A stretch of 64,000 nt of DNA from a virus (Duplodnaviria > Heunggongvirae > Uroviricota > Caudoviricetes), in the IMG/VR virus record IMGVR_UViG_3300021430_000416, positions 18,435 to 82,434 of that record; one strand, written 5' to 3'. The notes beneath the pieces were generated by a model. The model worked only from the letters and a program-made list of their open reading frames with translations, had not been told where the DNA came from and ran no database searches. Below are positions 1-64,000 of this stretch, piece after piece (the first letter of the stretch is position 1; the number at the start of each line of letters is the position of its first letter). Both the position numbers and the translations under genes were made by a program.

Positions 1-429
1 GTTGTTGCCGGTACACTGTACGATGACTTGGAAAGAAGAGACTTTACCTTGAACGCATTGGCCAAAGACGAGGATGGAAAAATCATCGATTACTTCAACG
101 GAATGGAAGATTTGAAACGAGGTTACCTACGTACACCGTTAGATTGTAAAATAACATTTAACGATGACCCGCTTCGTATTTTAAGAGCCATTAGATTTTG
201 TATCACCAAAGGATTTTGGATTGGACCACACATGGATGGTGTAATTCAAGATTACGATTATGAAAACAAAATGGGTGTGGTGTCTATTGAGAGAATCAGG
301 GAAGAGTTATATAAATGTTTTAAACATGACACAATTAAAACATTACAAACTTTACACGAATACCCGGCACTTAGAAACTATATTTTCAAAAACAATACCT
401 TATGGTTAAAACCAACACTTGAATTATAA
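1..429 (+). CDS. tRNA nucleotidyltransferase (CCA-adding)/poly(A) polymerase family protein, 3' portion; the 5' end lies upstream of the window
   Basis: Frame 1 is open from nt 1. It contains ERRDFTLNAL, matching the class II nucleotidyltransferase RRDFTINA motif, followed by the LRILRAIRF helix typical of this family. Confidence 0.6.
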   Translation, partial: VVAGTLYDDLERRDFTLNALAKDEDGKIIDYFNGMEDLKRGYLRTPLDCKITFNDDPLRILRAIRFCITKGFWIGPHMDGVIQDYDYENKMGVVSIERIREELYKCFKHDTIKTLQTLHEYPALRNYIFKNNTLWLKPTLEL

Positions 430-902
430 TGAAAAACAAAAAAGAACAACTACAATATAGAATGTACGGTTTAGTACCGTACAATATCAGCCCAATTCAA
501 CAAGGTATTCAATTTGGTCATGCTGTTGTTGAGTATGGTCTGAAACACGGTAAGACCGATGAATACCAAAGATGGGCAAAACACGATAAGACATTCATCA
601 TACTAAATGGTGGAACAACAAATAACTCAGGTTATTTGGATAGTATGGGTACAATGAATAAACATTTAGTAACCCTTCAGGAAAATAAAATACCATTGGC
701 AGTATTCCACGAGCCGGACCTCGGGAATCAATTAACCGGTATTGTTTTCTTGGTGGATGAAAGAGTGTTCAATAAAGACAAATATCCGTTGGATACTTTT
801 GAACCAGACCCTGAAAATTTTTGGACAGAGAAACTTCCTAAAAAAGAATTGAGGAAAATTTTGTTTTTACGAGAATTTTTAGTACAATTTAGATTAGCAT
901 GA
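429..902 (+). CDS. hypothetical protein; possible PTH2-type peptidyl-tRNA hydrolase
   Basis: 157 aa. Start overlaps the upstream stop (TAATG). QQGIQFGHAV and EPDLGNQLTGIVF weakly resemble the PTH2 AAQCxHA and DAGxTQ motifs. Confidence 0.35.
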   Translation: MKNKKEQLQYRMYGLVPYNISPIQQGIQFGHAVVEYGLKHGKTDEYQRWAKHDKTFIILNGGTTNNSGYLDSMGTMNKHLVTLQENKIPLAVFHEPDLGNQLTGIVFLVDERVFNKDKYPLDTFEPDPENFWTEKLPKKELRKILFLREFLVQFRLA

Positions 903-957
903 AAGACGCATTAGGAGATAGAATGAACTTTTTTATTCTATCACCATATTTATAAAT

Positions 958-1725
958 ATGGAAAATAAGAAAGATTACTATGTTTATGTGTATTTAAATC
1001 AATTAAAACCTGGAAAATGGTACTACAAAGATTTAATCTTCAATTATGAACCATTTTATGTTGGTAAGGGTAGAAAACAAAGAGACATCAACCACTTGTG
1101 TCCATATATGTTGAAAAAGAAAACATATAAAAGTTCGGTGATAAAATCTATAAAAAATAGAACCGGTGAAAATCCGATACATTATCGAATATTTGAAAAC
1201 ATTACCAATAAAGAGGCAATTGAAATTGAAATTGATTTTATTAAAACATTCGGAAGAAAAGATATTAATACAGGTATTCTAACTAATTGCACTGACGGTG
1301 GTGATGGTGCAAATAATTTCTCGAAAGAAACAAAAAAGAGAACTGGTAATAAACGTAAGAAAATTTATCAATACTCACTTGACGGAAAATTTTTAAAAGA
1401 ATGGGACGGGGTTACGAATGTTGATGTTGGTTGTGAATCCAACGGAAATATCACCACTTCTATTAAAAGAAATGGAACATGGTGTGGGTACATTTGGTCA
1501 TTTGAAAAAAAAGATGTATTTTTACCCAAAAAAAAGTATCAAATGCCGGTTAAATACAAAGAAATTAAACAAATCGATGTATCAACCGGTCAGGTGATTG
1601 AGGTATTTGATGATGCACTTTCAATTGAAAAGAAATTAAATTTAAGAGAAGGCGCGAGAAATAAGATTTACGAGAGTATTAGAAAAAAAATGAAAACGGC
1701 ATATGGGTTTAAATGGGAAGTTTAG
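958..1725 (+). CDS. GIY-YIG homing endonuclease (seg-like) with a NUMOD/IENR-type C-terminal DNA-binding module
   Basis: YYVYVY...KWYY...YVGKG is the GIY...YIG signature. KIYQYSLDGKFLKEW...W is NUMOD1-like. Confidence 0.75.
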   Translation: MENKKDYYVYVYLNQLKPGKWYYKDLIFNYEPFYVGKGRKQRDINHLCPYMLKKKTYKSSVIKSIKNRTGENPIHYRIFENITNKEAIEIEIDFIKTFGRKDINTGILTNCTDGGDGANNFSKETKKRTGNKRKKIYQYSLDGKFLKEWDGVTNVDVGCESNGNITTSIKRNGTWCGYIWSFEKKDVFLPKKKYQMPVKYKEIKQIDVSTGQVIEVFDDALSIEKKLNLREGARNKIYESIRKKMKTAYGFKWEV

Positions 1726-2542
1726 TAAAGATGCGTTAGGAACACGTCTAAAAACATATTATGAAGATAGGTTTAGATACCATCTTCCACGCAGAACATA
1801 TACCATTATTAGGATTGATGGTAAAGCATTCCACACTTACACGAAAGGTTTAAACAGACCTTTTGATGATGGGTTGATTGAGGATATGGATGAAACAACG
1901 GCATACTTATGTAAGAACATACAAGGGGTTAAGTTTGGTTATGTACAATCAGATGAGATAAGTTTATTACTTACCGACTTTGATGACATATCAACCGACG
2001 CTTGGTTTGATGGTAACTTACAAAAGATGTGTAGTATTGCAGCATCATTGGCAACAGCAAAGTTTAATCAACTAAGAATGATGAGAAAGTGTTGGGAGGG
2101 TAATGACGTTGAGGGATACCTCGACCAAAAAGATTTGGAGAATTTTAAACTGGCAATGTTCGATGCTCGTGTATTTCAAATATCATCACCAATTGAAGTT
2201 GAAAACTACTTTATTTGGAGACAACAAGATGCTACTCGTAACTCAATCTCTTCAGTCGCACAAAGCATGTATTCACCTAAAGAATTACACGGAGTAAAAA
2301 CCGATGAGATGCAAGAGATGATTTTCCAAAAAGGAACTAATTGGAATGATTTCTCACCAAGAAAAAAACGTGGTGGGTTCGTTACAAAGATGTTAATGGT
2401 TAATGGAAAACCAAAACAAGAAAATCAAGAAATCTATATCGAAGATGTGGTTAGGAACAAGTGGATTGGAATTGATTGTCCCGTGTTCACACAAGATAGA
2501 GAATTTTTAAGAAGTGGAATACCGGTACAACATGAAAATTAA
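1703..2542 (+). CDS. Thg1-like protein (tRNA-His guanylyltransferase / 3'-5' polymerase family)
   Basis: YEDRFRYHLPRRTYTIIRIDGKAFHTYT...PFDDGLIEDM...GYVQSDEISLLL matches the Thg1/TLP core, including the metal-binding D and SDE motifs. The 5' end overlaps the GIY-YIG ORF by 23 nt. Confidence 0.65.
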   Translation: MGLNGKFSKDALGTRLKTYYEDRFRYHLPRRTYTIIRIDGKAFHTYTKGLNRPFDDGLIEDMDETTAYLCKNIQGVKFGYVQSDEISLLLTDFDDISTDAWFDGNLQKMCSIAASLATAKFNQLRMMRKCWEGNDVEGYLDQKDLENFKLAMFDARVFQISSPIEVENYFIWRQQDATRNSISSVAQSMYSPKELHGVKTDEMQEMIFQKGTNWNDFSPRKKRGGFVTKMLMVNGKPKQENQEIYIEDVVRNKWIGIDCPVFTQDREFLRSGIPVQHEN

Positions 2543-3641
2543 TATATCCAACGCAACCTTTTCGTCAATTGTTGGGATAGGTCAAAAAGTAAAACGTGCA
2601 GCTAAGGAGAGTGGTGAACAATATTTAGAACTAAATCGTGGTGTAAATGCCGTTACTGAAATTGATTTGTCAAATGTGATGAATCAAGTTGATTTTAATT
2701 CAAAAGAGTTTCAGGTTTACGCACCGAACTTAGGTATCGAATCACTAAGAAAAGAAATTGTTAATGAATACTTTTATTCATCGAAAGATGACCCTGATTT
2801 CATTAACAATATTGCAATCACTCCCGGTGGGATGCCAGCACTTGATTTGGTGATTCAGTTATTGAATGTTGAGAATATATACTTCCCAAAATTTTATTGG
2901 GGGTCTTATTCTAAGATGGCAACAATAAGAAAGAAGTCATTTTCTTTTTATGATTCATTTTCTGATTTGGATTTCTCACAGTTAAATGAGTCGTCTTGTG
3001 TTTTCATTTGTAATCCAAATAACCCAACAGGAATCGCGTTAGACGATGTTTATCTAATGTCAACTATTGAGAGGATTAGTGAAACGGGTGCAATTGTTAT
3101 AGTTGATTGTCCATACAGAAAACTATTCTTTGAGGATGACTTTTTTGATATTGTTTCAAAGTTCCCGAATGTTATAATCACAGAATCATTCTCAAAGTGG
3201 ATTGGTTTATCAGGTTTAAGACTTGGGTTCATCTATTGTTCAAACAAAGATTTTAATTCCGAGTTAAACATTCGTTTACTATATGAATTCAATGCTGTTT
3301 CATCACCATCACAAATGATTGTTGAAAAGGTTATATCAACACCTGAAGGAAAATCCGCACACAATCAATTCAGGATGATTACGGTTGACAATATCACAAA
3401 AAATATTAATTATTTAGTGGACAACAACCTATTGGTAAATGAACTCTATCCTAACAGTAGACCAATTGGTATTTTTGCGGTGATAAACAAATCGGAAGAC
3501 TTTCTTTTCCAACATAAAATAGGTGCAGTTGGTTTAGACAAATTTGTTTACCACGATAAAGATTTTTGGTCATCCTATTCTAGAATTTGCGTATCAGTTC
3601 AACACGAACTATTCAAAAAATTCATAACAAATATAATTTAA
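2514..3641 (+). CDS. class I/II PLP-dependent aminotransferase
   Basis: FICNPNNPTG is the NPxNPTG motif. SFSKWIGLSGLRLGF carries the PLP-lysine SxSK...G.R.G motif. Confidence 0.7.
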   Translation: MEYRYNMKINISNATFSSIVGIGQKVKRAAKESGEQYLELNRGVNAVTEIDLSNVMNQVDFNSKEFQVYAPNLGIESLRKEIVNEYFYSSKDDPDFINNIAITPGGMPALDLVIQLLNVENIYFPKFYWGSYSKMATIRKKSFSFYDSFSDLDFSQLNESSCVFICNPNNPTGIALDDVYLMSTIERISETGAIVIVDCPYRKLFFEDDFFDIVSKFPNVIITESFSKWIGLSGLRLGFIYCSNKDFNSELNIRLLYEFNAVSSPSQMIVEKVISTPEGKSAHNQFRMITVDNITKNINYLVDNNLLVNELYPNSRPIGIFAVINKSEDFLFQHKIGAVGLDKFVYHDKDFWSSYSRICVSVQHELFKKFITNII

Positions 3642-3651
3642 AATAAAAAAA

Positions 3652-3870
3652 ATGCAAACATTATTATTCAACACAACAACAAAAGAAGCTAAACTTTACG
3701 CTGATGAAAAACACGCCTCTAAAATGTTAGAGATGTTCACAAATGTACCTACAGTAAGAATTTCTGAACAAGGATATTACGAGGTAATGAAAAAATTGGA
3801 CGGAGAAGAAAAAAACGTACCGGTTTTGAGAGTACCAATTGCAAACACAAACATGGTAATTGAAAAATAA
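3652..3870 (+). CDS. hypothetical protein
   Basis: 72 aa ORF with tight packing. Confidence 0.4.
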   Translation: MQTLLFNTTTKEAKLYADEKHASKMLEMFTNVPTVRISEQGYYEVMKKLDGEEKNVPVLRVPIANTNMVIEK

Positions 3871-4891
3871 CATGGAAAGAAAATTAGCAAGTGTAAGAAA
3901 AATTTTAAACCTATCACCAATCGAGGGTGCCGATAAAATCGAACTAGTAACAGTTGATGGATGGAAAGTTGTTGTTGCTAAAGATGTCGGTCACAAAGTT
4001 GGTGACTTGGTTATCTATTGTGAGATAGATTCATTTCTCCCGATTAGAGAAGAGTTTGAATTCTTACGTAAGAGTTCATACAAAAAAATGTCAGATGGGA
4101 CCGAAGGATTCAGATTGAAAACAATTAGACTTCGTGGACAAATTTCACAAGGTCTGATTTTACCAATGAGTGTCTTTGGTGATTTTGGATGGACCGCATA
4201 TGAGGGTCTTGATGTTACCGAAAGATTAGGTATCGTAAAATACGAACCACCAATCCCTGCGGAACTTGCTGGTAAGGTTAAAGGTATGTTCCCATCATTC
4301 ATTCCGAAAACGGATGAAGAAAGAATTCAGAACTTCACGAATGAATATGATGGTTGGAAATTACAATCTAAACATCAATTCTACGTAACCGAAAAGTTGG
4401 ATGGTTCATCATCAACATTCTACATTAACAATGGTGAGTTCGGTGTATGTTCACGTAATTTGGAATTACTAGAGACCGAAGGAAACACATTTTGGAAAGT
4501 TGCTCGTGAACTTGACCTTGAAAATAAAATGAAATCTTTAGGTAAAAACATTGCACTACAAGGTGAATTAATTGGTGAAGGTATTCAAGGTAACCCATAT
4601 AAAATAAAGGGACAAACTGTTAAGTTTTACACAGGGTTCGACATTGATGAGTACCGAAGACTTACCTTACCTGAATTCGTTTCATTAATTAGTAGTTTAG
4701 ATTTACAATGTGTACCGATTTTGGATGATAACTTCATGTTACCATCAACAATCGAAGACATGTTGAAATATGCTGATAATAAGTCAGTATTAAATCCCGA
4801 AACTAATCGTGAAGGTGTTGTAGTCCGTTCATTGGATTGTACCATTAGTTTTAAATCAATCAGTAACACATTTTTACTAGAAGAAAAATAA
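3860..4891 (+). CDS. ATP-dependent RNA ligase, DraRnl/Rnl5-like (N-terminal OB-like domain + nucleotidyltransferase domain)
   Basis: TEKLDGSSSTFY is ligase motif I (KxDG). GELIGEGIQGNPY and REGVVVRS are motif III/IV-like. The N-terminal GADKIELVTVDGWKVVVAK resembles the DraRnl OB-like module. Confidence 0.6.
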   Translation: MKNNMERKLASVRKILNLSPIEGADKIELVTVDGWKVVVAKDVGHKVGDLVIYCEIDSFLPIREEFEFLRKSSYKKMSDGTEGFRLKTIRLRGQISQGLILPMSVFGDFGWTAYEGLDVTERLGIVKYEPPIPAELAGKVKGMFPSFIPKTDEERIQNFTNEYDGWKLQSKHQFYVTEKLDGSSSTFYINNGEFGVCSRNLELLETEGNTFWKVARELDLENKMKSLGKNIALQGELIGEGIQGNPYKIKGQTVKFYTGFDIDEYRRLTLPEFVSLISSLDLQCVPILDDNFMLPSTIEDMLKYADNKSVLNPETNREGVVVRSLDCTISFKSISNTFLLEEK

Positions 4892-4892
4892 G

Positions 4893-6806
4893 ATGTCAAA
4901 ATTTACTCCAAGTAAGTATCAAAAAGAAATATTCAACTTCATATTAAAAGATGATAAGAATGCGGTTATCTCTGCGGTTGCCGGTAGTGGAAAAACAACC
5001 ACATTATTAAAAGCATTGGATATTATTTCTGATGATAAATCAGTTTTGTTTCTTGCATTTAATAAAAGTATTGCAGAAGAATTAAGTAAACGAGTTCCAC
5101 AAGATAAGAATAACATTTTGGTTAAGACTGTCCATGGTTACGGATACGGTATTCTTAGACAGAGAAACGACCCAAAGATAGATGATAAAAAGTATCGTAA
5201 ATTACTTTGGAGTGTAATTCATCACCTTAATGGTAAAGATGAAAATACAATACAAACTTATGGTTTTGATGAAAAACATAAGAAGTACATTAAGGAAATA
5301 TCAAAACTATTACCGGACGAAAATACAGATGCAAATAAATTTGTAACAGATGTTCTTAGTCTTTGTAATTTAGCTAGACTACATTTAATTAATTTTGATA
5401 TCAAACCAATTGGTGTTGGTGAGATTAATAAACTAGCACAAATACATTCAGTTAGTAATGAAGATAATGAATCTACCGTTGCTTGGTATCTTTCAAATTT
5501 AGGGATTTATTATGATAGGGTAATCGACTATACCGATATGGTGTCATTACCCATCATATTAAATTTGGATTGTGAGAAATACGATTTTGTATTTATTGAT
5601 GAGTGTCAGGATTTGAACACATGTCAGAGAATCTTGATGCAAAAATCAATCAAACCTGATGGTGGTAGATTCATTGCGGTTGGTGACCCGAAACAAGCGA
5701 TTTATGCATTTGCTGGTGCCGACCACGAATCATTCCAAAAACTAAAAGGTATTCCAAACACAATAGAATTACCACTTTCATTTACGTATCGTGTTGCGCC
5801 ACAGATATTGAATTTGGTTAAACACATTAATCCCGCAATTGTTGCTCACTCAAAAAACAAATCGGGTAAAGTTATAGACAACTTCTCATACAAAGATATC
5901 CAAGATGGTGACATGGTTTTGTGTAGAAACACATTCCCAATTGTTGCATTGTGTATTAAATTATTGAGTGAGGGTAAGAAATCTTACATCATCGGTTCTG
6001 ATATTGGTTTATCGTTGAAGAACATGATTTCAGGTTGTAAAAGAGAAAGAGAAGAATTCAACATGAACAATGTCCTTTGTCGATTAATGAAGGATAAGGA
6101 GAAGATGATTGAAAAAATCATGGCCAATCACAACATGAAAAAGAGTGAGGCGATGGAAGATAGTCAGGTTATCATTTTTAGTGAGAGAATACTGGCAATC
6201 GAATCAATTTCAAATGGTATTGACGACCCGAATGTTGTTATTGAAAAAATAGACACAATATTCTCGGATAAGGATAAATCCGGTATCTGTTTAAGTACGA
6301 TACACAAATCCAAAGGTCTTGAGGCGGATAGAGTGTTTATTATTCACCAAGATTTAATCCCATCAAAATATGCATCATTACCTTGGGAATTAGAACAAGA
6401 AAAGAACTTGGAGTATGTTGCTTACACTAGAGCTAAAACCATATTAGGTTTTGTAAATGACTTTGATGCGTTTAAGTCCCATAAAACAAGAGACATCGAC
6501 ACAACAAAAGTTAAGATTAGTAAATACGTCGGTTCTCCAAACATGAAGATGTATTTAACACTGACGGTTGTTGATAAAAGAACAGTTAACGGAATGTACG
6601 GTGAAACCACCGTATTTGATTTGGTGGATGATTCGGGTAACATCTTTTCTAAATTTGGTAATATTGATGCAAGTTACCTCGACGGTGATATTATGGGAAG
6701 TGAAGTTACCATTAATTCTAAGGTTTCTTTTTACGGTATCATAAAAGAACACATGGAATATAGAGGTAACAAAATCAACAAGTTAGGTAAGATATCACAC
6801 TACTAA
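4893..6806 (+). CDS. UvrD/PcrA-like SF1 DNA helicase with a C-terminal extra domain
   Basis: AVAGSGKTTTL (Walker A), FIDECQD (motif II), GDPKQAIYAF, LPLSFTYRV, STIHKSKGLEADRVFII (motif VI). Confidence 0.8.
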   Translation: MSKFTPSKYQKEIFNFILKDDKNAVISAVAGSGKTTTLLKALDIISDDKSVLFLAFNKSIAEELSKRVPQDKNNILVKTVHGYGYGILRQRNDPKIDDKKYRKLLWSVIHHLNGKDENTIQTYGFDEKHKKYIKEISKLLPDENTDANKFVTDVLSLCNLARLHLINFDIKPIGVGEINKLAQIHSVSNEDNESTVAWYLSNLGIYYDRVIDYTDMVSLPIILNLDCEKYDFVFIDECQDLNTCQRILMQKSIKPDGGRFIAVGDPKQAIYAFAGADHESFQKLKGIPNTIELPLSFTYRVAPQILNLVKHINPAIVAHSKNKSGKVIDNFSYKDIQDGDMVLCRNTFPIVALCIKLLSEGKKSYIIGSDIGLSLKNMISGCKREREEFNMNNVLCRLMKDKEKMIEKIMANHNMKKSEAMEDSQVIIFSERILAIESISNGIDDPNVVIEKIDTIFSDKDKSGICLSTIHKSKGLEADRVFIIHQDLIPSKYASLPWELEQEKNLEYVAYTRAKTILGFVNDFDAFKSHKTRDIDTTKVKISKYVGSPNMKMYLTLTVVDKRTVNGMYGETTVFDLVDDSGNIFSKFGNIDASYLDGDIMGSEVTINSKVSFYGIIKEHMEYRGNKINKLGKISHY

Positions 6807-6817
6807 ACTAAAATTTT

Positions 6818-6848
6818 TTTGGATATCACGAAATTTTGAGTATCTTTG
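6818..6848 (+). promoter_or_regulatory. Bacteroidetes-type promoter (-33 TTTGG, -7 TATCTTTG)
   Basis: TTTGG, 18 nt spacer, then TATCTTTG, about 25 nt upstream of the ATG at 6874. Confidence 0.5.
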
Positions 6849-6873
6849 TTTTTGTAAAATCAAAAATAAGGAT

Positions 6874-7476
6874 ATGATAGACAACATTGATATAGTAAAG
6901 TCACTCTTAAACTTTGAAAAGGAGGGTGACTTTTATATGCTGTACGTTTTCAAAAGAAAGAAAGACCAACCTGAAGGTGAGAGAGATAATCACCAATCGG
7001 TTAGAACCATCAAGACATATTGTGTTGAGAGTGTGGAGTATCTTGAGAAAAGATACGAAGAGATTAAACAACTATGTGAGATGTTTAAAGCTCGTGCATA
7101 TATTCATGTTCAAAAGCAAAATCATTATGATGTTTCTTTGGATATGATGGTCACACTTGCGGAAAGAATTCGTTGTGGTCAACACAAACAACAACACATA
7201 TTTGATTCTGTTGTTGGTCAAATAAAGACTCACGAAAAGAGATGGATTGTTGATTTGGATACCAAGGATGAAAGTGAATTGTTAAGAATGACAAAAGTAA
7301 TAAATGTAACTCGTCCTGAAGGTGATAAGATTGAATGTATCATACCAACAAAGAATGGTTACCACTTTATAACCAAAAGATTCGATGTGATGCAATTTAA
7401 GAACGTGTATCCTGATGTTGATATTGCTAAAAAGAACCCAACATTATTATATTATCCAACATCGTTGGATAGATAG
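6874..7476 (+). CDS. hypothetical protein
   Basis: 200 aa ORF downstream of the promoter. Confidence 0.5.
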   Translation: MIDNIDIVKSLLNFEKEGDFYMLYVFKRKKDQPEGERDNHQSVRTIKTYCVESVEYLEKRYEEIKQLCEMFKARAYIHVQKQNHYDVSLDMMVTLAERIRCGQHKQQHIFDSVVGQIKTHEKRWIVDLDTKDESELLRMTKVINVTRPEGDKIECIIPTKNGYHFITKRFDVMQFKNVYPDVDIAKKNPTLLYYPTSLDR

Positions 7477-7524
7477 TCTTTAAGGTTTTTCTTTTGGATA
7501 AGGAGAATTTTTTAGAAAGGTTTA

Positions 7525-7995
7525 TTGAGAATTTTTTTAAACAAAAATAACATGGCAGTAATAGGAATAAACTACGATGGTTGTGACCACGACTATGACG
7601 ATGACGATAACAGAATCGAAATAGACCCATCTGACCCACGATACTTGAAGTACGAGTCAGTGAGACTACATACTCAAAAAGAAAAGTTTGTATTTAACTC
7701 GGGTAATTTTGTTAAAGATTGGTACGATGCGAAAAAGAAATATATGGAAATTATGGACGAAGAACCATTTCTATCCGCATCTTCAGACGTACATCATTTT
7801 CAAGGAGATGGTGGTAAGTTTGATTCGGCATATCTTCACATCGTTGATGAAAAACCGGTGTTGAAATATGTGGATAGAACTGACCCAAATTACCTGTTCA
7901 CACAAAGGGACATTTATGAAAATGGTTGGGAATTTTTTGTTCCTGAAAATACTCAACCAACATGGGAAGAATTAAAAGAAATGTGTAAATCTTAA
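7525..7995 (+). CDS. hypothetical protein
   Basis: 156 aa ORF. Confidence 0.5.
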   Translation: MRIFLNKNNMAVIGINYDGCDHDYDDDDNRIEIDPSDPRYLKYESVRLHTQKEKFVFNSGNFVKDWYDAKKKYMEIMDEEPFLSASSDVHHFQGDGGKFDSAYLHIVDEKPVLKYVDRTDPNYLFTQRDIYENGWEFFVPENTQPTWEELKEMCKS

Positions 7996-8006
7996 ATATT
8001 AAAAAC

Positions 8007-8525
8007 ATGACACCATTTTATTATATAATAGGAGGTTTAGTGTGTTTGATTTTATTATCATCATTCTTTAGTATGTTGAAAATGAACTGTCGTAAAAGTG
8101 AGTTCAAAGATTGGCAAGTGGGTGATTATATCGTACCTCAAGACTACAGTGAAGTATGGTACGAAATTAAAAAGAGAAACCAAGATTATGTGAGAATAGT
8201 TGGGTGGACAAAAGATGATTTGTATTTTGAAATTGATGGTACGATTTGTAAAAGAAGTTGGAAAAACTTTAAACACAATAAGTCCGCATTATGGAGACGT
8301 AATCACGAAGAGTGTAAAAAACAAATGGGTAAAGAACCGGGATTTGACCCAACAGTTCATGTCACTGAATCGACCCGTTCATCAAAAGTATCAGGTCAAA
8401 TTGATGGTAAATCAATCGAAACGATGAATGAAACAGAATGTCAAATCTACTTGAAAAAAGCAATTGAGGAGGAGGATTACCACACCGCAGAATTAATAAG
8501 AAAAAGACTCGAAAATTTTAGATAA
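8007..8525 (+). CDS. hypothetical membrane-anchored protein
   Basis: 172 aa with an N-terminal hydrophobic helix. Confidence 0.5.
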   Translation: MTPFYYIIGGLVCLILLSSFFSMLKMNCRKSEFKDWQVGDYIVPQDYSEVWYEIKKRNQDYVRIVGWTKDDLYFEIDGTICKRSWKNFKHNKSALWRRNHEECKKQMGKEPGFDPTVHVTESTRSSKVSGQIDGKSIETMNETECQIYLKKAIEEEDYHTAELIRKRLENFR

Positions 8526-8526
8526 C

Positions 8527-8847
8527 ATGGCAATAAGATATTTGGACATAGTGAAAAGGTTAGAAACCGAACCACTAAACGAAGAAGAATTGAAGTTAGT
8601 TAAAGAGGCTGAAGAACATATCGACAATGAAATATTAACTAAATTTGGTGTTCGTTATTATGAAGTTGCTATTGATAACTGTATTGTCAACTTTGATTAT
8701 TCACCTAAAACCAAAAAACCTATTAATTCAAAACAACCGAGAAAAAATCTCATGTCGAAGACATTAAAACAAATGTATACTGAATTGGGTTGGAGGTTTC
8801 AATATCCTGATGATAGTGACTACACAATTTTAAGAGGTAAATCATAA
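8527..8847 (+). CDS. hypothetical protein
   Basis: 106 aa ORF, abutting its neighbours. Confidence 0.45.
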   Translation: MAIRYLDIVKRLETEPLNEEELKLVKEAEEHIDNEILTKFGVRYYEVAIDNCIVNFDYSPKTKKPINSKQPRKNLMSKTLKQMYTELGWRFQYPDDSDYTILRGKS

Positions 8848-9398
8848 TGAAAACAATCGAAGTATCGGACGAAATGTATGCTAAGTTAATTGACCTAGCA
8901 ACAGAAATGACAACACAAGACCCGAGAGGTACAAGAGCACCACACATGTTCCAAATTCGTGAGAAGAAAAAAGTTTACGATTGGGGATTGAATGGGGAGT
9001 TTAAAATATGGGTTGATGTTGGTAACCAAGTGGAAGTTGAAACTCTCGATGACTTCATTGAATACCTACAAAATTCAGGACACTTCAATGGTAAAGAAGA
9101 TTACGATGAACAATCTGAAATTGCAGAGATAACTAGGTTGTGGGAAGAAGATTACGATTTTGGTATTTCAGATTTTATCGAAGAAAATTGTAACGATTTG
9201 AAAGAGTGTACATACTCTTGGGAATATGTTTATCACAATCATTTCTTAACCGCCAAAGGTTGTAAAGAACACATTGAAAGAAACCATTACCACTACAATG
9301 AACCTGTTGATTATCTGAACCATGCATGGAGAAATCCCGAAATGGATTTGATATCAGAATTCCTATGTGGTTTGGTGGGAAAAAAACCACACAGTTAA
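8847..9398 (+). CDS. hypothetical protein
   Basis: 183 aa ORF; start overlaps the upstream stop. Confidence 0.5.
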   Translation: MKTIEVSDEMYAKLIDLATEMTTQDPRGTRAPHMFQIREKKKVYDWGLNGEFKIWVDVGNQVEVETLDDFIEYLQNSGHFNGKEDYDEQSEIAEITRLWEEDYDFGISDFIEENCNDLKECTYSWEYVYHNHFLTAKGCKEHIERNHYHYNEPVDYLNHAWRNPEMDLISEFLCGLVGKKPHS

Positions 9399-9444
9399 TT
9401 TTTAATTCACAAAAAAATTTCTTAAATTTTAAAAACAAAAGAAT

Positions 9445-10947
9445 ATGTTTAGACCAAATTCACTTTTCTACACTGACGGATACAAAATCGGTCACAAAAG
9501 AATGTTAGCTAAAGGTACAACACGTTTGTACGGAACATGGATTCCACGTAGCATCAAGTACGCACCAAAGGGTGTTAAGAAAATTGTATCATTCGGACAA
9601 CAACTTGTTGTTAAGTGGTTACACGATGAGTTCCAAGAGAACTTCTTTAATCAACCAATTGAAGTTGCTGAAAGATTCGGAAAAGATATGTCAATGTATC
9701 TTGGTATGGATTATGATGCATCACACTTCGTTGAGTTACACAAATTAGGTTACTTACCTATCCGTATCAAATCATTACCTGAAGGTATTGAAACAAATCC
9801 AAATGTTCCTCACATGACATTCATTAATACCGTTGATGGATTTGCGTGGTTGACATTATATTTGGAAACCATCATTAGTTCATTGTCATGGAAACCTTCA
9901 ACCTCAGCAACAATTGCTCTACAATACAGACGTAATGTTGTTGAATGGGTGATGAAAACCGACCCAGCTAACGCTTGGTTAATCCCTTTCCTTTGTCATG
10001 ACTTCTCGGCTCGTGGATTAAGTCCATGGGATATGTTATCAAGTGGTCTTGGACACGCATCATCATTCTTGGGTTCTGACACAATCATTTGTATCCCCGG
10101 TGCTCGTTACTTCTACAACGAACCTGAAGACCAAGTTTCAATCTACTCTGTGAATGCGTCAGAACACTCAGTATCGACAACTAAAATCTTTACTGTTGGT
10201 GAACAACAAATGATTGCTGATTGGTTGGAAGAGTTCCCTAAAGGAATCCTGTCAATTGTGTCCGACACATTTGACTTGTGGAAGTTGATTACCGAATACT
10301 TACCGGCAAACAAAGAAGCTATTATGGCTCGTGACGGTAAATTGGTAATTCGTCCTGACTCAGGTGACCCTGTAGATATTATCTGCGGAAAACCTGATGA
10401 ATCTGGTGTTTTCAATGACCAAGACTACGCAAAGGCATCTAAAAGTGGGTCACCTGAGCAAAAGGGTGTTATCGAATTACTTTGGGACATCTTTGGTGGT
10501 ACAATCAACGAACAAGGTTACAAAGTTCTTGACCCACACATCGGAGCAATTTATGGTGATTCAATCACATTAGACCGTCAATTAGAAATCTACAAAAGAT
10601 TAGAAGCAAAAGGATTTGCATCAACAAACATCGTGTTAGGTGTTGGTTCATTCACTTACCAAATGAATACCCGTGACACATTAGGTTTCGCAGCCAAAGG
10701 TGCTTGGTTTGAGGTTGAGGAGAACAATACCAAAGTTGGTTACGATATCTACAAAGACCCTGTAACTGATGATGGTACTAAGAAGTCTTTGAAAGGTTTG
10801 ATTTGTGTTACTGAAAACCATGAGGTGTTAACACAATGTACACCTGAACAAGAATCACAAGGTATTCTTCAAACGATTTATGAGAATGGACAGTTCCATA
10901 ATCAAATAACTTTAACTGAGGTTCGTGAACGTTTAAACAAACTTTAA
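9445..10947 (+). CDS. nadV: nicotinamide phosphoribosyltransferase family protein (NadV/NamPT homolog; alternatively a NARP1 Namat-type enzyme)
   Basis: FYTDGYKIGH (TDSYK motif), YSVNASEHS, IVSDTFD, VIRPDSGDP and IYKDPV all match conserved NAMPT blocks. Confidence 0.9.
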   Translation: MFRPNSLFYTDGYKIGHKRMLAKGTTRLYGTWIPRSIKYAPKGVKKIVSFGQQLVVKWLHDEFQENFFNQPIEVAERFGKDMSMYLGMDYDASHFVELHKLGYLPIRIKSLPEGIETNPNVPHMTFINTVDGFAWLTLYLETIISSLSWKPSTSATIALQYRRNVVEWVMKTDPANAWLIPFLCHDFSARGLSPWDMLSSGLGHASSFLGSDTIICIPGARYFYNEPEDQVSIYSVNASEHSVSTTKIFTVGEQQMIADWLEEFPKGILSIVSDTFDLWKLITEYLPANKEAIMARDGKLVIRPDSGDPVDIICGKPDESGVFNDQDYAKASKSGSPEQKGVIELLWDIFGGTINEQGYKVLDPHIGAIYGDSITLDRQLEIYKRLEAKGFASTNIVLGVGSFTYQMNTRDTLGFAAKGAWFEVEENNTKVGYDIYKDPVTDDGTKKSLKGLICVTENHEVLTQCTPEQESQGILQTIYENGQFHNQITLTEVRERLNKL

Positions 10948-10948
10948 T

Positions 10949-11203
10949 ATGAGTATATTAGAAAAAGCTTGGTTGTACTTTCTTATGTTGGTAATCGCAT
11001 CATTTATTGGTGTTGGAATATACTTCATTCTCTCATCTAAAAAAGTTGTGAGATATGAACTTGATGGTCGGTACTCTTATGGAGTACCTGCCATCAACGT
11101 AAATGTTGAAAATGGTATGGATTATACCATTCAATTATCCAAAGATGTTACATGGAATGATGCAGTTCACATGATTGATTCACTTAACAAAACAATTAAA
11201 TAA
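10949..11203 (+). CDS. small membrane protein
   Basis: 84 aa with an N-terminal TM helix. Confidence 0.45.
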   Translation: MSILEKAWLYFLMLVIASFIGVGIYFILSSKKVVRYELDGRYSYGVPAINVNVENGMDYTIQLSKDVTWNDAVHMIDSLNKTIK

Positions 11204-11204
11204 A

Positions 11205-11993
11205 ATGGGATTAGATATATATCTTTATCGTTACGATAATTTCGAAAAAACAAGAGAACTCGAAAAAAAACAAAGTGAGTTCGATGATAGAACATGGGCA
11301 GAAGCCGGTGAGTACGATTCATTAACCGACGAACAAAAAGATGAAGTACGTTCAAAAATTAAAGAACATGCTAAAACTTTAGGTTTGGATGAATGGGGTT
11401 CAGATGAAACAACTTGTGAACAAATCGAAGAACCTCACCCAAGTTATCCTGACCACTACTTCAAAATCGGGTACTTCAGGAGTTCATACAACAATGGTGG
11501 TATCGAAAGAATTCTTCGTAACTTAGGGTTACCAACTATGAGTGATATCTTCAACCATGGAGATGAGGACTATTATTTCCAACCAAATTGGGAAGAGTCT
11601 TTAGTTCGTTGTGAGGATGCCATCCAACAGTTTACACAGAAAGGTGCGTATCGTGTTCACCACGTTAGTAACAACATGTTCAGTGAACCAAAGATACATT
11701 CCGAAAAAGAAGCTCTTGATGTTTTCTTGGAGGAGTTGGGTAAGTACAAACCAAATGGTGAAGGGTACAACTACTCAAACATCAATGGTGAGTTTTCATT
11801 CCATGAACCACAAAAAGTATTGGCGATGATTCCGGGTACATACAAAATATTCAACGAACAACCATGTGTATATGTTGTAACTGAGAGTGATAACACTTGG
11901 TACATAAATGCACTTGAGATTGTCCGTGACACAATCAAGTATGTTTTGTCAAAGGAAAACAAAGAACAATACTACCTTCACTGGTCAGGATAA
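11205..11993 (+). CDS. hypothetical protein of the MGLDIYL N-terminal family
   Basis: The true start is probably the ATG directly after the upstream stop (MGLDIYLY...). Paralogous N-termini occur at 18121 and 52967(-). Confidence 0.5.
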   Translation: MGLDIYLYRYDNFEKTRELEKKQSEFDDRTWAEAGEYDSLTDEQKDEVRSKIKEHAKTLGLDEWGSDETTCEQIEEPHPSYPDHYFKIGYFRSSYNNGGIERILRNLGLPTMSDIFNHGDEDYYFQPNWEESLVRCEDAIQQFTQKGAYRVHHVSNNMFSEPKIHSEKEALDVFLEELGKYKPNGEGYNYSNINGEFSFHEPQKVLAMIPGTYKIFNEQPCVYVVTESDNTWYINALEIVRDTIKYVLSKENKEQYYLHWSG

Positions 11994-12000
11994 AAAAAAA

Positions 12001-12031
12001 TTTGGAATATTCTAGAATATCATTACCTTTG
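12001..12031 (+). promoter_or_regulatory. class-A promoter: TTTGG-AATATTCTAGAATAT (palindrome)-TACCTTTG
   Basis: -33 and -7 consensus at correct spacing. This 40-nt sequence recurs nearly identically at 36623 and in diverged form at 30723. Confidence 0.55.
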
Positions 12032-12060
12032 TAATGTAAACACAATAACAAACTATTATC

Positions 12061-13431
12061 ATGAGTACCCAATTACATAGAGAACTGAAATTATCGAGCG
12101 AAAAATATGTTTCATACGATGAATATTTGGGTGCACACTATACATTTGGTACCGCAAATGCCAAAGAGTTGAAACAATACCTATTGGATAATCTCGAATC
12201 ACAAGGTATTAATCCTGACGAATTTAATCGTGGGGGTGGTGATGATATTTCACAAAACCCACCTGTTGAGATTTATGAATACCAATTGTTTTTTCTATTG
12301 AGAAAAGAGAATGGTGATTTAATTCTTCTTGATGGTTTTAGACGTTTGTTGTGGTACAATTCTCCGAATCATAGAATTAATGTTAGAGTTTACGATGAGG
12401 GCGAATTAAGTAATCAACAAATAATGAAGTTGTTGATTTATTTGAACCACTTTAAATTTTATGGTAGTAGTGGAAAATATTTTGACCGTGGATTTGCACT
12501 TGGAATGCACACAATTTTTGGTTTGAACATACCAAAATACTATAACACTTTTGATGCATATCTCACGTTGAGTGATACTGAAAAAAAATATTGGAGTGAA
12601 AGTACTACCGACACAAAAGAGAATCTTAGTGTAAAGGAGAGAATGTTGAACCCAATGTTTATTTCCGACATGAAGTTCATTGAGTCTTTACTCGGTACTG
12701 ATGTGATGATTACCCCAATTATGGGAGCATTAATCCATAACACCAGACTTCAACACCCTGACAAAGAATTTTCAAGTGAGTTCTTTTTGAATAAGGTGAA
12801 TGAAAATGAAATCTTGAAAAAACTGCATGAGAAATTTCATAAAGTCGGTGATGGACACGGTGTAGATTCTCAGAAAATTGTCAATCAAATCGTACCTCTT
12901 TACAAAAACATTTTCAACGAAATGTTGGGTGGTGAAATTACATTAACATACGCCGAGAAAAAGGACGAAGTTAAAAAATTGGTTGAGCAATTGAAGAAGG
13001 ATAAAGCTCATACCAAACTAACTGGTAGTAAGAGCGCGTACCTAATGGAATGGGTTATGGAAGATAGAATCAAAAATAACCAACCAATCAATTTTAAATG
13101 TGTTATTCCCCCAAAGGAACTTGACCCACATCGTTGGAATCGAAATGGTGAAAATAATGACCCATTGGAACACGGTTTATTGAAACACGAGGTGAAAGTC
13201 CTTGGTAAAACGAGAGGGAAATCATATGGTTCATCAGAATTAAAAATTGGTTTTACCGATGAAGAAGGTCGTGAATTTATATTCCGACACAACTACGGAG
13301 ATTGGCACAGTTACGGTAAAAAATATACAACAATAGAAGGTGGTGGAATACCATGTATACGATATGATGTCGACCTTTTTGTTGATATCACCAAATCGGA
13401 AATTGAAGAAAAAGACAAAAACAGATATTAA
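12061..13431 (+). CDS. hypothetical protein with a ParB/Srx-like motif
   Basis: 456 aa. ILLDGFRRLL resembles the ParB nuclease-domain DGxxR motif. Weak. Confidence 0.5.
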   Translation: MSTQLHRELKLSSEKYVSYDEYLGAHYTFGTANAKELKQYLLDNLESQGINPDEFNRGGGDDISQNPPVEIYEYQLFFLLRKENGDLILLDGFRRLLWYNSPNHRINVRVYDEGELSNQQIMKLLIYLNHFKFYGSSGKYFDRGFALGMHTIFGLNIPKYYNTFDAYLTLSDTEKKYWSESTTDTKENLSVKERMLNPMFISDMKFIESLLGTDVMITPIMGALIHNTRLQHPDKEFSSEFFLNKVNENEILKKLHEKFHKVGDGHGVDSQKIVNQIVPLYKNIFNEMLGGEITLTYAEKKDEVKKLVEQLKKDKAHTKLTGSKSAYLMEWVMEDRIKNNQPINFKCVIPPKELDPHRWNRNGENNDPLEHGLLKHEVKVLGKTRGKSYGSSELKIGFTDEEGREFIFRHNYGDWHSYGKKYTTIEGGGIPCIRYDVDLFVDITKSEIEEKDKNRY

Positions 13432-13434
13432 AAT

Positions 13435-14358
13435 ATGGCAGAAGTATTAAACTTAGTCAACCCAAATGACACCTTATCTTTCAAGTATGAGATAAGTAGA
13501 TTCCCCGATGGGCAACAATCGTTACGATTGATTGAAGAGGGGTATAACACCTTTCACTCACTCAAAGATAATCCATACGGAATAACAATCAAATCACGTT
13601 TAAATGATTTCCGTGATTTGGAAATTATCATATGTGCAACACAAGCACTTAAAGAAGTTGGTGTCCAAAGAATCAGATTATATATTCCATATTGTACCGG
13701 AGCAAGAAGTGACCGTAAATTTATGGAGGGTGGAATTAATTATGTGAAACACGTAATCGCACCAATCATCAATTCACAAGGTTATGAACAGGTGATAATT
13801 ATGGACCCACATTCGGATGTTCTTGAAGCTTGCATCAACAACTTCGTTAAGGTTGATAACATTAGACTTGCGGAATTCACATTCAAAGATTATTTCTTAT
13901 CAAAAGGATTTGAAACTTGGTCAAATAGTAACTTTCAAAATGTTCGTTTGGTGTCACCCGATGCTGGCGCATTGAAGAAAGTGTTCCATGTTGCTGATAA
14001 ATTTGGTTATAAAAACGATATTGTTATTGCATCAAAACATAGAAATCTTGAAACTGGTAAAATTGATTTTACCAACGTACCTATGTCATTAAATGATGCG
14101 GATAAGGATGTGTTTATTTTCGACGACATTGGGGATGGTTTTGGTACATTTATAAACATCGCAAATGAAATTGAAGAAAAAAGAAAATTATCAAGTGATG
14201 TTCATCCATCACAACACGGAAAAAATTATTTGGTTGTCACACATTCAATACAAGAGATTGGTTTAAAAAGAGCATTAAATGTTTTTGATAAAATCTACAC
14301 CACAAATTCTATTAACGATTGGGAAATAGAGAATGTTGTTGTTTTAAATGTCTTTTAA
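13435..14358 (+). CDS. prs: ribose-phosphate pyrophosphokinase (PRPP synthetase) family protein, divergent (Prs or ADPR-pyrophosphokinase-like)
   Basis: YIPYCTGARSDRK matches PRS VIPYfGYARQDRK. IIMDPHSD, VSPDAGALKK and DDIGDGFGT match the PRPP-binding loop. The N-terminal FPDGQ region is divergent. Confidence 0.75.
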   Translation: MAEVLNLVNPNDTLSFKYEISRFPDGQQSLRLIEEGYNTFHSLKDNPYGITIKSRLNDFRDLEIIICATQALKEVGVQRIRLYIPYCTGARSDRKFMEGGINYVKHVIAPIINSQGYEQVIIMDPHSDVLEACINNFVKVDNIRLAEFTFKDYFLSKGFETWSNSNFQNVRLVSPDAGALKKVFHVADKFGYKNDIVIASKHRNLETGKIDFTNVPMSLNDADKDVFIFDDIGDGFGTFINIANEIEEKRKLSSDVHPSQHGKNYLVVTHSIQEIGLKRALNVFDKIYTTNSINDWEIENVVVLNVF

Positions 14359-15175
14359 AAAGTTCTTCCATATTTATGATAAATATGCGACCATGAAAGA
14401 ACTTAAAAAACCACAAATTAAATGGACAGAAGAAAAAAAACAATATCTAATTGAAAATTACCCATATGGTGATAAAAAAAAGATGTGTTTGGAATTAGGG
14501 TGTACATACAAATCTTTAAAAAGTATGGCAAGATTGTTAGGTGTAAAATCACTAACTGATAATAAACATTATAAATTAAAAACATTGATTGATGATAATG
14601 TTTATAACAATTACTGGTGGGGATACGTCTTGGCAGATGGCCATATAAATGAAAAAAATCAATTAAGTGTGGTTATTAAAGAATCTGATTCACATCATTT
14701 AAAAAAATTATCAGATTATTTAGGTGTAAATTTAAAATGTAGAAAAATTAAAACCGAATACTCTGAAGGTGTTTATTGTAACTTTACATGTCAAGATGTG
14801 ACATATGGTAAAATATTAAAAGAAAATTTGGGGGTAACTAAAAATAAAACATATGAATGTTTCGATTTTACTTGGATTAACACCGAAAAAAAATTTTTAA
14901 GTGTTTTTGCAGGATTTTATGATGGTGATGGGTGTTTAACATTGTCTAAAAACAAGACACCGGTAACAATGAAAATTGAATGTCACTACAATTGGTTCAT
15001 TTTTTTGGAGTTTTGTGGTTTGATGTTGAAAAAATATTATAACATAGAGTCAACGGTATATATCACAACAAAGGGTTCGTCGGCATTAAGGATATATGGT
15101 AAAAAAAACATAAATCTTTTATATGAAAAATGTAAAAAAAATAATTTACCTTTGTTGGAAAGAAAATGGAATTAA
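14348..15175 (+). CDS. LAGLIDADG homing endonuclease (two-motif, monomeric type)
   Basis: WWGYVLADGHI and FAGFYDGDGCLTL are two LAGLIDADG-like motifs about 100 aa apart. Confidence 0.6.
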   Translation: MSFKKFFHIYDKYATMKELKKPQIKWTEEKKQYLIENYPYGDKKKMCLELGCTYKSLKSMARLLGVKSLTDNKHYKLKTLIDDNVYNNYWWGYVLADGHINEKNQLSVVIKESDSHHLKKLSDYLGVNLKCRKIKTEYSEGVYCNFTCQDVTYGKILKENLGVTKNKTYECFDFTWINTEKKFLSVFAGFYDGDGCLTLSKNKTPVTMKIECHYNWFIFLEFCGLMLKKYYNIESTVYITTKGSSALRIYGKKNINLLYEKCKKNNLPLLERKWN

Positions 15176-15328
15176 ACAATTCACAGTTTGGTTAAACAAT
15201 TAAACGTATTTTAATATGGAATCATTACATCCCGCGGCTCAGGTAACTGCCATTATAGTGATTGGGGTAATTGTATGTGTTTTTATATTATCGGCACTAA
15301 CAACATTCTTCGATAAAAATTAAAAGAA

Positions 15329-15808
15329 ATGAAGACAACTAACAAACATGTGTTTTTTTGGAATGGTATATATTCCCAATGGCACAAAGCACCAATGACA
15401 ATCGATGGTGTTACATACAATTGTTGTGAACAGTATATGATGCATCAAAAAGCACTCCTTTTTGGTGATGTGGAAATTGCTCGACAAATTTTAAGAGTGA
15501 GCGACCCAAGAGAACAAAAAGAATTAGGTAGAAAAGTTAAAGGTTTCAATAAGGAGAAGTGGGATAAGGCTTGTGTTGGTATTGTTTACAAAGGTAACTA
15601 CGCAAAGTTCTCACAAAACGAAGATTTGAAAACCGAACTTCTAAACACAGGTAACAGAATTCCTGTTGAGGCATCACCCGTTGATTACATTTGGGGTATT
15701 GGAATGCATGAGGACGATAACGGTGTGGAGAACCCAGCAAATTGGAAAGGTACTAACCTTTTAGGTTGGTCAATTATGTTGGTACGTAACGAATTATCAA
15801 ATGAGTAA
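15329..15808 (+). CDS. NADAR (YbiA-like, DUF1768) domain protein
   Basis: FFW..SQWH, DGVTYNCCEQYMMHQKALLFGD, LGRKVKGF..EKW, KFSQNEDLKTELLNTGNRIPVEASPVDYIWGIG match the NADAR conserved blocks. Confidence 0.7.
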   Translation: MKTTNKHVFFWNGIYSQWHKAPMTIDGVTYNCCEQYMMHQKALLFGDVEIARQILRVSDPREQKELGRKVKGFNKEKWDKACVGIVYKGNYAKFSQNEDLKTELLNTGNRIPVEASPVDYIWGIGMHEDDNGVENPANWKGTNLLGWSIMLVRNELSNE

Positions 15809-16154
15809 TTTAATTTTCATATCATCACCATACTCAAATCCCGACCCTAAAGTTGTTGAAGAAAATTATATCAAGGTTGCAGAATTGGTTGCACATTTAA
15901 CACTAAATGGAATGACACCAATCTCACCAATAGTTTACGGTCATAATATTTTAAAGTTCGTTAGTCTTAATAATGATTGGGAAACTTGGAAGGACTTCTG
16001 TTTGACCTTCCTAAAAAAATCCGATGAGTTATGGGTCTACAAGATGGACGGTTGGAATCATTCGAGGGGTGTTGCAGAAGAAATTGAATTTGCGGTAAAA
16101 AACAATTTACACATAAAATATATCGAATATGAATACTTCAAAAAAGTTTTATAG
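15801..16154 (+). CDS. DUF1937-like protein (nucleoside 2-deoxyribosyltransferase/SLOG-like fold)
   Basis: N-terminus LIFISSPYSNPDP...GMTPISPIVYGH resembles the DUF1937 signature. Confidence 0.45.
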   Translation: MSNLIFISSPYSNPDPKVVEENYIKVAELVAHLTLNGMTPISPIVYGHNILKFVSLNNDWETWKDFCLTFLKKSDELWVYKMDGWNHSRGVAEEIEFAVKNNLHIKYIEYEYFKKVL

Positions 16155-16476
16155 GGTTTCACATGTCAACACACAACAAGGATTGTGGTACAACATGAAT
16201 GGCATCTTCACCGGGTTGATTCATAATGAATTCAATTTCTGTAAGAACAATAGTTTAGCAATGGATTTTGACGATACTATTGTGGGTTATCTATCGGCAA
16301 CACCAACACTTGATGAACTGTTTAATTGGTTCACAAAAGAAGACATTACAAAGTTACAGGAACATGATTATTATATTCATGTTTACGAATCTGACGACTA
16401 CAAGTTTTATGACAGATTCCAACACTTTGTAATCAACAAAGAATCATCCAAATTATTAGAAAAAATAGTATTATAA
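16129..16476 (+). CDS. hypothetical protein
   Basis: 115 aa ORF. Confidence 0.45.
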   Translation: MNTSKKFYRVSHVNTQQGLWYNMNGIFTGLIHNEFNFCKNNSLAMDFDDTIVGYLSATPTLDELFNWFTKEDITKLQEHDYYIHVYESDDYKFYDRFQHFVINKESSKLLEKIVL

Positions 16477-16913
16477 TGAAAGAATATTTCTATAAAAATC
16501 CGGAATCCATTCCGTACCTTGAGAGGTTAGAACAAGAATGGAGACAATATGGTAAGATAATCATCGCTTGCGATTATGACGATACCATTTCACCATGGAA
16601 AATGACTAACACAGATTTCAAACGAGTTTTTGATGTTCTGAATGTGGCAAAACAAACAGGTGCATATGTTGTAATCTTCACGGCATGTAAGGAAGATAGA
16701 TATCCTGAGATAACAAAATATTGTTTAGACAATGGTTTGGAGATTGACGGTATCAACACCACACCGATTGATTTACCATATGGTAACAACAAAAAGATTT
16801 ACGCAAACATCTTCATTGATGATAGGGCAGGTCTGAACGAATCATTAAACATACTCGAATTGGCTATGTACCGTATTCGTGGTAGTAAACAATTAAACAA
16901 TTTTGATTTTTAA
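16476..16913 (+). CDS. HAD-superfamily phosphatase-like protein
   Basis: IIIACDYDDTIS contains the DxDxT motif I, and the downstream VVIFTACKED resembles motif II. Confidence 0.45.
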   Translation: MKEYFYKNPESIPYLERLEQEWRQYGKIIIACDYDDTISPWKMTNTDFKRVFDVLNVAKQTGAYVVIFTACKEDRYPEITKYCLDNGLEIDGINTTPIDLPYGNNKKIYANIFIDDRAGLNESLNILELAMYRIRGSKQLNNFDF

Positions 16914-17373
16914 AATTATGGCAATATTTAAACCACCACACAACATTGCACATAGGAATACAAGAATGAAATCTGTATTTTTAGCCGGTTCAATTGAAAT
17001 GGGTAAAGCAGAAGATTGGCAAACAAATCTTTCAAATTTTTTCAACGACAATGGTTGGAATGTTTTTAACCCTCGTAGAGATGATTGGGATTCATCTTGG
17101 ACTCAGGATTTTGAAAACCCACAGTTTTACCAACAAGTAAGTTGGGAACTCAACGCATTAAGTCAATCCGATTTAATCATAATGTATTTTGCACCGGGAA
17201 CGCAGTCACCTATTTCATTATTGGAGATGGGTCTTTATGCAAATTCAGAAAAACTTCATGTGGTTTGTCCCGATGGTTTTTGGAGAAAAGGGAATGTGGA
17301 AATCGTATGTAATCATTACAACATTCCATTAACAAATACAATTGATGAATTATTAGAAAAATTAATACCATGA
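16903..17373 (+). CDS. nucleoside 2-deoxyribosyltransferase-like protein (start possibly at the internal MKSVFLAGS)
   Basis: VFLAGSIEMGKAEDW...NVFNP...SPISLLEMGLYANSEKLHVVCPDGFW matches the Nuc_deoxyrib_tr fold signature, including the catalytic Glu region. Confidence 0.6.
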   Translation: MIFKIMAIFKPPHNIAHRNTRMKSVFLAGSIEMGKAEDWQTNLSNFFNDNGWNVFNPRRDDWDSSWTQDFENPQFYQQVSWELNALSQSDLIIMYFAPGTQSPISLLEMGLYANSEKLHVVCPDGFWRKGNVEIVCNHYNIPLTNTIDELLEKLIP

Positions 17374-17876
17374 AAGAATTAATTGAAAATGCATTCGTTA
17401 TAATAATAGGTCTTATTCTTTTCTTTGGAATATGGTTGGTGATTGGTATGTTGATAGCATCTTGGTTTTCAAAATATGAATGGTATGAAAAAATTAAGTA
17501 CATTCACAAATTTGAAATACCAAAAAAATACCAAACCAAAGTCAGTCCAATTTACGAATTAACTGAAGACGATTGGAATAACGGGATGAGCATCAGGAAG
17601 TGGTCACTACGATATCACGAAAAAGAAGGACACCAAATACTATCACTATTTTTATTTTATCCGATTCAATTTTTAACGTATGGTTATCAAATTGATGATA
17701 CGGTTTTTGTATGTAAGAAAAAAGATATTGATTCTATTGTGGGAACTTTAGAAGAAAACTATGAGAGAATTTGGGGTAAAGAGAATGCGGAATATCTTCG
17801 AGAAAAAGAAATAAAAGACAAACAAAAACAAAAGATAAAAGATTTGAATCATATATTTGATGAGAATTATGAGTAA
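17370..17876 (+). CDS. hypothetical membrane protein
   Basis: 168 aa with an N-terminal TM helix. Confidence 0.5.
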   Translation: MKELIENAFVIIIGLILFFGIWLVIGMLIASWFSKYEWYEKIKYIHKFEIPKKYQTKVSPIYELTEDDWNNGMSIRKWSLRYHEKEGHQILSLFLFYPIQFLTYGYQIDDTVFVCKKKDIDSIVGTLEENYERIWGKENAEYLREKEIKDKQKQKIKDLNHIFDENYE

Positions 17877-18084
17877 GAAAAAATTTGATTGTCAGAGAGT
17901 GTTTGAGATGGAATCAAGGTGCAACGTACAGTGTGACCATTGTAAAGAATACTATAAAGGTAGAGACCCATTAACTTCGGATGATTTAGTTAGATTAAAT
18001 ATACTAAGATGGTTAAAGAAGAAGGATTTAATAACCGATGAAGTTGATGTTATTTGGTCTGAGTACGTTAAAGAGAATCCATAA
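17857..18084 (+). CDS. hypothetical protein (CxxC...CxxC)
   Basis: 75 aa ORF. Confidence 0.4.
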   Translation: MMRIMSKKKFDCQRVFEMESRCNVQCDHCKEYYKGRDPLTSDDLVRLNILRWLKKKDLITDEVDVIWSEYVKENP

Positions 18085-18120
18085 TTTTGTTTTCAGAAAA
18101 AAATTAATTATATTTTACAC

Positions 18121-18723
18121 ATGGGTGCGGACATTCACGTTTTCTTAGAAAAGAAAACCACAATCAACAACGAATCTAAGTGGGTCAACATAGACTACTG
18201 GCAATTAAATCCATACTATGACGGTGTGGATGAGTACGAAAAAGAATACGACCACGTACCGGTTTATAGTGGTCGTGATTACGAACTATTCAACCTACTC
18301 GCGGGAGTGAGAGGTTCGGGTAATGGTATGGTTGATGAACCTAGAGGTTTACCTGAAGATGTTTCGGAAGCAACAAAGAAAGAATCGGACAGATGGAGTT
18401 CCGATGGTCACACACATTCTCACTTTACTCTATTTGAATTAAAAGAGTATTTGGAAAAGAATCCAACAACTGTATATGGTGGAATGGTTACACCTGAAGA
18501 TGCCGAAAAAATTGATAAGGGTGAAGGTACACCTAATTCATGGGCAGGATGGGTTAGTGATAGTTTAGGTTGGGTATATAGAGATTGGTTAGAACCATCA
18601 CCACTTAATAGAATTGTTAATAAAATAAACGAGAGATTTAAGGATGAATTTTATATTTATGATGATAATAGACATCCTGAAAAAGAAAAATCAATAAGAA
18701 TCGTTTTTTGGTTTGACAACTAA
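18121..18723 (+). CDS. hypothetical protein of the MG(A/L)D(I/M)(H/Y) N-terminal family
   Basis: Starts MGADIHVFLEKK. Compare MGLDIYLYRY at 11205 and MGLDMYLHKK at 52967(-). Confidence 0.5.
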   Translation: MGADIHVFLEKKTTINNESKWVNIDYWQLNPYYDGVDEYEKEYDHVPVYSGRDYELFNLLAGVRGSGNGMVDEPRGLPEDVSEATKKESDRWSSDGHTHSHFTLFELKEYLEKNPTTVYGGMVTPEDAEKIDKGEGTPNSWAGWVSDSLGWVYRDWLEPSPLNRIVNKINERFKDEFYIYDDNRHPEKEKSIRIVFWFDN

Positions 18724-18952
18724 TATGGGTAACTACACAACAGAAACTAAAGACTACTACGAATGTGAAAGATGTGGTGTAACAACTGCAACCGAAAATA
18801 GGTTATGTCCTTGTAACAGAAGAGTCTGCGATGCGGTAAAAAAGGGGACATTAAGGATAACTAAGACTATAACCCTTGATGGTGAAGGTGGTAATTCGAA
18901 CCAGTTGTTTAATGATGACATCGGTCAAATGATTGCATCAATGAATTTATGA
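18713..18952 (+). CDS. small zinc-ribbon-like protein
   Basis: CERC...CPCNRRVC. Confidence 0.4.
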   Translation: MTTNMGNYTTETKDYYECERCGVTTATENRLCPCNRRVCDAVKKGTLRITKTITLDGEGGNSNQLFNDDIGQMIASMNL

Positions 18953-19007
18953 TTTGTAAATTGTAAATTCATTTGTTTTTCTCAAAAAAAATTCTTATAT
19001 TTTAAAC

Positions 19008-19259
19008 ATGAAACAATTCATTTTTGTTTGTTTGGTATCATTTGTTCTTGTATCGTGCAGTAATAACACACGTTACGATGAAATCAAACTTAAATACGTG
19101 ATTGACTCTGTGGAGTATCACCCCATAGGTCATGACAATACGTTACAAACCTCACCTTATTGGAAACTCCACATTAATGATGGAAAAAATAAAATAGTGT
19201 CACGACAACCTTATGAAAAGGGTGACAGTATTGAAGTTATTGTAAGAAAGATTAAATAA
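19008..19259 (+). CDS. small lipoprotein
   Basis: Signal peptide ending LVSCSNN (lipobox). Confidence 0.5.
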   Translation: MKQFIFVCLVSFVLVSCSNNTRYDEIKLKYVIDSVEYHPIGHDNTLQTSPYWKLHINDGKNKIVSRQPYEKGDSIEVIVRKIK

Positions 19260-19265
19260 TAAATT

Positions 19266-20132
19266 ATGGTTATAAATACTTTTTCACCTGAATGGAAATT
19301 ATGGATTTGGTCTAACATCACCAACGGATATGATAGGGAATCCATCTTTAATGTACTATTAAATTATGGTTTTGATTACCAATTAATCAAACGAGAATTG
19401 GAAATTGAACCAACAAACACATTAATTTGGCAAAGACAATACACTCAAGAAACTTTGAATCAACAGTACGAAGTTGAGTTGCATCCACTAAACAAATCGG
19501 TGTGTGATAACCCAAGGTCATATAGAATTGAAAGTAACTTCGTTGAGATATACCATTTCCCTGAAATGTTAACTCTACAGGAGTGTGATGATTTGATTGA
19601 GATTACCGATAAGAAGTTAGGTAAGAAACAAAAAGATGCACAAACACCTTTAATCCATAAATTAGATAAAAAAAGTGAACTTTATAAAACTATCGACCAA
19701 AGATTATGTCAAAATGTTGGTATGTCTGAGGGACTTGGTGAAGATATTTACATTCAAAAATTCACACCTGAGTTTGAATATAACGACAAATACGATTTCA
19801 CTTTACCAAATGCGGTTGATGAAATGTTCACGAAGCACGGTCACAGAGCGTGGAGTGTTCAAATCACTTTGAATAACATTACCGAAGGTGGTCATTTAAA
19901 TTTCCCATCAATTGACCGTAGTGTCAAACCGGTTAAAGGTGATGGTGTAATTTGGAAAAACATATACAACGATTACAGTCCAAATCCTTACACAAAACAC
20001 ACATACAATAAAACAGTTGAAGGTGATAAATATGTTTTATTCAAATACTTTAGACAAAGTATCGACATGACAAATTCGGTTGTTAAAGAAGGAACACAAG
20101 AAATCGAAATTGAATTAAATGAAGTTAAGTAG
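19266..20132 (+). CDS. 2OG-Fe(II) oxygenase-like protein (prolyl 4-hydroxylase-like)
   Basis: HGHRAWSVQITLNNITEGGHLNFP...VKPVKGDGVIW...KHTYNKTVEGDKYVLF resembles the P4H jelly-roll pattern, but the HxD motif is atypical. Confidence 0.4.
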   Translation: MVINTFSPEWKLWIWSNITNGYDRESIFNVLLNYGFDYQLIKRELEIEPTNTLIWQRQYTQETLNQQYEVELHPLNKSVCDNPRSYRIESNFVEIYHFPEMLTLQECDDLIEITDKKLGKKQKDAQTPLIHKLDKKSELYKTIDQRLCQNVGMSEGLGEDIYIQKFTPEFEYNDKYDFTLPNAVDEMFTKHGHRAWSVQITLNNITEGGHLNFPSIDRSVKPVKGDGVIWKNIYNDYSPNPYTKHTYNKTVEGDKYVLFKYFRQSIDMTNSVVKEGTQEIEIELNEVK

Positions 20133-20352
20133 TATTCTAATATTAATGTTGGTAATATTGGGTTCATGCCAGCAACCAAATGCAAGATATGTAATTGATG
20201 AGGAGAAACACCAACAAAAAATTATAACACCAAGCAAAACGGAATATGACCTTTATGAATGGGAACATAAAGGTCACACATATATCTTAATTGATAGACC
20301 TAATGGTTCAGGAATTGCACACGCAGGACATTGTAGATGTTACCAACAATAA
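20119..20352 (+). CDS. small lipoprotein
   Basis: Signal peptide ending ILGSCQQ. Confidence 0.45.
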   Translation: MKLSSILILMLVILGSCQQPNARYVIDEEKHQQKIITPSKTEYDLYEWEHKGHTYILIDRPNGSGIAHAGHCRCYQQ

Positions 20353-20426
20353 GTTGACACCTGAACAGGAAGACACCTTATGGTGGGAACATTACCAAAA
20401 AACAATCTATTTGGAGGAAAACGATA

Positions 20427-20927
20427 GTGGCACATTACCAATTTAAAAAGGACATAACGGACGGGGAAAAAGGTGAGAATTTATTAATCGAATACCTAAC
20501 CACGAATTATGGTGCAACTTTTATTGGTAAGTCCGAATCGGAAGAGTTCAAATTTTGGGATTTAAAGTTCAATAAAAATCAAACTGAGGTAACATACGAA
20601 GTGAAAACTGATGTGTATGTTGCTAAAGGTAGAATGTTACCAAACGGTCTTTACGCTAAAGGTTATGATACCGGTAACATATTCATTGAGTTCGAAACCA
20701 GAGGTAAAGATAGTGGAATCGGTGTGACTAAGGCGGATTGGTGGGCTAATATCTTCTATTACTTAGGTGAGATTTGGTTCATTAAAGTTAATGACCTGAA
20801 GAAGTTAATTTCAGAAAATGAATTTGAAATAAAAGCGGATGGTGTTGGGGATGAGGGTAGTAACACAAAGGGTTATGTCATTCCAAGAGAGAAATTTAGG
20901 AAACACTTCATCGTGAAGCGGTTTTAA
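20427..20927 (+). CDS. hypothetical protein
   Basis: 166 aa ORF. Confidence 0.5.
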   Translation: MAHYQFKKDITDGEKGENLLIEYLTTNYGATFIGKSESEEFKFWDLKFNKNQTEVTYEVKTDVYVAKGRMLPNGLYAKGYDTGNIFIEFETRGKDSGIGVTKADWWANIFYYLGEIWFIKVNDLKKLISENEFEIKADGVGDEGSNTKGYVIPREKFRKHFIVKRF

Positions 20928-21246
20928 ATACCAATCTCATTGTGTTAATTGCACCGACACCGATACATAGGTAAACACCCCAAATTGGTAAGTCATGTAA
21001 CTCGTGACACATCCAAAAGACGTTCATTAAAACCCAAGATAATAGTGTAATGTTCGCATCTCTATTATCTTTTTCCATATAGAGTATATAAAGTGTTAAT
21101 AAAATGGTTGGTCCTATCATAAAAGTGGCCAACCATTTTAGTTTTAAACACCAAAATACGTCTTTAAACAACCACGAGGTAAAATGGATTGTTTGAATAT
21201 TAGATAATACCTTCTTGAACAATTTTAGGGGATTCATTTCTATCAA
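20908..21246 (-). CDS. hypothetical membrane protein
   Basis: 112 aa with multiple hydrophobic helices. Confidence 0.45.
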   Translation of the reverse strand: MIEMNPLKLFKKVLSNIQTIHFTSWLFKDVFWCLKLKWLATFMIGPTILLTLYILYMEKDNRDANITLLSWVLMNVFWMCHELHDLPIWGVYLCIGVGAINTMRLVFKTASR

Positions 21247-21595
21247 TCATGACCCACTCGGCTCTGATTAAACCCCAAGGTCTAAAACATTCAACAACCT
21301 GTTCTAATTCAAAACACTTACAACTGTAGATGTCGAATTGTAACATTGGGAATTTTAAGTTATCCCAAATGTGGATTGATGCGTGTGATGTCGCTAATGT
21401 TACTGTTCCGGTTAACCCCTCATTACCGGGGTCTGATACGTAAACACTTGTTGGTCCTGCCACAACCTTCATTCCTACCGTCTCAACCAAGTTTACAAAC
21501 CAATTATTTAAAACTTCAACTTCTTTTGGTGGGTTCTCAACCCAGCATTTCATCAATAAATGTTGATGGAAAGGGACGAATTTTTCTGTATCCAA
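21200..21595 (-). CDS. S-adenosylmethionine decarboxylase-like pyruvoyl proenzyme (SpeH/SpeD family)
   Basis: GLTGTVTLATSHASIHIWDN matches the AdoMetDC self-processing motif (L.ESH.SIHTWPE), where Ser is the cleavage/pyruvoyl site. Confidence 0.55.
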   Translation of the reverse strand: MDTEKFVPFHQHLLMKCWVENPPKEVEVLNNWFVNLVETVGMKVVAGPTSVYVSDPGNEGLTGTVTLATSHASIHIWDNLKFPMLQFDIYSCKCFELEQVVECFRPWGLIRAEWVMIDRNESPKIVQEGII

Positions 21596-21644
21596 TGTTA
21601 TAATAATTTACATAACATATATATCGGAAAAAGATAAAAAAATA

Positions 21645-22046
21645 TCATTTACCTGATATGAAATCAGATAAAATTTTGTTCATTACATTAGCAAATTTCA
21701 TGTTAGGGATTTCCTCAGCGGTTACAAACTTTAGATATTGACCCTCATTAAGTGGAATCTCCTCAATAGGTTTATCAATTATACCGTGGAACATGTATTT
21801 TATATTTTCTGAAACATCACCATCTAAACAGATATACTTTTTCCAAAATCGAAAATCAACTAAGTTAAATTCAATTTCTTCCATTACTTCTCTTTTTAAT
21901 GCAACTACAGGTAATTCACCCTTTTCTACGTGACCACCGATTAAATCCCAATGATTGGGGAAAGGTATTGATGGGTCATTATCTCTTAGGTACACAAGGA
22001 ATTCACCCTTTGGATTTTGAAATATTATTTGAGATATCTTAAACAT
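21645..22046 (-). CDS. Nudix hydrolase
   Basis: GGHVEKGELPVVALKREVMEEIEF is the Nudix box Gx5Ex7REUxEExGU. Confidence 0.8.
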   Translation of the reverse strand: MFKISQIIFQNPKGEFLVYLRDNDPSIPFPNHWDLIGGHVEKGELPVVALKREVMEEIEFNLVDFRFWKKYICLDGDVSENIKYMFHGIIDKPIEEIPLNEGQYLKFVTAEEIPNMKFANVMNKILSDFISGK

Positions 22047-22262
22047 AATTTGGTACTTTAAAAATAAATACTTACATTTGAAACATGAAGAGTATTTTTA
22101 TCATTATAGGATTGATATGTTTAGTGTTTTGTTGGTTATTTTCAACATCATTAACAGTAAACGGAAAACACGACTCAACTGCGTTCAAATTAAAAACATT
22201 TTTTTTCATTTGTGGCGTTGTAATTTCATATTGTATCGGTTACGTAATTTCAAAATAAACAT

Positions 22263-22976
22263 ATGGACACAATAAAAAATCATCCAAATTTCGAAAAAAT
22301 GGTTCGGTCATTTGCATCTAACGATGATTTCCGAATTAGTATAACTCAACCAATTTGTTATGAAAATGGTTGGGTTGCATCAACAAATTCACATAAATTA
22401 ATTTGGTTTCACGACCCTGAGTTTGTGAAGAAAGAAAATATTTTAGACTACAGTAAAGGTGAGGGTGCCAATGCACAAGGTATTCTTGAGAAGTACCAAA
22501 ACATTTACCAAGGTGACCGACAACCAATTGGTAGAATTGATTTGGAAAAGGTTAGAGAAGTGTTTTCAGAAATTCAAAAAGAACCTGAGTACGAGAAAAA
22601 ATATAGAGACTGTGATGAGTGTGAGGGATTCGGTACTGTTGAATGTAACTGTTGTGGTCATGAAACTTCATGTGACGAATGTGACGGTGAAGGTACGGTA
22701 GAATGTGGTCAAGAGGAGACCGGTTATTATAAATTCCCTCAAGGACATTACATTAAAATTGGTGATAATCATTTCTCATTGAATGAATTTAGTGAGGTTC
22801 TTGAATATTTCGATTTGGTTGGTGTAAAAGAACTTGACGTTTATGTCGATAACGATTCCCTTAAATCGTTTTTCGGTGTACCAAATGACACAGTTTACTT
22901 GTTATTTATGGGTTGTATAGTTAACAACCAAGATGACGTTGAAAAATTTTATAACATCCCTTATTTATTATCATGA
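22263..22976 (+). CDS. hypothetical protein with a DnaJ-type CxxCxGxG zinc-finger repeat
   Basis: CDECEGFGTVECNCCGHETSCDECDGEGTVEC. Confidence 0.5.
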   Translation: MDTIKNHPNFEKMVRSFASNDDFRISITQPICYENGWVASTNSHKLIWFHDPEFVKKENILDYSKGEGANAQGILEKYQNIYQGDRQPIGRIDLEKVREVFSEIQKEPEYEKKYRDCDECEGFGTVECNCCGHETSCDECDGEGTVECGQEETGYYKFPQGHYIKIGDNHFSLNEFSEVLEYFDLVGVKELDVYVDNDSLKSFFGVPNDTVYLLFMGCIVNNQDDVEKFYNIPYLLS

Positions 22977-23383
22977 GAAACACAATTAACGTATTTTTAG
23001 AGGAAGCTCCGTTGTGGCAAGTTTTTGTTGCATTGTTCTTAATCATGACGGTAATCACATTCCCACTCTTTTTTATGTTTACGGAACTAACAGAGTCGGA
23101 GTTTAATTTGGGATTACAAGTTAAATTATCGGTGTCTATAGGTGTACTATTTGGTGCAATCGGAACATCATTAACATACCTAAGTAGGAAAAGTGGTCAG
23201 TTTTGGGATTTCGCTGAAAGGTTAGAATGTAAGGTTGAAGATGCCGATTGTAAGGAGTCTTTGGATTTACTTTATAACACAGACTTCCAAGTGTTAAAAA
23301 ACATGTCATTCGGACACCCACACTACGAAGAGTTAAGAAAAATACACACCATAATCAAGACCAAGTACAAGTATGTCAAATGA
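22973..23383 (+). CDS. hypothetical membrane protein
   Basis: 136 aa with TM helices. Confidence 0.45.
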   Translation: MRNTINVFLEEAPLWQVFVALFLIMTVITFPLFFMFTELTESEFNLGLQVKLSVSIGVLFGAIGTSLTYLSRKSGQFWDFAERLECKVEDADCKESLDLLYNTDFQVLKNMSFGHPHYEELRKIHTIIKTKYKYVK

Positions 23384-23610
23384 GCAACGAGGAAATTCAC
23401 GAGTACTATGGATGGTTAGCTCACAGGTTAGGTTTTTTCGAGGAATGGAGAGAATCGGTGGGTGAAAAAATAAAAACCCTACAAGTCATTGGACACCAAA
23501 TCTCAAATTATCGTGCAGATTATGCGAGACAGGTGTTTGATGAAATTTTAGTTGTTAAACAAGAAAATGGTGAAATATCCGATTTTAATTTAATCGGAAT
23601 AGTAGAATAA
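23380..23610 (+). CDS. hypothetical protein
   Basis: 76 aa ORF. Confidence 0.4.
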   Translation: MSNEEIHEYYGWLAHRLGFFEEWRESVGEKIKTLQVIGHQISNYRADYARQVFDEILVVKQENGEISDFNLIGIVE

Positions 23611-23614
23611 TATA

Positions 23615-23803
23615 ATGCAAACAATATTTTTAATAATTTGTGTCTTTTTAATACCATATTTGGTTGGTAAAACTTTTAGTTATGTCTTCAAACTTGAAGG
23701 GTATAACGATTACCCTAATTCTTGGTACTTAGGTCTAATTGGTATCGCATTAATGGGGATACTTTATCTAATTGGCACGTTGTTTTTCATTTTCCTTTTA
23801 TAG
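23615..23803 (+). CDS. small membrane protein
   Basis: 62 aa, two TM helices. Confidence 0.4.
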   Translation: MQTIFLIICVFLIPYLVGKTFSYVFKLEGYNDYPNSWYLGLIGIALMGILYLIGTLFFIFLL

Positions 23804-24278
23804 TATGAATTTTAAAGAAAAACTAAAAGTAACAACAGATAAGGTATATATCTCCTCACAGTATAAAAAACACAATGATAACTATTATTGTAACAAATGG
23901 TGGTGTTACAAGGGTAAACTTATTACGGTTGCGTTATCAGATTTAAAACCAAACGTTAAAGATGTACCATTTAAACCACACCACCGAGTTATCGAATATG
24001 AGATACTTGAAAAGGGATTCAATTACAATATGGGATATATCACAGTTAATGGTGATAACCGTATAATAGATGGTCACCACAGATATTTCATACTAAAGAA
24101 ACACTTTGATGATACCACACACATTACCGTGCTGAAATTATCGGAGATTAAAAGTATTTTCCCGAGGTTTATTATTAAAATGTCCGTAATTTATCTTTTT
24201 GTTAAAATCTATTCTCTTCTAACAGGTAAGAAAAAAACTGTTAGAGAAATAGAATTGGATATTCCAGAAAATTTATAG
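23772..24278 (+). CDS. ParB-like nuclease domain protein
   Basis: VNGDNRIIDGHHRYFIL is the DGHHR ParB N-terminal domain motif. Confidence 0.5.
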   Translation: MARCFSFSFYSMNFKEKLKVTTDKVYISSQYKKHNDNYYCNKWWCYKGKLITVALSDLKPNVKDVPFKPHHRVIEYEILEKGFNYNMGYITVNGDNRIIDGHHRYFILKKHFDDTTHITVLKLSEIKSIFPRFIIKMSVIYLFVKIYSLLTGKKKTVREIELDIPENL

Positions 24279-24346
24279 GTTGTTGAAAATATTTTTTTGG
24301 ATTTTAAAAAAATATTTTGTATTATTGAATAACGAAATTAATCGTT

Positions 24347-24673
24347 ATGCCAAATACACAAAAATTCGATACCAACATCGATGTAACAGAACATTTTTCC
24401 TCACATTATAAATGGGGTTTAGTCTCATTAGGATTCTGTGATAGAATCATGATGGTTATGGTTCTTCCCGGTTGTACAAAAACGGAATACAAAGGTATTG
24501 AAGATTATCTGTTGGTAAACTACTTCTTTAAAGATGGTCACAATAGTGTTTACTGTAGATTTAAATCGAGAGACGGGAATTACATTACACCTGAAGAGTT
24601 CGACAAAGAGAACTACGGCATCAGAGAAGAAATGACAAAAAGATTAATCGGTAAAAACAAATTATATGTCTAG
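24347..24673 (+). CDS. hypothetical protein
   Basis: 108 aa ORF. Confidence 0.45.
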   Translation: MPNTQKFDTNIDVTEHFSSHYKWGLVSLGFCDRIMMVMVLPGCTKTEYKGIEDYLLVNYFFKDGHNSVYCRFKSRDGNYITPEEFDKENYGIREEMTKRLIGKNKLYV

Positions 24674-25568
24674 AATTGATGATTTAAAAAGACAGAACCC
24701 ACAACTCAATGTTAATCTAATTGATTTGATTGCGGAAGCCGACCCTAGTGGGACTTACAAGTACTTGGGTTTTCTAATTAAGATGTTGAAAGAAAATTCT
24801 TCTAACAACAACATGAATATTCTTCGTCATCTTTTTGGTGAAGAAAACATATTGGCACTTAGTAAGTTTGAAGAACATTCAATCGCAAACCGAATTAAAG
24901 TTAAAGATATTGGTTTATACAACTCATTTAAACAAATTAAAGATGAGGTTGCTGAAGCTGATGAAATTGTCAGGACAAAAGAAATGGAAAAACAAGCCAA
25001 AGTTATCTATAAAGATGATGAATGGTTGGTTCTTATTCCTCTTTCATATGAGGCATCTCATCTGTATGGTAGAAACACAAAATGGTGTACAACCCAAGAA
25101 AAATATTGGACACAATATAAATCTGAATATAAATTAATATACATCATCAACAAAAAAAATGATAATGTGAAATATGCAATTTCAAGCAAAACATCACACG
25201 ATTTAGTTCAGGGATGGAGACCAGACGATTCTGAAATAAATCCTTTTATGATACCAATACCATCACAAATTTTAAGTGTTGTTATAATGGAGATTAGGGA
25301 TAAAGAATCCATTGATGAAATGGATGAGTACATAAAAATTAATGGTAGGTCCACACAACTTTATCAAAGTGAATTATCGGATTTAAGAACCTATCAAACA
25401 CCTCCTTATTTTAGTGGGTCAACTTATCATAATGATTTAGTTGAATACGCTTTTGATGCGGATAGTTTTATGGGTGACTTTATTCAAAATAGAGAAATGG
25501 ATATCAGTGATATTCTTGACACCAATAGGATAGCTCAAATCATCAATAAACTTAAAATAAGGCAATAA
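24666..25568 (+). CDS. hypothetical protein
   Basis: 300 aa ORF. Confidence 0.5.
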   Translation: MSRIDDLKRQNPQLNVNLIDLIAEADPSGTYKYLGFLIKMLKENSSNNNMNILRHLFGEENILALSKFEEHSIANRIKVKDIGLYNSFKQIKDEVAEADEIVRTKEMEKQAKVIYKDDEWLVLIPLSYEASHLYGRNTKWCTTQEKYWTQYKSEYKLIYIINKKNDNVKYAISSKTSHDLVQGWRPDDSEINPFMIPIPSQILSVVIMEIRDKESIDEMDEYIKINGRSTQLYQSELSDLRTYQTPPYFSGSTYHNDLVEYAFDADSFMGDFIQNREMDISDILDTNRIAQIINKLKIRQ

Positions 25569-25741
25569 TAAATGAAAACGAAATTACTCATAGTTAGTTT
25601 ATCACTATGTTTTTTCATGGTGGGTTTTCTAACATCAAGGTCAATTTACGGCAATACCGAAATACCATACTTTAAACTTTTATTGTATATAATGTTCGGT
25701 TTCTATTTTTTATACCAATACAGAACTGAAATTAAAAAACC

Positions 25742-26317
25742 ATGAAATATAAATTAAACTGTTATGGATGGGAAGGTGAGTTTCTCGCCAAGACTTTAAC
25801 AAACGAACAAGTTGAAAAAGTAAAACAATTTAAAGAAGAAAGAGGGGTTGATGAACTTTGGGAAATACGTTTCGACTTAGAAGAACTTGGTATCGACATT
25901 TGGAATGGGGATTTATTTCATATATCCAAACCTTTGGACAACGGTACTTTAATATTTGAAGTGGAGGATGAAAACGGTGAAATTGTTTTGAAGTTTGGGT
26001 ACGAAGATATCACTGACATTCATGACATGATTGAAGACTTCGATGAATATGTGTCACATGAAGCATATCCTGAAGAAAATAAAAACGTCTACATCAGTAT
26101 AGACGAATCTAAAGGTGGTTTGTTTTATTGTGAATTTGAATCTGACGAACCCCCAAAACCAATGGACTTTGCATGTGCACCGGGTTCGGTTGACACTCCT
26201 GATGGTGAGTGGGACATTATTGATTCGATTTATTTCAGAGGTCAAAAATTAGAAGTCACTGACTATCTTGACAATCGAGGAAAATCTTCGAGTGTGGAGA
26301 TTTATGAGGTGGAATAA
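25742..26317 (+). CDS. hypothetical acidic protein
   Basis: 191 aa ORF. Confidence 0.5.
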   Translation: MKYKLNCYGWEGEFLAKTLTNEQVEKVKQFKEERGVDELWEIRFDLEELGIDIWNGDLFHISKPLDNGTLIFEVEDENGEIVLKFGYEDITDIHDMIEDFDEYVSHEAYPEENKNVYISIDESKGGLFYCEFESDEPPKPMDFACAPGSVDTPDGEWDIIDSIYFRGQKLEVTDYLDNRGKSSSVEIYEVE

Positions 26318-26480
26318 TAATTTGTTTTTTTCTATATTTGATTATTATGGAAGAAGATTCACAAGGAAAAACACCGGAACAAATTAAGTTCAATGAAAAG
26401 GTTGCATTTTGGTCATTAATAGCTATCTTTTTAATTTATGTGGTTTACACAATTATTAACCTATTTTCAAATTTAAAAGT

Positions 26481-26717
26481 GTGAGTTTAATTCAAACAGT
26501 AAAAGAAGCATCAAGTAAAACATTTTACGAGATGGAAAAGTATAGTCAATTGGTTATTGACTTGATTGAAGAAATCGAAGACACCGATTTAGATAATGCA
26601 GAAAACAGAGGTGCATTAGTTTATGAAATCGAGAATGTGTTGGAGATTATTGACCCTAAAAGAATTGATGACATTAAAGTATTGTCCGATTTAAAATTGG
26701 CATTAAGGAGAAACTAA
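26481..26717 (+). CDS. hypothetical protein
   Basis: 78 aa ORF. Confidence 0.4.
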   Translation: MSLIQTVKEASSKTFYEMEKYSQLVIDLIEEIEDTDLDNAENRGALVYEIENVLEIIDPKRIDDIKVLSDLKLALRRN

Positions 26718-27121
26718 TGAAAAAGGTTATTAACTTTTTATTGAATCTGCAGTTCATATTCAGACCAAGTTATTGGGTGATGAACTATAGATACTCGAAA
26801 GAATGGGACGAACTTCTTAATCTTCTAATGGAGAAAGAGAAACCTGTTTTCGAAAGAATAAACGGTTTGGATGGTAAGATATATAACGTATCTTTTCTTG
26901 ACATCATGGTATGGGTAGGTAATTACCCATACGCATATGCAACACCGTCACCAACCGACACAAAGTATAGAGGGGAAAAAAGATTCAGACCATCAAGGTT
27001 AACAATTCTAAAGTTTCATAATTTTATTGAACCATTGAAAAGAGAATTGGAATATGAACATTCTCCCGATAAAGAATTTGTGAAGTTATTTGAGGATTAT
27101 AGTAAGAGACAAAGTAACTAA
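26717..27121 (+). CDS. hypothetical protein
   Basis: 134 aa ORF. Confidence 0.45.
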   Translation: MKKVINFLLNLQFIFRPSYWVMNYRYSKEWDELLNLLMEKEKPVFERINGLDGKIYNVSFLDIMVWVGNYPYAYATPSPTDTKYRGEKRFRPSRLTILKFHNFIEPLKRELEYEHSPDKEFVKLFEDYSKRQSN

Positions 27122-27180
27122 AAACTCGAATAGGAATATTTTTCAGAAATTTTGGATATCCCAAAAATACCCTTATATTT

Positions 27181-27765
27181 GTGTCAGAAAGGAGAAATAT
27201 TATGAACAAATCACAATGGTGTATAAATCAACACCACAACACAAATCATTACTACGACACGTACCTTCCGTATGAATTTCATTTACGAATGGTTCACCAA
27301 GTGGCGATGGATTTCAAACATCTTTTAGATGACACAAAAGACTACTTTACCGGTGAACGATACCGAGGACCCAATCAAGACCAAGTTACACTACAAGATG
27401 CTTGTTTAAATGCAACATGGGGTCACGACCTTATTGAAGATTGTCGTGTTTCATACAATGATGTTAAGAGTCATTTAGGTCAAGAAGCTGCCGATATTAT
27501 CTATGCAGTTACCAATGAGAAAGGTAAAACAAGGTCTGAACGTGCTAATGACAAATACTATGAGGGAATTAGAAATACTCCCGGTGCTGTATTTGTTAAG
27601 TTATGTGACCGAATTGCCAACGTACAATATTCAAAGATGACCAAGAGTCGTATGTTTGAAATGTACAAAAAAGAAAACGAACATTTTATCAAATCTTTGG
27701 GTGGACATCCACAACACGAACTCCATTCAATGTTTGATTACCTTATCAACCTCTTCAACGATTAA
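27181..27765 (+). CDS. HD-domain phosphohydrolase
   Basis: H..H...WGHDLIED and VKLCDRIANV are the HD and downstream D motifs. Confidence 0.65.
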   Translation: MSERRNIMNKSQWCINQHHNTNHYYDTYLPYEFHLRMVHQVAMDFKHLLDDTKDYFTGERYRGPNQDQVTLQDACLNATWGHDLIEDCRVSYNDVKSHLGQEAADIIYAVTNEKGKTRSERANDKYYEGIRNTPGAVFVKLCDRIANVQYSKMTKSRMFEMYKKENEHFIKSLGGHPQHELHSMFDYLINLFND

Positions 27766-27767
27766 TC

Positions 27768-28010
27768 ATGTCAGAATTAAAAGAAGAACACATGGTTTAC
27801 ATGTCGGATGACATGTACCTACCAATCCACTATAAAGGAATGAAAGTTGAACAACCTTTCTATTCGGGTGACGGTAATCATTCCGTTGCCGAACTTGAGA
27901 AGATTTGTCGACAGTTCCAAGAGTATACCCACCAACAACAAGTTATAAAACAAAATTGCATGAAGCATATTGTTGAATTGAAATTTGGTGTTGAATTTCC
28001 AAACGAATAA
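27768..28010 (+). CDS. hypothetical protein
   Basis: 80 aa ORF. Confidence 0.4.
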   Translation: MSELKEEHMVYMSDDMYLPIHYKGMKVEQPFYSGDGNHSVAELEKICRQFQEYTHQQQVIKQNCMKHIVELKFGVEFPNE

Positions 28011-28022
28011 ATTTTTAAAAAT

Positions 28023-28370
28023 ATGATGAGAGGAATATTTGGTTTCCAAATTTTAGTTGTTGTCTTGATTATTGTGGGAATTTTCTTTTCGGTATCAAGA
28101 TACAACAACAAACAAACTATAAAAACTAAAGTCACAGACAAAGAAAGAATCACTCAGGGTGGTGGGGACGGTCGAGTGGAATCATATTACTTGATATTCA
28201 CCGAAGCCGGCACATTTAAACTTGAGGATGATTTAATCTATGGTAATTTTAACTCTAGTGATTGGTATGGTAGAATCAAAAGAGATTCAACATACACATT
28301 TGATGTGATTGGTTATCGCATCGGGTACATGAGTGAGTATCCAAACATTGTGAATTTTAAGGAGAATTAA
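28023..28370 (+). CDS. hypothetical membrane protein
   Basis: 115 aa with an N-terminal TM helix. Confidence 0.45.
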   Translation: MMRGIFGFQILVVVLIIVGIFFSVSRYNNKQTIKTKVTDKERITQGGGDGRVESYYLIFTEAGTFKLEDDLIYGNFNSSDWYGRIKRDSTYTFDVIGYRIGYMSEYPNIVNFKEN

Positions 28371-28371
28371 T

Positions 28372-28590
28372 ATGGATATTGAAGTAACTAAAGATTGTCT
28401 ATGTGAACACTATGTTCACGAAATAATGAACTACCCAAGACCCGGGTTAGTTGAGAAGAAATTCACAGTTGGTGAAAAATTTGAAGATGTAAAAGAGTGG
28501 AGTAACTTTTATGGTTCATACTACCGAGTTAAGGTAGGTGATAAATACCATGACATTTCTACATTGAATGCAAAAATTATTAAACGATAA
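28372..28590 (+). CDS. hypothetical protein
   Basis: 72 aa ORF. Confidence 0.4.
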   Translation: MDIEVTKDCLCEHYVHEIMNYPRPGLVEKKFTVGEKFEDVKEWSNFYGSYYRVKVGDKYHDISTLNAKIIKR

Positions 28591-29006
28591 TGAAAACAAG
28601 AATAGAGGAACATTTTGATGTTAGTTCCATAATTGGAATTGAGATTACCGATAAGAGAGAAACAAGTTATCGTTGGTTACCAAAGAAACAAAAAACATTC
28701 TTCTTTGGAATGTGGAAAAGGGATGCGTGGCATTCTGAGGGTTTTTATGACTACGGTTCTTACTATGAAGGTTACATGGGTGATAGTTGGGATGCAACCC
28801 CATACACTAAAGAAGACCTCATAATGAATGGATACATTGTTGATGAAAACAACGTGGTATGGAGAAAACCATACGCAACGGTTTACCTTAGAAATAAGTA
28901 TGAAGTTACAACATACTTCAACACATTCGAAGATGGTATTGAGTGGTGTGAAAATCTGAAATTAAAGAGTGGTAAAAAATTTGAAATCGTGAGACATGAG
29001 AAATAG
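28590..29006 (+). CDS. hypothetical protein
   Basis: 138 aa ORF. Confidence 0.45.
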   Translation: MKTRIEEHFDVSSIIGIEITDKRETSYRWLPKKQKTFFFGMWKRDAWHSEGFYDYGSYYEGYMGDSWDATPYTKEDLIMNGYIVDENNVVWRKPYATVYLRNKYEVTTYFNTFEDGIEWCENLKLKSGKKFEIVRHEK

Positions 29007-29463
29007 TATTGACAAACAAGAAATGGCAGATATGATGAACAGTATTGTTCATTATGAGGGTATACCAAATTACTTTTCACAAATGGGTATGGGTGAAACT
29101 GTTGAAGGATTAGAGATTTATTGGAATACCAAAATTGTAAAAAGGGATAAATCAACTTGGATGACCCAATCCGAATACGAACAATGGAAAGATATTAATC
29201 TACATTTAGTTTCACAAACATGGGGTAACACTTCATGTGGTTGGGAAGGTATTGGTGGTTCGGCGATGAGTAGTGACTACACACTTATACTTGAGAACAA
29301 ATGGTACAACTTAGTATTCATTTACTACCGTGGTAAACTTGCATACATCTGTGAGAACGATGAGAAATACCAATCAATAAAACAAAAGAACTATCTAGGT
29401 TTACCGGGTTATAATAGTTGTTTAGATAAATTAACAGTCATCTATAGAAACAAGATACGATAA
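28996..29463 (+). CDS. hypothetical protein
   Basis: 155 aa ORF. Confidence 0.45.
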   Translation: MRNSIDKQEMADMMNSIVHYEGIPNYFSQMGMGETVEGLEIYWNTKIVKRDKSTWMTQSEYEQWKDINLHLVSQTWGNTSCGWEGIGGSAMSSDYTLILENKWYNLVFIYYRGKLAYICENDEKYQSIKQKNYLGLPGYNSCLDKLTVIYRNKIR

Positions 29464-29687
29464 TGAAATATCTAGGACAAAACGAATTAGGACAAGAAGT
29501 ATTCCATAACCAACCAAAAGAAGTTGATTGGGCTGGTGTTGATTATGATGGTGAGTTGAAGTTTGGTAGAGCAATCAATCCAAGATACACATGGGCATCA
29601 GAAGTTTGGAGAGGATACGAACCAATTGGTGAAACGGTTGAGAATAGTGGATATAAACCATTAACACAAATAAAGAGAGAACAATGA
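29463..29687 (+). CDS. hypothetical protein
   Basis: 74 aa ORF. Confidence 0.4.
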   Translation: MKYLGQNELGQEVFHNQPKEVDWAGVDYDGELKFGRAINPRYTWASEVWRGYEPIGETVENSGYKPLTQIKREQ

Positions 29688-29920
29688 AAAAGTTAGTTTG
29701 GAAATTAATTAATATCCTTGATAATAATCACGGGTATTCAACACCACTACAAAAGAGATTTGATGTTGGTGATATTGTTAAGATGTCAATACATAAGAAA
29801 CCCGATACCATTTTTAGAATAAACGAGGAAGTCAAGATATTAGAAACGGGAAGACATGACTACCTTGTTGAAAACATAAGAGGTTTAAAGGCGGTTGTTT
29901 ATCAATTTGAATTATCATGA
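29684..29920 (+). CDS. hypothetical protein
   Basis: 78 aa ORF. Confidence 0.4.
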   Translation: MKKLVWKLINILDNNHGYSTPLQKRFDVGDIVKMSIHKKPDTIFRINEEVKILETGRHDYLVENIRGLKAVVYQFELS

Positions 29921-30348
29921 AAATAAAACTATTATTAATTGCAACATTGTTATTGTCCGCATGTGGTCCTTCTTACACACCTGAAGAAGAGGTAAGACTG
30001 AAAAGAGAAATCACCCGTTTAAGTGGTGAGAGAAGTGGGTTGGTTCAAGATGTAAGAACACTCCAAGGTCAACACGATATCTTAAAGAATGAGGTTTCTG
30101 TTTACCAAACTGAAAAAAAGATTTACGATTCGGGAAAAACGCCGGTCTATATTTTAACTCTCCATTTCCAAGAACATAAGATGGAACTATCCTTTGATAG
30201 AATCAGTTTCAGTTTCGATGTTCCGGTTGATGAGCAGTTCTACAAGGAAAGTAAAATCGGTTCAGAATTGGGTCATGGTTCTCGTTCATTTAAATTATTC
30301 CATAGTGGTGATATTACAATTGAGGATAAGAGAATAGAATATCGTTAA
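29917..30348 (+). CDS. lipoprotein
   Basis: Signal peptide LLSACGPS. Confidence 0.5.
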   Translation: MKIKLLLIATLLLSACGPSYTPEEEVRLKREITRLSGERSGLVQDVRTLQGQHDILKNEVSVYQTEKKIYDSGKTPVYILTLHFQEHKMELSFDRISFSFDVPVDEQFYKESKIGSELGHGSRSFKLFHSGDITIEDKRIEYR

Positions 30349-30716
30349 TGGGTGGATTCAAATTCTTACGTGGTTACGAAGGGGTAAGATTTGTTCCGGT
30401 ATTAGAACCGGGTGTGAGGTGGATTGATAGACCTGAACTTGAAATAAGTTATTTTGATGGAGGTGTGATTCACACAAGAAGATATCATAGTCAAATTTAT
30501 AATTTACGAGATTCTTCATTAAGGTCTTTTATTGACAATAACCCCGATGCGTATATAGCAATATTCCAAGCGATGCACGTACCCACAGGTACTTTAATAT
30601 CGGTTAGAGAGGGAAACGTAGAGCAACTAGATTTTAGACAACCAGACATGAATTATAGAATGGTGGTCATTAACGATTTAACCATACCTGAAAGAGAAAT
30701 TGATAGAATATTTTAA
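30348..30716 (+). CDS. FKFLRGY-family small protein
   Basis: N-terminus MGGFKFLRGYEG. One of six paralogs sharing this N-terminal peptide. Confidence 0.55.
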   Translation: MGGFKFLRGYEGVRFVPVLEPGVRWIDRPELEISYFDGGVIHTRRYHSQIYNLRDSSLRSFIDNNPDAYIAIFQAMHVPTGTLISVREGNVEQLDFRQPDMNYRMVVINDLTIPEREIDRIF

Positions 30717-30722
30717 AAAAAA

Positions 30723-30754
30723 TTTGGAATATACTAGAATTCGTTTTACATTTG
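30723..30754 (+). promoter_or_regulatory. class-A promoter (TTTGG-AATATACTAGAATTCG-TACATTTG)
   Basis: Diverged copy of the 12001/36623 promoter. Confidence 0.5.
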
Positions 30755-30791
30755 TCTTCACAAACAAACAAACAATAATGGTTTAAAACTA

Positions 30792-30944
30792 TGGAAAAGT
30801 ACAAAGTAACACTTTTAAATTCAAAGGATGAAGAAGTGTTAGTCACATTAGTTTACGCTACAGATTACGCAGATGCCGACAGAAAGGCCAAAGCGTTGGT
30901 TGAAAGTTCAAGAGATAAGAGTGTTGTATCTTATAGAATATTAT
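30792..30944 (+). CDS. small hypothetical protein (50 aa, below the ORF-track cutoff)
   Basis: ATG about 38 nt after the -7 box. MEKYKVTLLNSKDEEVLVTLVYATDYADADRKAKALVESSRDKSVVSYRIL. Confidence 0.3.
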
Positions 30945-30949
30945 AACCA

Positions 30950-31156
30950 ATGATTAAGTGTACAGACAAAGGTAAGTGGACTTGTATTGGTAGAAACGGT
31001 GTACCAAAGAAATCATTTAATGATGATAAGTCAGCAATAAGTGCTGCGAAAATTATAAATGAAAACACACCCGACTCACCAACTAAACTGGTGGCTTATA
31101 AGTGCACCCATTGTCAGAAATATCATTTATTATCAGTTAGAAGAAAAAAACAATGA
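30950..31156 (+). CDS. small zinc-ribbon protein
   Basis: CTDKGKWTC...CTHCQKYH. Confidence 0.45.
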   Translation: MIKCTDKGKWTCIGRNGVPKKSFNDDKSAISAAKIINENTPDSPTKLVAYKCTHCQKYHLLSVRRKKQ

Positions 31157-31443
31157 AACTATTTGGAAAACTTTTAATTCTATTACTCATAGTTTTGAGT
31201 AGTTGCGAAGAAGGTAATGTGAAATATTCTTGTGTTGAAGGAAACATTAGGATATTAAATAAAGAAAAGTATCCTTGTGCTAGAGGCGGTGGTGATTGCG
31301 TTTTCAAATTTTATCTTTACGATGGGAAAAACGCATATTGGTGCAACACCGATAAAACTACGTGGGATAACTACAATGTGAACGATACTTTACCAACAAT
31401 AGTAATTACAAAAACAGTTGTAGTTTCGGAGGGACATCAATAA
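31153..31443 (+). CDS. lipoprotein
   Basis: Signal peptide VLSSCEEG. Confidence 0.5.
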   Translation: MKLFGKLLILLLIVLSSCEEGNVKYSCVEGNIRILNKEKYPCARGGGDCVFKFYLYDGKNAYWCNTDKTTWDNYNVNDTLPTIVITKTVVVSEGHQ

Positions 31444-31715
31444 CATGACACACTATCCAATATTAATCATCAGGAAAGATGACAACGAAGAGTTTATTCA
31501 TTTGGGTGAAGGTATGTACAGAACGAAGTGGGGACTAATGAATAACAGTATTCAAGAGACTCCACTTTCTGCATTTGATGCGAATCATTTCACATTCTAT
31601 TATAAATGAAAAAAATTCTTATCATAGGGTTATCGTTATTACTAATGTCTTGTTCTGTTAAGAAAAGACAGATGCCCTATCGATATCAATATAAAAACAT
31701 TCCACATTTTAAAGT

Positions 31716-32021
31716 ATGATTGCATATAAATTAATCAGGAAGTTGAAGGATGGTTCGTTATCACCATTGTTCATCAACAAGAAGAGTAGAATACCCGTTG
31801 GTGTTTGGATGGATGCTGAATATCACCCAACAAAAGGATATGCCGGTAGAAAAGGTTGGCATTGTACATTGAAACCCAACGCACCACACCTATCAGAAAA
31901 GAACCGAGTATGGGTTGAGGTTGAGGTGGAAAACTATGAATACTACAATAGACCCGAATCACAAGGTGGTACTTGGGTGTTAGCACAAAGAATGAAAGTC
32001 ATTCGAGAATTAAACTCGTAG
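31716..32021 (+). CDS. hypothetical protein
   Basis: 101 aa ORF. Confidence 0.45.
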   Translation: MIAYKLIRKLKDGSLSPLFINKKSRIPVGVWMDAEYHPTKGYAGRKGWHCTLKPNAPHLSEKNRVWVEVEVENYEYYNRPESQGGTWVLAQRMKVIRELNS

Positions 32022-32045
32022 AAAATAAAATATTTTCATTATTTT

Positions 32046-32077
32046 TTTGGATATTCCGAAAAAATCAATTACCTTTG
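32046..32077 (+). promoter_or_regulatory. Bacteroidetes-type promoter (TTTGG-N19-TACCTTTG)
   Basis: Consensus -33 and -7 elements about 24 nt upstream of the ATG at 32101. Confidence 0.5.
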
Positions 32078-32100
32078 AAGTCAAATAAAAAAGAAAAGTT

Positions 32101-32325
32101 ATGATGAAATTTGTAATCATTGTCCTACTAATTGTGGGAGTAATTTCGGCACTAGTTTACATTGGTCAATTGATATTTGGCCAAAAGAAAACCCCTAACA
32201 CCACACTATCGGGATTAAAGACCGAGGTTGAGGAAACCGTTTCTAAAGTGAAAGAAACAAAGGAAAAAGTAAAAGACATCAATCAAGAGGTTGATGAAAT
32301 AAACGAAACACTTAAAAACTCTTAA
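32101..32325 (+). CDS. small membrane/coiled-coil protein
   Basis: 74 aa with an N-terminal TM helix. Confidence 0.45.
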   Translation: MMKFVIIVLLIVGVISALVYIGQLIFGQKKTPNTTLSGLKTEVEETVSKVKETKEKVKDINQEVDEINETLKNS

Positions 32326-32353
32326 TTAATCAAAACAAAACAAAAAAACAAAA

Positions 32354-33547
32354 ATGGAAAATCAAGTAAAAAACATCATTAAGATTGTCGTAGTTGCGGT
32401 TTTAGCAATCACTACACTGTTCGTAGCCCCAAAATTATTCGAGGACGTGGATGCCGGTGAAGTTGTAATCATCCAAGACCCGTTTGATGGTGAACTACAC
32501 GTTAACACAGAACCTGGTTTTGTTTGGCAAGGTGGTGGACGAGCGACTCACTATCGTAAATCAAATCAGTTTTGGTTCTCAGCACCTACTGAAGAAGGTC
32601 AACCAAACTTATCAATCCCTGTAAAATGGAATGACGGTGGTCACGCATCTATCTCGGGTTCTGTTCGTTATGACCTACCTACCGACCAAGTGAGTTTAAT
32701 TAAGATTCACTCAATCTTCGGTTCACAAGAAGCATTGGAAACTCAATTAATTAAAACAAACATTGAGAAGGCAATCTACATGACAGGTCCACTTATGACA
32801 TCTAAAGAATCATACGCAGAAAAACGTAACGATTTGATTTTCTACATCGAAGACCAAGCATCTCGTGGTGTGTATAAAACAAAACAGATTGAGGTGAAAG
32901 AAGTTGATGCACTTACTAACGAAGAAAAGTTGGTGACTAAAGTTGAGATTGTTGAGAAGACACCGGGTCAACCTATTCGTCAGGAAGAATCACCAATTAA
33001 ATCTTATGGTGTTCGTTTATATAACATCTCAATCAACGGCATCACCTATGATAAAGCAGTTGAGAAACAAATCCAAACTCAACAACAAGCAATCATGAAC
33101 GTACAGACCGCTATCGCAAACGCTAAGAAAGCAGAACAAGACGCTATCACCATTGCTAAACAAGGTGAGGCTGAAGCAGCAAAAGCTAAGTGGGAACAAG
33201 AGGTTATCAAGGCTAAGATGGTGACTGAAGCTGAAGCGAAACGTAAAGTTGCTGAAGAAGATGTTAAAACCGCTGAATTAAACAAACGTCGTGACATCCT
33301 TGAAGGTGAGGGTATTGCAGCTAAGAAAAGATTGGTGATGCAGGCGGACGGTGCATTGGAACAAAAACTTGCGGCTTGGAAATTTGCCGAAGAAAAGAAA
33401 TGGGATGCATTCTCTAAATTCTCAGGTAATATGGTTCCTCTTTATCAATCAGGTAATGGTAGTGGTAACAACAACGCCATGAATTGGATGGAGATTATGG
33501 GAATGAAAGCAGCTAAGGATTTAAACTTAGACCTTAAAGCGAAGTAA
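32354..33547 (+). CDS. SPFH/band-7 (prohibitin/HflK-like) membrane protein
   Basis: N-terminal TM helix. GEVVIIQDPFDGELHV..PGF is an SPFH core. The C-terminus is an Ala/Lys/Glu-rich coiled coil typical of HflK/C. Confidence 0.65.
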   Translation: MENQVKNIIKIVVVAVLAITTLFVAPKLFEDVDAGEVVIIQDPFDGELHVNTEPGFVWQGGGRATHYRKSNQFWFSAPTEEGQPNLSIPVKWNDGGHASISGSVRYDLPTDQVSLIKIHSIFGSQEALETQLIKTNIEKAIYMTGPLMTSKESYAEKRNDLIFYIEDQASRGVYKTKQIEVKEVDALTNEEKLVTKVEIVEKTPGQPIRQEESPIKSYGVRLYNISINGITYDKAVEKQIQTQQQAIMNVQTAIANAKKAEQDAITIAKQGEAEAAKAKWEQEVIKAKMVTEAEAKRKVAEEDVKTAELNKRRDILEGEGIAAKKRLVMQADGALEQKLAAWKFAEEKKWDAFSKFSGNMVPLYQSGNGSGNNNAMNWMEIMGMKAAKDLNLDLKAK

Positions 33548-33599
33548 TAAATATGGGTGTTGTTACCCTTGGTTACGACCAAAAATAAAAACAAAAGTT

Positions 33600-33624
33600 G
33601 GGGAGACTATTCTCCCCAATATTT
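33600..33624 (+). terminator. rho-independent terminator after the SPFH gene
   Basis: GGGGAGA-ctat-TCTCCCC hairpin followed by a T-rich tract. Confidence 0.5.
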
Positions 33625-34345
33625 CCCCGATTGTCGGTCAGTCCTAAACACGGTGTTCGAGTCACCATAAAAACGGTAGTGTTGCGGATGGTAGGTTCGA
33701 GTCCTATGTCGGGGGCAAACCTCAGAAGTAATTAATCTGAGACTGAGTGATTCGAAGCACTCGATTGGTTATGGTGTATTGGGCACAGTAGAACGGAGTA
33801 CCGACAGTTCACATGAGGACGGGGAAAGGGGATACGGGATTGGGTTCGACTCCCTTTAATCAACTAAAGACCCCACAATTGACGGACGTACTCATCTGTC
33901 ATGGTGTGTGAACCCGGCATGAAGGCTCCGGGGCTATGGGGGAGGCTACACAAAAAGTGAAACTCACATAATCTCTAATAAACGGGGTTAACTGATTTGG
34001 GGAAGTTCAATCAGGTGTGTTGGAATCGAAACCATGAGTTCCTCATTATGGGTTGAGAGGGTTAGGGACTTTAATTAGTCGTGTTGTAATCCACAAGTCG
34101 TAAAGATACTGAACAACTTTACGGTACACACTCTTCTTCCGAGTGAGACTCCCACGTAACTTTGGGGGTAGGGTGAAGATGTTCTGAGGGTATCCCTGAA
34201 AGATGGGAGAGAGTAGAGACCTATCGTGGATGGTTACTAAGTCTTAACGAATCTTGAGACTATCGGTAGGGATATTATGTCGCCAAATATAACTTTCAAA
34301 AGGTTCTCCCAAAATGGCGTGGGGATGGTTCAGGACCTTTTTTTA
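33625..34345 (+). ncRNA. candidate large structured non-coding RNA (class unknown) with an embedded tRNA-like T-arm/acceptor motif
   Basis: About 720 nt with no ORF of 60 aa or more on either strand. Locally much more G+C-rich than the flanks. Contains several GTTCGAGTC / GTTCGACTC T-loop hairpins and many G-rich helices, and ends in a T7 run at about 34338. Confidence 0.4.
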
Positions 34346-34358
34346 CATTAACCTTAAT

Positions 34359-34790
34359 ATGAAAAAACAATTTATAAAAGACTTACCAATTTACCTAAAT
34401 GGGTTTGCAGTTGGATTTATATTTTGGAGTCTCCCGAAGTACGATATAATAAGTATATTAATGTACATTCTATCAATGGTGACTTTCTTTTGGTACGGAA
34501 AAACTTTAACCAAAAAAGAAGAAGGGAGATTCATACCAAGAAAGTACAGAATATTCAATGTTGATGTTTTCAACGAATGGTTTAATGATAAAGAGAACGG
34601 TGCGGTTTATGCTAACTCCGGCATTTTCCTAAGATTGGATAAACTTTCAATCTCACACATCGAAGATTATTTAGTTAAATGTCACGGGTTGGAATTATCC
34701 AATTGGGATATTGATGAGGATGTGAGAAATTTCTACGAGGAAATTAGAAAAGACTGGTTAAACAAACTTAATCAAAACGAAACAAAATAA
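34359..34790 (+). CDS. hypothetical membrane protein
   Basis: Start taken at MKKQF. The upstream in-frame extension overlaps the ncRNA/terminator region. Confidence 0.5.
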   Translation: MKKQFIKDLPIYLNGFAVGFIFWSLPKYDIISILMYILSMVTFFWYGKTLTKKEEGRFIPRKYRIFNVDVFNEWFNDKENGAVYANSGIFLRLDKLSISHIEDYLVKCHGLELSNWDIDEDVRNFYEEIRKDWLNKLNQNETK

Positions 34791-34948
34791 TGGAACAGAA
34801 ATTTTTAATAACAGATGACCCACATACTGTACAGGGTTATTTAGATAAGGGTTGGAGGGTAGTGTCTGTAACTGCACAGGTGGTATCAACAGGGAAAGAT
34901 TATTCTTCTGAGAAAGGTAAATTTGCAATTGTTTTAGAAAGAGCACTA
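34790..34948 (+). CDS. small hypothetical protein (52 aa, below the ORF-track cutoff)
   Basis: MEQKFLITDDPHTVQGYLDKGWRVVSV... ATGA overlaps at both ends. Confidence 0.4.
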
Positions 34949-35397
34949 TGACACCAAAGATAAAAAGAAAGTGGATTAAAGAGGAGAAACGAATCGTTTA
35001 TCTCTTATATAGAAAAGGACTCTTAAAAGATTTTAAGGTGTCCGATTTGTATTGGGCCGAATATCATTGGTATCGTAAAAAATGTTATAAAACTAAGAAA
35101 AACAAATACGACGGTAAAAGATATAGATTCCCCATATACATGCCGGAGATTCATTATTGCACCACAGATTATTGGGGTGAGAGTGATGAACATAGCATCG
35201 TTTCACACGTACTTGATATGTTGCATTGGCAACATGTTGACATGGATAATTGGGATGACACATCAGGTGAGTGGCCTAAGTCAACATTCAAGAAAATGAA
35301 TAGAAGTCAATTCATTCATTACCTGAAAAAACTACCGACAGTAGTTCCCGACAATAAAGTAAACAAACTATTAAAAAAATGTTCATATGATGAATAA
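34948..35397 (+). CDS. hypothetical protein
   Basis: 149 aa ORF. Confidence 0.5.
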   Translation: MTPKIKRKWIKEEKRIVYLLYRKGLLKDFKVSDLYWAEYHWYRKKCYKTKKNKYDGKRYRFPIYMPEIHYCTTDYWGESDEHSIVSHVLDMLHWQHVDMDNWDDTSGEWPKSTFKKMNRSQFIHYLKKLPTVVPDNKVNKLLKKCSYDE

Positions 35398-35857
35398 TAT
35401 AGATAAGAAAAAATACGTCACATATGACCAAGCCGTAAAACTCAAAGAAAAAGAATTCAATGAGGAGTGTAAGTATTTTTACGACATGGAATTTAAAGAA
35501 CTAACATTCCACATTGGTGATGTTGGGGATATATATAGGAATTCAGAAATTGTGAATGGTTATGGTAAATTAAATTACCCAATGATATCTGCACCTAGAC
35601 TAACAGATGTGGTTGATTGGTTATTAAAACATCACGATATATGGGTTTACACTTACCCGGTTAAACCATTCAATCCTTTTGAGGGTGATGAACATTATCC
35701 AAATATTGTGTGGGTTAGTAAGGTTTTGTCACTTAAACAAGTTAACTTTGAAAAGTTTATCGATGCGGACAACGGTCTTGCGGTGAATCATCATCACACA
35801 CCCGAAGATGCAATCTCTGCGGCGTTAGACTTTTTATTGAAAGATAACACAAAGTAG
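35387..35857 (+). CDS. hypothetical protein
   Basis: 156 aa ORF. Confidence 0.5.
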   Translation: MMNNIDKKKYVTYDQAVKLKEKEFNEECKYFYDMEFKELTFHIGDVGDIYRNSEIVNGYGKLNYPMISAPRLTDVVDWLLKHHDIWVYTYPVKPFNPFEGDEHYPNIVWVSKVLSLKQVNFEKFIDADNGLAVNHHHTPEDAISAALDFLLKDNTK

Positions 35858-35870
35858 AATTAAACGGTGA

Positions 35871-36350
35871 ATGAATAACATTTTCAAATTCGGTCGAGGT
35901 TATTTAGATGGTCTCAAATATAGAATCACTGAAGAACATGGTGTAACTTATGTTGTTCACATTGATTTTGCTGAATTGTCTGAATGTTTAGACAGAAATG
36001 GTGTGAACAGTGTTGATACTCTATTCAATTATTGGAATAGTATGAATCGAAACCATTACGAGGTTATCGATTACACAAGACCCACCGAACAGATTAGGGT
36101 TGGTGTGGTTACCAACACTAGAGATTCATTTAGACGTTGGTTAGAGAGTAACAACATGGCATCTGTTATAAGAACGGTTCGTCAATCAGGACAGAATGTT
36201 CGTTTGGGAAATACTTTTTATAGGAACATAACAACTTCAACCGATTTTAGGGGATATACTTTTGATTATTTTATTGATACCGATAGTGCACATCTGAATC
36301 GTGAATTTAATGAGATTAATGAACAAAAAAGATACCGTTTAATCCAATAA
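35871..36350 (+). CDS. hypothetical protein, diverged member of the FKFLRGY family
   Basis: N-terminus MNNIFKFGRGYLDG. Confidence 0.5.
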   Translation: MNNIFKFGRGYLDGLKYRITEEHGVTYVVHIDFAELSECLDRNGVNSVDTLFNYWNSMNRNHYEVIDYTRPTEQIRVGVVTNTRDSFRRWLESNNMASVIRTVRQSGQNVRLGNTFYRNITTSTDFRGYTFDYFIDTDSAHLNREFNEINEQKRYRLIQ

Positions 36351-36355
36351 TAGTT

Positions 36356-36604
36356 ATGGCATACAAAATATACACCGAACAAAACCTAGCCGACACATCA
36401 AGAGACCCCGATGATGTTGTCATTGAAGAATTGGGTTACAAAAATAACTTAGATGATGCATTATTGTTAGGTAACAACTTCATAAAAGACAATTTCTTTC
36501 ACAAGGACACCACAATTAGACAAAGAACTGATGACACATACACCGCAACAGATTTTTGTAGTTACGGTAAAACCTTGATAATCAAGGAGATTGTAATTGA
36601 TTAG
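36356..36604 (+). CDS. hypothetical protein
   Basis: 82 aa ORF. Confidence 0.45.
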   Translation: MAYKIYTEQNLADTSRDPDDVVIEELGYKNNLDDALLLGNNFIKDNFFHKDTTIRQRTDDTYTATDFCSYGKTLIIKEIVID

Positions 36605-36622
36605 AAAAAAATCAAAAAAAAA

Positions 36623-36653
36623 TTTGGAATATTCTAGAACATCACTACCTTTG
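36623..36653 (+). promoter_or_regulatory. class-A promoter: TTTGG-AATATTCTAGAACAT-TACCTTTG
   Basis: Near-identical to the promoter at 12001. Confidence 0.55.
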
Positions 36654-36679
36654 TGATGTAAAATTAAATTTTAAAAATC

Positions 36680-37030
36680 ATGGCAAACAAAAACATTACC
36701 AACGGAATGAAAGCATTAGAGCTTTTGAAATCCAACAAGACAGTAGCAGAACGTGCTGAGAATTATGCAACCGCAGTGAAGCGTAACATTCAACGTGATG
36801 TTATCGACACCCTAACCGCCAAAAAAGAGGCTATCGAAGATGAGTTGTTTGAGTTGACAAACTTCAATCTTGAGACCGATGTGAACAAAGGTTTTCAAGC
36901 GATGACCAAAGACTCTGTTGAGACTCGTTTCAAGAAAATCATCGACCTTGAGTACAAGTTGAAATTGGTTACTCTTGAGTTGACAGCAAAACAAGAATCA
37001 TTCAACAAATACTTCGGAGATGGCGAATAA
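36680..37030 (+). CDS. hypothetical coiled-coil protein
   Basis: 116 aa ORF. Confidence 0.5.
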   Translation: MANKNITNGMKALELLKSNKTVAERAENYATAVKRNIQRDVIDTLTAKKEAIEDELFELTNFNLETDVNKGFQAMTKDSVETRFKKIIDLEYKLKLVTLELTAKQESFNKYFGDGE

Positions 37031-37520
37031 ACGGATATACATAAGTTGTCCGATAGCTGTTGACGAAGAAGTATTGGACGAGTTCGCCGATTTGGTGGAC
37101 AGTATAGATGGTTTAACTTCATATCATTGGGAACGTGGAACAAGATATGACCAAAAGATGTTTGATACATCTGATGCGTATCTTTTCATCTTACCTTACA
37201 ACAAGTTCAAAGCGGGAAATTCTGAATTACCAATTGGACTAAAAAGGGAATTAGATGCGGCACATAAAACCGGTAAGAAAATCTTTGTTGGGTACATAAC
37301 CAAGAGTGGTGAGTTCGCAATCTATTTAGCATCATCAAATGGTTATTACATCGAAGGTATTCCCGGTACAACCCACGAGATTTCATCTATGGTTGATAAT
37401 GTGGTCACAACTAAATACGACCCAACAACCTTTGAGGAAACAACATACCTTAATGGGGAAAAGGTTAAGACCGATACCAATTACACATTCGATGAGAGAG
37501 CACTTCTAATGTTACTGTAA
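37020..37520 (+). CDS. hypothetical protein; possible third nucleoside 2-deoxyribosyltransferase/SLOG-like protein
   Basis: RIYISCPI at the N-terminus and ELPIGLKRELDAAHKTGKKIFVGY resemble the deoxyribosyltransferase fold. Weak. Confidence 0.45.
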   Translation: MANKRIYISCPIAVDEEVLDEFADLVDSIDGLTSYHWERGTRYDQKMFDTSDAYLFILPYNKFKAGNSELPIGLKRELDAAHKTGKKIFVGYITKSGEFAIYLASSNGYYIEGIPGTTHEISSMVDNVVTTKYDPTTFEETTYLNGEKVKTDTNYTFDERALLMLL

Positions 37521-37750
37521 TGAAGAAGCTAATCCTTACCGATGATGATTTTTATTCCTTATACAATGGGAGTTATGATGGTAGGGCTATCAGGGGTGGA
37601 ACTAAAAGACTATTCGATGCGGAGTTGGTTATTAAACTAAACCGAGACGGTAGTTACGAGGTTATCAAAGATAGGTTCGGTTTATCCAAAGAACAAATTG
37701 AATTGGAGATAAATCAACCCGATGAACGCCTACTCCTAATGTTAGGATAA
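37520..37750 (+). CDS. hypothetical protein
   Basis: 76 aa ORF. Confidence 0.4.
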   Translation: MKKLILTDDDFYSLYNGSYDGRAIRGGTKRLFDAELVIKLNRDGSYEVIKDRFGLSKEQIELEINQPDERLLLMLG

Positions 37751-37805
37751 AAAATAACAGTTTACTTGGGCAACGTTCTGTTAATTAAATAATCGGAGCC
37801 CGCCA

Positions 37806-37883
37806 TGGTCAGGTGGTGAATGGTAACACAACTCGCGGTGTACACAAAGGGGTGAAAATGCAGGTTCGAATCCTGTCTTGACC
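37806..37883 (+). tRNA. tRNA-like gene (no encoded CCA); anticodon arm not confidently folded by eye
   Basis: 7-bp acceptor stem GGTCAGG/CTTGACC. U8. D-arm with the GG loop. Canonical T-arm GCAGG-TTCGAAT-CCTGT. Discriminator A. The central 30 nt do not form an obvious 5-bp/7-nt anticodon hairpin. Confidence 0.45.
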
Positions 37884-37901
37884 ACAATAAAAAAATAAAC
37901 C

Positions 37902-38207
37902 GTGGAAACAAAATTAGAGAATCCATTTTGGATTAACGGTGATTTCAAATGGTATCGTGATGAGAAAACTCAGAAGTTTCTTTCATCGGAAAACGATTTT
38001 AATTTACCGGCATTGAGTGGACTACATTGTTGTATTGTCATCAATGAAAAAGAGGGTGTGAAGGATTATGTTTTGTTGGATGAAAAACAAAACATTATTT
38101 GTGCGTATGATTACCCAAGTCAATTCCACGAATACGAAACAAAAATTAAGATGTTAAAGATTATCAAACATTATGATGACAGTGAAAAAAGAAATGACAT
38201 TCAATGA
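37902..38207 (+). CDS. hypothetical protein
   Basis: 101 aa ORF. Confidence 0.45.
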   Translation: METKLENPFWINGDFKWYRDEKTQKFLSSENDFNLPALSGLHCCIVINEKEGVKDYVLLDEKQNIICAYDYPSQFHEYETKIKMLKIIKHYDDSEKRNDIQ

Positions 38208-38472
38208 TTTCTGTTATAAAATCATGGATGGTATGTATGAACCAAGATTACCATTGGAAAGTCAATGTACGGGTTACAAACTCTTGAGACAAATGGTGAT
38301 TAAGGATATCACACCGGCAACAAAAGAAGAGTTTGATAGATGGAAGAATAACCCAACAACCGAGGAACTACTGTCAGCACCTGATATCAAGTACTTAACA
38401 TTTTTACACGAACTATCAAGACCAATTGTTAGAGAACATTGGGATAAAATAAAACAGTTGAAGATTGATTAA
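38173..38472 (+). CDS. hypothetical protein
   Basis: 99 aa ORF. Confidence 0.45.
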   Translation: MMTVKKEMTFNDFCYKIMDGMYEPRLPLESQCTGYKLLRQMVIKDITPATKEEFDRWKNNPTTEELLSAPDIKYLTFLHELSRPIVREHWDKIKQLKID

Positions 38473-38687
38473 TGCGGGAGTTTAAATTCTTACGTGGATA
38501 TACCGGTAGACTTGAACAAGGTATTGTGTGGGTACCATATATTATACGTGAGACGGAACCGGTTGTGATTGAAACAAACATGGATTTAAGAAGACCCATA
38601 AGTGCAAGGTATTATGGAGCAATCGACCCGGCAACAAATCACTTTCAAACATTTAGAGTAACAGAACGAGATGGAAGAGAATTATAG
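38472..38687 (+). CDS. FKFLRGY-family small protein
   Basis: N-terminus MREFKFLRGYTG. Confidence 0.5.
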   Translation: MREFKFLRGYTGRLEQGIVWVPYIIRETEPVVIETNMDLRRPISARYYGAIDPATNHFQTFRVTERDGREL

Positions 38688-38934
38688 AATCATAGTTGAT
38701 GCTACAATAAAGGACGGTAGGATTTACCTAAACCTACAACAACCAACCGAGGGTTACACTTCAATATTAACTATTGAGGAAATGAGACCATTACTTGCTG
38801 GTGCATTGGCAATGACAATAAGAGCATCACATGACGAAGGTAAGGCAATGAAAGAAACTATGGATTATTTGACAGAAGAATTTGTTAATACAGATTCTTT
38901 TTCCGACCTTCGAAAAAGAAAATTTGGTGAATAG
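38671..38934 (+). CDS. hypothetical protein
   Basis: 87 aa ORF. Confidence 0.45.
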   Translation: MEENYRIIVDATIKDGRIYLNLQQPTEGYTSILTIEEMRPLLAGALAMTIRASHDEGKAMKETMDYLTEEFVNTDSFSDLRKRKFGE

Positions 38935-38935
38935 T

Positions 38936-39319
38936 ATGAAAGCAATCATCGCAGTAAACAATCTTGGATTCATTGGAATCGGTAACAGAATGTTATGGAA
39001 GTCGCCTGAAGACTTCAAACACTTCAAGGAGAAAACCATGGGTGGAAGACTATTGGTTGGTTACAACACATCATTGGAACTACCACCATTAAAAGGTCGT
39101 GAGGTTGTTATTGATACCCGAGGTTATTGGAATCCCGGTGTTGAAGTAATTGATTGGTGTATCGGTGGAAAGAAAACCTATGAGAAGTATTGTCATATGT
39201 TTACCGAACTTCATATCTCACACATTGATGATAATTCAATTGGTGACGTAACATTCCCTGATTTATCAAAGTTAAATTCGGACTGTAAAATATATCATTA
39301 TTATTTTAAATCTATATGA
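38936..39319 (+). CDS. folA: dihydrofolate reductase (short form); start at the internal MKAIIAV
   Basis: IIAVNNLGFIGIGNRMLW..EDFKHFKEKTMGGRLLVGYNT...IGGKKTYEKY...GDVTFPD match the DHFR N-terminal substrate/NADPH blocks and the C-terminal GG motif. Confidence 0.7.
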   Translation: MKAIIAVNNLGFIGIGNRMLWKSPEDFKHFKEKTMGGRLLVGYNTSLELPPLKGREVVIDTRGYWNPGVEVIDWCIGGKKTYEKYCHMFTELHISHIDDNSIGDVTFPDLSKLNSDCKIYHYYFKSI

Positions 39320-40026
39320 TTTACATACAATCAAATAACGAGAAGACATTACCACATCACTTCGATTGTGCATGTGGTTTATATGGTGCAATGGATTTGG
39401 GGATGGATTACAGATTGACAACCTTTGATGAGGTGTTGTCAGGTAAGTTCGATACCCTAATCAAAAGAAACCTATTCATTGGTTCAGTTGAATTTATGAA
39501 TGAAGTATTTTCTCGTGTTGGAAAGAAAGTAAATGCAATAGAGAATACCACAAGACCTTTTCAAGTTACATCTTTGGGTGAAGCATTATTGAGAGGTAAA
39601 TCGGGTGAAAAAATATTCATCAAACCAAAAGAAATAAAACTATTTACGGGTTTTGTGTTGGATGGGTACAATTATCCATCAATAGAATCCCTTCCACAGG
39701 ACACAGAGGTGTTTGTTTATGATGCATTTGATAGGAGTATCTTATCGGAGTGGAGAATTTATGTTCATAAAGGTGAAATTATCGATGCAAGAAACTATGC
39801 CGGTGATGTAATGACACTTCCCGATATCAATTTCATCACCCATATAATCAACACATACGGTAAAGATTTACCGGTTGCGTACACAATCGATGTGGGTATA
39901 TTAACATACACACAAGAGAACGTAGTAATTGAATTTAATGATATGTGGGCGATTGGTAACTACGGTATACCAAATGACCTATACATAAAACTATTGAGGA
40001 GTAGATACGAACAAATAATGTCATGA
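39316..40026 (+). CDS. hypothetical protein, possibly ATP-grasp-like
   Basis: KIFIKPKEIKLFTGFV...WRIYVHKGEIIDA...IEFNDMW resembles the ATP-grasp central/C-terminal pattern. Weak. Confidence 0.45.
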   Translation: MIYIQSNNEKTLPHHFDCACGLYGAMDLGMDYRLTTFDEVLSGKFDTLIKRNLFIGSVEFMNEVFSRVGKKVNAIENTTRPFQVTSLGEALLRGKSGEKIFIKPKEIKLFTGFVLDGYNYPSIESLPQDTEVFVYDAFDRSILSEWRIYVHKGEIIDARNYAGDVMTLPDINFITHIINTYGKDLPVAYTIDVGILTYTQENVVIEFNDMWAIGNYGIPNDLYIKLLRSRYEQIMS

Positions 40027-40232
40027 GAGAATTCAAATTCTTGAGAGGATATGAAGAGAAAAGGGTGTTCCATATTGATGTTGGGAATTTGGATGGTGAT
40101 GTGGAATACTTTACGGAACAATTGAGGAGAGCAATGTCAATTCCCGCTGCATATTTTAGACGAGAAATGTTGAACGAACCATTACAAGTAACAGAGGATA
40201 TTTTTATACCAGTAAGAAACAATGAACTTTAG
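40023..40232 (+). CDS. FKFLRGY-family small protein
   Basis: N-terminus MREFKFLRGYEE. Confidence 0.5.
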   Translation: MREFKFLRGYEEKRVFHIDVGNLDGDVEYFTEQLRRAMSIPAAYFRREMLNEPLQVTEDIFIPVRNNEL

Positions 40233-40590
40233 AACAAGAAAATTAGTAAAGCACGGTGACCTAAACCCAAATGAGACATTGTTTGGTGGTAGGTTACTTG
40301 AATGGATTGACGAAGAAGTTGCAATCTATGTGATTTGTCAGTTAGGAACAAAGAGAGTGGTTACCAAAGTAATCTCCGAGATTAACTTCATGAAACCAGC
40401 AAGGTTAAATGATGTTGTTGAGATTGGTGTGGATGTGGTTGAGTTCGGGAGAACTTCAATAACAGTTGAGGTGGTTGCACGTATCAAAGATAGTAAGGAT
40501 GAAATCCTGAGAATAAATAAGATGGTGTTTGTTTGTGTTGATGAAAATGGAAAACCAACCCCACATGGAAAAACAAAGAAAACTCGTTAA
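40222..40590 (+). CDS. hotdog-fold acyl-CoA thioesterase (4HBT/YbgC-like)
   Basis: LFGGRLLEWIDEEVAIYV...VVTKVISEINFMKPARLNDVVEIGVDVVEFGRTSITVEV matches the 4HBT fold pattern. Confidence 0.6.
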   Translation: MNFRTRKLVKHGDLNPNETLFGGRLLEWIDEEVAIYVICQLGTKRVVTKVISEINFMKPARLNDVVEIGVDVVEFGRTSITVEVVARIKDSKDEILRINKMVFVCVDENGKPTPHGKTKKTR

Positions 40591-40593
40591 AAT

Positions 40594-40836
40594 ATGGAAT
40601 TGGATGGATTTGGAAAGAAAGTGTGGAAACATAAAACAAACAAAAGATTGTTTTTGGAGCAATCATATGTTTGGAAAGAAAGGTTAACCTTAATAGAAGA
40701 GTTTAAGGATGAAAGAAATGTTGTTATGACATTTGATATTAACACATTTGATTTCTCAGCATGGACACCGATGACCAAAGAAGAGTTTAATTCAGTTAAA
40801 TCACAATATAAAGAAATATATAATGGACAATTATAA
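40594..40836 (+). CDS. hypothetical protein
   Basis: 80 aa ORF. Confidence 0.4.
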   Translation: MELDGFGKKVWKHKTNKRLFLEQSYVWKERLTLIEEFKDERNVVMTFDINTFDFSAWTPMTKEEFNSVKSQYKEIYNGQL

Positions 40837-41218
40837 ATTAAGAGATAAGGTTACTTGTGGTCGTGGATATAACCACGGAGAAGTATTCACGGTTGTTGGA
40901 ATTCGTGAACATGAATTGGAGTTGGAGGGTGATTGGAGTGGTGGTACTCATAATGTTTCCCAGAAGGATTGGGTTCCAATCGATGACTGCAAACTTTACA
41001 AAAGAGAAAAGGTTGTTGGTGATTTAGTTTGGTTGGATGGATATACCAGCATGGCACAACAAAATGCTAGAGAATATACAATTGAAAAGATTGAACATAA
41101 GTTCGACAAGGACACCGGTGTGAAATTCCCAATATACTTTGTTGCTGACAAATGGTTTGATGGAAGAGATGGTAGTCCATATGAGGATGATAAATCTATG
41201 TATTATATAGAATTTTAA
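40823..41218 (+). CDS. hypothetical protein
   Basis: 131 aa ORF. Confidence 0.45.
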   Translation: MDNYKLRDKVTCGRGYNHGEVFTVVGIREHELELEGDWSGGTHNVSQKDWVPIDDCKLYKREKVVGDLVWLDGYTSMAQQNAREYTIEKIEHKFDKDTGVKFPIYFVADKWFDGRDGSPYEDDKSMYYIEF

Positions 41219-41222
41219 TAAG

Positions 41223-41807
41223 ATGGGACAAAAAGGGATATTAGAAAAAAAGGATGACAAGTGGATGGTTAAATGGTCCGACTTACATTCTTTTGCACAT
41301 GGTACGCATTGGATGTACACGGAACTTTCACCGGAGTCAGATTCAATAAAGTATATTGATATGGGAGATATTATATGTAAACCATTGGAAGAGGGATTGA
41401 ATGTTGATTTCGAACTTCAGACCTTGGGTTATGATACCGAGAGTTTTGTTCCAACCAATATTGCTAAACTAGTATTCCCTGAAGTTGAAGAGTTTGAAAA
41501 ACAACAATGGATAAAAGAATATGTTATTAAAGGTAATCTTTTATTCTCAATAAGTGATGTCTCGGTAATGCGTGACGGTGGTACTATTATACTTTACAAC
41601 AGAGGTGCAAAACAAAAACCGTTCTATATCCATAAAGATAATTGGACATTACACAATGATTACCCAACAACCGATGATAACTTGGTAACAGATAAATCTG
41701 TACAAGTTTATGTTATGGATAGGTTGGGGAGGTATAAAGAGGATTGTGAATTTAATTTGAAAGAGATAAGAACCATTATTGAAAAAGTGAAAATATGCAA
41801 ATACTAA
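41223..41807 (+). CDS. hypothetical protein
   Basis: 194 aa ORF. Confidence 0.5.
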   Translation: MGQKGILEKKDDKWMVKWSDLHSFAHGTHWMYTELSPESDSIKYIDMGDIICKPLEEGLNVDFELQTLGYDTESFVPTNIAKLVFPEVEEFEKQQWIKEYVIKGNLLFSISDVSVMRDGGTIILYNRGAKQKPFYIHKDNWTLHNDYPTTDDNLVTDKSVQVYVMDRLGRYKEDCEFNLKEIRTIIEKVKICKY

Positions 41808-41971
41808 ATTTTTTAATCGTAGCAATATTCAATTTATATTGGTACTTTAAGGGTCCTGAGAATTATAAGAGACTATACAACGGTGGTTATTCCACATGGT
41901 TGAGTGCACTATTTTGGTTGTATGCGATATGGGGTGTGGTTAATTTATTCTACTCAATATTAACTCTATAA
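41795..41971 (+). CDS. small membrane protein (58 aa, below the ORF-track cutoff)
   Basis: MQILNFLIVAIFNLYWYF...WLSALFWLYAIWGVVNLFYSILTL. Two TM helices. Confidence 0.35.
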   Translation: MQILNFLIVAIFNLYWYFKGPENYKRLYNGGYSTWLSALFWLYAIWGVVNLFYSILTL

Positions 41972-42066
41972 TATGGTTGAAATTGCAAATGCGTTAGGGA
42001 TACTAGCTATCGGTGCGGCCATTTGGGGTCTTTATAAACTGTACAAAATAGAAAAGGAGATAAAAG

Positions 42067-42375
42067 ATGAAGAAATATAGATTCAAAATACAAAAATATA
42101 CCTTGAATAATGGTAGAATATACTATATTTGTAGGGTAAAGATTTTCCATCCATTTGTTTTGACTAGTGATGGGGTTGGTTTGTGGTTGAGAAACTACAC
42201 CGATAATGAGAGGAATCTCAATAAATACGGTGGTTCGTATTGGAATGAAGACAATGATGTGAAGTTTAAAAGTAGACAAGAAGTTTTGGATGGTATTGAA
42301 CTTTATATGAAAAACCGAGAAGATGAGGACGGTGATGAAATCAAATCAATTGAAACCGAAATAATTTGGAGGTAA
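42067..42375 (+). CDS. hypothetical protein
   Basis: 102 aa ORF. Confidence 0.45.
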   Translation: MKKYRFKIQKYTLNNGRIYYICRVKIFHPFVLTSDGVGLWLRNYTDNERNLNKYGGSYWNEDNDVKFKSRQEVLDGIELYMKNREDEDGDEIKSIETEIIWR

Positions 42376-42424
42376 TTGGATATACCATGATGATATCTCA
42401 CCCTTAAATAGATTAATTGGTAAA

Positions 42425-43906
42425 ATGAATCTTAAAGAAGAAAAATATAGAAAAAGAAAGAATTTCAGAACTAAGGAGGAATGTCACCAATACGCTCTGA
42501 AATATAAATCTATTAAAGAATTTATTGAGGGTGATGGTCATGTTTATTTATATGCTTCACGTAGAGGATGGTCACATGAGATAACATCTCATATGAGAAA
42601 AAATATCCGTTGGGTTGATAAAAAAGACGAGATTCGCCAAGCAGCATTAAAATATCAAAATAGAGGAGAATTTTGTTTAAAAGATGGAAGGTACTATGAA
42701 GTTGCTAGACGACGTGGTTGGCTTGATGATATTTGTGGTCACATGGTTTCGGTGGGTAATAAATTTAAAAGATTGGTGTATGTTTATGAATTTGAGGATA
42801 AAACGGTTTATGTTGGTTTAACATTAAATGACATAAAAAGAAGTCATTCACATAGTACATCAAACGATAGTCCGGTATATAGATATCAACAAGAAAAGGG
42901 TTTAAAACCTGTAAAAAAGATAGTAACCGATGGTTATATTGATTCAGAAGAGGCTAAGAAAGTTGAACACGATACTGTTGAGAAATATAAAAAATTGGGT
43001 TGGAATGTTCTAAATAAAACCAAAACGGGTGGATTAGGTGGGACAGATAGAATTTGGACAGATGAAAAAATAAAGGAAACAATATCTAAATACACGTATG
43101 AGAGTGAAGTAAGAAAGAATGAACCTAAATTGATAATGAAATTACGTAATATAGGTAAGATTGACGAATATTTAGGTGTTTTGATTAAAGATACTCCAAT
43201 TTATTGGAATGAAGAAAAGGTTAAGAAGGTAATTTCGGAACACACACATCTATTGGATTTTAATAATCAATATCCCGGTGCTAGAGCATGGATTCGGGTT
43301 AACAAAATGGAACATTTGTTGGATGGTTTGATTAGTAAAAATCGAGTAAGGCAAGTAAAGATTAGATGGAACAACAAAGAGGAAATTTTGAACATGGCAT
43401 CAAAGTATGATAACATCAGTAAGTTCCAAAAAGAAAACAGGGGGATGTATAATTCCGCCAAACAAAACGGTTGGTTAGATGATATAAAAAGGATTATACC
43501 ACCAAAGTTTTTATGGACAAAAGAAAAGGCCATGGAGGTTACAAAGAGATATACGGATTACCAATCGTTTAGGGTTGAGAATAAGAATGTATATGATGCG
43601 ATTAAGAAATATGGGTGGGACGAATGTTTAACTCACTTAAAAAGAACATTTAAAGAATTTTCATATGAATTGGTTAAAGAGGAGGCATTAAAATATAAAT
43701 GTAGAAATGATTTTTTTAATGGTTCCAACAACGCTTACGCATATGCGAATAGACATAATATTTTAGATGAGATAACAACTCACATGGAAAAAAGGAACGT
43801 AAAAGGACATAAAGAAGAAATTTTTACATGTAGTGTATGTGGTAAAAATGTGGGTGGTTATACCAATCTTAAAAGATGGCACGAAGATAATTGTAAATCA
43901 AAATAA
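42425..43906 (+). CDS. large tandem-repeat protein with a central GIY-YIG/T5orf172-like nuclease motif
   Basis: Central RLVYVYEFEDKTVYVGLTLNDIKRSHSH, flanked by at least 8 copies of a ~35-45 aa repeat (ALKYxxxxEFxxxxxxxYxxAxxxGWxDxIxxHM). Confidence 0.6.
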   Translation: MNLKEEKYRKRKNFRTKEECHQYALKYKSIKEFIEGDGHVYLYASRRGWSHEITSHMRKNIRWVDKKDEIRQAALKYQNRGEFCLKDGRYYEVARRRGWLDDICGHMVSVGNKFKRLVYVYEFEDKTVYVGLTLNDIKRSHSHSTSNDSPVYRYQQEKGLKPVKKIVTDGYIDSEEAKKVEHDTVEKYKKLGWNVLNKTKTGGLGGTDRIWTDEKIKETISKYTYESEVRKNEPKLIMKLRNIGKIDEYLGVLIKDTPIYWNEEKVKKVISEHTHLLDFNNQYPGARAWIRVNKMEHLLDGLISKNRVRQVKIRWNNKEEILNMASKYDNISKFQKENRGMYNSAKQNGWLDDIKRIIPPKFLWTKEKAMEVTKRYTDYQSFRVENKNVYDAIKKYGWDECLTHLKRTFKEFSYELVKEEALKYKCRNDFFNGSNNAYAYANRHNILDEITTHMEKRNVKGHKEEIFTCSVCGKNVGGYTNLKRWHEDNCKSK

Positions 43907-43924
43907 TGAAAATACATTTATAAT

Positions 43925-44194
43925 ATGAAAACTAATGAAGAAATAATTCAGCATTTAGAACCCTACATTAGAATGAAGGGTGAGGAATTGAGGACCAAGG
44001 TAACCATTGATAAGGTTACGAACCTATTTGAGGAGTATCTATGTGTCATGGTTGACATAAAATCCTCTTGGGTTGGTGTAAATGGAATCAACAACCGGGA
44101 TGTCACCATTAAGAGATTCCTAAAAAGAAATGGATTTACATATCATTCAATTGATTCCACATACAGGAGACCGTTTAATTATGAGAACATTTAA
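43925..44194 (+). CDS. hypothetical protein
   Basis: 89 aa ORF. Confidence 0.4.
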   Translation: MKTNEEIIQHLEPYIRMKGEELRTKVTIDKVTNLFEEYLCVMVDIKSSWVGVNGINNRDVTIKRFLKRNGFTYHSIDSTYRRPFNYENI

Positions 44195-44411
44195 TTATCC
44201 CGTTCCCGCATCGTTCTATGTAAAGAATGGTGGGAATATAATGGATAAGGTAATATTAACCACACCGGACATAACCGGTGCAAATCATCATATAAAGAAC
44301 CGAATCGGTGGGGATGGTTCTATTCTAAATCTCATTAATAAGGAAAACCCCGAAAATGAGACAAAGGTTCATATTGATATGTGTTGGGTAATTGCGGAGG
44401 TAAATCTCTAA
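44181..44411 (+). CDS. hypothetical protein (start chosen at MRTFNYP, overlapping the upstream stop)
   Basis: Alternative to the longer overlapping 44130 ORF. Confidence 0.35.
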   Translation: MRTFNYPVPASFYVKNGGNIMDKVILTTPDITGANHHIKNRIGGDGSILNLINKENPENETKVHIDMCWVIAEVNL

Positions 44412-44432
44412 AAAAACCATATATATGGATTC

Positions 44433-46505
44433 GTGATTTTAAAGAAAATAAATAACATGCCACGTAAATTAACATATGAATTATGTAAAGAAATAATCTC
44501 CCAATATAAAACCTATACGGATTTATATAAAAATGATGTTTCAGTTATAATGAAAGTGAAACAAAAAAAATGGGATGAGTTATTATCACACTTCGGACCA
44601 ATATATTCGAATAAAAATCCGAAGTGGACATATGAAAAGTGTAAAGAAGAGGTTTCAAAGTTTACTCACCTTAGTGAATTACAGGGGACAAGTGTGTCAC
44701 ACGCATTATTAAGAGAGGGTTGGTATGATGAGTTAACATCTCATCTTATTAGGGTACAACATAAAACATATACTAAAGAGGAAGTTTTAAATGAATCCAT
44801 AAAGTATAAAACAAGAGATAATTTTAGAGTGGGTTCTCCCAGTGCATATAATGCGGCAAAGAGATTAAACATTATGTTAGAGGCAACAAAACATATGGGT
44901 AAATCTCCAAATGAAAAACAATACACAAAAGAAGAAATATTAGAATCAGCTAAAAGATATGGAAACCAAAGGGATTGGAAAAATTCTGAAAGGTCAATTT
45001 TTAATTCTGCAAAGACTTACGATAAACCAAATGGTAAAGAAAGAGAATTTTGGTTGCAGTGTATAAGTCACATGGAGTATATATACAAACCTAACGGGTT
45101 TTGGACATATGAAAAGTGTGCGGAGATATCTAAAAAATTTAAAACTCTTAAAGAATTTAGGGAAGATTTAGAATTTAGAGTGGTTTACAGAAAAATAAAG
45201 GTTAATAAATGGGATGAATTATTATCTCATTTAGTATATCTCAATAAACCAAAAGGATTTTGGACATATGAAAGATGTAAGGAGTATGCTTTAAAGTATA
45301 CGTACCTTTCGGATTTTTATAATGAATGTGGTGCGGCATTAACTAAAATAAGAAAAAATAAATGGGATGAGTTAATTTCACATCTTAAACATAAATCAAG
45401 CAATCAAAACAGATACATATATGCGTTTGAATTTCCTGATAACCATGTATATGTTGGTTTAACATATAATTTGGAAAAGAGATTATCTGACCATTTAACA
45501 TCTAAAAGAGTAAAATCACCTGTTTTAATCCACAAGGAAAAGACGGGTTTGGATTTTGTTTACAAGAAAGTATATGAAGAAAAGTTCCATAAGGATATTG
45601 CGGGTAACATGGAAGGTCAAGCGATAAAACATTACCAAAAGAACGGTTGGATTTTATTGAACAAATCAAAGGCTGGTGGATTGGGTGGTGATAAAATGAA
45701 GTGGACCCACGAAAAAATACAACAGGAACTAATAGGTATAAAAACATTGACTGAAGTTAGAAAAAAACTACCTACACATGTTTTCAATGTTATCAGGAAA
45801 AAGGGTTGGTGGGATGAGTTTATCGCACCTCTTATTGATGATACTGGTAGAACTAAGTGGACGGTAGAATTGGCGATAGAGGAGATAAAGAAATATAAAA
45901 CAAGAAGAGAGATTCAACTCAATGCCAATGGTTTATATAAATTTCTTTACGCTAATGACTTATTAAAACACATACCCACTGTTAATTCATGGGCCCACAC
46001 GATAAAGGTAAAAGACATGTTCACCAAAGACGAGGTTTATGAATTTTTTCTACAGTTTAATTCGGGTGAAGAGGCTCGCAAAATTAATCATTCGTATTAT
46101 ACATGTGCCAAAGAAAATGGTTGGTTAAAAGACATTACCCGTTTATTAAAAGAAAAAAGGGGACCGGTTAGAATTAAAAAAAGAAACAATAAACTATTAA
46201 CGATATACACTAAAGAAATGTGTATTGAACGTGCATTGAATTATAAACATAAGATTGATTTTCAAATAGAAAACTCGGCAATGTACTCAGCGTGTAAGAG
46301 ATACGGGTGGTGGGAAGATGTTACAAAACACATGGTAAAAAAACCAAACAGGGTTGAGACTTATACATATGAGAAGGTTAGGGAATTAAGTAAAGGGTTT
46401 AAACATAGGAGTGAATTCCAAAAAAAACTACCGGGTGCGTTTAAATTTGTAAAAAAACACCAATTAATGGATGAATTATTCCCAATAAAATTTCGTAAAA
46501 TATAA
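44433..46505 (+). CDS. large tandem-repeat protein with a central GIY-YIG/T5orf172-like nuclease motif (paralog of 42425..43906)
   Basis: Central NRYIYAFEFPDNHVYVGLTYNLEKRLSDHL, with about 11 repeats of WTYEKCKE...KWDELLSHL / GWWEDVTKHM type. Confidence 0.6.
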   Translation: MILKKINNMPRKLTYELCKEIISQYKTYTDLYKNDVSVIMKVKQKKWDELLSHFGPIYSNKNPKWTYEKCKEEVSKFTHLSELQGTSVSHALLREGWYDELTSHLIRVQHKTYTKEEVLNESIKYKTRDNFRVGSPSAYNAAKRLNIMLEATKHMGKSPNEKQYTKEEILESAKRYGNQRDWKNSERSIFNSAKTYDKPNGKEREFWLQCISHMEYIYKPNGFWTYEKCAEISKKFKTLKEFREDLEFRVVYRKIKVNKWDELLSHLVYLNKPKGFWTYERCKEYALKYTYLSDFYNECGAALTKIRKNKWDELISHLKHKSSNQNRYIYAFEFPDNHVYVGLTYNLEKRLSDHLTSKRVKSPVLIHKEKTGLDFVYKKVYEEKFHKDIAGNMEGQAIKHYQKNGWILLNKSKAGGLGGDKMKWTHEKIQQELIGIKTLTEVRKKLPTHVFNVIRKKGWWDEFIAPLIDDTGRTKWTVELAIEEIKKYKTRREIQLNANGLYKFLYANDLLKHIPTVNSWAHTIKVKDMFTKDEVYEFFLQFNSGEEARKINHSYYTCAKENGWLKDITRLLKEKRGPVRIKKRNNKLLTIYTKEMCIERALNYKHKIDFQIENSAMYSACKRYGWWEDVTKHMVKKPNRVETYTYEKVRELSKGFKHRSEFQKKLPGAFKFVKKHQLMDELFPIKFRKI

Positions 46506-46511
46506 AAACAA

Positions 46512-46697
46512 ATGAGTAGAAGAACATATATTACTAAGTCAGAGTTAAATAAGGTGATGAAGTACCTCAAGGATAATACATTAATAACCGAAGTGGAAAA
46601 TGAGGTAATGACATTGAGGTTGTTGGATATTGATATAGAGGAGGTTTCACCCAGTCTAATGTCTAAAAACCATATATATAACATCGCGTGGGAATAA
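46512..46697 (+). CDS. hypothetical protein
   Basis: 61 aa ORF. Confidence 0.35.
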   Translation: MSRRTYITKSELNKVMKYLKDNTLITEVENEVMTLRLLDIDIEEVSPSLMSKNHIYNIAWE

Positions 46698-46720
46698 ACT
46701 AAATAATAATACTTCAACTA

Positions 46721-47059
46721 ATGAAATTAAAAACATTCATAGAAGAACTAAGGAATACAGATTTATATATCCAACACATATACACACAAGGAGGATGTTA
46801 TAAATTCTATATATTATTATCAAAGATGTATAAGAACTGCACCCCATATATATCCCAACATAAAAACCATATAATAACAAGGTACAAAAATAAGTACTAT
46901 GATATAAATGGAGAAGTAACAAACTTGGATGGATATACCCTATTAACCATAGAGGAAAAGTTAATGGTAGAAAGATGGTCATTCCATAAGAATAACCTAT
47001 TACAGTTAACAGAATGTCCGGTATGTGAAGAACCCATAGTATATGAGATAAACAAATGA
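46721..47059 (+). CDS. hypothetical protein (C-terminal CPVCEE)
   Basis: 112 aa ORF. Confidence 0.45.
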   Translation: MKLKTFIEELRNTDLYIQHIYTQGGCYKFYILLSKMYKNCTPYISQHKNHIITRYKNKYYDINGEVTNLDGYTLLTIEEKLMVERWSFHKNNLLQLTECPVCEEPIVYEINK

Positions 47060-47346
47060 TGGATGGTTTCAGATTATTAAGAGGGTATAATGTAAAAACC
47101 GCATATAATAATGGTTTAAAAGTAACCCTATATGAAGTTGGAAACAATAAGATGAATCTAACATTATCCTATTATGGTTTACCTAATCTATATGAAAGGA
47201 AAGATGTAATTGATATGGTAGGAACATTCAGGGAATATGAAATGTATGCAGATTTGATTGTAAGGATGCACAAACTAAATCCTGAAATGGGTCATTGGGA
47301 AATAAGACTTTATATGGAAGAACTATTCGATAATTTTGTAACATGA
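47056..47346 (+). CDS. FKFLRGY-family small protein (variant FRLLRGY)
   Basis: N-terminus MMDGFRLLRGYNV. Confidence 0.5.
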   Translation: MMDGFRLLRGYNVKTAYNNGLKVTLYEVGNNKMNLTLSYYGLPNLYERKDVIDMVGTFREYEMYADLIVRMHKLNPEMGHWEIRLYMEELFDNFVT

Positions 47347-47627
47347 TAGAATTTAAATTCCTAAGAGGTAACTTAAAGACGACATCACACTATGGAGATT
47401 ATACCCTGACATTGGAAACATTGGATGATAATTTACTCTTCATTGAGGTGACTCACAATAATGGAAATGAGTCCGCACTCATGTCCGAGATTATAGAAAT
47501 GGAGTATGATTATAAAGACTACTTGGAGTCAGGTAGAAACGCAATGGAGTACTTTAGTGAAGTTCCTGTAATGAGATTAAGGGAGAGAATGAGAAGGATA
47601 ATCAGTGCGACGTTTACGATAATGTAG
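47343..47627 (+). CDS. FKFLRGY-family small protein
   Basis: N-terminus MIEFKFLRGNLK. Confidence 0.5.
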   Translation: MIEFKFLRGNLKTTSHYGDYTLTLETLDDNLLFIEVTHNNGNESALMSEIIEMEYDYKDYLESGRNAMEYFSEVPVMRLRERMRRIISATFTIM

Positions 47628-47863
47628 GATGTAATACAAAAATAACCCCTAAAAAAACCCCGTTTTTAATAGTACTATAAAGACATTTTTTGTCGTAAGG
47701 ATTTTTTCCACCGGAAAGTAGTCGTATCCACAAAAAATCCATCTGGTCGTATTACAATCCACAAATACCCACTTTTTACCACTTAGTGACCTAGATACGA
47801 GGGATTGACCCTTTCGTGAAGTAACGGTTATATTTTTATATTTTTCAGAAAACAGTACCAAAT

Positions 47864-47897
47864 AAAAAACCCCGAGTGTTATACTCAGGGTCATTTT
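47864..47897. terminator. bidirectional rho-independent terminator at the strand-switch point
   Basis: AAAAAACCCCGAGTG-ttata-CTCAGGGTCATTTT: a hairpin flanked by an A-run and a T-run, lying between the convergent gene blocks. Confidence 0.5.
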
Positions 47898-47920
47898 ATA
47901 TATACATATATGTAATACAG

Positions 47921-48658
47921 TTAATCGAAAACGTAGATGTCTATGTCCTGTTTTTTAAATTTAGGTTTCAGTTCATCTGCGATGCGAACCACTAAATGAT
48001 GCGGAAAGTTTTCATCTTCGTGAGAAATTCCATCTATACTTTTCACTGTGGTTTCTATTTCGGGGTGAATGGTTGCGGGATTAAAAATGTTCCCATACCC
48101 ACCTCTCGGTGTTAGTTTTATTTTAGGGTCGTCAGATAGTTCATATTTCATTCCCCCTACTGTACCATTTTTAAGTAAGGTGTAATACACCATGGACTTT
48201 TTCTTTCTCGACTTTAACATGGTGGTCATATCATCGGTCAGGTTCAGAGTTGCGGTCTTAGGTATTACAAGAGAGTACTGAGACTTCAGGATACTAGACA
48301 CCGGTGGTAAATCATATTTCAAACGATTATATATCTCACGAGGTAATACACTGATACCTTCAACCTTTAAACCCGATTCGTGTTCCACCGTAAAATAGTT
48401 AACGGATATGGAAACCGATTCCAAGTCTGTGGTGTACCCTGCATTAAGAATCATCTCTGCAACGGTCCCGTAGAATATGTTAAATGTATCGGGGGTAAGT
48501 TCTCTCAATATAAGATGAAATTCGAAAATAACATACTTTTCTTTATCCACAACACTAACGTTAGTAACTTTAAATCTTTCGTTGTCTATGGTATAGAGGG
48601 TATCAATTAACTTATCCCAACTCTGTTCTTCGTTCAGTGTGTTCAATAATTTAATCAT
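47921..48658 (-). CDS. hypothetical protein
   Basis: 245 aa ORF, the first gene of the minus-strand block. Confidence 0.55.
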   Translation of the reverse strand: MIKLLNTLNEEQSWDKLIDTLYTIDNERFKVTNVSVVDKEKYVIFEFHLILRELTPDTFNIFYGTVAEMILNAGYTTDLESVSISVNYFTVEHESGLKVEGISVLPREIYNRLKYDLPPVSSILKSQYSLVIPKTATLNLTDDMTTMLKSRKKKSMVYYTLLKNGTVGGMKYELSDDPKIKLTPRGGYGNIFNPATIHPEIETTVKSIDGISHEDENFPHHLVVRIADELKPKFKKQDIDIYVFD

Positions 48659-48967
48659 CTTCTGTTCTCTAAGTTATTAAGACGGTCATGCGTCTTTCTG
48701 TTTATTCTTGCTTGGACTGATATGGTTACAAACTGCACCATTATAATTCCTAATAATATTACGTACATCATATATGATAAATATTCTTGCCAAACAATAT
48801 TGACCATCTCCTGTCCCGTCGATTCCCGCCAAACAAATTCCGGATTCGTCCTCCTCCCCGGGTCATCTGTCATACGCCAAACAAATTCCGGATTCTGGGA
48901 TACAGGTGAAAAAAAAATCCCATGATTTGTGGTCACGGGATTTGTTGCTAGAATCCAGAGGTCCGAA

Positions 48968-49240
48968 CTACGCTTTGTTCAAAAGACTCTTACGGAACTC
49001 GAACGCTTTCTTCTTAGATGAGAAGTTAGCTGAATGTTTAGTCCCGTTAACACTAGCACGTACACGGTATGAATAACCGTCGAAATAGATGTGATGAGAT
49101 ACCGGTTCGTATGTACTTACCGACTCTTTCTTAACAGTCAACTTCGCTGTTGCTTTCTTAGTACTTCCACCTTTCTTGGTGGTCGTAGGTTTAGCTGCAG
49201 GTTTGCTAGCTGGTTTCTTTGTGGTTTTCTTAGTTGCCAT
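48968..49240 (-). CDS. lysine-rich small DNA-binding-like protein (AP2-like C-terminus?)
   Basis: N-terminal KKTTKKPASKPAAKPTTTKKGGSTKK tail. C-terminal YRVRASVNGTKHSANFSSKKKAFEFRK is reminiscent of an AP2/integrase-type DNA-binding fold. Confidence 0.5.
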   Translation of the reverse strand: MATKKTTKKPASKPAAKPTTTKKGGSTKKATAKLTVKKESVSTYEPVSHHIYFDGYSYRVRASVNGTKHSANFSSKKKAFEFRKSLLNKA

Positions 49241-49488
49241 AATTAAATTTATTTGATATTCAAAATATAACCAAAAATTTCCACATTACCAAATCACCGA
49301 TGCAAAATATGTAAAAGAACTGGCCAAACAATATTCAGGGTCACCTGTCCCGTCGATTCGATTCTTGCCAAACAAATTCCAGAGTCCCTGTCTTCAGGAT
49401 GGGTCATCGACCGTGTATACCTGATAGAAGAGATGTTCAGGAGACCGAATCCCCTGAACACCACATGTGTTATTACTGTACCGAAGAG

Positions 49489-49932
49489 TTAGTAAGAGTT
49501 GAAGACATCCAAGTCACGAATACCCATTTCTTTCCTACTCTCCATTGCAACCTCCTGTAGGAATTCAACTAGAGTCTCACCCATGTCAGTTCCGTAGAAG
49601 ACCAATGTAGTTTTATATTGTTCTGAAGTACTCACCGAGATGATAGATAATCCGAAGAGTCTCATCCAAAGAGGTTCGTCCATCATTACGGATTTAATCC
49701 TGAAGTAGTTTACGGTCCTGCGGGAAACGTCAAATACTCCCTTCACCTCCACGACGTAGTCATCATAGAACTCGTACCTCCAACACATAATCTCCAAGTA
49801 CTTGTATCCGTATACTAAGAGACCACCGATTCCGGCGTATGGATGTACAAAGAATAATCCTACAGCTAAGATTAGCCAACCAATATTCAACCACTGAGAT
49901 GGTGAAGCTACGTGTTCAGGTTTCGTACTCAT
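49489..49932 (-). CDS. membrane protein with a bacterial PH (bPH_2/DUF304-like) domain
   Basis: Two TM helices, then YEFYDDYVVEVKGVFDVSRRTVNYFRIKSV. Confidence 0.5.
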   Translation of the reverse strand: MSTKPEHVASPSQWLNIGWLILAVGLFFVHPYAGIGGLLVYGYKYLEIMCWRYEFYDDYVVEVKGVFDVSRRTVNYFRIKSVMMDEPLWMRLFGLSIISVSTSEQYKTTLVFYGTDMGETLVEFLQEVAMESRKEMGIRDLDVFNSY

Positions 49933-49939
49933 ATCAATA

Positions 49940-50230
49940 TTATTTAGTTACCACATTACTATTGGAGATTTGTTTTATTGATGCACTTGTGGATGTCATC
50001 ACTGGTATTTGATAGAACATCACCGAGTCCACTAAGTGTGGTTTGGTTTCGTTACCAAATAAACCTTTGGTCCACATCCTGTGAATCATGTTTCCTGTTT
50101 CATTGTTCAAGAAGTAAACGTGTTTACCATTTACTGTTCTTTTTGCCACAGGTGAAACTTGGACACAAGTCTGGGTGCTTGAACACCCAGACATAATACC
50201 TACTACTAAGATTAAAATATATTTTTTCAT
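49940..50230 (-). CDS. lipoprotein
   Basis: Signal peptide IMSGCSST. Confidence 0.5.
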   Translation of the reverse strand: MKKYILILVVGIMSGCSSTQTCVQVSPVAKRTVNGKHVYFLNNETGNMIHRMWTKGLFGNETKPHLVDSVMFYQIPVMTSTSASIKQISNSNVVTK

Positions 50231-50232
50231 TG

Positions 50233-50805
50233 TTACAAATTTACGGGGTCTTTATAAAATTCAAAATCAATTGTTTCTTCTTCCTCCACACCGAAGTCGA
50301 TACAGAATCCAACCACGGTATCATCATCACTTGTAAGAACGAACAGTTGGTAAGAACCATCTCCGAATCCTGAAGAAGAAACCATACCCTCGTCATACGA
50401 ACCCCATCGTAATACACCAAGAGTTCGTTGACACATTTTCATGTACCATCCATCACCTTCTTCTTCTCTACCGTAATAAAAGTCCGCTTCACCTTTTTCA
50501 ATCGGGTGATTGTCGTTCCTGTATGACGCCATTGAGAAGATACCCGCTTGACCCGAGTCAACACCGACAGTTCCCCCGTGTTCAACCCATTCCAAGGATA
50601 ATTCATCTTCCTTACCCACATATGCTTCGTGGATACACATCAACATGGATGTACGATTACCCCAATCACCACAGTCGTGTTTCTTGACGAATGGTTCGTA
50701 ATAACCCGGTAAAACATTGTTGACAATAACTTGGCACCATGTCGGGATGGTGTAACAAGGGTCAGATACTACGACCTCTGTTCCTAATTTGATTTTTTGT
50801 GACAT
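50233..50805 (-). CDS. hypothetical protein
   Basis: 190 aa ORF. Confidence 0.55.
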   Translation of the reverse strand: MSQKIKLGTEVVVSDPCYTIPTWCQVIVNNVLPGYYEPFVKKHDCGDWGNRTSMLMCIHEAYVGKEDELSLEWVEHGGTVGVDSGQAGIFSMASYRNDNHPIEKGEADFYYGREEEGDGWYMKMCQRTLGVLRWGSYDEGMVSSSGFGDGSYQLFVLTSDDDTVVGFCIDFGVEEEETIDFEFYKDPVNL

Positions 50806-50899
50806 ATACTTGTTCGATTTAAAGTTGTTTCGAAATTAGTGAATCCGCTGGAATATTCCAAATAATATTATGATATAATTGCCAAACAATATCCGGAGT

Positions 50900-51385
50900 C
50901 TACTTCCTGAAGGTCGACTTGAAGACCCTGATGTTTTCCTCTATCTCAGCATCCATGGCCTGAATCAACTTGGTCTTAGCTCGTTCCATGAATTCTTCGT
51001 TGCCAAACAATATTTCAAGGTTACCATCTGCCTCGGGATGAAACTCAATCTTCTTGACAATTACACGTACATCTTTAGACTTCTTATCCTTCCTATAGAA
51101 TGGAGTCCTTGCGTAGATGTATTCACGTACCTGAGATAACTTGATATCCTCTAGGTTCTCACGTATACGCATTTGCATTATGATTTCTTCAAGAGCTGCA
51201 AGTTGTTCGAAAGTACTTTTGTTTTTGGTAACCATTCCTTTATAAACGTTTACCATGTCAGTTAACTCCTTAGAGTTGACCACTTCACTACCTTGGTTAA
51301 GGAATTGGTCATAACCACTTACCTCACTCGGTGACCCAACGATGTCGATGAATACACCTTCAATTGTTTTATTTACTCGTCCCAT
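50900..51385 (-). CDS. hypothetical protein
   Basis: 161 aa ORF. Confidence 0.5.
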   Translation of the reverse strand: MGRVNKTIEGVFIDIVGSPSEVSGYDQFLNQGSEVVNSKELTDMVNVYKGMVTKNKSTFEQLAALEEIIMQMRIRENLEDIKLSQVREYIYARTPFYRKDKKSKDVRVIVKKIEFHPEADGNLEILFGNEEFMERAKTKLIQAMDAEIEENIRVFKSTFRK

Positions 51386-51386
51386 T

Positions 51387-51647
51387 TTAAAATTGATTCA
51401 AAAAATTCTTTATGCCAAACAAAATTGAGGGCTTGGCTTCCTCCTGAGTCTTCTTCTCTCTCTCGAATTCCTGTTTGTACAATGCTGCGTCCTCTGCTTT
51501 AATTCTCTCCTCGATGGTTTTAGCGTGAAATTTACCCGACACTACAACATTGAATTCTTTTTTCAATGAGTCTACCCACTCGTGATATGAAAGTTTCACA
51601 TCAGGATACACAGTGGTTCTTGGTTTAGGTTCTTGAGTCTGTATCAT
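51387..51647 (-). CDS. hypothetical protein
   Basis: 86 aa ORF, translationally coupled to the upstream gene. A GCCAAACAA box lies inside its 3' end. Confidence 0.45.
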   Translation of the reverse strand: MIQTQEPKPRTTVYPDVKLSYHEWVDSLKKEFNVVVSGKFHAKTIEERIKAEDAALYKQEFEREKKTQEEAKPSILFGIKNFLNQF

Positions 51648-51652
51648 ATGTC

Positions 51653-52258
51653 TTATTTTTCAGATAAACTTGTTTCGTACATTTGTTTGATTTCGTTATA
51701 GTCTTCCTCATCAACAAAGTTAAACTTCTCAATGAAATCATCAAGTGATATATCATCATCAATTGCGTATTGAATATCACTTTCGACCTCATACCAAAAC
51801 GCCTCGTTGTCCAAATGATATTTCCCCTCAAGGAAACTATAATCCTCCTCGACCAAATTTTCATTCTCTATTGTGGTTCTACCACAGAAATCACAACCAG
51901 GTTCCTCATATTGAAGTTCCACATTCACACCATACTTCTCGTGTAACCTCACACCGAAACCGATTGGTGGCGACCACGCTGTTTGGGGACTCATAGTGAT
52001 GGTGTTCTCACTGAACTCGAATTGACATTCATTGTATGACACATCCCACTTCGTTCCAAACCATCCGATATTGGCGTTATACCATCCACCTTTGTTATAT
52101 TCTTCTTCACCAATTTCAGGTTCACGACCGATTAGGGTTTCAAAGACATTTGCGTTATCTCTTTCTTCCTGTGGGATACCTTCCAACACACGAGTTAGTA
52201 ACCCGATGGTTTTAGGGTCACCAGTTATTGTTATATAATTTGAACACCAGTTTGGCAT
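51653..52258 (-). CDS. hypothetical protein (MPNWCSNYITI N-terminus, DUF1281/Api92-like?)
   Basis: 201 aa ORF. The N-terminal MPNWCxN motif recurs in a plasmid/phage protein family. Confidence 0.55.
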   Translation of the reverse strand: MPNWCSNYITITGDPKTIGLLTRVLEGIPQEERDNANVFETLIGREPEIGEEEYNKGGWYNANIGWFGTKWDVSYNECQFEFSENTITMSPQTAWSPPIGFGVRLHEKYGVNVELQYEEPGCDFCGRTTIENENLVEEDYSFLEGKYHLDNEAFWYEVESDIQYAIDDDISLDDFIEKFNFVDEEDYNEIKQMYETSLSEK

Positions 52259-52280
52259 AATCTTGTTATTTAATTTATTT

Positions 52281-52359
52281 GTAGTCGGGATAGGACTCGA
52301 ACCTATATTAAGATGCCCTTATGGACTTACACTTTTCCTATTCCATTAGAAGACCCGAC
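52281..52359 (-). tRNA. tRNA-like gene embedded between the promoter and the start codon of the downstream gene; anticodon arm not canonical by eye
   Basis: On the minus strand: GGTCGGG acceptor, U8, D-arm TTCT/AGGA with the AATGGAAT loop, T-arm ATAGG-TTCGAGT-CCTAT, acceptor 3' CCCGACT, discriminator A, no CCA. It lies immediately after a TATCTTTG -7 box. Confidence 0.45.
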
Positions 52360-52421
52360 CATTTGTGATACAAAGATAAAACAGGGATACCATTTTACCA
52401 AACAATACCCCTGTTTTTTTA

Positions 52422-52967
52422 TTACCAAGAGGATTGGTAGTAGAAGTCACCACCTTTTTCTTCCAACAGTGGTTCGAGTTGGTTAATGGTATTGTCCAAA
52501 TCTTTTATATACCATTGGTCATACTCTGTTCCACCAAAGAAAAAACCTGGTTGTGTCGGGAGTAGTTCTTCCGCAAGTGATGTGTCCTCAAATACTTCCA
52601 CATCGTCATACATCTTCTCACCATTCTGCCAACCAACTTCCATCCGAACCTTCTTCTTCGGAGAATTTTCCAAACTCTCCTTAACTTTCTTACAGGTGTC
52701 CACCAACTCTCGAAGTTGTTCCCTGTCCACATAATACTCTCGACAGTTGTCTTCACCACCCTGAACATTCTCAACAAACCATTGGTGAATGTGGTTTGCT
52801 TTACGCCAATACGCCACACTTTCTTCGATTGAGGAAATACGTTCCTTCTTAATGTGGGGAACTTCTTGACCGTTCTTCTTCACGGTTATTTCGTGAAGTT
52901 CTTCGGGTGACATATGTTCCCAATTCTTAACATATGTCTTTTTGTGTAGATACATATCTAATCCCAT
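52422..52967 (-). CDS. hypothetical protein of the MGLDMYL N-terminal family
   Basis: Start moved to the internal MGLDMYLHKK. The annotated 5' extension runs through the promoter/repeat region. Confidence 0.5.
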   Translation of the reverse strand: MGLDMYLHKKTYVKNWEHMSPEELHEITVKKNGQEVPHIKKERISSIEESVAYWRKANHIHQWFVENVQGGEDNCREYYVDREQLRELVDTCKKVKESLENSPKKKVRMEVGWQNGEKMYDDVEVFEDTSLAEELLPTQPGFFFGGTEYDQWYIKDLDNTINQLEPLLEEKGGDFYYQSSW

Positions 52968-53055
52968 AATAGTATTTTGTTTTTTTGTTGATACAAAGAT
53001 ATAACTGTTTTTTCTTTTTACAAAATTTATTTTGCCAAACAAATTGTGGGTCTTC

Positions 53056-53394
53056 TTACCCCTGTAGGATTTTGAAGTAGTCAACTCCTTTTGCAATTAG
53101 GTCTTCTGCACGTTTCAATCGTTTTGCATCATTCCAAATATTATATGAAGACCTTTCAGGTTCAACACCCAAGTCCAACATTGAAAAAAGATGTTCCCAT
53201 TTACCACCAACGTAAAGTTCACCCGTAAATCTTTCGACTGCATTGTAACTTTCGTAGGTCATTTTTAATTTAACACCTCGAACAACATCAGATTGTTGAA
53301 CGATGCACACATCGTGTGATTTTTCTTTCTTGTGGTGTTCACTTCTGTAGATTTGTTTTACCTTTACCATATCTTGATTGATTTGTTGATACAA
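53056..53394 (-). CDS. hypothetical protein
   Basis: 112 aa. Canonical -33/-7 promoter plus box upstream. Confidence 0.5.
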   Translation of the reverse strand: MYQQINQDMVKVKQIYRSEHHKKEKSHDVCIVQQSDVVRGVKLKMTYESYNAVERFTGELYVGGKWEHLFSMLDLGVEPERSSYNIWNDAKRLKRAEDLIAKGVDYFKILQG

Positions 53395-53477
53395 AGATAT
53401 AACCTTTATTTCTTTTTACCAAATTTATTTTACCAAACAAATTCCACAGTTCGTCACCTCCGTCGGGTTCTGAGTAA

Positions 53478-53512
53478 AAAAGAAAACCCCCACCATTTCT
53501 GATGAGGGTTTA
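53478..53512 (-). terminator. rho-independent terminator (conserved AAACCCTCA..CAGAAATGgtGGGGGTTTT family)
   Basis: Hairpin plus T-run on the minus strand after gene 53534..54043. Similar hairpins recur at 58838, 60226 and 62551. Confidence 0.5.
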
Positions 53513-53533
53513 ACCAATTAAACAATATATGAA

Positions 53534-54043
53534 CTAATCAAAAACAATACGTCCTTGTTTTTCTGTAACATCGTTGTCAACAACAACAATCTTACCAATG
53601 TCACCACTATCTTCACCTTGCCATGTAACCTCACCATTGAGTATTACATCCCACTTTGAGAAGAAGTGTTTGATGAGGTATTCCAACCATTCTGTATAAG
53701 AATAGAATTTCTCACCACCATCCCACTCCAATTCAGTTCCTTCCTTATTGATAGTCCATTGACACCATAAACCTGGTTGTCCTTGTGGGGGTTGGTTGTA
53801 ATCTATGATAGTTATATCACTAAATGATTCACGTCCACCAACAAAGTACCCACCATCCACACCATATGTTTCCTCTTTAGGTAAAAAAGGGTTTCCATTC
53901 TCACCATTTTCAAATTCCATAAGTTTTGAAACATCTCGTTTCATTCTACGAGTTTCATTGAACTCCCTAATAAAGTTTCCTTCTTGCGTTGTAAGTGGTC
54001 GGTTAAACTTAAACGAACCACTAAAGTCTGTCGTATATCCCAT
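53534..54043 (-). CDS. hypothetical protein
   Basis: 169 aa ORF. Confidence 0.5.
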   Translation of the reverse strand: MGYTTDFSGSFKFNRPLTTQEGNFIREFNETRRMKRDVSKLMEFENGENGNPFLPKEETYGVDGGYFVGGRESFSDITIIDYNQPPQGQPGLWCQWTINKEGTELEWDGGEKFYSYTEWLEYLIKHFFSKWDVILNGEVTWQGEDSGDIGKIVVVDNDVTEKQGRIVFD

Positions 54044-54151
54044 ATTCTTATTGATTAATTGTACTACAAAGATAAAACATTTATTTAATTATACAAAATT
54101 TTTATTGCCAAACAAAATCCCCCCGTCGGTTCTCCTTCAGGGGGATTAGTT

Positions 54152-54754
54152 TTAATTTTCTTTCAAGTCGAAAACAATCTCGGTATAGTCCATCATACCG
54201 TGTAATACTTTCGGACTATCTTTCTCCACAGAGATAACATCACGAGCCCATGACCCAACAATACCTTTTTCATCACCTCTGAAATCTCCTCCACCTCTAC
54301 CGTTACCCTCACAAGTTAATAATGGTAACGGGTGAATCTTTGTACCTTCCCATCCCACAATCTCGGGGATATTGTTTTTATCCACGAACTGTTTTTTGGT
54401 GTGGTTCACCACAAACTGATACTCTTCTGTATCTGTTACCTTTGGATTAACTTTGTTTTCGTCATTACAAAGTGAATACAGATTTGCATCATACTCTTTA
54501 CCCTCATCAATAATTTTTAAACCCGGTTCTTCATCCGCATAATCACCAGCCCACACTACACGACTTTTGTAATGTCCACCTGTACGTGATAAAAGTTTCT
54601 CGAATGCCGAAACGAAGTTGTTCCCTTGATAGGAATGTTCCATTAATTTAAGACCGTTGTCGTATTCGTGTGAATATACCCATGCCTTAACTGTTTCGTG
54701 TTGTCCTTCTTCTGGTTTACTACCTAGAATGATTGGTTTGAAATACTGTCCCAT
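54152..54754 (-). CDS. hypothetical protein
   Basis: 200 aa ORF. Confidence 0.55.
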   Translation of the reverse strand: MGQYFKPIILGSKPEEGQHETVKAWVYSHEYDNGLKLMEHSYQGNNFVSAFEKLLSRTGGHYKSRVVWAGDYADEEPGLKIIDEGKEYDANLYSLCNDENKVNPKVTDTEEYQFVVNHTKKQFVDKNNIPEIVGWEGTKIHPLPLLTCEGNGRGGGDFRGDEKGIVGSWARDVISVEKDSPKVLHGMMDYTEIVFDLKEN

Positions 54755-54825
54755 AATATTGTTTGATTAAAATGTTACACAAAAATAAAACAGTTCAGGA
54801 TATAATCCAAATACTTTTTTATTTA

Positions 54826-55030
54826 TTTTGCCAAACAAAAGTGGGATACCAGACTCACATCCAGATTCCAGCTAGATTCACAGCGCGGTCCTGCTCCTGA
54901 TATTGTTTGGCGGAAACACTACCATTGATAATCAACAACTTAAAGAATGCCAAACAAATTCCGGAGCTACAGCTGAGCTGCGTGCAACCAGCAAGCAAAC
55001 TATATAGCAATAAAAAACCCCCTAATCAAG
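54826..55030. repeat. intergenic repeat element (family copy A), ~200 nt, containing inverted GCCAAACAA boxes
   Basis: Shares GTGGGATACC..TCACATCCAGATTC..CCAGC..TTGTTTGGCGG..GCCAAACAAATTCC..CAGCAAGCAAACTA blocks with 58633..58862 and 63466..63640. Confidence 0.55.
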
Positions 55031-55792
55031 GGGGTCAATTACAAACCTACTATTTTTATCGGGTCGTTTTCGGGTCGTCTTATACTTCAACCCTACAATT
55101 ATACCGCCCTTATCTTTGTACCTCATATCGTAAAGGTCACCATCGATAACTTCTCTACCCCAAAATGATTCGGGTAAATGTTTTTTAAATACCACTGCGA
55201 CTCTAACTCCACTATTCAACATATTAAGACAATCGGTAAAGTTCTCACCACTAAAAGAAAAGGTAAGGTCATAGTTGGTATACTTGTTAATAAGTTCCAC
55301 CCTCTTTGGTACTTTCGAATAATCATAAAACATTACAGTCGGAAACAATTGTAAGATGTTTTTTTTCTCACCGTTCACATCCATATAAAATGATTCGGGA
55401 GAGATGTCAGATGTATTGTTTAATCGAACACTGAAAGTGTATCCCAATTTCTCAGCTTTCTTTTTTGCTGCGGTTATTTCAGATACCATCCATTTCATAA
55501 AATACTCACGGTGTTCAAAAAACAATTTTGTTTTTTTGATTCTACCTTTGGTAATCATGTCATCCTTCATGTTCATTCGATTCATACCTGATTCGTTTAA
55601 ACACAATGCGGTACACTCTTGTGTTCTCATTGGGCAAACCTCATAACCACTCAACTTGGCGGGTGCAAGGTAAAGACTGTAGGTCAACTCATCATATTTG
55701 AGTGACTTAACGTGTTTGGTTGTCATTGATACCGAACCCAAATAATTGATGCCGGTTTCAATCTTGGCTTGTGTTCTACTTTTAAATTCCAT
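55022..55792 (-). CDS. hypothetical protein
   Basis: 256 aa. TATCTTTG -7 box 22 nt upstream of the ATG. Confidence 0.55.
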   Translation of the reverse strand: MEFKSRTQAKIETGINYLGSVSMTTKHVKSLKYDELTYSLYLAPAKLSGYEVCPMRTQECTALCLNESGMNRMNMKDDMITKGRIKKTKLFFEHREYFMKWMVSEITAAKKKAEKLGYTFSVRLNNTSDISPESFYMDVNGEKKNILQLFPTVMFYDYSKVPKRVELINKYTNYDLTFSFSGENFTDCLNMLNSGVRVAVVFKKHLPESFWGREVIDGDLYDMRYKDKGGIIVGLKYKTTRKRPDKNSRFVIDPLD

Positions 55793-56018
55793 ATGTATGT
55801 TGGTTTAACAGGTACAAAGATAATTCTATTTTTGGTATAATCCAAATACTTTTTTATTTTTTTTTTCTGAAGGAAGGAGATGACCTGAGATGGAAAATAT
55901 TGTTTGGCGTAATACGTGCCAAACAAAATCCGGAGTCTGAGCTATCCCCGGAATCTTCAGACATAAAAAAAGGGGAAGTAGAAACTCCCCCTTTGTCTAA
56001 GTTAAACACTATTAGAAA

Positions 56019-56765
56019 TTAGAAACGAAGATTAAGTTTTTCGTCATTTCGTCTACGATAGTTGTAGATTTCCTCAATCATTTCGGTGTATAATTCTACC
56101 GAACCACAAAGGTGAATCATACCCGGACGAAGTTGAACTTTGTGTAGGAACTCCTCGAATTTAAATTCGGGTTTCTTCGACATAATCTTAATCAACGCTC
56201 TAACGAAGATTGATTTATTGTAACCTTTCTCGAAGTAAGGTTTAAGTTGTTGAATGTTCTTAGCCCACTCCTTACCTTTCTCAATGTTTTTTACTTGGAA
56301 GTTTCCACTTTCAAATACATCACGATGAACCGGATTTGAATTGTTCTGTAAAAACATCAATGCCTCGGTTACACGGAAGTCGGGGAACTCATTGATGAAG
56401 TTATCTAACTTCATGTAGTGTGGGTTGTTTTCTTTTACGTAACCATGAATGTGGTCAGCTAAAGACCAATTCTTTTGGTTTTGGTTTAGTCCACGAATTG
56501 CATCAAAACCAGCTTTACGTTCAATGGTGTAAGTAATAGGTACTCCTGCATTGATAGCCGCTTTTACTCGGTGTTGTCCGTCAATGATTTCACCTTTCTC
56601 ATTGATAACAACATAAGAACCCGGAATCCAACCAGTGTTTTTCATTTTGTCGGTCAACTTGGTGATGTGGGTTTTGTTAAGAACACGATTGTCTTCACGG
56701 AATTTAAACATTCCGTAGTTTTTGGTTTGGAACACTTGGTTCACTTTTTTTGAGTTCTGAATCAT
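56019..56765 (-). CDS. ParB/DUF262-like nuclease-domain protein (start at the internal MIQNSKK)
   Basis: GEIIDGQHRVKAAINAG is the DGQ(Q/H)R ParB/Srx-superfamily motif. The N-terminal extension of the track ORF overlaps the promoter. Confidence 0.5.
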   Translation of the reverse strand: MIQNSKKVNQVFQTKNYGMFKFREDNRVLNKTHITKLTDKMKNTGWIPGSYVVINEKGEIIDGQHRVKAAINAGVPITYTIERKAGFDAIRGLNQNQKNWSLADHIHGYVKENNPHYMKLDNFINEFPDFRVTEALMFLQNNSNPVHRDVFESGNFQVKNIEKGKEWAKNIQQLKPYFEKGYNKSIFVRALIKIMSKKPEFKFEEFLHKVQLRPGMIHLCGSVELYTEMIEEIYNYRRRNDEKLNLRF

Positions 56766-57061
56766 ACGAAATTGATTTTTTATTTGTTGTACAAAGATAT
56801 AATTGTTTTTTCTTTTTTCCAAATACTATTTTATTTTTTTTCAAAAATAACTTTGACTTTGTTTTGAGAACCAAATGTAATAAGAATATCAATAAAATCC
56901 AAGAAATATTTTATCTTTTTTGCCAAACAAAATCCCACCTGAAATGACCCCGGCGTAAACAGAAACGGGGTTTTTAAACAAAAAAATGGGGGTAAAACTA
57001 CCCCCAATGTTAAACCAAACACAAATTACAACTATGAAATGTAACCGTATTTAAAAGTTAA

Positions 57062-57250
57062 TCAAACCAATTTATATTGTAAACCCCTTTTGATGTTTTT
57101 TTCCGAAATCTTTGTGTAGAGGTTTTTAAACTTCGGGTGTTCAACAAAGTAATCATTACCACTCTTGAAGTAATTTAACTCTGTATTACTTGGGAACACA
57201 ATGTCAAACTTCTTTGACTTTACTTTTCTTTTTAAAACGATGCAGTCCAT
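57062..57250 (-). CDS. hypothetical small protein
   Basis: 62 aa ORF. Confidence 0.35.
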   Translation of the reverse strand: MDCIVLKRKVKSKKFDIVFPSNTELNYFKSGNDYFVEHPKFKNLYTKISEKNIKRGLQYKLV

Positions 57251-57253
57251 ATC

Positions 57254-57679
57254 TTATCGTATTACGTTACCATTAATAAATTCACCATCACTTTTGAAAA
57301 GTTCTTCTGTCGGTTCACCACCATTATCCTCAACACTCATAACCTCTTTGGTGTCCATAACTTCATCCCACGGTAATTCTGAAATCTCATTCCCTTTTGA
57401 AAACTCTATCGCTTTAAGCTTTGCATCTTCTTCATCGACTGCATCAATCTCAAAGTTAGTTCTCATCCAAGTAGTTACCTTTTGGTCAAGGTAGAAGCTG
57501 AAGGTTGTGGTTGGAAGGTCATACAACATTCTCTCCACGATTAAGTTCCAAGTGCTCTCGGGTTCATCGTTCTCATAACTGATGTAGTTCTCCAAAACCC
57601 AGTTAATCTCTTTCTCGGTTAATTGTTTGTTGATAGAGTTACCTACACTGATAACATCTTCTCTTGAAATTCTTGACAT
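57254..57679 (-). CDS. hypothetical acidic protein (start at MSRISRED)
   Basis: The track ORF's N-terminal 18 aa are read through the promoter region. Confidence 0.5.
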   Translation of the reverse strand: MSRISREDVISVGNSINKQLTEKEINWVLENYISYENDEPESTWNLIVERMLYDLPTTTFSFYLDQKVTTWMRTNFEIDAVDEEDAKLKAIEFSKGNEISELPWDEVMDTKEVMSVEDNGGEPTEELFKSDGEFINGNVIR

Positions 57680-57748
57680 AATATTATTGATTAGTTGTGA
57701 TACAAAAGTATAATGTTTTTTTCTTTTTACCAAATGTTTGTTGCCAAA

Positions 57749-58066
57749 CTAATTCCAGTCTTCGTCCCTGCAACTGTCCATCGTTTTGTCCATCCCAACG
57801 TCATACGCTTCCAACTCGGTGTAGATGTCATGTAACAAATCATCGTTAAGGTCTTCATACTCCACAGTGAATGTATCGACCTCTTGTTCATGTACATAAG
57901 TTACCACCTCAACATAATCTCGGTAAAACCTTTCAATGGTTGAATAATGGTCTTTACTTATCTGGTTGTAAATCGGTGATGATTCACACTCCATATCTCG
58001 TGTGCTGATTGAACCCCACTTTTCGATAATGGTTTTAATTTCTCTGATGGTTGCAGTTCTTTTCAT
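57749..58066 (-). CDS. hypothetical protein
   Basis: 105 aa ORF. Confidence 0.45.
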   Translation of the reverse strand: MKRTATIREIKTIIEKWGSISTRDMECESSPIYNQISKDHYSTIERFYRDYVEVVTYVHEQEVDTFTVEYEDLNDDLLHDIYTELEAYDVGMDKTMDSCRDEDWN

Positions 58067-58070
58067 ATTG

Positions 58071-58346
58071 TTATAATGTTATAAATTCACAAAAATCTTC
58101 GAGGTCAAGTAAATCAATACGACCGTGTTTTGCTGAGGAATAATAACCCTGTTGTTTGTAGTTATCCTTCCACTTGTTGAAAGCCTCCATAGCCTTCTTT
58201 CTACTTGTATAGGTTACAACATCCCTTTCAATGGTGAAACCATCGGGTGATAATACCTGATACATTTTTCTTTTAGGAGTAAATGATGCAATTGCATTGT
58301 CGCAATTGTGTTTACCGCCATCCATTCCATCTAAATAAGTTGCCAT
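58071..58346 (-). CDS. hypothetical protein
   Basis: 91 aa ORF. Confidence 0.45.
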   Translation of the reverse strand: MATYLDGMDGGKHNCDNAIASFTPKRKMYQVLSPDGFTIERDVVTYTSRKKAMEAFNKWKDNYKQQGYYSSAKHGRIDLLDLEDFCEFITL

Positions 58347-58347
58347 A

Positions 58348-58572
58348 TTATTTTTTAATTTTATTCCAAAAATGATTAACTACTTCGGGTATATACTTTT
58401 TATAGCCTGGTTGATTATCCATACACCACTTCTTTAATTCCTCTTTTGTGGTAAAAGGTTTCTGCCACGAATTACCACTCATTATCTGATTAAACAAGGG
58501 TTCAAGGTCATTAATAAAACTACCTACTGTCCAACCTTCCCAAATGTGTTTGTTTAAATTGATTGATGCCAT
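58348..58572 (-). CDS. hypothetical protein (start at MASINLNK)
   Basis: The 5' extension (...RFIFVQQIK...) is promoter read-through. Confidence 0.4.
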   Translation of the reverse strand: MASINLNKHIWEGWTVGSFINDLEPLFNQIMSGNSWQKPFTTKEELKKWCMDNQPGYKKYIPEVVNHFWNKIKK

Positions 58573-58632
58573 AATTAATTTGATTTGTTGAACAAAGATA
58601 AATCTATTTTCGATATAATCCAAATACTTTTT

Positions 58633-58862
58633 TATTTATTTTGCCAAACAAAAGTGGGATACCGGGGTCACATCCAGATTCACCAGCAAAATCCCCAGCA
58701 GCAACCAGCAGGCAAGCCAGGTGATTTTGTTTGGCAGAAATCGTAGTATTGAAAATCAATGAGTTAAGTCCGCCAAACAAATTCTACAGTTCCAGCTGTT
58801 GCTGCTGGATAACAGCAAACTAGCAAGCAAGAAAAAACCCCCGACTTTCATCGAGGGTTTCC
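58633..58862. repeat. intergenic repeat element (family copy B)
   Basis: See 54826..55030. Contains inverted TTTGTTTGGCAG / CCGCCAAACAA boxes and ends in a terminator hairpin. Confidence 0.55.
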
Positions 58863-58911
58863 GACACCTGTCGCCAATTAATTGGTATTAGCAGGACTAC
58901 CAATCAATGTC

Positions 58912-59760
58912 TTACACCAACTCTACAAGTTGTTTGAAGATACTTCTCTCACGATTTCCGTAAGTACCGAACATTTTGTTCTCGGTATTATCTTCTTTAC
59001 TCAATGAGTGGGTTGTATATTTTGTTACACCACTGAACAACCCCCAAAGGTTATCACCTTTCTCTTTCAACTCACCGTTAAGGTCTACATAGAAACGAGT
59101 TAAACGATTTCGGGTAACTGATGATACACCATCTTCATCGTTCAAGTCAATTTCTCTTGCTATGTTGAACAATAATTTGGTAGCCCAATCTTCGGTTTGT
59201 TTTGAGAAACGAGTTTCAGCAAGTTTCTTAATGTCTTGGAACATTTCTTGTTCTTCTTGTAGTACACCTTCCAATCCACGACAAATGTCGTCAATCTTCA
59301 TTTGCATGTTCTTTGTGTGACGAACCTTTGTGTTCAAGTTGCGGAACGCTGCGAAGAACGTATTCATACAACTGATAGTAATGTTACTCGGTCCGAATGC
59401 CAAACTAGTTGAACCATCGAATGAGTTCACACCGGTAATGTAACCTTCGATACGGTCATCACCCAACTTCAAATCATTTGATTTAAGTTGTAGGAACACT
59501 TTCTCACCCTCACCAAAGTAACCACCTTTGTGAATAGGTAAACCAACTTGTTGAGATACCTTATCAAGTAACTCAATCATCTGATGGTTTTGGAATGGTT
59601 GATAACCCTCACCATGTACTGATAACACCGAATTGTTATCATCACGAATGATTGCTTTTGTTTTCGGAACAATGATACCACTTTCGGTAGTAACTGTTTC
59701 TTCACGGACTGTCCAATTCAAACCTGTTTGATTAAGGACTTGGTTAATTCTTTCTGACAT
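58912..59760 (-). CDS. DUF932-family protein (phage/plasmid-associated)
   Basis: LNWTVREE...AIIRDDNNSVLSVHGEGYQPFQNHQ...KVRHTKNM match the DUF932 N-terminal and central RHT blocks. Confidence 0.55.
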   Translation of the reverse strand: MSERINQVLNQTGLNWTVREETVTTESGIIVPKTKAIIRDDNNSVLSVHGEGYQPFQNHQMIELLDKVSQQVGLPIHKGGYFGEGEKVFLQLKSNDLKLGDDRIEGYITGVNSFDGSTSLAFGPSNITISCMNTFFAAFRNLNTKVRHTKNMQMKIDDICRGLEGVLQEEQEMFQDIKKLAETRFSKQTEDWATKLLFNIAREIDLNDEDGVSSVTRNRLTRFYVDLNGELKEKGDNLWGLFSGVTKYTTHSLSKEDNTENKMFGTYGNRERSIFKQLVELV

Positions 59761-59837
59761 TTGATTATGATTTAATTGTTGAACAAAGATAAATCTATTT
59801 TGGGTATAAACCTAATTTTTTTTTACTTTTTTTTGAA

Positions 59838-60035
59838 TTAACTTGCCAAAGGAATTTCCCTCCACTCTAGATTCCCACAGTAATCTTCGATGTACTCTTT
59901 TGCATCGGATAACCCGATAACCGAATAATCATGGTCTCCATTCTCTACCACGATTTTTTTAACAAAATCAATGAAATCATTTTCATTACCAGTGAAGATT
60001 GTTTTATCTTCTACGTTGTTGTAAACTGTTACCAT
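59838..60035 (-). CDS. hypothetical small protein (start at MVTVYNN)
   Basis: The 5' extension is promoter read-through. Confidence 0.4.
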   Translation of the reverse strand: MVTVYNNVEDKTIFTGNENDFIDFVKKIVVENGDHDYSVIGLSDAKEYIEDYCGNLEWREIPLAS

Positions 60036-60326
60036 AATTGTATTATTTGATTTAACGAGGACAAAGATAAATCTATTTTCGGTATAAACCAAATATTTTT
60101 TTATTTTTTTTTTTTAGGTGAGTCTAAATCCTGTCGTCGAGCTTGGGATATTGTTTGGCGTAATACAGTGCCAAACAAAATTCAGGCACCCGGGTCATCA
60201 GACTCACCTTTAGGTAATACAAATAAAAAACCCCCACATTTCTGTGAGGGTTTAACCAATTAACATTATGAACCACAACCAAATCTATTCAATCATATGA
60301 ACAAATTCAGATATTTTAAATACTTT

Positions 60327-60662
60327 TTAGTAGTTTTTTTCGTAGTTATGTTCACGAAAACCTCTTTTGTGGAATGAGTTCCTCTTTGGTCGTTCCGTGT
60401 AGTGATTGAATGATGTTTCAATCATTGTGTCGACTGACGGTGTTTCCCAATCCATGTTGCAAGAACCGTTCATCATCAACCACTGGATTTCAAATATCTC
60501 TTTCACACTTTCTTCCACGTTGACGTAAGTTCCATCCATGTACTCAATCTTGGTAACAACTTGGTTGTTCCGTTTATCCAATACGGGATAGATGTTCTTC
60601 ACATTTTGAAGATTAACCAATGTGGGAGTTCCCTTTCCTTGATACGTAAGTCTAATTAACAT
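60327..60662 (-). CDS. hypothetical protein
   Basis: 111 aa ORF. Confidence 0.45.
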   Translation of the reverse strand: MLIRLTYQGKGTPTLVNLQNVKNIYPVLDKRNNQVVTKIEYMDGTYVNVEESVKEIFEIQWLMMNGSCNMDWETPSVDTMIETSFNHYTERPKRNSFHKRGFREHNYEKNY

Positions 60663-60755
60663 TTTAATTTAGATTTAAAATTTGAACAAATATACAACTA
60701 AAAATTTATGATATTCTAATTTTGTTGCCAAACAATTTTTACTGTCCGGTCTTCT

Positions 60756-60995
60756 TCAGACATTCCCTGAGAAGACGAGATTGTTTTTTTCGGGTAATAC
60801 ATTATCGGGATGGTCGATAATCTCGTACTTGTCTTCACCGATTATAAGTCCGATGGTTCTACCGTTATCCCAATTCACATTGATTACACCTCCACCAACG
60901 TGTCTAATAGTTCCCATCTGTCCTTTCTCGATGGGTTGAGGGTCATTTGACATTGTTTCTGTCATACGAATTCTTTTACCTACGATGTTGTTCAT
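60756..60995 (-). CDS. hypothetical protein
   Basis: 79 aa ORF. Confidence 0.45.
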   Translation of the reverse strand: MNNIVGKRIRMTETMSNDPQPIEKGQMGTIRHVGGGVINVNWDNGRTIGLIIGEDKYEIIDHPDNVLPEKNNLVFSGNV

Positions 60996-61120
60996 ATCTA
61001 TTGTTCTTTTTTGTTATACAAATATACAACTTATTTCCGTTTACACAAGAAAAATCTTTAGGAAAGATGCCAAACAATTTTTGGAGGACCGCCGGTCTTC
61101 AGACTCAAGATACGGAAATA

Positions 61121-61150
61121 AAAAAACCCCGATGTTACTCGGGGTCTTTC
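61121..61150 (-). terminator. rho-independent terminator
   Basis: CCCCGAgtaacaTCGGGG hairpin plus T-run on the minus strand after gene 61152..61484. Confidence 0.5.
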
Positions 61151-61151
61151 T

Positions 61152-61484
61152 TTATTCGTTGATGTCTGTGTAGACTTCATCTTTAGTCTTAAACAGACTA
61201 TTCGGTCTACGTCTGTCACCTTTTTTGAGTTCATAGTAACCCTCACCATGTACCCCATCAGGGAAGTAACGATAGGTGGTGTCACCATACAACACATTCG
61301 GTGTGTCTTTCACGAAATCCTCCATAGAAATTTTGGTGTCACCCATTGATACTCGGTAACTACCTTTCTCAATTTTTTCCATGATGAAATCTTTCTTTCC
61401 GTTCTTTTCCTCGAAATGACGGATTGCTCTGTACGCCGCACTTGACGACTTGTACATCTTTGGGAATTTAACTTCTGTACTCAT
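61152..61484 (-). CDS. hypothetical protein
   Basis: 110 aa ORF. Confidence 0.5.
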   Translation of the reverse strand: MSTEVKFPKMYKSSSAAYRAIRHFEEKNGKKDFIMEKIEKGSYRVSMGDTKISMEDFVKDTPNVLYGDTTYRYFPDGVHGEGYYELKKGDRRRPNSLFKTKDEVYTDINE

Positions 61485-61578
61485 ACGATATAATTTAATT
61501 GTTGAACAAAGGTAATGCAGGTTTCCGATATAACCAAATAATTTTTTTATTTTTTTAGAATTATTATGCCAATCAAAT

Positions 61579-62361
61579 TTAGGATACCTTCTGTCCCGTG
61601 GTCATCTTCTGTGATAATCTCTTGATACCTCCTTTGGTGTAAGGTTCGATGAAGATAAACTTAAACAACTTTCTACCTTTACCATAAGGTTGTAAACGGA
61701 AGTGTCCTCTTACTGAAAATTCATCTAAACGAATAATAGTGGTGTTCCAATTCGTATTAACTAAAATAAACTTACTACGAGTGTCATTCTTAACCTTACC
61801 TTGTTTGTTAGTTCCAAACGATGCTCCGCCAATCAAAATGTCAAGGGTCACGTCGGTGAGCTCCAAGTAAGTCACAACAACTAAAAACTTCGAGTAAAAT
61901 TCCTCAATCATTCTCTCCAAGTTCATATCTTGTCCATCATCCGATTTCTTATTGTCGGTTGTAACTTTACCCGTAACCAAATTAACCTCGAAGAAATAAA
62001 GATAAATCATATCATCATTGGGTTTCGTGTAGTGAAACGATACCAATAACATCTCATCAGTCTTTCTGTATTTGATACAAGTCATCTCATCCAACTGAAT
62101 AACATCTTTTCGGTTGGGTAAGGTTCTCAATACATCTATTCTTAATTGTTTCGGTACGATATAGTTCTCCAAGTTCTGAATAGACTTCTTAGAAAATACG
62201 AGTTTCCTAACATCAGTTTCTTTTAATAAACTAATTTTATTTAAGTACACATCTTCTCTCGGTGAATCGAACACACAACATTTTGTCAAAAAATCTACGT
62301 GATGTTTGATGTAGTGTTCTTTCTCTACTACGTTGATAAGACTATCTTCTTTAATTCTCAT
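61579..62361 (-). CDS. hypothetical protein
   Basis: 260 aa ORF. Confidence 0.55.
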   Translation of the reverse strand: MRIKEDSLINVVEKEHYIKHHVDFLTKCCVFDSPREDVYLNKISLLKETDVRKLVFSKKSIQNLENYIVPKQLRIDVLRTLPNRKDVIQLDEMTCIKYRKTDEMLLVSFHYTKPNDDMIYLYFFEVNLVTGKVTTDNKKSDDGQDMNLERMIEEFYSKFLVVVTYLELTDVTLDILIGGASFGTNKQGKVKNDTRSKFILVNTNWNTTIIRLDEFSVRGHFRLQPYGKGRKLFKFIFIEPYTKGGIKRLSQKMTTGQKVS

Positions 62362-62604
62362 AACTTAATTGATTTAACGAGTACAAAAATAAATCTATTT
62401 TCCGTATAATCCAAATTTTTTTTTACTTTTTTTCCTGAAGAATCCGGGGACAGCGCAGACTCCACATATTGTTTGGCGTACTACAACCGATATGTAATAC
62501 GATGCCAAACAAAATTCAGACGCCCGGGTCATCAGACTCACCTTCGGGTAATACAAAAAAAAATCCCCGACTTTCATCGAGGATTTCCTAACCAAAAAAC
62601 AAAC

Positions 62605-63006
62605 CTATTCAGAATCTTGTAACTCACCAGTAAGGTACATGTCGTAAGTTTTAACTTCATTAACCAAAAGTTCGGTAACCTTTTCAATAAGTTTTTTGTC
62701 GATACGTTTAACTCCGTATTCCTCCCTAACTTTTTTCTTCGATACGAAAATGAAACCAACTTGTCCACTATCACAACGACAACTAAAACCTGTCGTGTTC
62801 ATAGTAATTCCCGAGTGGTCGTAAAGGTAAAGTGGTAAGATTACACAAGCATCTTCATTCTTGATAATTGCACTTTCCATTTCATCCCAACCACTATAAT
62901 CTCTGTGGTCGTATTCGTGTTTATCCCCCAAATCATAACGATTGTGGAAACACACCATTGTTCCTAAATTGTCCCAACTACGTGGGTTGTCGAAGTCTTG
63001 ATACAT
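62605..63006 (-). CDS. hypothetical protein (start at MYQDFDNPRSW)
   Basis: The 5' extension is promoter read-through. Contains PLYLYDHSG and CRCDSGQVGF. Confidence 0.5.
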   Translation of the reverse strand: MYQDFDNPRSWDNLGTMVCFHNRYDLGDKHEYDHRDYSGWDEMESAIIKNEDACVILPLYLYDHSGITMNTTGFSCRCDSGQVGFIFVSKKKVREEYGVKRIDKKLIEKVTELLVNEVKTYDMYLTGELQDSE

Positions 63007-63082
63007 AACTTTATTTTTAATTGGTTTATACAAATATAATACTAATAACCGAATACACCAAATCTTTTTTGCCAAACAATTT

Positions 63083-63421
63083 CTACTGTCCGGTCATCTC
63101 CTCATCCTTCTTGACCATCTCATTCATAATTGAGGGTACTAAGTCTTTCAATAGTGAAATCTTTTTCTTCTCCAATTCAATTAGTTCACATAGGTTATCC
63201 ACAACCTTTTTTACTTTCTCATATTCATCGGAAGTTAAAAGAAATACCATACGAGGTTTATTATTATACTCATACCCATTCAATGGTTTAGTAAACTCAT
63301 GTAACCCAAAGTTCTTTCCCTCTTCTCTGTTGAAGTAATAAGGGGTAAGACCCATAGATTTGAAACGTACCAAATCCATACTCTTGATGTTGCCATCCAT
63401 TAAACGTCTTGACTTTTCCAT
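63083..63421 (-). CDS. hypothetical protein
   Basis: 112 aa ORF. The true start may be an internal Met, because the -7 box lies only about 5 nt upstream. Confidence 0.45.
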   Translation of the reverse strand: MEKSRRLMDGNIKSMDLVRFKSMGLTPYYFNREEGKNFGLHEFTKPLNGYEYNNKPRMVFLLTSDEYEKVKKVVDNLCELIELEKKKISLLKDLVPSIMNEMVKKDEEMTGQ

Positions 63422-63465
63422 GATGCAAATATAAACCTATTTTTGTTATAGACAAATTCTTTTTT

Positions 63466-63640
63466 GCCAAACAAATGTGGGATACTGCGGTCCACCGGTT
63501 TCCACCAGCAAAATCACCAGAATTTCCCAGCAGGTCCCAGCCGAGAATTTGTTTGGCGGACTAATACGTTAGCCAAACAAAAAGTTGGATTCCAGCTACA
63601 GCCGGCGCAATCTTCAAGCAAAAAAAAAAGGATAACATTT
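63466..63640. repeat. intergenic repeat element (family copy C)
   Basis: See 54826..55030. Carries the inverted pair TTTGTTTGGCGGactaatacgttaGCCAAACAAA. Confidence 0.55.
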
Positions 63641-63679
63641 CTGTTACCCTCTCTTCATCACAACCATGTGTTAAACCAA

Positions 63680-64000
63680 TTAAATCGACAAGTATAGTCG
63701 GTTGTGATTATATAGTGCGACTGGGTTTTCTTCCGCAATCTTACCATAATTCTTTCTGATTTCTTCGTACATTTTCTCTTGTGGTTCGTTGATACATTCA
63801 GACAACAACTCACAGAAACCGAAGTTACTTTCATCTACCACCTCTTGTTTAGTTCCGGGTAAACCACAATAGTAAGCTTCTCCTACCTCACTGATGAACA
63901 TCCCGCTGAAAAAACCTTTCAGCTTAAAGTTATTTACGAATTGGTCAGCATTACACCAAATGAAAATTGAATTGTCTTTTTTGGATAACACCTCAACCAT
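63680..64000 (-). CDS. hypothetical protein; the Met codon sits at the window edge, so the 5' end may be truncated
   Basis: 106 aa ORF whose ATG occupies 63998..64000. Confidence 0.4.
   Translation of the reverse strand: MVEVLSKKDNSIFIWCNADQFVNNFKLKGFFSGMFISEVGEAYYCGLPGTKQEVVDESNFGFCELLSECINEPQEKMYEEIRKNYGKIAEENPVALYNHNRLYLSI

Follow-up and report, generated by a model that had tools for sequence, protein, structure and literature searches.

A contiguous phage gene string encoding predicted tRNA- and RNA-end enzymes, including a Thg1-like protein and an Rnl5-type ligase

Described phage RNA-repair sets and the present locus

Restoration of host tRNA by a phage-encoded multi-enzyme system is exemplified by the Pnkp and Rnl1 proteins of T4, which repair tRNA-Lys against PrrC. 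RNA-repair sets of phages and jumbo phages were described by Iyer, Anantharaman, Krishnan, Burroughs and Aravind in 2021, with Thg1 in the list of kit components (PMC7824862, section 3.4.9). A phage Thg1-like protein (TLP) had already been noted in 2010, in phage 201phi2-1 (Anantharaman, Iyer and Aravind, PMC2904730), and a linkage between Thg1 and RNA ligase in bacteria is on record from this body of work. Repair roles for phage Thg1, CCA enzymes, PTH2 and RNA ligases were likewise predicted (PMC2904730, PMC7824862), and phage homologs of Rnl5 ligases were known by 2015 at the latest (PMC4408790). A repair kit of the present kind has thus been predicted in the literature; searches for experiments on phage TLPs, short nucleotidyltransferases or the PTH2-like family described below found none.

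In the locus analysed here, four predicted tRNA- or RNA-end enzymes (a CCA-type nucleotidyltransferase, a PTH2-like protein, a TLP and an Rnl5 ligase) are encoded in one contiguous, single-strand string of a large environmental phage. The window, that is the whole 64-kb stretch of DNA that was analysed, opens inside the nucleotidyltransferase gene. All four family assignments, which had been made in a sequence-only reading, were upheld by Pfam, PHROG, TIGRFAM and PDB matches, with intact catalytic motifs. The features are as follows.

1..429, + strand: short class II tRNA-nucleotidyltransferase/poly(A)-polymerase-family protein, C-terminal 142 codons (PF01743, phrog_24229)
429..902, + strand: ORF2, divergent PTH2-fold protein, 157 aa, putative (peptidyl/aminoacyl)-tRNA ester hydrolase (PTH2 fold, transitive PF01981 link)
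899..955, + strand: 18-codon relic of the original Thg1-like start, leading into a dead end (MKDALGDRMNFFILSPYL, then stop; alignment with L163, sequence read)
958..1725, + strand: free-standing GIY-YIG homing endonuclease gene (PF22945 LEM-3-like GIY-YIG, E 3e-9)
1703..2542, + strand: bacterial-type TLP, 279 aa, predicted templated 3'-5' nucleotidyltransferase (PF04446, phrog_4717, BtTLP 4kgk)
2532..3641, + strand: class I/II PLP-dependent aminotransferase, 369 aa from ATG 2532; the ORF opens at GTG 2514 (PF00155, E 3.7e-26)
3652..3870, + strand: small ORF (orf72), 72 aa, no family match
3872..4891, + strand: Rnl5 (DraRnl/NgrRnl)-type ATP-dependent nick-sealing RNA ligase, 339 aa from ATG 3872; the ORF opens at TTG 3860 (PF21189, PF09414, TIGR02306)
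4893..6806, + strand: UvrD/Rep-type superfamily 1 helicase, 637 aa (PF00580, PF13361, phrog_1967)

A CCA-type nucleotidyltransferase, Thg1, PTH2 and an ATP-dependent RNA ligase are common to this locus and the jumbo-phage sets, as is the proposed purpose of mending tRNA ends that host RNase effectors have damaged (PMC2904730, PMC7824862); relatives of the present phage also carry the HAD 'Swiss-army-knife' phosphatase and Macro proteins of those sets. In contrast to those sets, the present genes form one compact string with start/stop overlaps, the ligase is of the Rnl5 type whereas the review treats Rnl1, Rnl2 and RtcB, the nucleotidyltransferase is a truncated 245-aa form, the PTH2-like protein has diverged beyond recognition by Pfam and an aminotransferase is embedded. 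The locus resembles the T4 system in being a phage multi-enzyme set for restoring host tRNA as counter-defence (here proposed), with a final ATP-dependent ligation of 3'-OH and 5'-PO4 ends. The sequence-only reading had drawn an analogy with Pnkp/Rnl1 while noting a different composition; the ligase is of the duplex-nick-sealing type and not, like Rnl1, a loop sealer. In place of Pnkp there are a TLP, a CCA-type enzyme and a PTH2-like hydrolase, whose presence suggests damage to the acceptor end or stem rather than cleavage of the anticodon loop.

Enzyme families, catalytic motifs and gene packing

The nucleotidyltransferase fragment matched the PF01743 PolyA_pol head (E 1.7e-11) and the tRNA nucleotidyltransferase family phrog_24229 (E 3e-35), and contains both motif D (ERRDFTLNA) and motif E (DDPLRILRAIRF). 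The full protein is approximately 245 aa long, with about 103 N-terminal codons falling outside the window. It was 77% identical to the 245-aa protein of the close relative L163, in which the N-terminus carries motif A (GGKVRD...DID), and 61% identical to residues 103-248 of a 249-aa protein at locus L005; the nearest 50%-identity representatives almost all span 220-260 aa and share the end point of the query. Head and neck domains are shared with class II CCA enzymes (PDB 6ibp, 1miv; motif A GGxVRD...DxD), but the phage protein stops at about residue 245 and so has no body or tail, the parts that hold the tRNA in these enzymes. It also lacks the HD phosphohydrolase domain of the multifunctional Cca of Vibrio phage Va1. 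The family assignment is confirmed by these matches and motifs, whereas CCA addition by this head-and-neck form is not assured.

ORF2, which had been suggested as a possible PTH2-like protein, gave no direct Pfam match, being too divergent; the PTH2 fold and the transitive PF01981 link bore out the suggestion. Its identity to archaeal and eukaryal PTH2/Bit1 proteins (PDB 1wn2, 2zv3, 1xty, 1q7s) is 11-16%, and it differs from them in a C-terminal extension of approximately 40 residues, in an Asp replaced by an invariant Glu, and at the 'GK' lysine, presumably the catalytic residue of PTH2, a position that is Gln or variable in the ORF2 family (Q24 in ORF2).

The 1703..2542 product was confirmed by profile search as Thg1/TLP-related, with a PF04446 score of 95 bits, where 29.2 is the cutoff, and a match to phrog_4717 (E 1.5e-83). 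The best PDB match was the Bacillus thuringiensis TLP (4kgk, also 4kgm; E 8e-55), covering residues 10-232 with identical RIDG and SDE catalytic motifs (carboxylates D39, D84 and E85); CaThg1 matched only at 3e-9, and the phage protein is without the HINNLYN motif that genuine tRNA-His guanylyltransferases carry. Compared with this and other bacterial and archaeal TLPs, the phage protein carries some 20 additional residues near 125-150 and is extended by about 45 at its C-terminus. Such a polymerase had been called unusual for a phage; it has 164 deposited phage records and a PHROG family of its own, and is uncommon yet documented.

Unlike that of the Bacillus thuringiensis gene, the 5' end of the phage TLP gene has been remodelled by a homing-endonuclease insertion, which accounts for the GIY-YIG gene previously regarded as an unexplained passenger. 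The cassette (approximately 928..1783) is missing from L163 and most related loci, has blastn break points at 927/1784 in the window versus 9239/9271 in L163, and brings a diverged replacement for Thg1 codons 1-27. The ATG of the remnant shares an ATGA with the ORF2 stop codon, the very arrangement found in the uninterrupted L163 gene.

The ligase matched the PF21189 N-terminal OB module (E 3.7e-36), the PF09414 nucleotidyltransferase domain (E 1.5e-22) and the equivalog TIGR02306 RNA_lig_DRB0094 (204 bits against a cutoff of 151). Although phage-encoded, it is colinear over its full length with the Naegleria gruberi (NgrRnl) and Deinococcus radiodurans (DraRnl) enzymes. The alignment with NgrRnl (5cot, E 4e-73) included the KLDG, GE.IGE, REG and FK motifs and placed the predicted motif I lysine of EKLDG (K179 in TTG numbering, K175 from the ATG) at NgrRnl K170, in agreement with the DraRnl-type assignment. 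The Rnl5 enzymes characterised so far join nicks in duplexes and act only feebly on single strands (PMC4408790), so the protein is not an Rnl1-like sealer of anticodon loops. Rnl5 homologs were found in 345 deposited phage records.

The aminotransferase gene overlaps the end of the TLP gene, and its product carries the PLP-lysine motif SFSK at residue 225. Its homologs are 369 aa long, with 96% identity in L163 and 72% in a Bacteroidota contig, and it is probably host-derived, with the look of a gene taken up from Bacteroidota. It too had been set aside as a passenger, but it turns up again next to Rnl5 and HAD_SAK_2 in a different phage lineage (L167) and is therefore not a random one. It has no obvious RNA role, which counts against a repair function for the string. 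The adjacent orf72 is conserved only in the closest relative (82% identity in L163); the small ORFs that occupy its place in L005, L165 and L167 bear no detectable resemblance to it.

The packing of the string is operon-like. The nucleotidyltransferase stop and ORF2 start overlap as TAATG in the window, and the helicase gene starts 1 nt downstream of the ligase gene. In L163 the ORF2/TLP overlap is ATGA, the TLP/aminotransferase overlap is 11 nt and gaps of 1 nt flank the ligase gene. No terminator-like sites were found on the + strand between the string genes, save one inside the aminotransferase gene.

Gene neighbourhoods and other RNA-related features

The order in L163 is YqeY, orf104, 245-aa nucleotidyltransferase, PTH2-like, TLP, aminotransferase, orf72, Rnl5 and UvrD, with no GIY-YIG gene; this layout is ancestral, and the tRNA-related YqeY domain is encoded two genes upstream of the string. 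In L005, genes for a calcineurin-like phosphoesterase and HAD_SAK_2 (the 'Swiss Army Knife RNA repair' HAD) lie directly upstream of the short nucleotidyltransferase gene, and Rnl5 is one small ORF downstream of the TLP. UvrD adjoins Rnl5 in L163, but in L005 it has the CCA gene on one side and the PTH2-like gene on the other, and its membership of the repair set is uncertain.

Across approximately 120 related viral loci, the string genes belong to an accessory block of shuffled order, in which they are mixed with NAD-salvage and ADP-ribose genes and have HAD_SAK_2, YqeY and an Rnl2-like ligase as recurrent RNA-repair companions. Unbiased neighbour clustering identified HAD_SAK_2 as the commonest TLP neighbour (11 of 63 dereplicated loci), with the PTH2-like gene in 10 and YqeY in 9, and found the Rnl2-like ligase in 12 of 57 PTH2-like loci. 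Within 8 kb of the TLP, Rnl5 was present in 5 of 75 loci and a CCA-type gene in 9 of 75. The association of the string genes across loci is loose. The block recurs in variable order as Prs, PTH2-like, Macro-like, (HAD_SAK), (NADAR), unk191, TLP, (YqeY), NAMPT, NDT, (short CCA). NAMPT, Prs, Macro-like and NADAR genes are about as frequent neighbours as the tRNA enzymes, and the clustering is therefore partly lineage synteny; NAMPT with Prs, and NADAR, are counter-defence-like. In addition, distant cultured phages of unrelated families, namely Vibrio phage Va1 and the Vequintavirinae SSBI34, PBES02 and Hena1, keep the order nucleotidyltransferase then PTH2-like at roughly 30% identity; the last three have an RlaP (PF10127)/'nucleotidyltransferase' gene nearby. 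The proposal of a functionally linked set fits the start/stop overlaps and this co-location, with the reservation that lineage synteny explains part of it.

Elsewhere in the window, the HAD-like protein at 16476..16913, proposed earlier as an end-healing 3'-phosphatase, has a DxDxT motif but no Pfam match and no similarity to the HAD_SAK_2 of relatives, and is not of the RNA-repair type. Of two tRNA-like genes reported to lack CCA, that at 37807..37884 matched the Rfam tRNA model (41 bits; no encoded CCA, aberrant anticodon arm), whereas 52281..52359 on the minus strand was not called by Rfam or default ARAGORN and folds only into acceptor and T arms. ARAGORN also called a tRNA-Ser without CCA at 33625..33716.

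Alternative readings and a proposed division of labour

The enzymes could instead serve the phage's own tRNA-like transcripts, by CCA addition, 5'-end fixing or extension (such as G-1 addition to a tRNA-His that the phage might encode in another part of its genome) and peptidyl-tRNA recycling during intense late translation. The CCA-less genes at 37807..37884 and 33625..33716 fit such housekeeping, as do XacN1, which has 56 tRNA genes and also encodes Thg1, and the many tRNA-rich phages that encode CCA enzymes and PTH2 (PMC7824862). We nevertheless consider it improbable. There are only one to three tRNA-like genes in 64 kb, none of them tRNA-His, and their acceptor stems are fully paired, so that no need for 5' editing is visible. 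The closest solved relative is a TLP and not a G-1-adding Thg1, the Rnl5 ligase and the HAD_SAK_2 phosphatase of relatives play no part in normal tRNA maturation, and hosts themselves provide CCA-adding and Pth activities.

A common pathway may also be lacking altogether, the genes being neighbours in a lineage-wide, recombination-shuffled accessory (early-gene) block with separate targets. Rnl5 and the UvrD-like helicase might then seal RNA-ended DNA nicks (primer or ribo-patch repair), the short nucleotidyltransferase might be a host-takeover or toxic RNA-tailing enzyme and the aminotransferase a metabolic auxiliary gene. The variable order of the block and the frequency of its NAD/ADP-ribose genes are consistent with this, as are the position of UvrD immediately after Rnl5 in both the window and L163, the joining of RNA-OH to pDNA by Rnl5 enzymes and the radiation sensitivity of Deinococcus that has lost DraRnl (PMC4408790, PMC5397189), and the host toxicity of a CCA-enzyme-like protein from a Klebsiella phage (PMC7291057). 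The overlaps among the nucleotidyltransferase, PTH2-like and TLP genes, the conserved gene order in unrelated families and the specifically RNA-repair nature of HAD_SAK_2 argue for a shared function, and leave this an unlikely explanation, albeit one of some weight. The same Klebsiella toxicity, and the absence of tRNA-measuring body and tail domains, would suit an offensive remodelling or inactivation of host tRNA ends in favour of phage translation; tRNA 3'-end-extending nucleotidyltransferases can be toxins, as with MenT (PMC11541572). The motif D/E core, however, is like that of genuine CCA/A-adding enzymes and unlike MenT, and the companions (ligase, TLP and, in relatives, a repair phosphatase) are restorative, which makes offence very improbable.

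For end repair, we infer the substrates, order of steps and counter-defence role from the biochemistry of the families. The PTH2-fold protein would strip an acyl, peptidyl or other ester-linked group off the 3' end, and the short nucleotidyltransferase would restore the 3'-terminal nucleotides, either the whole CCA or a portion. The TLP would refill missing 5' stem nucleotides by templated 3'-5' addition, with the opposite strand as template, and Rnl5 would close 3'-OH/5'-PO4 nicks inside duplex regions. Since Rnl5 needs these ends and the window yielded no polynucleotide kinase, ends arising from metal-dependent nucleases of the PIN or Toprim type or from exonucleolytic trimming are the more likely substrates, and the 2',3'-cyclic-phosphate/5'-OH ends produced by PrrC- or colicin-type anticodon nucleases are less likely. 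The window likewise yielded no Pnkp-type phosphatase, and its scanned ORFs included no kinase or 2',3'-cyclic phosphodiesterase; relatives carry HAD_SAK_2 and calcineurin-like phosphoesterases for 3'-end healing. These missing activities speak against the repair reading, as do the loose association across loci, the lost body and tail domains of the nucleotidyltransferase and the Q24 of ORF2. Tentatively, and with confidence a little short of even, we favour tRNA-end repair in the service of counter-defence as the most likely function, on the interpretation that the cluster is a co-expressed phage toolkit that would maintain the ends of tRNA, or of other structured RNA, within a larger counter-defence and accessory region.

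Enzymes of the gene string

Eight ORFs lie on one strand within the first 4.9 kb of the window. The features considered here are as follows.

1..429: C-terminal part of a short class II nucleotidyltransferase
429..902: ORF2, PTH2-like protein
899..955: old start of the Thg1-like protein (TLP) gene, an 18-codon remnant (MKDALGDRMN...)
about 928..1783: GIY-YIG homing-endonuclease cassette, inside the first codons of the TLP gene
1703..2542: TLP
2532..3641: aminotransferase
3872..4891: Rnl5 ligase, probable start (ORF opening at TTG 3860)

The four RNA-end enzyme families assigned by eye in the sequence-only reading all proved correct when compared with Pfam, PHROG and NCBIfam and, for PTH2, with structural evidence. 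The product of 1703..2542, which had been read as Thg1-like, passed the Pfam threshold for PF04446 (95 bits, cutoff 29.2, E 4.3e-27) and matched phrog_4717 (E 1.5e-83). Its nearest solved structure was the Bacillus thuringiensis TLP (BtTLP, 4kgk; E 8e-55), and the matches to tRNA-His guanylyltransferases were much weaker (Candida CaThg1, 2.8e-9; human Thg1, 5e-4). The metal-binding carboxylates were present (D39 in IRIDG, D84-E85 in QSDEIS) and were aligned in the same way in BtTLP and CaThg1; the HINNLYN motif was lacking, with DATRNSISS opposite CaThg1 DCHINNLYN. Since BtTLP is nearest, the carboxylates are kept and HINNLYN is replaced by ATRNSIS, the protein is classed by sequence as a bacterial-type TLP and not as a genuine tRNA-His guanylyltransferase. 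Characterised TLPs mend 5'-truncated tRNA by templated 3'-5' addition (PMC4820378), and templated 3'-5' nucleotide addition to 5'-truncated tRNA is the predicted activity of the window protein. TLP homologs were found in 164 of 50,697 deposited phage records, 46 of them Bacillus phages.

The 3860..4891 product contained the PHA02142 OB module (PF21189, residues 9-103, E 3.7e-36) and an RNA_ligase domain (PF09414, residues 173-326, E 1.5e-22). Together with a score of 204.1 bits against the curated equivalog TIGR02306 (RNA_lig_DRB0094; cutoff 151.15), these domains bore out its assignment to the DraRnl-type family. The true start is probably the ATG at 3872, 1 nt past the orf72 stop, which gives a protein of 339 aa like its relatives. 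Residues 7-341 were colinear with residues 5-336 of Naegleria NgrRnl (E 4e-73); LQGELIGEGIQGN, NREGVVV and SFKSISN lay opposite the NgrRnl equivalents (motifs III, IV and V), and the GE.IGE, REG and FK motifs were aligned. In motif I, EKLDGSS stood opposite NgrRnl VKLDGSS (170-KLDG). The lysine whose absence had been named as a possible refutation was therefore present, KLDG lying opposite K170, the required adenylylation nucleophile of NgrRnl (PMC4408790). Characterised Rnl5 enzymes seal 3'-OH/5'-PO4 duplex nicks with RNA as the 3'-OH strand and are feeble on single strands, and loop breaks are the domain of Rnl1 and Rnl4 (PMC4408790). By analogy, the window ligase is predicted to be a sealer of duplex nicks. 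Of the earlier picture of an anticodon-loop sealer, the ATP-dependent RNA ligase type was retained, whereas loop sealing was weakened by this preference. Rnl5 homologs occurred in 345 of the 50,697 deposited phage records.

Only the C-terminal part of the nucleotidyltransferase, a class II enzyme of the PolyA_pol family (PF01743, E 1.7e-11; phrog_24229 'tRNA nucleotidyltransferase', E 3e-35), is encoded in the window (1..429), and it carried motif D (ERRDFTLNA) and motif E (DDPLRILRAIRF). NCBIfam CCA models matched in part; as the window holds no more than a fragment of a short protein, the equivalog scores fell far short of the cutoffs. The only contig returned for the exact ORF2 protein was 901 bp long, and the missing upstream part of the gene was read instead from L163, a close relative that was reached via its 96%-identical aminotransferase and that encodes a 245-aa protein with motif A (GGKVRD...DID) and the rest of the head domain. 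The fragment was 77% identical to this protein and 61% identical to a 249-aa protein from comparison locus L005 (residues 103-248). The L163 protein aligned to the head and neck alone of 400-420-aa CCA enzymes. Relatives of this type (245-249 aa) reached only residues ~58-246 of the 420-aa 6ibp, and the body and tail domains, which bind the tRNA elbow in enzymes with a full length of about 370-450 aa, were not found in them. Among the 150 closest representatives at 50% identity, a length of 220-260 aa and the same end point as the query were almost universal. On this evidence the nucleotidyltransferase belongs to a large family of class II enzymes that are truncated and lack the body and tail by which tRNA is bound. 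The original call of a class II tRNA nucleotidyltransferase with an RRD motif thus held for the family, and the protein proved to be a head-and-neck form of ~245 aa. 'CCA-adder' is a family-level label only, as the sequence cannot separate CCA-, CC- or A-adding from poly(A) activity.

ORF2 had no Pfam or NCBIfam match, and PF01981 was also absent from 42 family members at E up to 5; almost all of its 4170 homologs are unnamed. The remote homolog of Vibrio phage 1.081.O, 29% identical to ORF2, reached 24.2 bits against PF01981 (gathering cutoff 23), and other remote homologs matched this model weakly (SSBI34, E 0.003; RsoM2USA, E 0.03). An ORF2-family profile (A2) had no match in PDB, and the top match of a broader one (A5) was MjPth2, a weak hit (E 0.33). 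In the weak alignment to MjPth2, H31 lay opposite QxxHA, T103 lay opposite LTAV and a W was also in register; the invariant E95 was opposite the DAG Asp, and the position of the GK lysine was occupied by Q24, which is variable and not conserved. Mutagenesis of S. solfataricus Pth2 has reportedly identified the Lys of the GK motif and the Asp of DAG as the catalytic residues. The assignment of ORF2 to the PTH2/Bit1 alpha-beta fold is solid, and the protein is a putative PTH2-type hydrolase. The 'possible PTH2-like' call was thereby upheld for the fold, on structural evidence, and not by a direct PF01981 match.

Gene layout and conservation of the cluster

L163 is a 36.9-kb NCBI metagenome contig that was colinear with the window at 80-89% nucleotide identity. 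Its gene order was YqeY, orf104, 245-aa nucleotidyltransferase, PTH2-like, TLP, aminotransferase, orf72, Rnl5, UvrD and orf199, with NAMPT and NADAR further along, and this layout is taken as the ancestral one. A megablast of window 1..7500 against deposited phages returned a single 43-nt match, showing that the phage is absent from INPHARED. The genes of the string are tightly packed: the nucleotidyltransferase and PTH2-like genes overlap in TAATG and, in L163, the PTH2-like and TLP genes overlap in ATGA and the TLP and aminotransferase genes by 11 nt, the ligase gene being flanked by 1-nt gaps.

The GIY-YIG cassette brings a diverged substitute for TLP codons 1-27, and the new ATG at 1703 overlaps the endonuclease stop. 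The target of the insertion, the TLP gene, is intact despite the cassette, and its product is probably functional, since the BtTLP alignment still begins at residue 10. A LAGLIDADG homing-endonuclease gene (14348..15175) and a 456-aa ORF (12061..13431) had no counterpart in the otherwise colinear L163 and are further indels of the accessory region.

Neighbourhoods of +/-8 kb were compared at 75 IMG/VR loci with TLP relatives, of which 13 had a PTH2-like gene, nine a CCA-type gene and five Rnl5. Among 80 loci with PTH2-like relatives, a CCA-type gene was found at 23 and a TLP gene at 12. All ORFs were also clustered without labels, and the loci were dereplicated to 63 (TLP) and 57 (PTH2-like). 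The commonest neighbours of TLP were HAD_SAK_2, a 'Swiss Army Knife RNA repair' HAD phosphatase family (11 loci), PTH2-like and NAMPT (10 each), Prs, Macro-like and YqeY (nine each) and NADAR (seven); those of the PTH2-like gene were Prs (15), NAMPT, Macro-like, short nucleotidyltransferase and PARP (14 each) and an Rnl2-like RNA ligase (12). A block recurred in the order Prs, PTH2-like, Macro-like, (HAD_SAK), (NADAR), unk191, TLP, (YqeY), NAMPT, NDT and (short nucleotidyltransferase). On the basis of the neighbour counts and this block, the RNA-end enzymes are part of a lineage-wide, shuffled accessory region in which RNA-repair and NAD/ADP-ribose genes are interleaved; one of its variants is the compact string seen in the window, L163 and L005. 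In L005, a calcineurin-like phosphoesterase and HAD_SAK_2 lie immediately 5' of the nucleotidyltransferase. A search of the full 64 kb for homologs of YqeY, HAD_SAK_2, Macro-like, PARP or Rnl2-like proteins returned none.

The order tRNA nucleotidyltransferase, then PTH2-like, was also found in Vibrio phage Va1, where the genes overlap and the enzyme is full length with an HD domain. The Vequintavirinae SSBI34 (Salmonella, L080), PBES02 (Cronobacter, L169) and Hena1 (Erwinia, L170) carried a conserved cluster of a tRNA nucleotidyltransferase, a PTH2-like 'hydrolase', a few small ORFs and an RlaP-type (PF10127) nucleotidyltransferase, which looks like an unremarked RNA-repair module in this well-studied, rV5-like group. 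The order did not recur in Schizotequatrovirus-like phages. Its presence across unrelated phage groups suggests a shared 3'-end pathway.

Other genes of the window and the likely host

Several further genes of the window were noted.

6874..7476: orf200
9445..10947: NAMPT/NAPRTase-family gene (PF04095, E 4.5e-33)
13435..14358: ribose-phosphate pyrophosphokinase-like gene, Prs (phrog_619, E 1e-53)
15329..15808: NADAR domain gene (PF08719, E 2e-52)
16476..17373: HAD-like gene overlapping a nucleoside 2-deoxyribosyltransferase-like gene (PF15891, E 2e-35)
27181..27765: HD-domain-like protein (phrog_990 'metal-dependent phosphohydrolase', E 3e-23; PF13328 weak)
42425..43906 and 44433..46505: two large paralogs, each with a GIY-YIG catalytic domain (phrog_20046), in the region of strongest GC skew

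The HAD-like protein at 16476..16913 (DYDDT and FIDDR motifs) had been proposed as a 3'-phosphatase acting in RNA repair. This proposal was rejected, as the protein had no Pfam match at E up to 0.01; it neither matched PF18143 nor resembled the HAD_SAK_2 proteins of related phages (BLASTP against the L005 member, E 0.088), and its PHROG match was phrog_1238 'phosphoheptose isomerase'. A tblastn search of the window with the HAD_SAK_2 cluster returned nothing. The overlap with the nucleoside 2-deoxyribosyltransferase-like gene suggests that nucleotide metabolism or base modification is a likelier role for the pair than RNA repair. No polynucleotide kinase was found among the about 45 window ORFs scanned; the genome extends past the window. 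The orf200 product was considered as a missing healing enzyme and set aside (AF2 pLDDT 59.9; no Foldseek match under E 0.79). It has 6644 homologs, the top 120 clusters being 79-96% identical, a sole family match to phrog_14949 of unknown function, and apparent DxD and GYH motifs; in relatives it is often near the short nucleotidyltransferase.

The NAMPT, Prs and NADAR genes look like a set for NAD+ reconstitution and ADP-ribose reversal, and in dozens of related viral loci they are interleaved with RNA-repair genes. The 27181..27765 product could substitute for the HD phosphohydrolase domain of full-length phage and bacterial Cca enzymes.

The aminotransferase kept its SFSK PLP-lysine motif and has no apparent RNA link. 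It is scarce among deposited phages (four matches, weak and partial). A 72%-identical homolog in the Bacteroidota-type contig L164, amid SusC/SusD and T9SS genes, argues for capture of the gene from the host. This homolog and the absence of Shine-Dalgarno motifs upstream of the window genes indicate that the host is probably a member of the Bacteroidota. Consensus scans for promoters and terminators found fewer promoter-like sites than in shuffled sequence, as would be expected with such a host, since Bacteroidota promoters differ from the consensus. In a 308-kb phage contig, a copy of the aminotransferase gene that is 62% identical is flanked by genes for an Rnl5 ligase and HAD_SAK_2. The gene orf72 was rejected as a conserved partner of the aminotransferase, similarity being found in L163 only. 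Another aminotransferase homolog was observed in L165 (ENA ERZ19043295 scaffold_4, 777 kb), around 295.8-312.9 kb, with two aminoacyl-tRNA synthetase genes, glutamine synthetase, LAGLIDADG, Dam methylase, cREC and a KTI12-like kinase as neighbours. This contig looks phage-like and, if viral, would be one of the largest phage genomes.

Possible roles of the cluster

The cluster is tentatively read as a co-expressed end-maintenance kit for tRNA or structured RNA that serves as a counter-defence, a reading to which we give somewhat less than an even chance. The PTH2-like protein would deblock 3' ends, the short nucleotidyltransferase would rebuild them, the TLP would rebuild 5' ends on a template and Rnl5 would seal duplex nicks. 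[quoted passage not shown] The T4 system pairs a polynucleotide 5'-kinase/3'-phosphatase (Pnkp) with the loop-sealing Rnl1, and the window ligase is an Rnl5, not an Rnl1. The neighbouring NAMPT, Prs and NADAR genes fit a counter-defence setting. More specifically, but doubtfully, the nucleotidyltransferase, PTH2-like protein, TLP and Rnl5, with YqeY upstream, may form a dedicated two-strand pathway of acceptor-stem repair. In it, the PTH2-like enzyme would clear 3' ends that are blocked or acylated, and the 3' strand would be rebuilt by the minimal nucleotidyltransferase, for which YqeY or the PTH2-like protein might bind the tRNA in trans; the TLP would then rebuild the 5' strand in reverse on that template before Rnl5 closed the duplex nick.

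Other explanations were weighed against the end-maintenance kit. The genes may be independent accessories that share synteny only, with Rnl5 and UvrD working on DNA nicks that have RNA ends and the short nucleotidyltransferase taking part in host takeover; the toxicity of a CCA-like protein of Klebsiella phage fHe-Kpn01 (PMC7291057) favours this explanation, which we regard as unlikely but well worth keeping in view. It is rather improbable that the enzymes serve to mature the phage's own tRNA-like transcripts. Three tRNA-like elements lie in the window.

33625..33716, plus strand: ARAGORN tRNA-Ser, with acceptor and T arms and the rest aberrant
37807..37884, plus strand: tRNA-like element with an Rfam tRNA match (41 bits)
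52281..52359, minus strand: tRNA-like element, with acceptor and T arms and the rest aberrant

All three have good acceptor and T arms (GGTTCGAxTCC), aberrant anticodon arms and no encoded CCA; the 37807..37884 element ends in GACC-A-CAA and has 8 extra nt in its anticodon arm. The other two gave no Rfam match even when E values up to 1 were admitted. The earlier claim of two tRNA-like genes without CCA was therefore sustained for 37807..37884, whereas for 52281..52359 the absence of CCA held and Rfam recognition failed. Non-canonical tRNAs are one possibility for the three elements, and tRNA-like decoys or substrates are another. Further ARAGORN calls, made with introns and relaxed thresholds, were mostly spurious, with kilobase 'introns', and were disregarded. 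Offensive modification of host tRNA is a very unlikely use of the cluster.

The interpretation as a tRNA repair suite was supported in part, and its central idea is a rediscovery of a published prediction (PMC2904730, PMC7824862). Anantharaman et al. (2010) linked bacterial Thg1 to polynucleotide kinase, Macro and RNA ligase genes, recorded that phage 201phi2-1 has a Thg1 and put forward the repair of RNA as an answer to host defences (PMC2904730). The jumbo-phage RNA-repair repertoire of Iyer et al. (2021) includes a CCA-adding enzyme, Thg1 ('sporadically present'), PTH2, RNA ligases and the Swiss-army-knife HAD (PMC7824862). Literature searches yielded no experimental work on phage TLPs or on the short CCA-type enzymes of phages, nor any experimental test of the predicted RNA-repair role for any phage. 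As the concept of a phage RNA-repair kit has already been published, the value of the locus is that of a good test case and not of a new principle. Its useful specifics are the compact operon form, the truncated nucleotidyltransferase family, the divergent PTH2-like family and the recurrent pair of nucleotidyltransferase followed by PTH2-like gene. Two large, mostly viral and uncharacterised families come into view: the ~245-aa head-and-neck class II nucleotidyltransferases, to which most of the 150 nearest clusters (50% identity) belong, and the PTH2-like proteins, with more than 4000 homologs and no Pfam model.

Bacterial-type Thg1-like proteins and Rnl5 ligases have been well studied in vitro, but to our knowledge not yet matched to natural substrates. 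Acceptor-stem repair, if true, would provide the first physiological role for both and would imply an undiscovered class of defence in Bacteroidota hosts that is directed at the tRNA acceptor stem. A phage operon that couples TLP, Rnl5, a CCA-type enzyme and a PTH2-like protein offers a concrete, genetically tractable setting in which to find these substrates, and the locus could show which host tRNA-targeting defences these enzymes answer.

Follow-up and report, generated by a model that had tools for sequence, protein, structure and literature searches.

Near-identical host-type promoters with a probably incidental spacer palindrome in a large Bacteroidota phage

Introduction

Early promoters of the T4 and T5 type follow an extended consensus and occur in many near-identical copies, conserved beyond the core elements without a dedicated spacer-binding factor. 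T4-type phages also carry mobile PeSL cassettes, in which a promoter and stem-loop repeats lie on both sides of variable ORFs, and temperate phages carry morons, promoter-led ORFs that separate two genes which are direct neighbors in relatives. In Bacteroidota, the sigma-A consensus consists of a -33 TTTG and a -7 TAnnTTTG (PMC7366714, PMC9723704). A preprint documents strong Bacteroides phage promoters that outperform P_rRNA, as well as engineered TetR/LacI spacer operators that function in Bacteroides (bioRxiv 10.1101/2025.03.18.644028).

Here we describe three promoters, P1 to P3, in a window of 64,000 nt from a member of the Caudoviricetes (IMG/VR record IMGVR_UViG_3300021430_000416, positions 18,435 to 82,434). 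They are like the primary-sigma (sigma-A or sigma-ABfr) promoters of Bacteroidota in both elements, in spacing, in the A/T-rich upstream region, in the short A-rich leader without a Shine-Dalgarno sequence and in their place before ORFs; unlike plain promoters of that class, they have a -33 extended to TTTGGAATATTC and repeat the whole 40 nt. The P_BfP1E6 family of synthetic biology is likewise phage-borne and host-polymerase-dependent, with UP-like elements and a -7 box; it is reported to be stronger than P_rRNA and P_rpoD, whereas the strength of P1 to P3 is presumed. As with T4/T5-type early promoters and PeSL, P1 to P3 border on variable cassettes of small genes in a genome that is large and mosaic, but host phylum and promoter grammar differ. 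P1 to P3 are ordinary in kind, and we think it rather likely that they are copies of a strong host RNA polymerase promoter, with cassette insertion and short-tract conversion as the routes of spread, and that the palindrome in their spacer is incidental.

Results

P1 (11992 to 12040, plus strand) consists of an A9 run (11992-12000), a -33 TTTG (12001-12004) and a -7 box, TACCTTTG (12024-12031), with the sequence at 12001 reading TTTGGAATATTCTAGAATATCATTACCTTTGTAATGTAAA. Its conserved 18-mer TTTGGAATATTCTAGAAT (12001-12018) is here termed the P-box. Transcription is predicted to start at about 12036-12038, as judged from Flavobacterium, where the -7 box spans -12 to -5 relative to the start (PMC9723704). 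P2 (36614 to 36662, plus strand; TTTGGAATATTCTAGAACATCACTACCTTTGTGATGTAAA at 36623) has the same layout, with an A9 run (36614-36622), the -33 (36623-36626), a P-box with one change, TTTGGAATATTCTAGAAC (36623-36640), and an identical -7 box, TACCTTTG (36646-36653). The diverged P3 (30715 to 30760, plus strand; TTTGGAATATACTAGAATTCGTTTTACATTTGTCTTCA at 30723) comprises an A8 run (30715-30722), the -33 (30723-30726), TTTGGAATATACTAGAAT (30723-30740) and the -7 box TACATTTG (30747-30754). The three sequences and their positions, 12001, 36623 and 30723, are exactly as an earlier note on this DNA had given them, and their near-identity holds: a 20-mer recurs at 0, 1 and 3 mismatches, where chance would give 0.02 matches, and none of 100 shuffles reaches three. 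P1 and P2 are identical at 37 of 40 nt and share the same A9. The A/T-run claimed before each copy is also present, as 8 to 9 A following the stop codon of the upstream ORF. Each copy lies within a stop-to-ATG gap of 67 to 75 nt, co-oriented with the downstream gene, whose ATG follows 28 to 36 nt later (12061, 36680 and 30791), and replication, nucleotide and RNA-repair genes make up the block that contains all three.

The assignment to the Bacteroidetes-type consensus stands, as P1, P2 and P3 all have the -33 TTTG, the usual spacing and the -7 TAnnTTTG. The bipartite -33/-7 motif occurs 28 times in the window versus 4.3 expected, and its copies in the window and in relatives are all in promoter position and orientation. 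The distance from TTTG to TAnnTTTG is 19, 19 and 20 nt in the three copies, equal to that of the other ~25 promoters of the window; a promoter of the MerR-activated type would have an over-long spacer that needs distortion. At least two further families recur with spacer and 5'UTR conserved, and examples of families in the window with a conserved spacer are TTTGGATTATAYCGAAAATAGATTTATCTTTG (6 to 8 copies) and TTTGGTAAAAAGAAA... (4 to 5 copies). With ~28 promoters in the window, several families of which repeat the spacer included, spacer conservation is not special here. Promoters of the TTTGGATATTCCGAAA type are another promoter type of this phage besides the P-box promoters.

The extended -33, TTTGGAATATTC, accounts for 12 of the 18 nt of the P-box and takes in the palindrome's left half. 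The pattern TTTGGAATATTC-N10-14-TAnnTTTG is found at no fewer than 119 IMG/VR loci, corresponding to at least 100 distinct promoter instances; among the matches listed, loci related to the window make up only 22 of the 119, most of the Bacteroidota phages that carry these promoters being unrelated to it. In these listed phage promoters, positions 13 to 19 are A-rich, T13 is seen in 14% and the palindrome-forming G15 in 7%, and only T13 and G15 set the P-box apart from the A-rich consensus. An ORF lies within 80 nt downstream of 62% of them, versus 33% of random positions. Bacterial genomes contain the extended pattern at 66 loci, ~61 of them in Bacteroidota, and 11 of 67 bacterial matches lie 15 to 42 nt upstream of tRNA genes; TAGAAT is found in none of the 66 host-genome promoters with the pattern. 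By a rough estimate, enrichment in bacterial genomes is only ~2-fold. Judged from these matches, the generality of the extended -33 is well supported for phages, and for hosts only its use is shown. In the searchable literature, we found no description of a TTTGGAATATTC extension of the -33.

Of the perfect spacer palindrome claimed for these promoters, the P1 copy stands, with an extent of 14 bp (ATATTCTAGAATAT, 12007-12020), and P2 and P3 do not have it. The 16-mer form given earlier, AATATTCTAGAATATT, is absent, as the first copy reads ...GAATATC. Seven of seven dyad pairs are kept in P1, six of seven in P2 and four of seven in P3, with no compensatory change. A fourth, diverged copy that the earlier note had missed, P4 (50862-50831, minus strand; TTTGGAATATTCCAGCGGATTCACTAATTTCG), upstream of ORF 50805-50233, carries a different palindrome. 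Against shuffles of the same sequence, the P1 palindrome has p ~0.04, which fails after the testing of 25 promoters. Scanning with the 14-mer at up to 3 mismatches yields 12 matches versus 9.3 expected, of which none but the three in the promoters are close, and copies of the box are all in promoter position, with none in other contexts.

A similar palindrome does exist in related phages, as a perfect 10-bp core, ATTCTAGAAT, in P1, L002, L008, L010 and L020. The exact 18-mer TTTGGAATATTCTAGAAT is present in the last four, phage contigs of 50 to 80% amino acid identity, mostly before non-orthologous genes and with the rest of the spacer varying. This recurrence is more conservation than drift allows, but it is ascertained, because the search used an exact 17-mer; a complete-length relative contig of 310 kb has one exact copy of the box only. 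At the position orthologous to P4, L020 and L002 have an exact P-box and L226 and L241 have TTTGGAATATTCTAGTAA; TTTGGAATATTCTAG is kept in four of five relatives, while the right half varies. The window has 42 CTAG sites versus 204 expected, a 5-fold depletion, yet CTAG is retained in all three copies and in four of five relatives at the P4 site, a retention that suggests base-specific constraint at T13-A14-G15. The box TTTGGAATATTCTAGAAT can also be parsed as three alternating GAA/TTC pentamers. The palindrome inside these promoters is probably a by-product, not a switch: GAATATTC is self-complementary, and TAGAAT, which comes directly after it, would mirror it by chance.

Like MerR-family promoters and those with engineered TetR/LacI spacer operators, P1 has dyad-symmetric sequence between its core elements. 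However, MerR promoters have an over-long spacer and P1 to P3 a normal one of 19 to 20 nt, and, unlike in spacer-operator systems, the symmetry does not hold from copy to copy or among orthologues and no cognate regulator is found among the adjoining ORFs.

P1 and the 456-aa ORF that it is predicted to drive (12061 to 13431, plus strand) form an insertion (~11997-13434) between a 272-aa gene and a Prs-like gene. Promoter and ORF are absent from the syntenic relative L070, in which 6 nt separate the stop codon of the 272-aa orthologue from the Prs ATG, an arrangement like that of a moron. Unlike morons, the cassette is without its own terminator at its 3' end; the ORF stops at 13431 and the Prs ATG is at 13435, a distance of 3 nt, so transcription would run on from the insert into the gene behind it. 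The 3' boundary, examined for a repeat, has none, only A-rich microhomology, and unlike T4-type PeSL the cassette has no flanking repeats on both sides. The description of this ORF as ParB-like could not be upheld, with no Pfam match even at E<=1, no PHROG match and no PDB sequence match at E<=5. It has one homologue, in L021, at 41% identity. The stretch LLDGFRRL within it is merely reminiscent of a ParB/Srx-type N-terminal domain.

Another moron-like arrangement is headed by P3, which precedes four small ORFs of 51, 68, 96 and 54 aa (30791 to 31609, plus strand); the stretch 30723-31715, with P3 and these ORFs, has no counterpart in the relative L028.

P2 is predicted to drive a 116-aa ORF (36680 to 37030, plus strand), a very widely conserved protein of large phages with >200 homologue clusters at 70 to 96% identity on contigs of up to 318 kb. 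As homology with L028 begins at 36607, the gene upstream of P2 differs from that in L028. The positional orthologues of P2 (L028-31, 96% amino acid identity; L033, 89%; L024/25, 87%; L027, 84%) keep the A-run, -33 and -7 elements and have unrelated spacers, and L028-31 retain the A-run, TTTGG, -7 box and 5'UTR. From this comparison, P2 looks like a conversion patch. P1 and P2 are the only copies whose -7 box lies within a small inverted repeat (-3.5 and -8.7 kcal/mol, reached by 2.8% and 0% of shuffles, respectively), that of P2 being ACATCAC/GTGATGT.

Discussion

In the explanation that we favor, P1, P2, P3 and the decayed P4 would be host RNA polymerase promoters of the Bacteroidota primary-sigma type, belonging to a strong-promoter subfamily in which the -33 is extended to TTTGGAATATTC and A/T-rich sequence comes next. 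Their near-identity would stem from recent copying within a mosaic jumbo-phage genome, not from a spacer-reading protein, with one copy, P1, having arrived with an inserted ORF and P2 being a ~40-nt conversion patch over a pre-existing promoter. The architecture, enrichment and position of the motif are observed, as are the insertion, the differences between orthologues and the broad distribution of the extended -33; beyond these, we infer that host sigma-A holoenzyme alone is sufficient for P1 to P3, that these are strong promoters and that conversion was the copying mechanism. The earlier claim that conservation over 40 nt implies a spacer-reading factor and a co-regulated temporal class finds no support: promoters of this genome are as a rule conserved over their whole length, the widespread TTTGGAATATTC includes the palindrome's left half, P2 orthologues have unrelated spacers, P1 came with an inserted ORF, P2 resembles a conversion patch and the dyad symmetry is not maintained.

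The P-box, notably its ATTCTAGAAT core, could instead be an operator, where a dimeric phage or host regulator bound at about -30 to -17 would repress by occlusion or activate a small regulon. Consistent with this are the perfect 14-bp palindrome of P1, the 10-bp core common to P1 and four relatives and the confinement of box copies to promoters (of 12 matches to the 14-mer versus 9.3 expected, the three promoter copies are the only close ones), and engineered spacer operators confer repression in a Bacteroides phage promoter (bioRxiv 10.1101/2025.03.18.644028). The reading keeps weight because the exact 18-mer occurs in four diverged relatives and CTAG is kept in a CTAG-depleted genome. We nevertheless judge an operator unlikely, as the symmetry decays without compensation from P1 through P2 and P3 to the other palindrome of P4, unrelated phages and host tRNA upstream regions have the left half-site as their generic extended -33, and the site is wholly missing at orthologous promoters of sibling phages. 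Also against it, the complete-length 310-kb contig has a single exact copy, the box is found with and without an upstream TTGTTTGGCAA module and on both transcription blocks, and no DNA-binding family is matched among the ORFs adjoining the promoters (the window has ~110 ORFs). A broader pair of possibilities is that either TTTGGAATATTCTAGAAT is a real binding site through which a phage or host protein switches a small, evolutionarily mobile set of otherwise constitutive strong promoters, or GAATATTC after the -33 TTTG is an undescribed element of Bacteroidota RNA polymerase promoters, used by phages and tRNA genes for very high expression; we hold this only tentatively.

The location of the copies invites the thought that repeated promoter cores are short homology "linkers" for the shuffling of cassettes between co-infecting phages, as with T4-type promoter/stem-loop cassettes. 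P1 heads an inserted cassette and P3 one that is missing in L028, homology with L028 breaks exactly at P2 and at a promoter at 32046, the same box precedes non-orthologous genes in relatives, and the -7 boxes of P1 and P2 are framed by inverted repeats. Yet such coincidence of breakpoints and promoters is expected, because both are confined to the few intergenic gaps of a tightly packed genome; the argument draws on three or four junctions, and at its 3' end the P1 cassette lacks a repeat. A recombination role would, moreover, follow from the similarity of the promoters and would not compete with their function as promoters, and as an explanation of the copies we find it quite improbable. Reprogramming of transcription is common in jumbo phages, and the box adjoins and includes the -33 element, with its plus-strand copies in the replication, nucleotide and RNA-repair block, so it might mark promoters of a phage-modified polymerase, through sigma appropriation or a phage sigma-like factor that reads GGAATATTCTAGAAT instead of or besides the -33, comparable to the MotA box in middle promoters of T4. 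With the canonical -33 TTTG and -7 box intact at normal spacing, the same extended -33 before host tRNA genes in many Bacteroidota and no candidate factor identified, this seems very improbable indeed.

As a genuine operator, the palindrome would be the first natural regulatory site to be described in phages of this kind, though the comparative evidence speaks against it. The arrangement of A-tract, TTTGGAATATTC, A/T-rich spacer and TAnnTTTG is a candidate design for a strong, portable promoter and a possible expression tool, and the extended -33 prompts one to ask what recognizes the bases that follow the -33. For the poorly known ~300-kb phages of Bacteroidota, these copies document promoter evolution in which whole cores are duplicated, exchanged and brought along by incoming genes.

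Three copies of a Bacteroidota-type promoter

The plus-strand promoters at 12001 (P1), 36623 (P2) and 30723 (P3) have exactly the sequences and positions quoted in the earlier note. The 20-mer TTTGGAATATTCTAGAATAT matches P1, P2 and P3 with 0, 1 and 3 mismatches, respectively, and as only 0.02 matches are expected by chance, a chance origin of the three copies is ruled out. Every copy consists of TTTG, 19-20 nt and TAnnTTTG, with an ATG 28-36 nt downstream, and each is indeed preceded by a run of 8-9 A that follows the stop codon of the upstream ORF. P1 and P2 are identical at 37 of 40 positions, as well as in the A9 run, P3 is clearly more diverged, and the minus strand holds a decayed fourth copy (P4) at 50862-50831. 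With the -7 box taken to span -12 to -5 (PMC9723704), P1 transcription is predicted to start at ~12036-12038. In an Rfam search, P1-P3 overlapped no known RNA family, the sole match being one tRNA elsewhere. Inverted repeats surround the -7 box of P1 (CATTAC/GTAATG, 12016-12042) and of P2 (ACATCAC/GTGATGT, 36638-36664; -8.7 kcal/mol, reached by 0 of 500 shuffles) and are missing from P3; two of the three P1/P2 differences move the pairing register rather than abolish pairing.

The TTTG/TAnnTTTG pattern is the published primary sigma factor consensus of the phylum (PMC7366714, PMC9723704). Promoters of this type (TTTG-N17-21-TAnnTTTG) occur 28 times in the window, compared to 4.3 expected, which upholds the assignment made earlier; the window, a section of a large phage genome, carries expression signals of the Bacteroidota type, and P1-P3 are Bacteroidota sigma-A promoters in every testable respect.

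Conservation beyond the two boxes is not peculiar to P1-P3. In the minus-strand block at 52-63.5 kb, two further promoter families are repeated with spacer and leader included, TTTGGATTATAYCGAAAATAGATTTATCTTTG in 6-8 copies and TTTGGTAAAAAGAAA...TTATATCTTTG in 4-5. On the plus strand, three TTTGGATAT(T/C)CNCGAAA promoters (6818, 27151, and 32046) are distinguished from the P type essentially by a single base of the -33 extension and by CGAAAA in place of TAGAAT. As spacer and leader are conserved in other families too, the argument that 40 conserved nucleotides imply an additional factor reading the spacer would cover nearly every promoter of this phage. The minus strand between 52378 and 63456 is densely packed with small genes that each have a promoter of their own from one of two near-identical families (TTTGGATTATAYCGAAAATAGATTTATCTTTGTTCAACAA and TTTGGTAAAAAGAAA...TTATATCTTTGTATCAACAA), with leaders conserved as well.

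The palindrome and the extended -33 element

A perfect palindrome had been described in the spacer of all three promoters. The 16-mer as quoted is absent; the perfect form is the 14-mer ATATTCTAGAATAT, found only in P1, with 6 of 7 pairs left in P2 and 4 of 7 in P3 and no compensatory changes. The P1 palindrome reaches p ~0.04 against shuffles, which does not survive the testing of 25 promoters. Dyad symmetry as a general property of the promoters of this phage was likewise tested and ruled out.

A scan of phage contigs for TTTGGAATATTC-N10-14-TAnnTTTG returned at least 119 loci, with ~100 distinct promoter instances among the matches listed. Only 22 of the 119 loci listed show protein similarity to the window, and 62% of listed matches have an ORF within 80 nt downstream (median, 18 nt) versus 33% of random positions. 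Positions 13-19 of the listed promoters are A-rich (A = 0.64, 0.66, 0.76, 0.60, 0.49...). Among these matches, the phage-wide consensus TTTGGAATATTCAAAAAW differs only at T13 and G15 from the P-box, the conserved 18-mer that begins at the -33 TTTG (12001-12018 in P1). G15, the one informative base that the palindrome of the earlier note requires, is present in 7% of listed phage promoters, and C13, required by an alternative palindrome, TTTGGAATATTCCAAA, in 11%.

Among species-representative genomes, TTTGGAATATTCNRRAAW-N3-8-TAnnTTTG is found at 66 loci, ~61 of them in Bacteroidota of many families; 11 of 67 matches sit 15-42 nt upstream of tRNA genes, and none contains TAGAAT. Host polymerase evidently uses the extended -33. 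Enrichment in bacterial genomes is only ~2-fold over the position-specific expectation by a rough estimate, so we claim host use but not a host consensus. Judged by its sequence distribution, the palindrome's left half is a general promoter element, and the whole would be self-complementary GAATATTC joined to a fortuitous TAGAAT. A literature search with the 12-mer returned nothing relevant. In a Prevotella metagenome-assembled genome (L210, 3166-3213), the perfect palindrome TTTGGAATATTCCAAA is the common -33 of two divergent TAnnTTTG promoters, one per strand.

A minority reading sees in the P-box an operator or else a base-specific contact for the polymerase. An exact 17-mer scan of IMG/VR found four true relatives among its matches (L002, L008, L010, and L020; 50 to 80% amino acid identity), and in all four the box follows an A/T run and precedes T, 6-7 variable bases and a -7-like box; the genes that it heads are, in three of the four, non-orthologous to those behind P1-P3. 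Four of five relatives keep TTTGGAATATTCTAG at the P4 site, the window's own copy having decayed, and CTAG, 5-fold depleted in the window (42 versus 204 expected), is nevertheless present in all three copies. The single exact box copy on a 310-kb relative contig speaks against a regulon, however, as does the free pairing of the box with varying upstream modules (plus strand, an A-run; minus strand, a TTGTTTGGCAA box). P1-P3 lack the testable properties of a conserved spacer operator, as well as those of a MerR-type promoter. The box as target of the neighboring LAGLIDADG endonuclease was also considered and dropped, as the endonuclease gene was inserted separately, 2.3 kb away, and shows no link to the box.

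Origin of the copies

P1-P3 stand at the heads of variable cassettes. The relative contig L070, which is syntenic with window positions 1-25 kb, GATC-free like the window and 85% identical in NAMPT, has a Prs-like gene that starts 6 nt after the 272-aa gene, which identifies P1 plus its 456-aa ORF (~11997-13434) as an insertion into that gap. The NAD-salvage island (9445-15175; NAMPT, 9445-10947; Prs-like kinase, 13435-14358) is thus split relative to L070 by this insertion and by a second, separate one, the LAGLIDADG gene (14348-15175). The label "ParB-like" for the ORF at 12061-13431 finds no support in Pfam, PHROGs, or PDB sequence searches. P1 resembles a moron-like cassette in being inserted but has no terminator, and P1-P3 resemble T4-type PeSL cassettes only in part.

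At P2, the closest relatives (L028-31; protein 96% identical) keep the A-run, TTTGG, -7 box and 5' untranslated region around a different spacer, TTAATTCAATTTAACCCAT, and still other spacers occupy the site in L033 (89%), L024/25 (87%) and L027 (84%). In the alignment, the P2 core (TTTGG to GTAAA) resembles P1 (37/40) more closely than it does its own orthologue, the P2 leader matches the orthologue, and homology to L028 starts at the A-run, together the pattern left by conversion or replacement of a short tract. L028 has no counterpart of P3 and its four small ORFs. The P-box is absent at up to 4 mismatches in 18 from ~337 kb of loci with homologues of the 116-aa protein behind P2, which are only partly close relatives, and at up to 3 mismatches from 1.16 Mb collected by NAMPT, save for TTTGGAATATTCTAAAAA in L070.

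Relatives and gene content

The coiled-coil-like 116-aa protein (36680-37030), labeled "archaellum component FlaC" in some sources, is unusually conserved, with more than 200 homologue clusters (70 to 96% identity) on metagenomic contigs that reach 310-318 kb, which places the window in a widespread jumbo-phage group. A single-protein relative search yielded one locus, and an alignment-based metagenome scan 35, mostly from phages that infect other hosts and have no Bacteroidota promoters; none of the 35 carries the P-box. The protein occurs on phage contigs of 28 to 53% GC and differing promoter type and is apparently spread across hosts. Within 10 kb of its gene lie Cas3, Cas7-like and Cas6 genes in L027 (7243-12256), a TnpB/Cas12f-like gene in L024/L025 (16059-17399) and a tyrosine integrase in L028 (2661-3467). 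The 456-aa protein retrieved a single 41% relative without a comparable promoter, and a 166-aa protein none. Among 50,697 GenBank phages, megablast found nothing that matches 11000-15000; judged by helicase, the nearest isolates are Bacteroides phages SJC03/DAC (~38% amino acid identity), too distant for promoter comparison.

Recognizable genes include NAMPT, the Prs-like kinase, the LAGLIDADG endonuclease, a Thg1-like enzyme, an RNA ligase and the helicase. The Thg1-like tRNA-His guanylyltransferase (1703-2542) lies near the RNA ligase (3860-4891), suggesting a tRNA-repair module at 1703-4891. Two ORF-free stretches hold tRNA-like genes, 33548-34313 (766 nt) a tRNA-Ser(CGA) at 33625-33716 and 37751-38172 a tRNA at 37807-37884, the former detected only by ARAGORN and the latter only by Rfam. 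GATC is wholly absent (204 expected), as is GGATCC, and CTAG, AGCT, GGCC, GCGC, and CGCG are 4- to 8-fold depleted, which is strong restriction-site avoidance. The GATC-free state is common to the closest relatives (L028-31, L033, L070, and L020) but not to more distant ones.

A candidate class-defining site and the role of P1-P3

The 11-mer TTGTTTGGCAA (up to 1 mismatch) has 28 copies in the window versus 2.5 expected, 23 of them on the minus strand within 48787-63580, and is also found in relatives L020, L226, and L002. Where it stands upstream of a promoter, its distance to the -7 box is strictly 41 or 51 nt, two values that differ by one helical turn; a sigma-54-type reading of the upstream TGGCA box was rejected on spacing by sequence inspection. 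Away from promoters it forms hairpins, TTGTTTGGC-loop-GCCAAACAA. At 52371-52425 (minus strand), a promoter lies within a hairpin, CAGGGGTA...TATCCCTG, followed by TTTT, and the stem shows compensatory changes in L020 (~7340-7400; CTGGGATAT/ATATCCCAG) and L226 (GAGGATA/TATCCTC); this appears to be a terminator that overlaps the following promoter.

P1-P3 are promoter-shaped, host-type elements of a widely used extended -33 subfamily. They would be read by the host sigma-A holoenzyme unaided, and the A-tract and GAATATTC probably make them strong, in line with what has been reported on other Bacteroides phage promoters (bioRxiv 10.1101/2025.03.18.644028). Their near-identity may stem from recent insertion and short-tract conversion, presumably favored by the common A-run/TTTGG and TTTG/GTAAA flanks. 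As an upstream terminator is absent, P1-P3 would act as internal promoters on top of read-through transcription. The observation holds up, but it is of an ordinary kind. The TTGTTTGGCAA box, likely a factor site or a terminator/promoter module, is a better candidate than the P1-P3 elements for the regulatory site that defines a promoter class in this phage.

Follow-up and report, generated by a model that had tools for sequence, protein, structure and literature searches.

Genes for NADAR, DUF1937, HAD and PF15891 proteins downstream of a NARP1 NAD+-reconstitution core in an uncultured phage

Depletion of NAD+ is among the commonest antiviral strategies of bacteria, to which phages most commonly respond with NARP1. 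An earlier note on a 64-kb stretch of phage DNA (64,000 nt, hereafter the window) described a cluster of nucleotide-handling genes next door to a set of NAD genes and proposed that the two complement each other, raising the question of what these genes encode and whether they take part in NAD+ resynthesis. The source is a large, AT-rich, uncultured phage, of whose genome the window is only a part; megablast against known phages returned no nucleotide similarity, and the closest Namat sequences come from Leptolyngbya phage Lbo-JY46 (69%) and Tenacibaculum phage PTm1 (63%).

In NARP1, Adps pyrophosphorylates ADP-ribose (ADPR), and Namat joins the resulting ADPR-PP to nicotinamide, yielding NAD+ (Osterman et al. 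2024). Both core genes are present on the + strand of the window. The Namat-like nicotinamide ADPR transferase (9445..10947) has a Nampt-like core that lies much nearer the Namat structures of SPbetaL1 (PDB 9W5X/9W5W, 2.6e-117; ref. PMC12774641) than human NAMPT (about 1e-39), and it matches Pfam NAPRTase at 4.5e-33. Its selectivity clamp is only partly conserved, since F392 is kept while Y396 is replaced by Met. The Adps-like gene (13435..14358; phrog_619, 1.3e-53) begins 2.5 kb downstream of Namat and encodes a homologue of PRPP synthetase (PRPS) rather than a true PRPS, scoring 86.7 bits against TIGR01251 (below the cutoff of 113) and only weakly against PRPS structures (2e-10).

Whereas NARP1 as described consists of two genes, here the core pair is parted by two open reading frames and followed by HAD, PF15891, NADAR and DUF1937 genes. 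The first intervening frame (11175..11993, + strand, 272 aa) is a conserved part of the island, with homologues between or adjoining Namat and Adps in three related loci (L011, L081 and L317); it had no Pfam or PHROG match and a weak match to PADLOC Csx1 (9e-4). A 262-aa frame, possibly a counterpart, fills the same slot in L144. The second, a 456-aa frame (12061..13431, + strand) without a family match, is probably an insertion, as homologues were absent from all of about 290 related loci. A LAGLIDADG homing endonuclease gene (14348..15175, + strand; Pfam LAGLIDADG_3, 6.2e-9) is a further, selfish insertion that is missing in the closest relatives, L011 and L144. Together with a 153-nt gap, it keeps Adps apart from the accessory genes. 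Relatives without these insertions carry the more compact orders Namat-262aa-Adps-NADAR-DUF1937-HAD-152aa-PF15891 (L144) and Namat-orf-Adps-HAD-PF15891 (L011). Scans for promoters and terminators gave no signal beyond shuffled expectation that would delimit the transcription unit.

The cluster itself, all on the + strand, spans 15329-17373. The earlier note had listed four consecutive genes, and our check of the window's reading frames found all four at their coordinates; the run in fact comprises five, in the order NADAR, DUF1937, Y00F-like, HAD and PF15891, as a frame at 16129-16476 had been overlooked. The four family calls themselves were borne out by profile, PDB, motif and model evidence. 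PADLOC recognised no defence system, its sole and expected match being the NADAR-type candidate model PDC-M42C.

The first gene (15329..15808) encodes a NADAR protein, by homology a YbiA-type ADP-ribosyl N-glycohydrolase, with strong matches to PF08719 (2.4e-52, 177.9 bits, cutoff 35.1), TIGR02464 (159.7 bits, cutoff 73.7), and the PDB entries 8BAU (1e-12) and YbiA 2B3W (4e-9). The catalytic residues, whose conservation the earlier note had suggested checking, are present: in alignments with 8BAU and YbiA, E34, K41 and E114 (in the last strand) match residues whose roles are known from characterised NADARs (see refs. PMC11257639, PMC11125620). All NADARs tested so far can free guanine of ADP-ribose, and those of phages act against DarTG1 (same refs.). 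The window protein shares the NADAR fold and the conserved Glu and Lys with AdfN (T4 gp30.3) and other anti-DarTG1 phage NADARs, but it does not belong to the gp30.3 clade, whose last strand bears a His in place of the YbiA-type Glu seen here (E114); its score against PF08010 (Phage_30_3) is 13.1 bits (cutoff 36). Unlike AdfN, NADARs of the window protein's own clade are linked to NAD+ resynthesis genes. A DarT-NADAR toxin-antitoxin pair was considered and rejected, with no ART gene among the neighbours and a LAGLIDADG endonuclease and DUF1937 as flanks.

The DUF1937 frame (15801..16154), whose first 8 nt overlap the end of the NADAR frame, has the fold of the nucleoside 2-deoxyribosyltransferase (NDT) superfamily; it matches PF09152 (1.3e-13, 52 bits, cutoff 23), DUF7768 (2.4e-9) and PDB 1T1J (about 3e-6), and its putative catalytic E94 is invariant in the alignment. 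Between it and the HAD gene lies the overlooked 115-aa frame (16129..16476), a small protein like T4 Y00F that matches phrog_23161 (3.5e-31) and whose homologues bear PF26820 (Phage_T4_Y00F); in four loci (L317, L331, L334 and L379) such a homologue flanks Adps or Namat or lies between the two.

The fourth gene (16476..16913) had no Pfam match, and its assignment as a predicted capless HAD phosphatase draws on motifs I-IV (DxDxT, S/T, K and DD) and the Rossmannoid fold of an AF2 model (pLDDT 85). Among 27 homologues the DYDDT residues D33/D35/D36/T37, like K107 and D115/D116, do not vary, and T69 hardly does. Foldseek gave the BT_0820 HAD structure 2OBB as best match, followed by 1XPJ, lipin, T4 PNKP and AfhF, with modest E-values (1.5e-3). 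Membership of the BT0820 equivalog (NCBIfam NF046079) was rejected because the score of 25.9 bits (E 1e-5) is below the cutoff, 165; judged by sequence, the window protein represents a related yet distinct subfamily. That subfamily is embedded in NARP1: in 32 of 34 IMG/VR loci, HADs of at least 45% identity lay no more than 8 kb from Namat, typically in the order Adps-HAD-Namat, as in phages DirtyBetty, VPT02 and cr111_1, while HADs below 45% identity were NARP1-linked in just 5 of 36.

The last gene most likely starts at ATG 16918 rather than TTG 16903, judging from the alignment, and ends at 17373. Its product belongs to PF15891 (Nuc_deoxyri_tr2; 2.1e-35, 121.7 bits, cutoff 30) and has a direct homologue of solved structure in PDB 4MCJ (about 9e-30), from which the invariant NPRRDDWDSSW motif of the window clade is absent. 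An N-ribosyl-hydrolase or -transferase activity is predicted. The description of the product as a nucleoside 2-deoxyribosyltransferase-like protein needs qualifying: the PF15891 match and the family-invariant FLAGSIEMG and SLLEMG blocks stand, but it is not a true nucleoside 2-deoxyribosyltransferase, scoring 16.1 bits against PF05014 (cutoff 28.8). Residues W39, R58, R59, W62, W81, E82 and E108 are invariant, the last lying in the SLLE(L/M)G block, at the position expected for the NDT Glu. With the NDT, DNPH1 (Rcl) and MilB superfamily the protein shares a flavodoxin-like fold and, putatively, a Glu that follows strand four (E108 here, E94 in DUF1937); the genomic partners of PF15891 suggest NAD- or ADPR-related substrates instead of deoxynucleotides.

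These family ties bear on a proposal in the earlier note, that the cluster may carry out dNMP base exchange for DNA modification. PF15891 and DUF1937 would then be dNMP N-glycosidases or base exchangers and HAD a (d)NMP nucleotidase. The annotation of phrog_355 as nucleoside 2-deoxyribosyltransferase agrees with this, as does the presence among small capless HADs of sugar-bisphosphate phosphatases of DNA hypermodification (e.g. AfhF, 9IQW). Against it stand the failed PF05014 assignment, the merely sporadic occurrence of thymidylate-synthase-type genes nearby, and the lack of co-conserved DNA-modification, dNMP-kinase or glycosyltransferase genes. No modification genes are linked to the cluster, and its conserved partners are all NAD or ADP-ribose enzymes; we regard a role in nucleotide pools or DNA modification as very improbable.

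To find which genes accompany NARP1, we collected 54 metagenomic phage loci seeded with Namat only, a sample that is unbiased for accessory genes though its loci are mutually related. Adps was present with Namat in 94% of them, PF15891 in 57%, HAD in 37%, the Macro-domain phosphatase Adpp in 35%, NADAR in 20% and DUF1937 in 13%. Other neighbours from the window (orf18121, a 2OG oxygenase, orf12061, orf11175 and the LAGLIDADG gene) each occurred in 0-2%. Blind clustering of reading frames recovered HAD in 19 loci, PF15891 in 18 and the validated Adpp-type Macro in 17. Locus counts come from profile-seeded scans, single-sequence scans with HAD, DUF1937 and orf18121 (a control) having given too few loci. 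Within the sampled Namat clade, HAD and PF15891 thus match Adpp in their frequency in NARP1 islands. We found no literature tying either to NARP1 (de Souza & Aravind 2012, who defined NADAR, might mention the operon) and nothing relevant on PF15891, DUF1937, 4MCJ, BT0820 or NDT together with Namat; given their Adpp-like frequency, the two families are therefore prime candidates for counter-defence or metabolite repair.

By its context, the cluster forms the downstream arm of an island for NAD+ reconstitution by NARP1. The idea that it complements the neighbouring NAD genes is strongly supported by comparison across genomes, with PF15891, HAD, NADAR and DUF1937 recurring next to Adps and Namat both in phage loci and in bacterial operons under NrtR. 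The linkage of the accessory families is facultative. PF15891 adjoins Namat or Adps in 41 of 55 phage loci, and in the cultured phages CcrColossus, vB_EliS-L02, RsoM2USA and X1 no NARP1 genes lie within 6 kb of its homologues; similarly, NADAR homologues of phi92 and Bacillus phage WH1 do not adjoin NARP1. Two outlying genes had also been named in the earlier note. The HD-domain phosphohydrolase gene (27181..27765, + strand; phrog_990, metal-dependent phosphohydrolase, about 3e-23; Pfam HD_4 weak, 0.0028) is a dispersed member of the accessory set, and its homologues flank Adps in six loci (L234, L241, L267, L317, L331 and L385). The other, at 37020..37520 (+ strand), encodes a protein of NDT/TIR-class fold and is a possible member. 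Homologues of both also lie beside Adps or Namat, solely in phage loci.

One precedent for a NARP1 feeder enzyme is Adpp, a Macro-domain ADPR-1''P phosphatase that counters aRES (ref. 10.64898/2026.01.28.702374). The window does not qualify as NARP1-AP (Adps-Adpp-Namat), since tblastn with an Adpp-type Macro query (E<0.01) found no Macro-domain gene within its 64 kb, which is part of the genome, and Pfam found none in the frames scanned. As in NARP1-AP, however, a small hydrolase gene sits between or beside Adps and Namat, and HAD takes the Adpp slot, although Adpp has a Macro fold and the predicted HAD phosphatase an unrelated capless HAD fold. HAD largely excludes the Macro gene in the sampled loci: the two occur together in 2 of 36 (Fisher p=0.007, or p=0.004 after dereplication at 90%). 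With dereplication of Namat at 75%, this exclusivity is no longer significant (0/6/3/10, p=0.5). HAD is likely a non-homologous analogue of Adpp. PF15891 was found in 19 of 19 Macro (Adpp) loci, and the Macro neighbours are the only ones given in Table S1 of the aRES preprint.

A different explanation is that the locus is a counter-defence hotspot, in which independent 'moron' genes have gathered at a variable early-gene position with no biochemical coupling; NADAR would be purely anti-DarT1, and HAD, PF15891 and DUF1937 would be unrelated to NAD+ resynthesis. The mosaic structure of the island (31 gene orders among the 54 loci), the homing endonuclease and unique 456-aa frame within it, and the occurrence of NADAR and PF15891 away from NARP1 all fit such a hotspot, and phage NADARs alone suffice against DarTG1 (ref. 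PMC11257639). Yet phages that are unrelated to one another have HAD between Adps and Namat, including Herelleviridae, Demerecviridae, Crassvirales (where the reading frames overlap) and jumbo-phage contigs, and the non-NAD neighbours in the window are not co-conserved. The same families are moreover co-operonic with Adps and Namat on bacterial chromosomes under the ADPR-sensing NrtR, for which a phage hotspot is an insufficient explanation. We consider uncoupled genes at a hotspot possible but rather doubtful.

These chromosomal operons were seen in Bacteroidota, in 25 of 80 bacterial PF15891 loci (Namat and/or Adps within 6 kb), with the general order NrtR-Adps-(NADAR)-(KptA)-(DUF4291)-PF15891-Namat-(Macro)-(ARH). 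About 70% of the bacterial PF15891 loci lacked NARP1, and their heterogeneous neighbours offered no common context. NrtR, for which ADPR is the effector, represses prs-nadV operons (Rodionov et al. 2008, ref. PMC2330246), and the Bacteroidota loci are likewise NrtR-first with prs-like and nadV-like genes. To the operons of 2008 they add PF15891, NADAR, KptA, DUF4291, Macro and ARH; that paper contains no mention of a deoxyribosyltransferase-like gene.

A further alternative is that PF15891, DUF1937, the protein at 37020 and NADAR hydrolyse or bind nucleotide messengers such as gcADPR, His-ADPR and N7-cADPR, blocking Thoeris-like signalling, with released ADPR as a by-product. RyDEP, a RyR-domain cADPR glycosidase, sits inside a NARP1 operon (ref. 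PMC13232231), and viral NADAR and SLOG proteins have been predicted to act on soluble ADPr derivatives (Iyer et al.). As a NARP1-embedded glycosidase whose product, ADPR, feeds Adps, RyDEP is also a conceptual precedent for PF15891, DUF1937 and NADAR, though it is unrelated to them in sequence and fold, and PF15891 occurs in bacterial housekeeping-type operons as well. The distribution of PF15891, at 50-63% identity across many bacterial phyla and including chromosomal NrtR operons, is more in keeping with a metabolic substrate than with a phage-specific signal. The invariance of the putative catalytic residues (HAD motifs I-IV, PF15891 E108, DUF1937 E94 and NADAR E34/K41/E114) speaks against pure sponges, a role that the earlier note had also raised, and the general searches turned up no similarity to known sponge families; hydrolysis of ADPR-derived molecules would be plausible. 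We judge the degradation or sequestration of immune signals to be unlikely as the main function.

The reading that we favour, and hold to be fairly probable, is that of an enlarged NARP1 island with the cluster as its accessory arm, whose genes would return NAD+-derived molecules to ADPR. Domain identities, the conservation of catalytic residues and recurrent NARP1 linkage are established here, and the substrates are those that we infer. The core would remake NAD+ destroyed by host NADase defences, and the downstream genes would broaden the set of NAD+-derived molecules convertible to free ADPR. HAD may act, in an Adpp-like role, as a phosphatase for phosphorylated ADPR, its candidate substrates being ADPR-1''P from RES-type NAD+ phosphorolysis, or ADPR-1''P/2''P derived from ADPR-1'',2''-cyclic phosphate. 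The latter compound is a spontaneous decay product of ADPR-PP and also a product of KptA. NADAR would take ADP-ribose off N-glycosidically modified bases (e.g. DarT1-modified guanine in DNA), both repairing the nucleic acid and freeing ADPR. PF15891 may cleave the C1''/C1' ribosyl bond of an NAD- or ADPR-related nucleotide via Glu108 and Arg58/Arg59, probably in the same branch as the phosphatase, and DUF1937, in most cases a partner of NADAR, would add another NDT-fold enzyme. More tentatively, PF15891 and a phosphatase (HAD or Macro Adpp) could make up a repair or feeder branch that has so far escaped notice in NARP1-type pathways, and in which the phosphatase would deliver free ADPR to Adps and Namat; we offer this as a possibility that may well prove wrong.

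Since these genes also occur together with KptA, Macro, ARH and NADAR in NrtR operons, which sense ADPR, it seems that bacteria possess a complete module for recycling ADP-ribose and that phages have borrowed it. Such a role would provide the first functional leads for two orphan families with solved structures (4MCJ and 1T1J). If the tentative branch of PF15891 and a phosphatase is real, it would represent the first NAD- or ADPR-directed activity in the PF15891 part of the deoxyribosyltransferase superfamily and would point to a conserved 'ADPR recycling regulon' common to Bacteroidota, where it is under NrtR, and their phages.

Five co-directional, closely packed ORFs occupy 15329-17373 of the window, all on the plus strand. 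The domain calls of the earlier note, which had counted four genes, were correct, but it missed a T4 Y00F-like protein (16129-16476; PF26820 found in homologues). The other four are a NADAR protein (15329-15808; PF08719, E=2.4e-52; PDB 8BAU, 1e-12; YbiA, 4e-9), a DUF1937 protein (15801-16154; profile match 1.3e-13; PDB 1T1J), a capless HAD phosphatase (16476-16913) and a PF15891 'Nuc_deoxyri_tr2' protein (starting at 16903 or 16918 and ending at 17373; 2.1e-35; PDB 4MCJ, 9e-30). Putative catalytic residues are kept alike in the NADAR (E34, K41 and E114), PF15891 (E108 and R58/R59, with several invariant Trp) and DUF1937 (E94) families, and this conservation speaks against the suggestion that the proteins act purely as sponges. 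The NADAR is of the YbiA type, with a Glu (E114) in the last strand where T4 gp30.3 has a His. A promoter/terminator scan of the cluster gave nothing above chance.

The HAD ORF had no match in a Pfam search, and its assignment rests instead on conservation of all four HAD motifs across 27 homologues and on the fold of a confident AF2 model (pLDDT 85), whose closest structures are the BT_0820 HAD (2OBB), 1XPJ, lipin, T4 PNKP and the phage arabinose-1,5-bisphosphate phosphatase AfhF. This small HAD family (phrog_1238) is widely labelled 'phosphoheptose isomerase' in public phage records (e.g., NC_031054 gp071, NC_055880 gp074 and NC_028950 gp149), a name that finds no support in the motifs and fold, which show a HAD phosphatase, and that appears to be a propagated misannotation.

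Upstream of the cluster, on the same strand, lie a Namat-type gene (9445-10947), whose match to the SPbetaL1 Namat crystal structures (9W5X/9W5W) reaches 2.6e-117 versus ~1e-39 for human NAMPT, and a PRPS-like (Adps) gene (13435-14358) scoring under every bona fide PRPS threshold. Judged by sequence, these are the two hallmark genes of NARP1, a pathway that uses ADP-ribose (ADPR) and nicotinamide to remake NAD+ (10.1101/2024.02.11.579819). Namat, Adps and the accessory genes are separated by a 456-aa ORF without detectable relatives (12061-13431) and a LAGLIDADG homing endonuclease (14348-15175), both missing from the closest metagenomic relatives, L011 (Namat-orf-Adps-HAD-PF15891) and L144 (Namat-262aa-Adps-NADAR-DUF1937-HAD-152aa-PF15891). 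These contiguous layouts make the cluster, in physical terms, the downstream section of the NAD island.

Between Namat and Adps, a 272-aa ORF (11175-11993) has homologues in the same or an adjoining slot in L011 and two further relative loci (L081, L317); in L144 the slot holds the 262-aa ORF. Pfam and PHROG searches of the 272-aa ORF gave no match, PADLOC found a weak Csx1 match (9e-4, residues 18-74), and the protein may be a further pathway component or sensor. Elsewhere in the 64 kb of the genome that the window covers, an AdoMet-decarboxylase-like gene (21200-21595, 5.6e-11) and a NUDIX hydrolase (21645-22046, 2e-12; matched by a NUDIX gene in the corresponding position of L144) lie a few kb downstream of the island on the minus strand, and two large neighbouring paralogous ORFs (42425-43906 and 44433-46505, both phrog_20046) include four repeated stretches in the second. 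An RNA ligase (phrog_968, 6e-89) and a UvrD-type helicase (3860-6806) directly precede the island. Upstream of its Adps-HAD-Namat operon, Vibrio phage VPT02 also carries an RNA ligase, together with a Nudix gene, a parallel hinting that RNA repair may be linked with NAD recycling.

According to Iyer et al. (2022), NADAR genes of phages may adjoin genes of NAD salvage, and the deoxyribohydrolase superfamily is represented in viruses by ARC-type members alone. The papers on NARP1, NARP1-AP, RyDEP and the Namat and Adps structures mention neither a HAD nor a deoxyribosyltransferase-like partner, and nothing relevant on PF15891, DUF1937 or 4MCJ was found in the searchable literature. When loci were fetched with each gene as seed in turn, genes of the cluster recurred in Adps/Namat neighbourhoods, which bears out the proposed tie to the adjoining NAD island. 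Seeding with PF15891 gave 55 phage loci flanked by 4 kb or more on each side; Namat lay within 8 kb in 41 of them (median distance 1.3 kb) and both core genes were present in 33. HAD-seeded loci at ≥45% identity had Namat nearby in 32 of 34 cases, typically as Adps-HAD-Namat; with more distant HADs this fell to 5 of 36. Linkage is facultative: PF15891 genes of cultured phages have no NARP1 nearby, and the NADARs of phi92 and Bacillus phage WH1 are unlinked to it.

A Namat-seeded sample, blind to the accessories though composed of phylogenetically related loci (n=54), contained Adps in 94%, PF15891 in 57%, HAD in 37%, NADAR in 20% and DUF1937 in 13%. Other immediate neighbours in the window (orf18121, a 2OG oxygenase, orf12061, orf11175 and the LAGLIDADG gene) reached 0-2%, an internal control for synteny by descent, and the 54 loci had 31 distinct gene orders. 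Blind clustering of ORFs in the Adps-Namat span ranked HAD (19 loci), PF15891 (18) and a Macro family (17) as top accessories, the last homologous to a protein of the published Adpp list (34% identity, 1e-31). Homologues of the HD gene (27181-27765), the Y00F-like gene and orf37020 (37020-37520) also occur inside NARP1 islands of other contigs. Further uncharacterised families recur in the Namat-seeded IMG/VR islands (L309-L386): a 141-aa family (12 loci), a 630-aa protein (10), a YqeY-like protein (9) and a second HAD type that matches HAD_SAK_2 (5). NARP1 operons with the small HAD embedded in them occur in cultured or named phages of unrelated families, including Bacillus phage DirtyBetty (Herelleviridae; Adps-Namat-HAD), VPT02 (Demerecviridae) and crAss-like cr111_1 (Namat-HAD-Adps, overlapping ORFs), as well as in freshwater jumbo-phage contigs; in cr126_1 and DAC15 at most 50 bp separate the HAD and Namat matches.

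PF15891 homologues (50-63% identity) are widespread in bacteria, and 25 of 80 bacterial loci carry Adps-like and/or Namat-like genes within 6 kb, NARP1 not being near in the remaining ~70%. The linked loci follow the pattern NrtR-Adps-(NADAR)-(KptA)-(DUF4291)-PF15891-Namat-(Macro)-(ARH); of the 25, 19 have NrtR, 14 KptA, 13 NADAR and at least 10 Macro; NrtR is an ADP-ribose-responsive repressor of prs-nadV operons (PMC2330246). The same families thus stand beside Adps/Namat outside phages, and every partner processes NAD or ADP-ribose, which is hard to square with a mere phage hotspot or with the DNA-modification role that had been proposed for the cluster. The NrtR-led operons of Bacteroidota (e.g., L167 and L189: Adps-like, PF15891, Namat-like, NADAR, KptA/Tpt1, DUF4291, Macro and ADP-ribosylglycohydrolase) resemble a full ADP-ribosylation and NAD-recycling module, within which DUF4291 is another orphan family.

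Two published precedents show NARP1 operons taking up 'feeder' enzymes by which non-canonical products of NAD+ breakdown become ADPR: ADPR-1''P is dephosphorylated to ADPR by the Macro phosphatase Adpp, which thereby counters aRES (10.64898/2026.01.28.702374), and the glycosidase RyDEP converts 2'/3'cADPR to ADPR (PMC13232231). HAD and Adpp-type Macro genes nearly exclude each other, co-occurring in 2 of 36 related Namat-seeded loci (Fisher p=0.007; p=0.004 after 90% dereplication; not significant after 75% dereplication, yet with zero co-occurrence). On this basis the HAD is proposed to be a non-homologous counterpart of Adpp whose substrate would be a phosphorylated ADPR, a reading to which we give slightly less than an even chance. 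PF15891 accompanies all 19 Macro-containing loci and 10 of the 19 HAD loci of the Namat-seeded sample, which suggests that it works in the phosphatase's branch and does not replace it. It might open ADPR-1'',2''-cyclic phosphate in a glycosidase-type reaction, after which the phosphatase would finish the conversion to ADPR. This compound is what ADPR-PP has been observed to decay into, and KptA, whose gene adjoins PF15891 in many bacterial operons, produces it as well; the step is chemically coherent, speculative and on balance improbable. PF15891 could alternatively be an NMN/NR nucleosidase, a cADPR-type N-glycosidase or a DNPH1-like dNMP hydrolase. Every NADAR tested strips guanine of ADP-ribose, and those of phages overcome DarTG1 (PMC11257639, PMC11125620); here too the product would be free ADPR. 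On the sequence evidence, the cluster is best read as the accessory part of an extended NARP1 island, one whose accessory enzymes may feed ADPR into NAD+ reconstitution.
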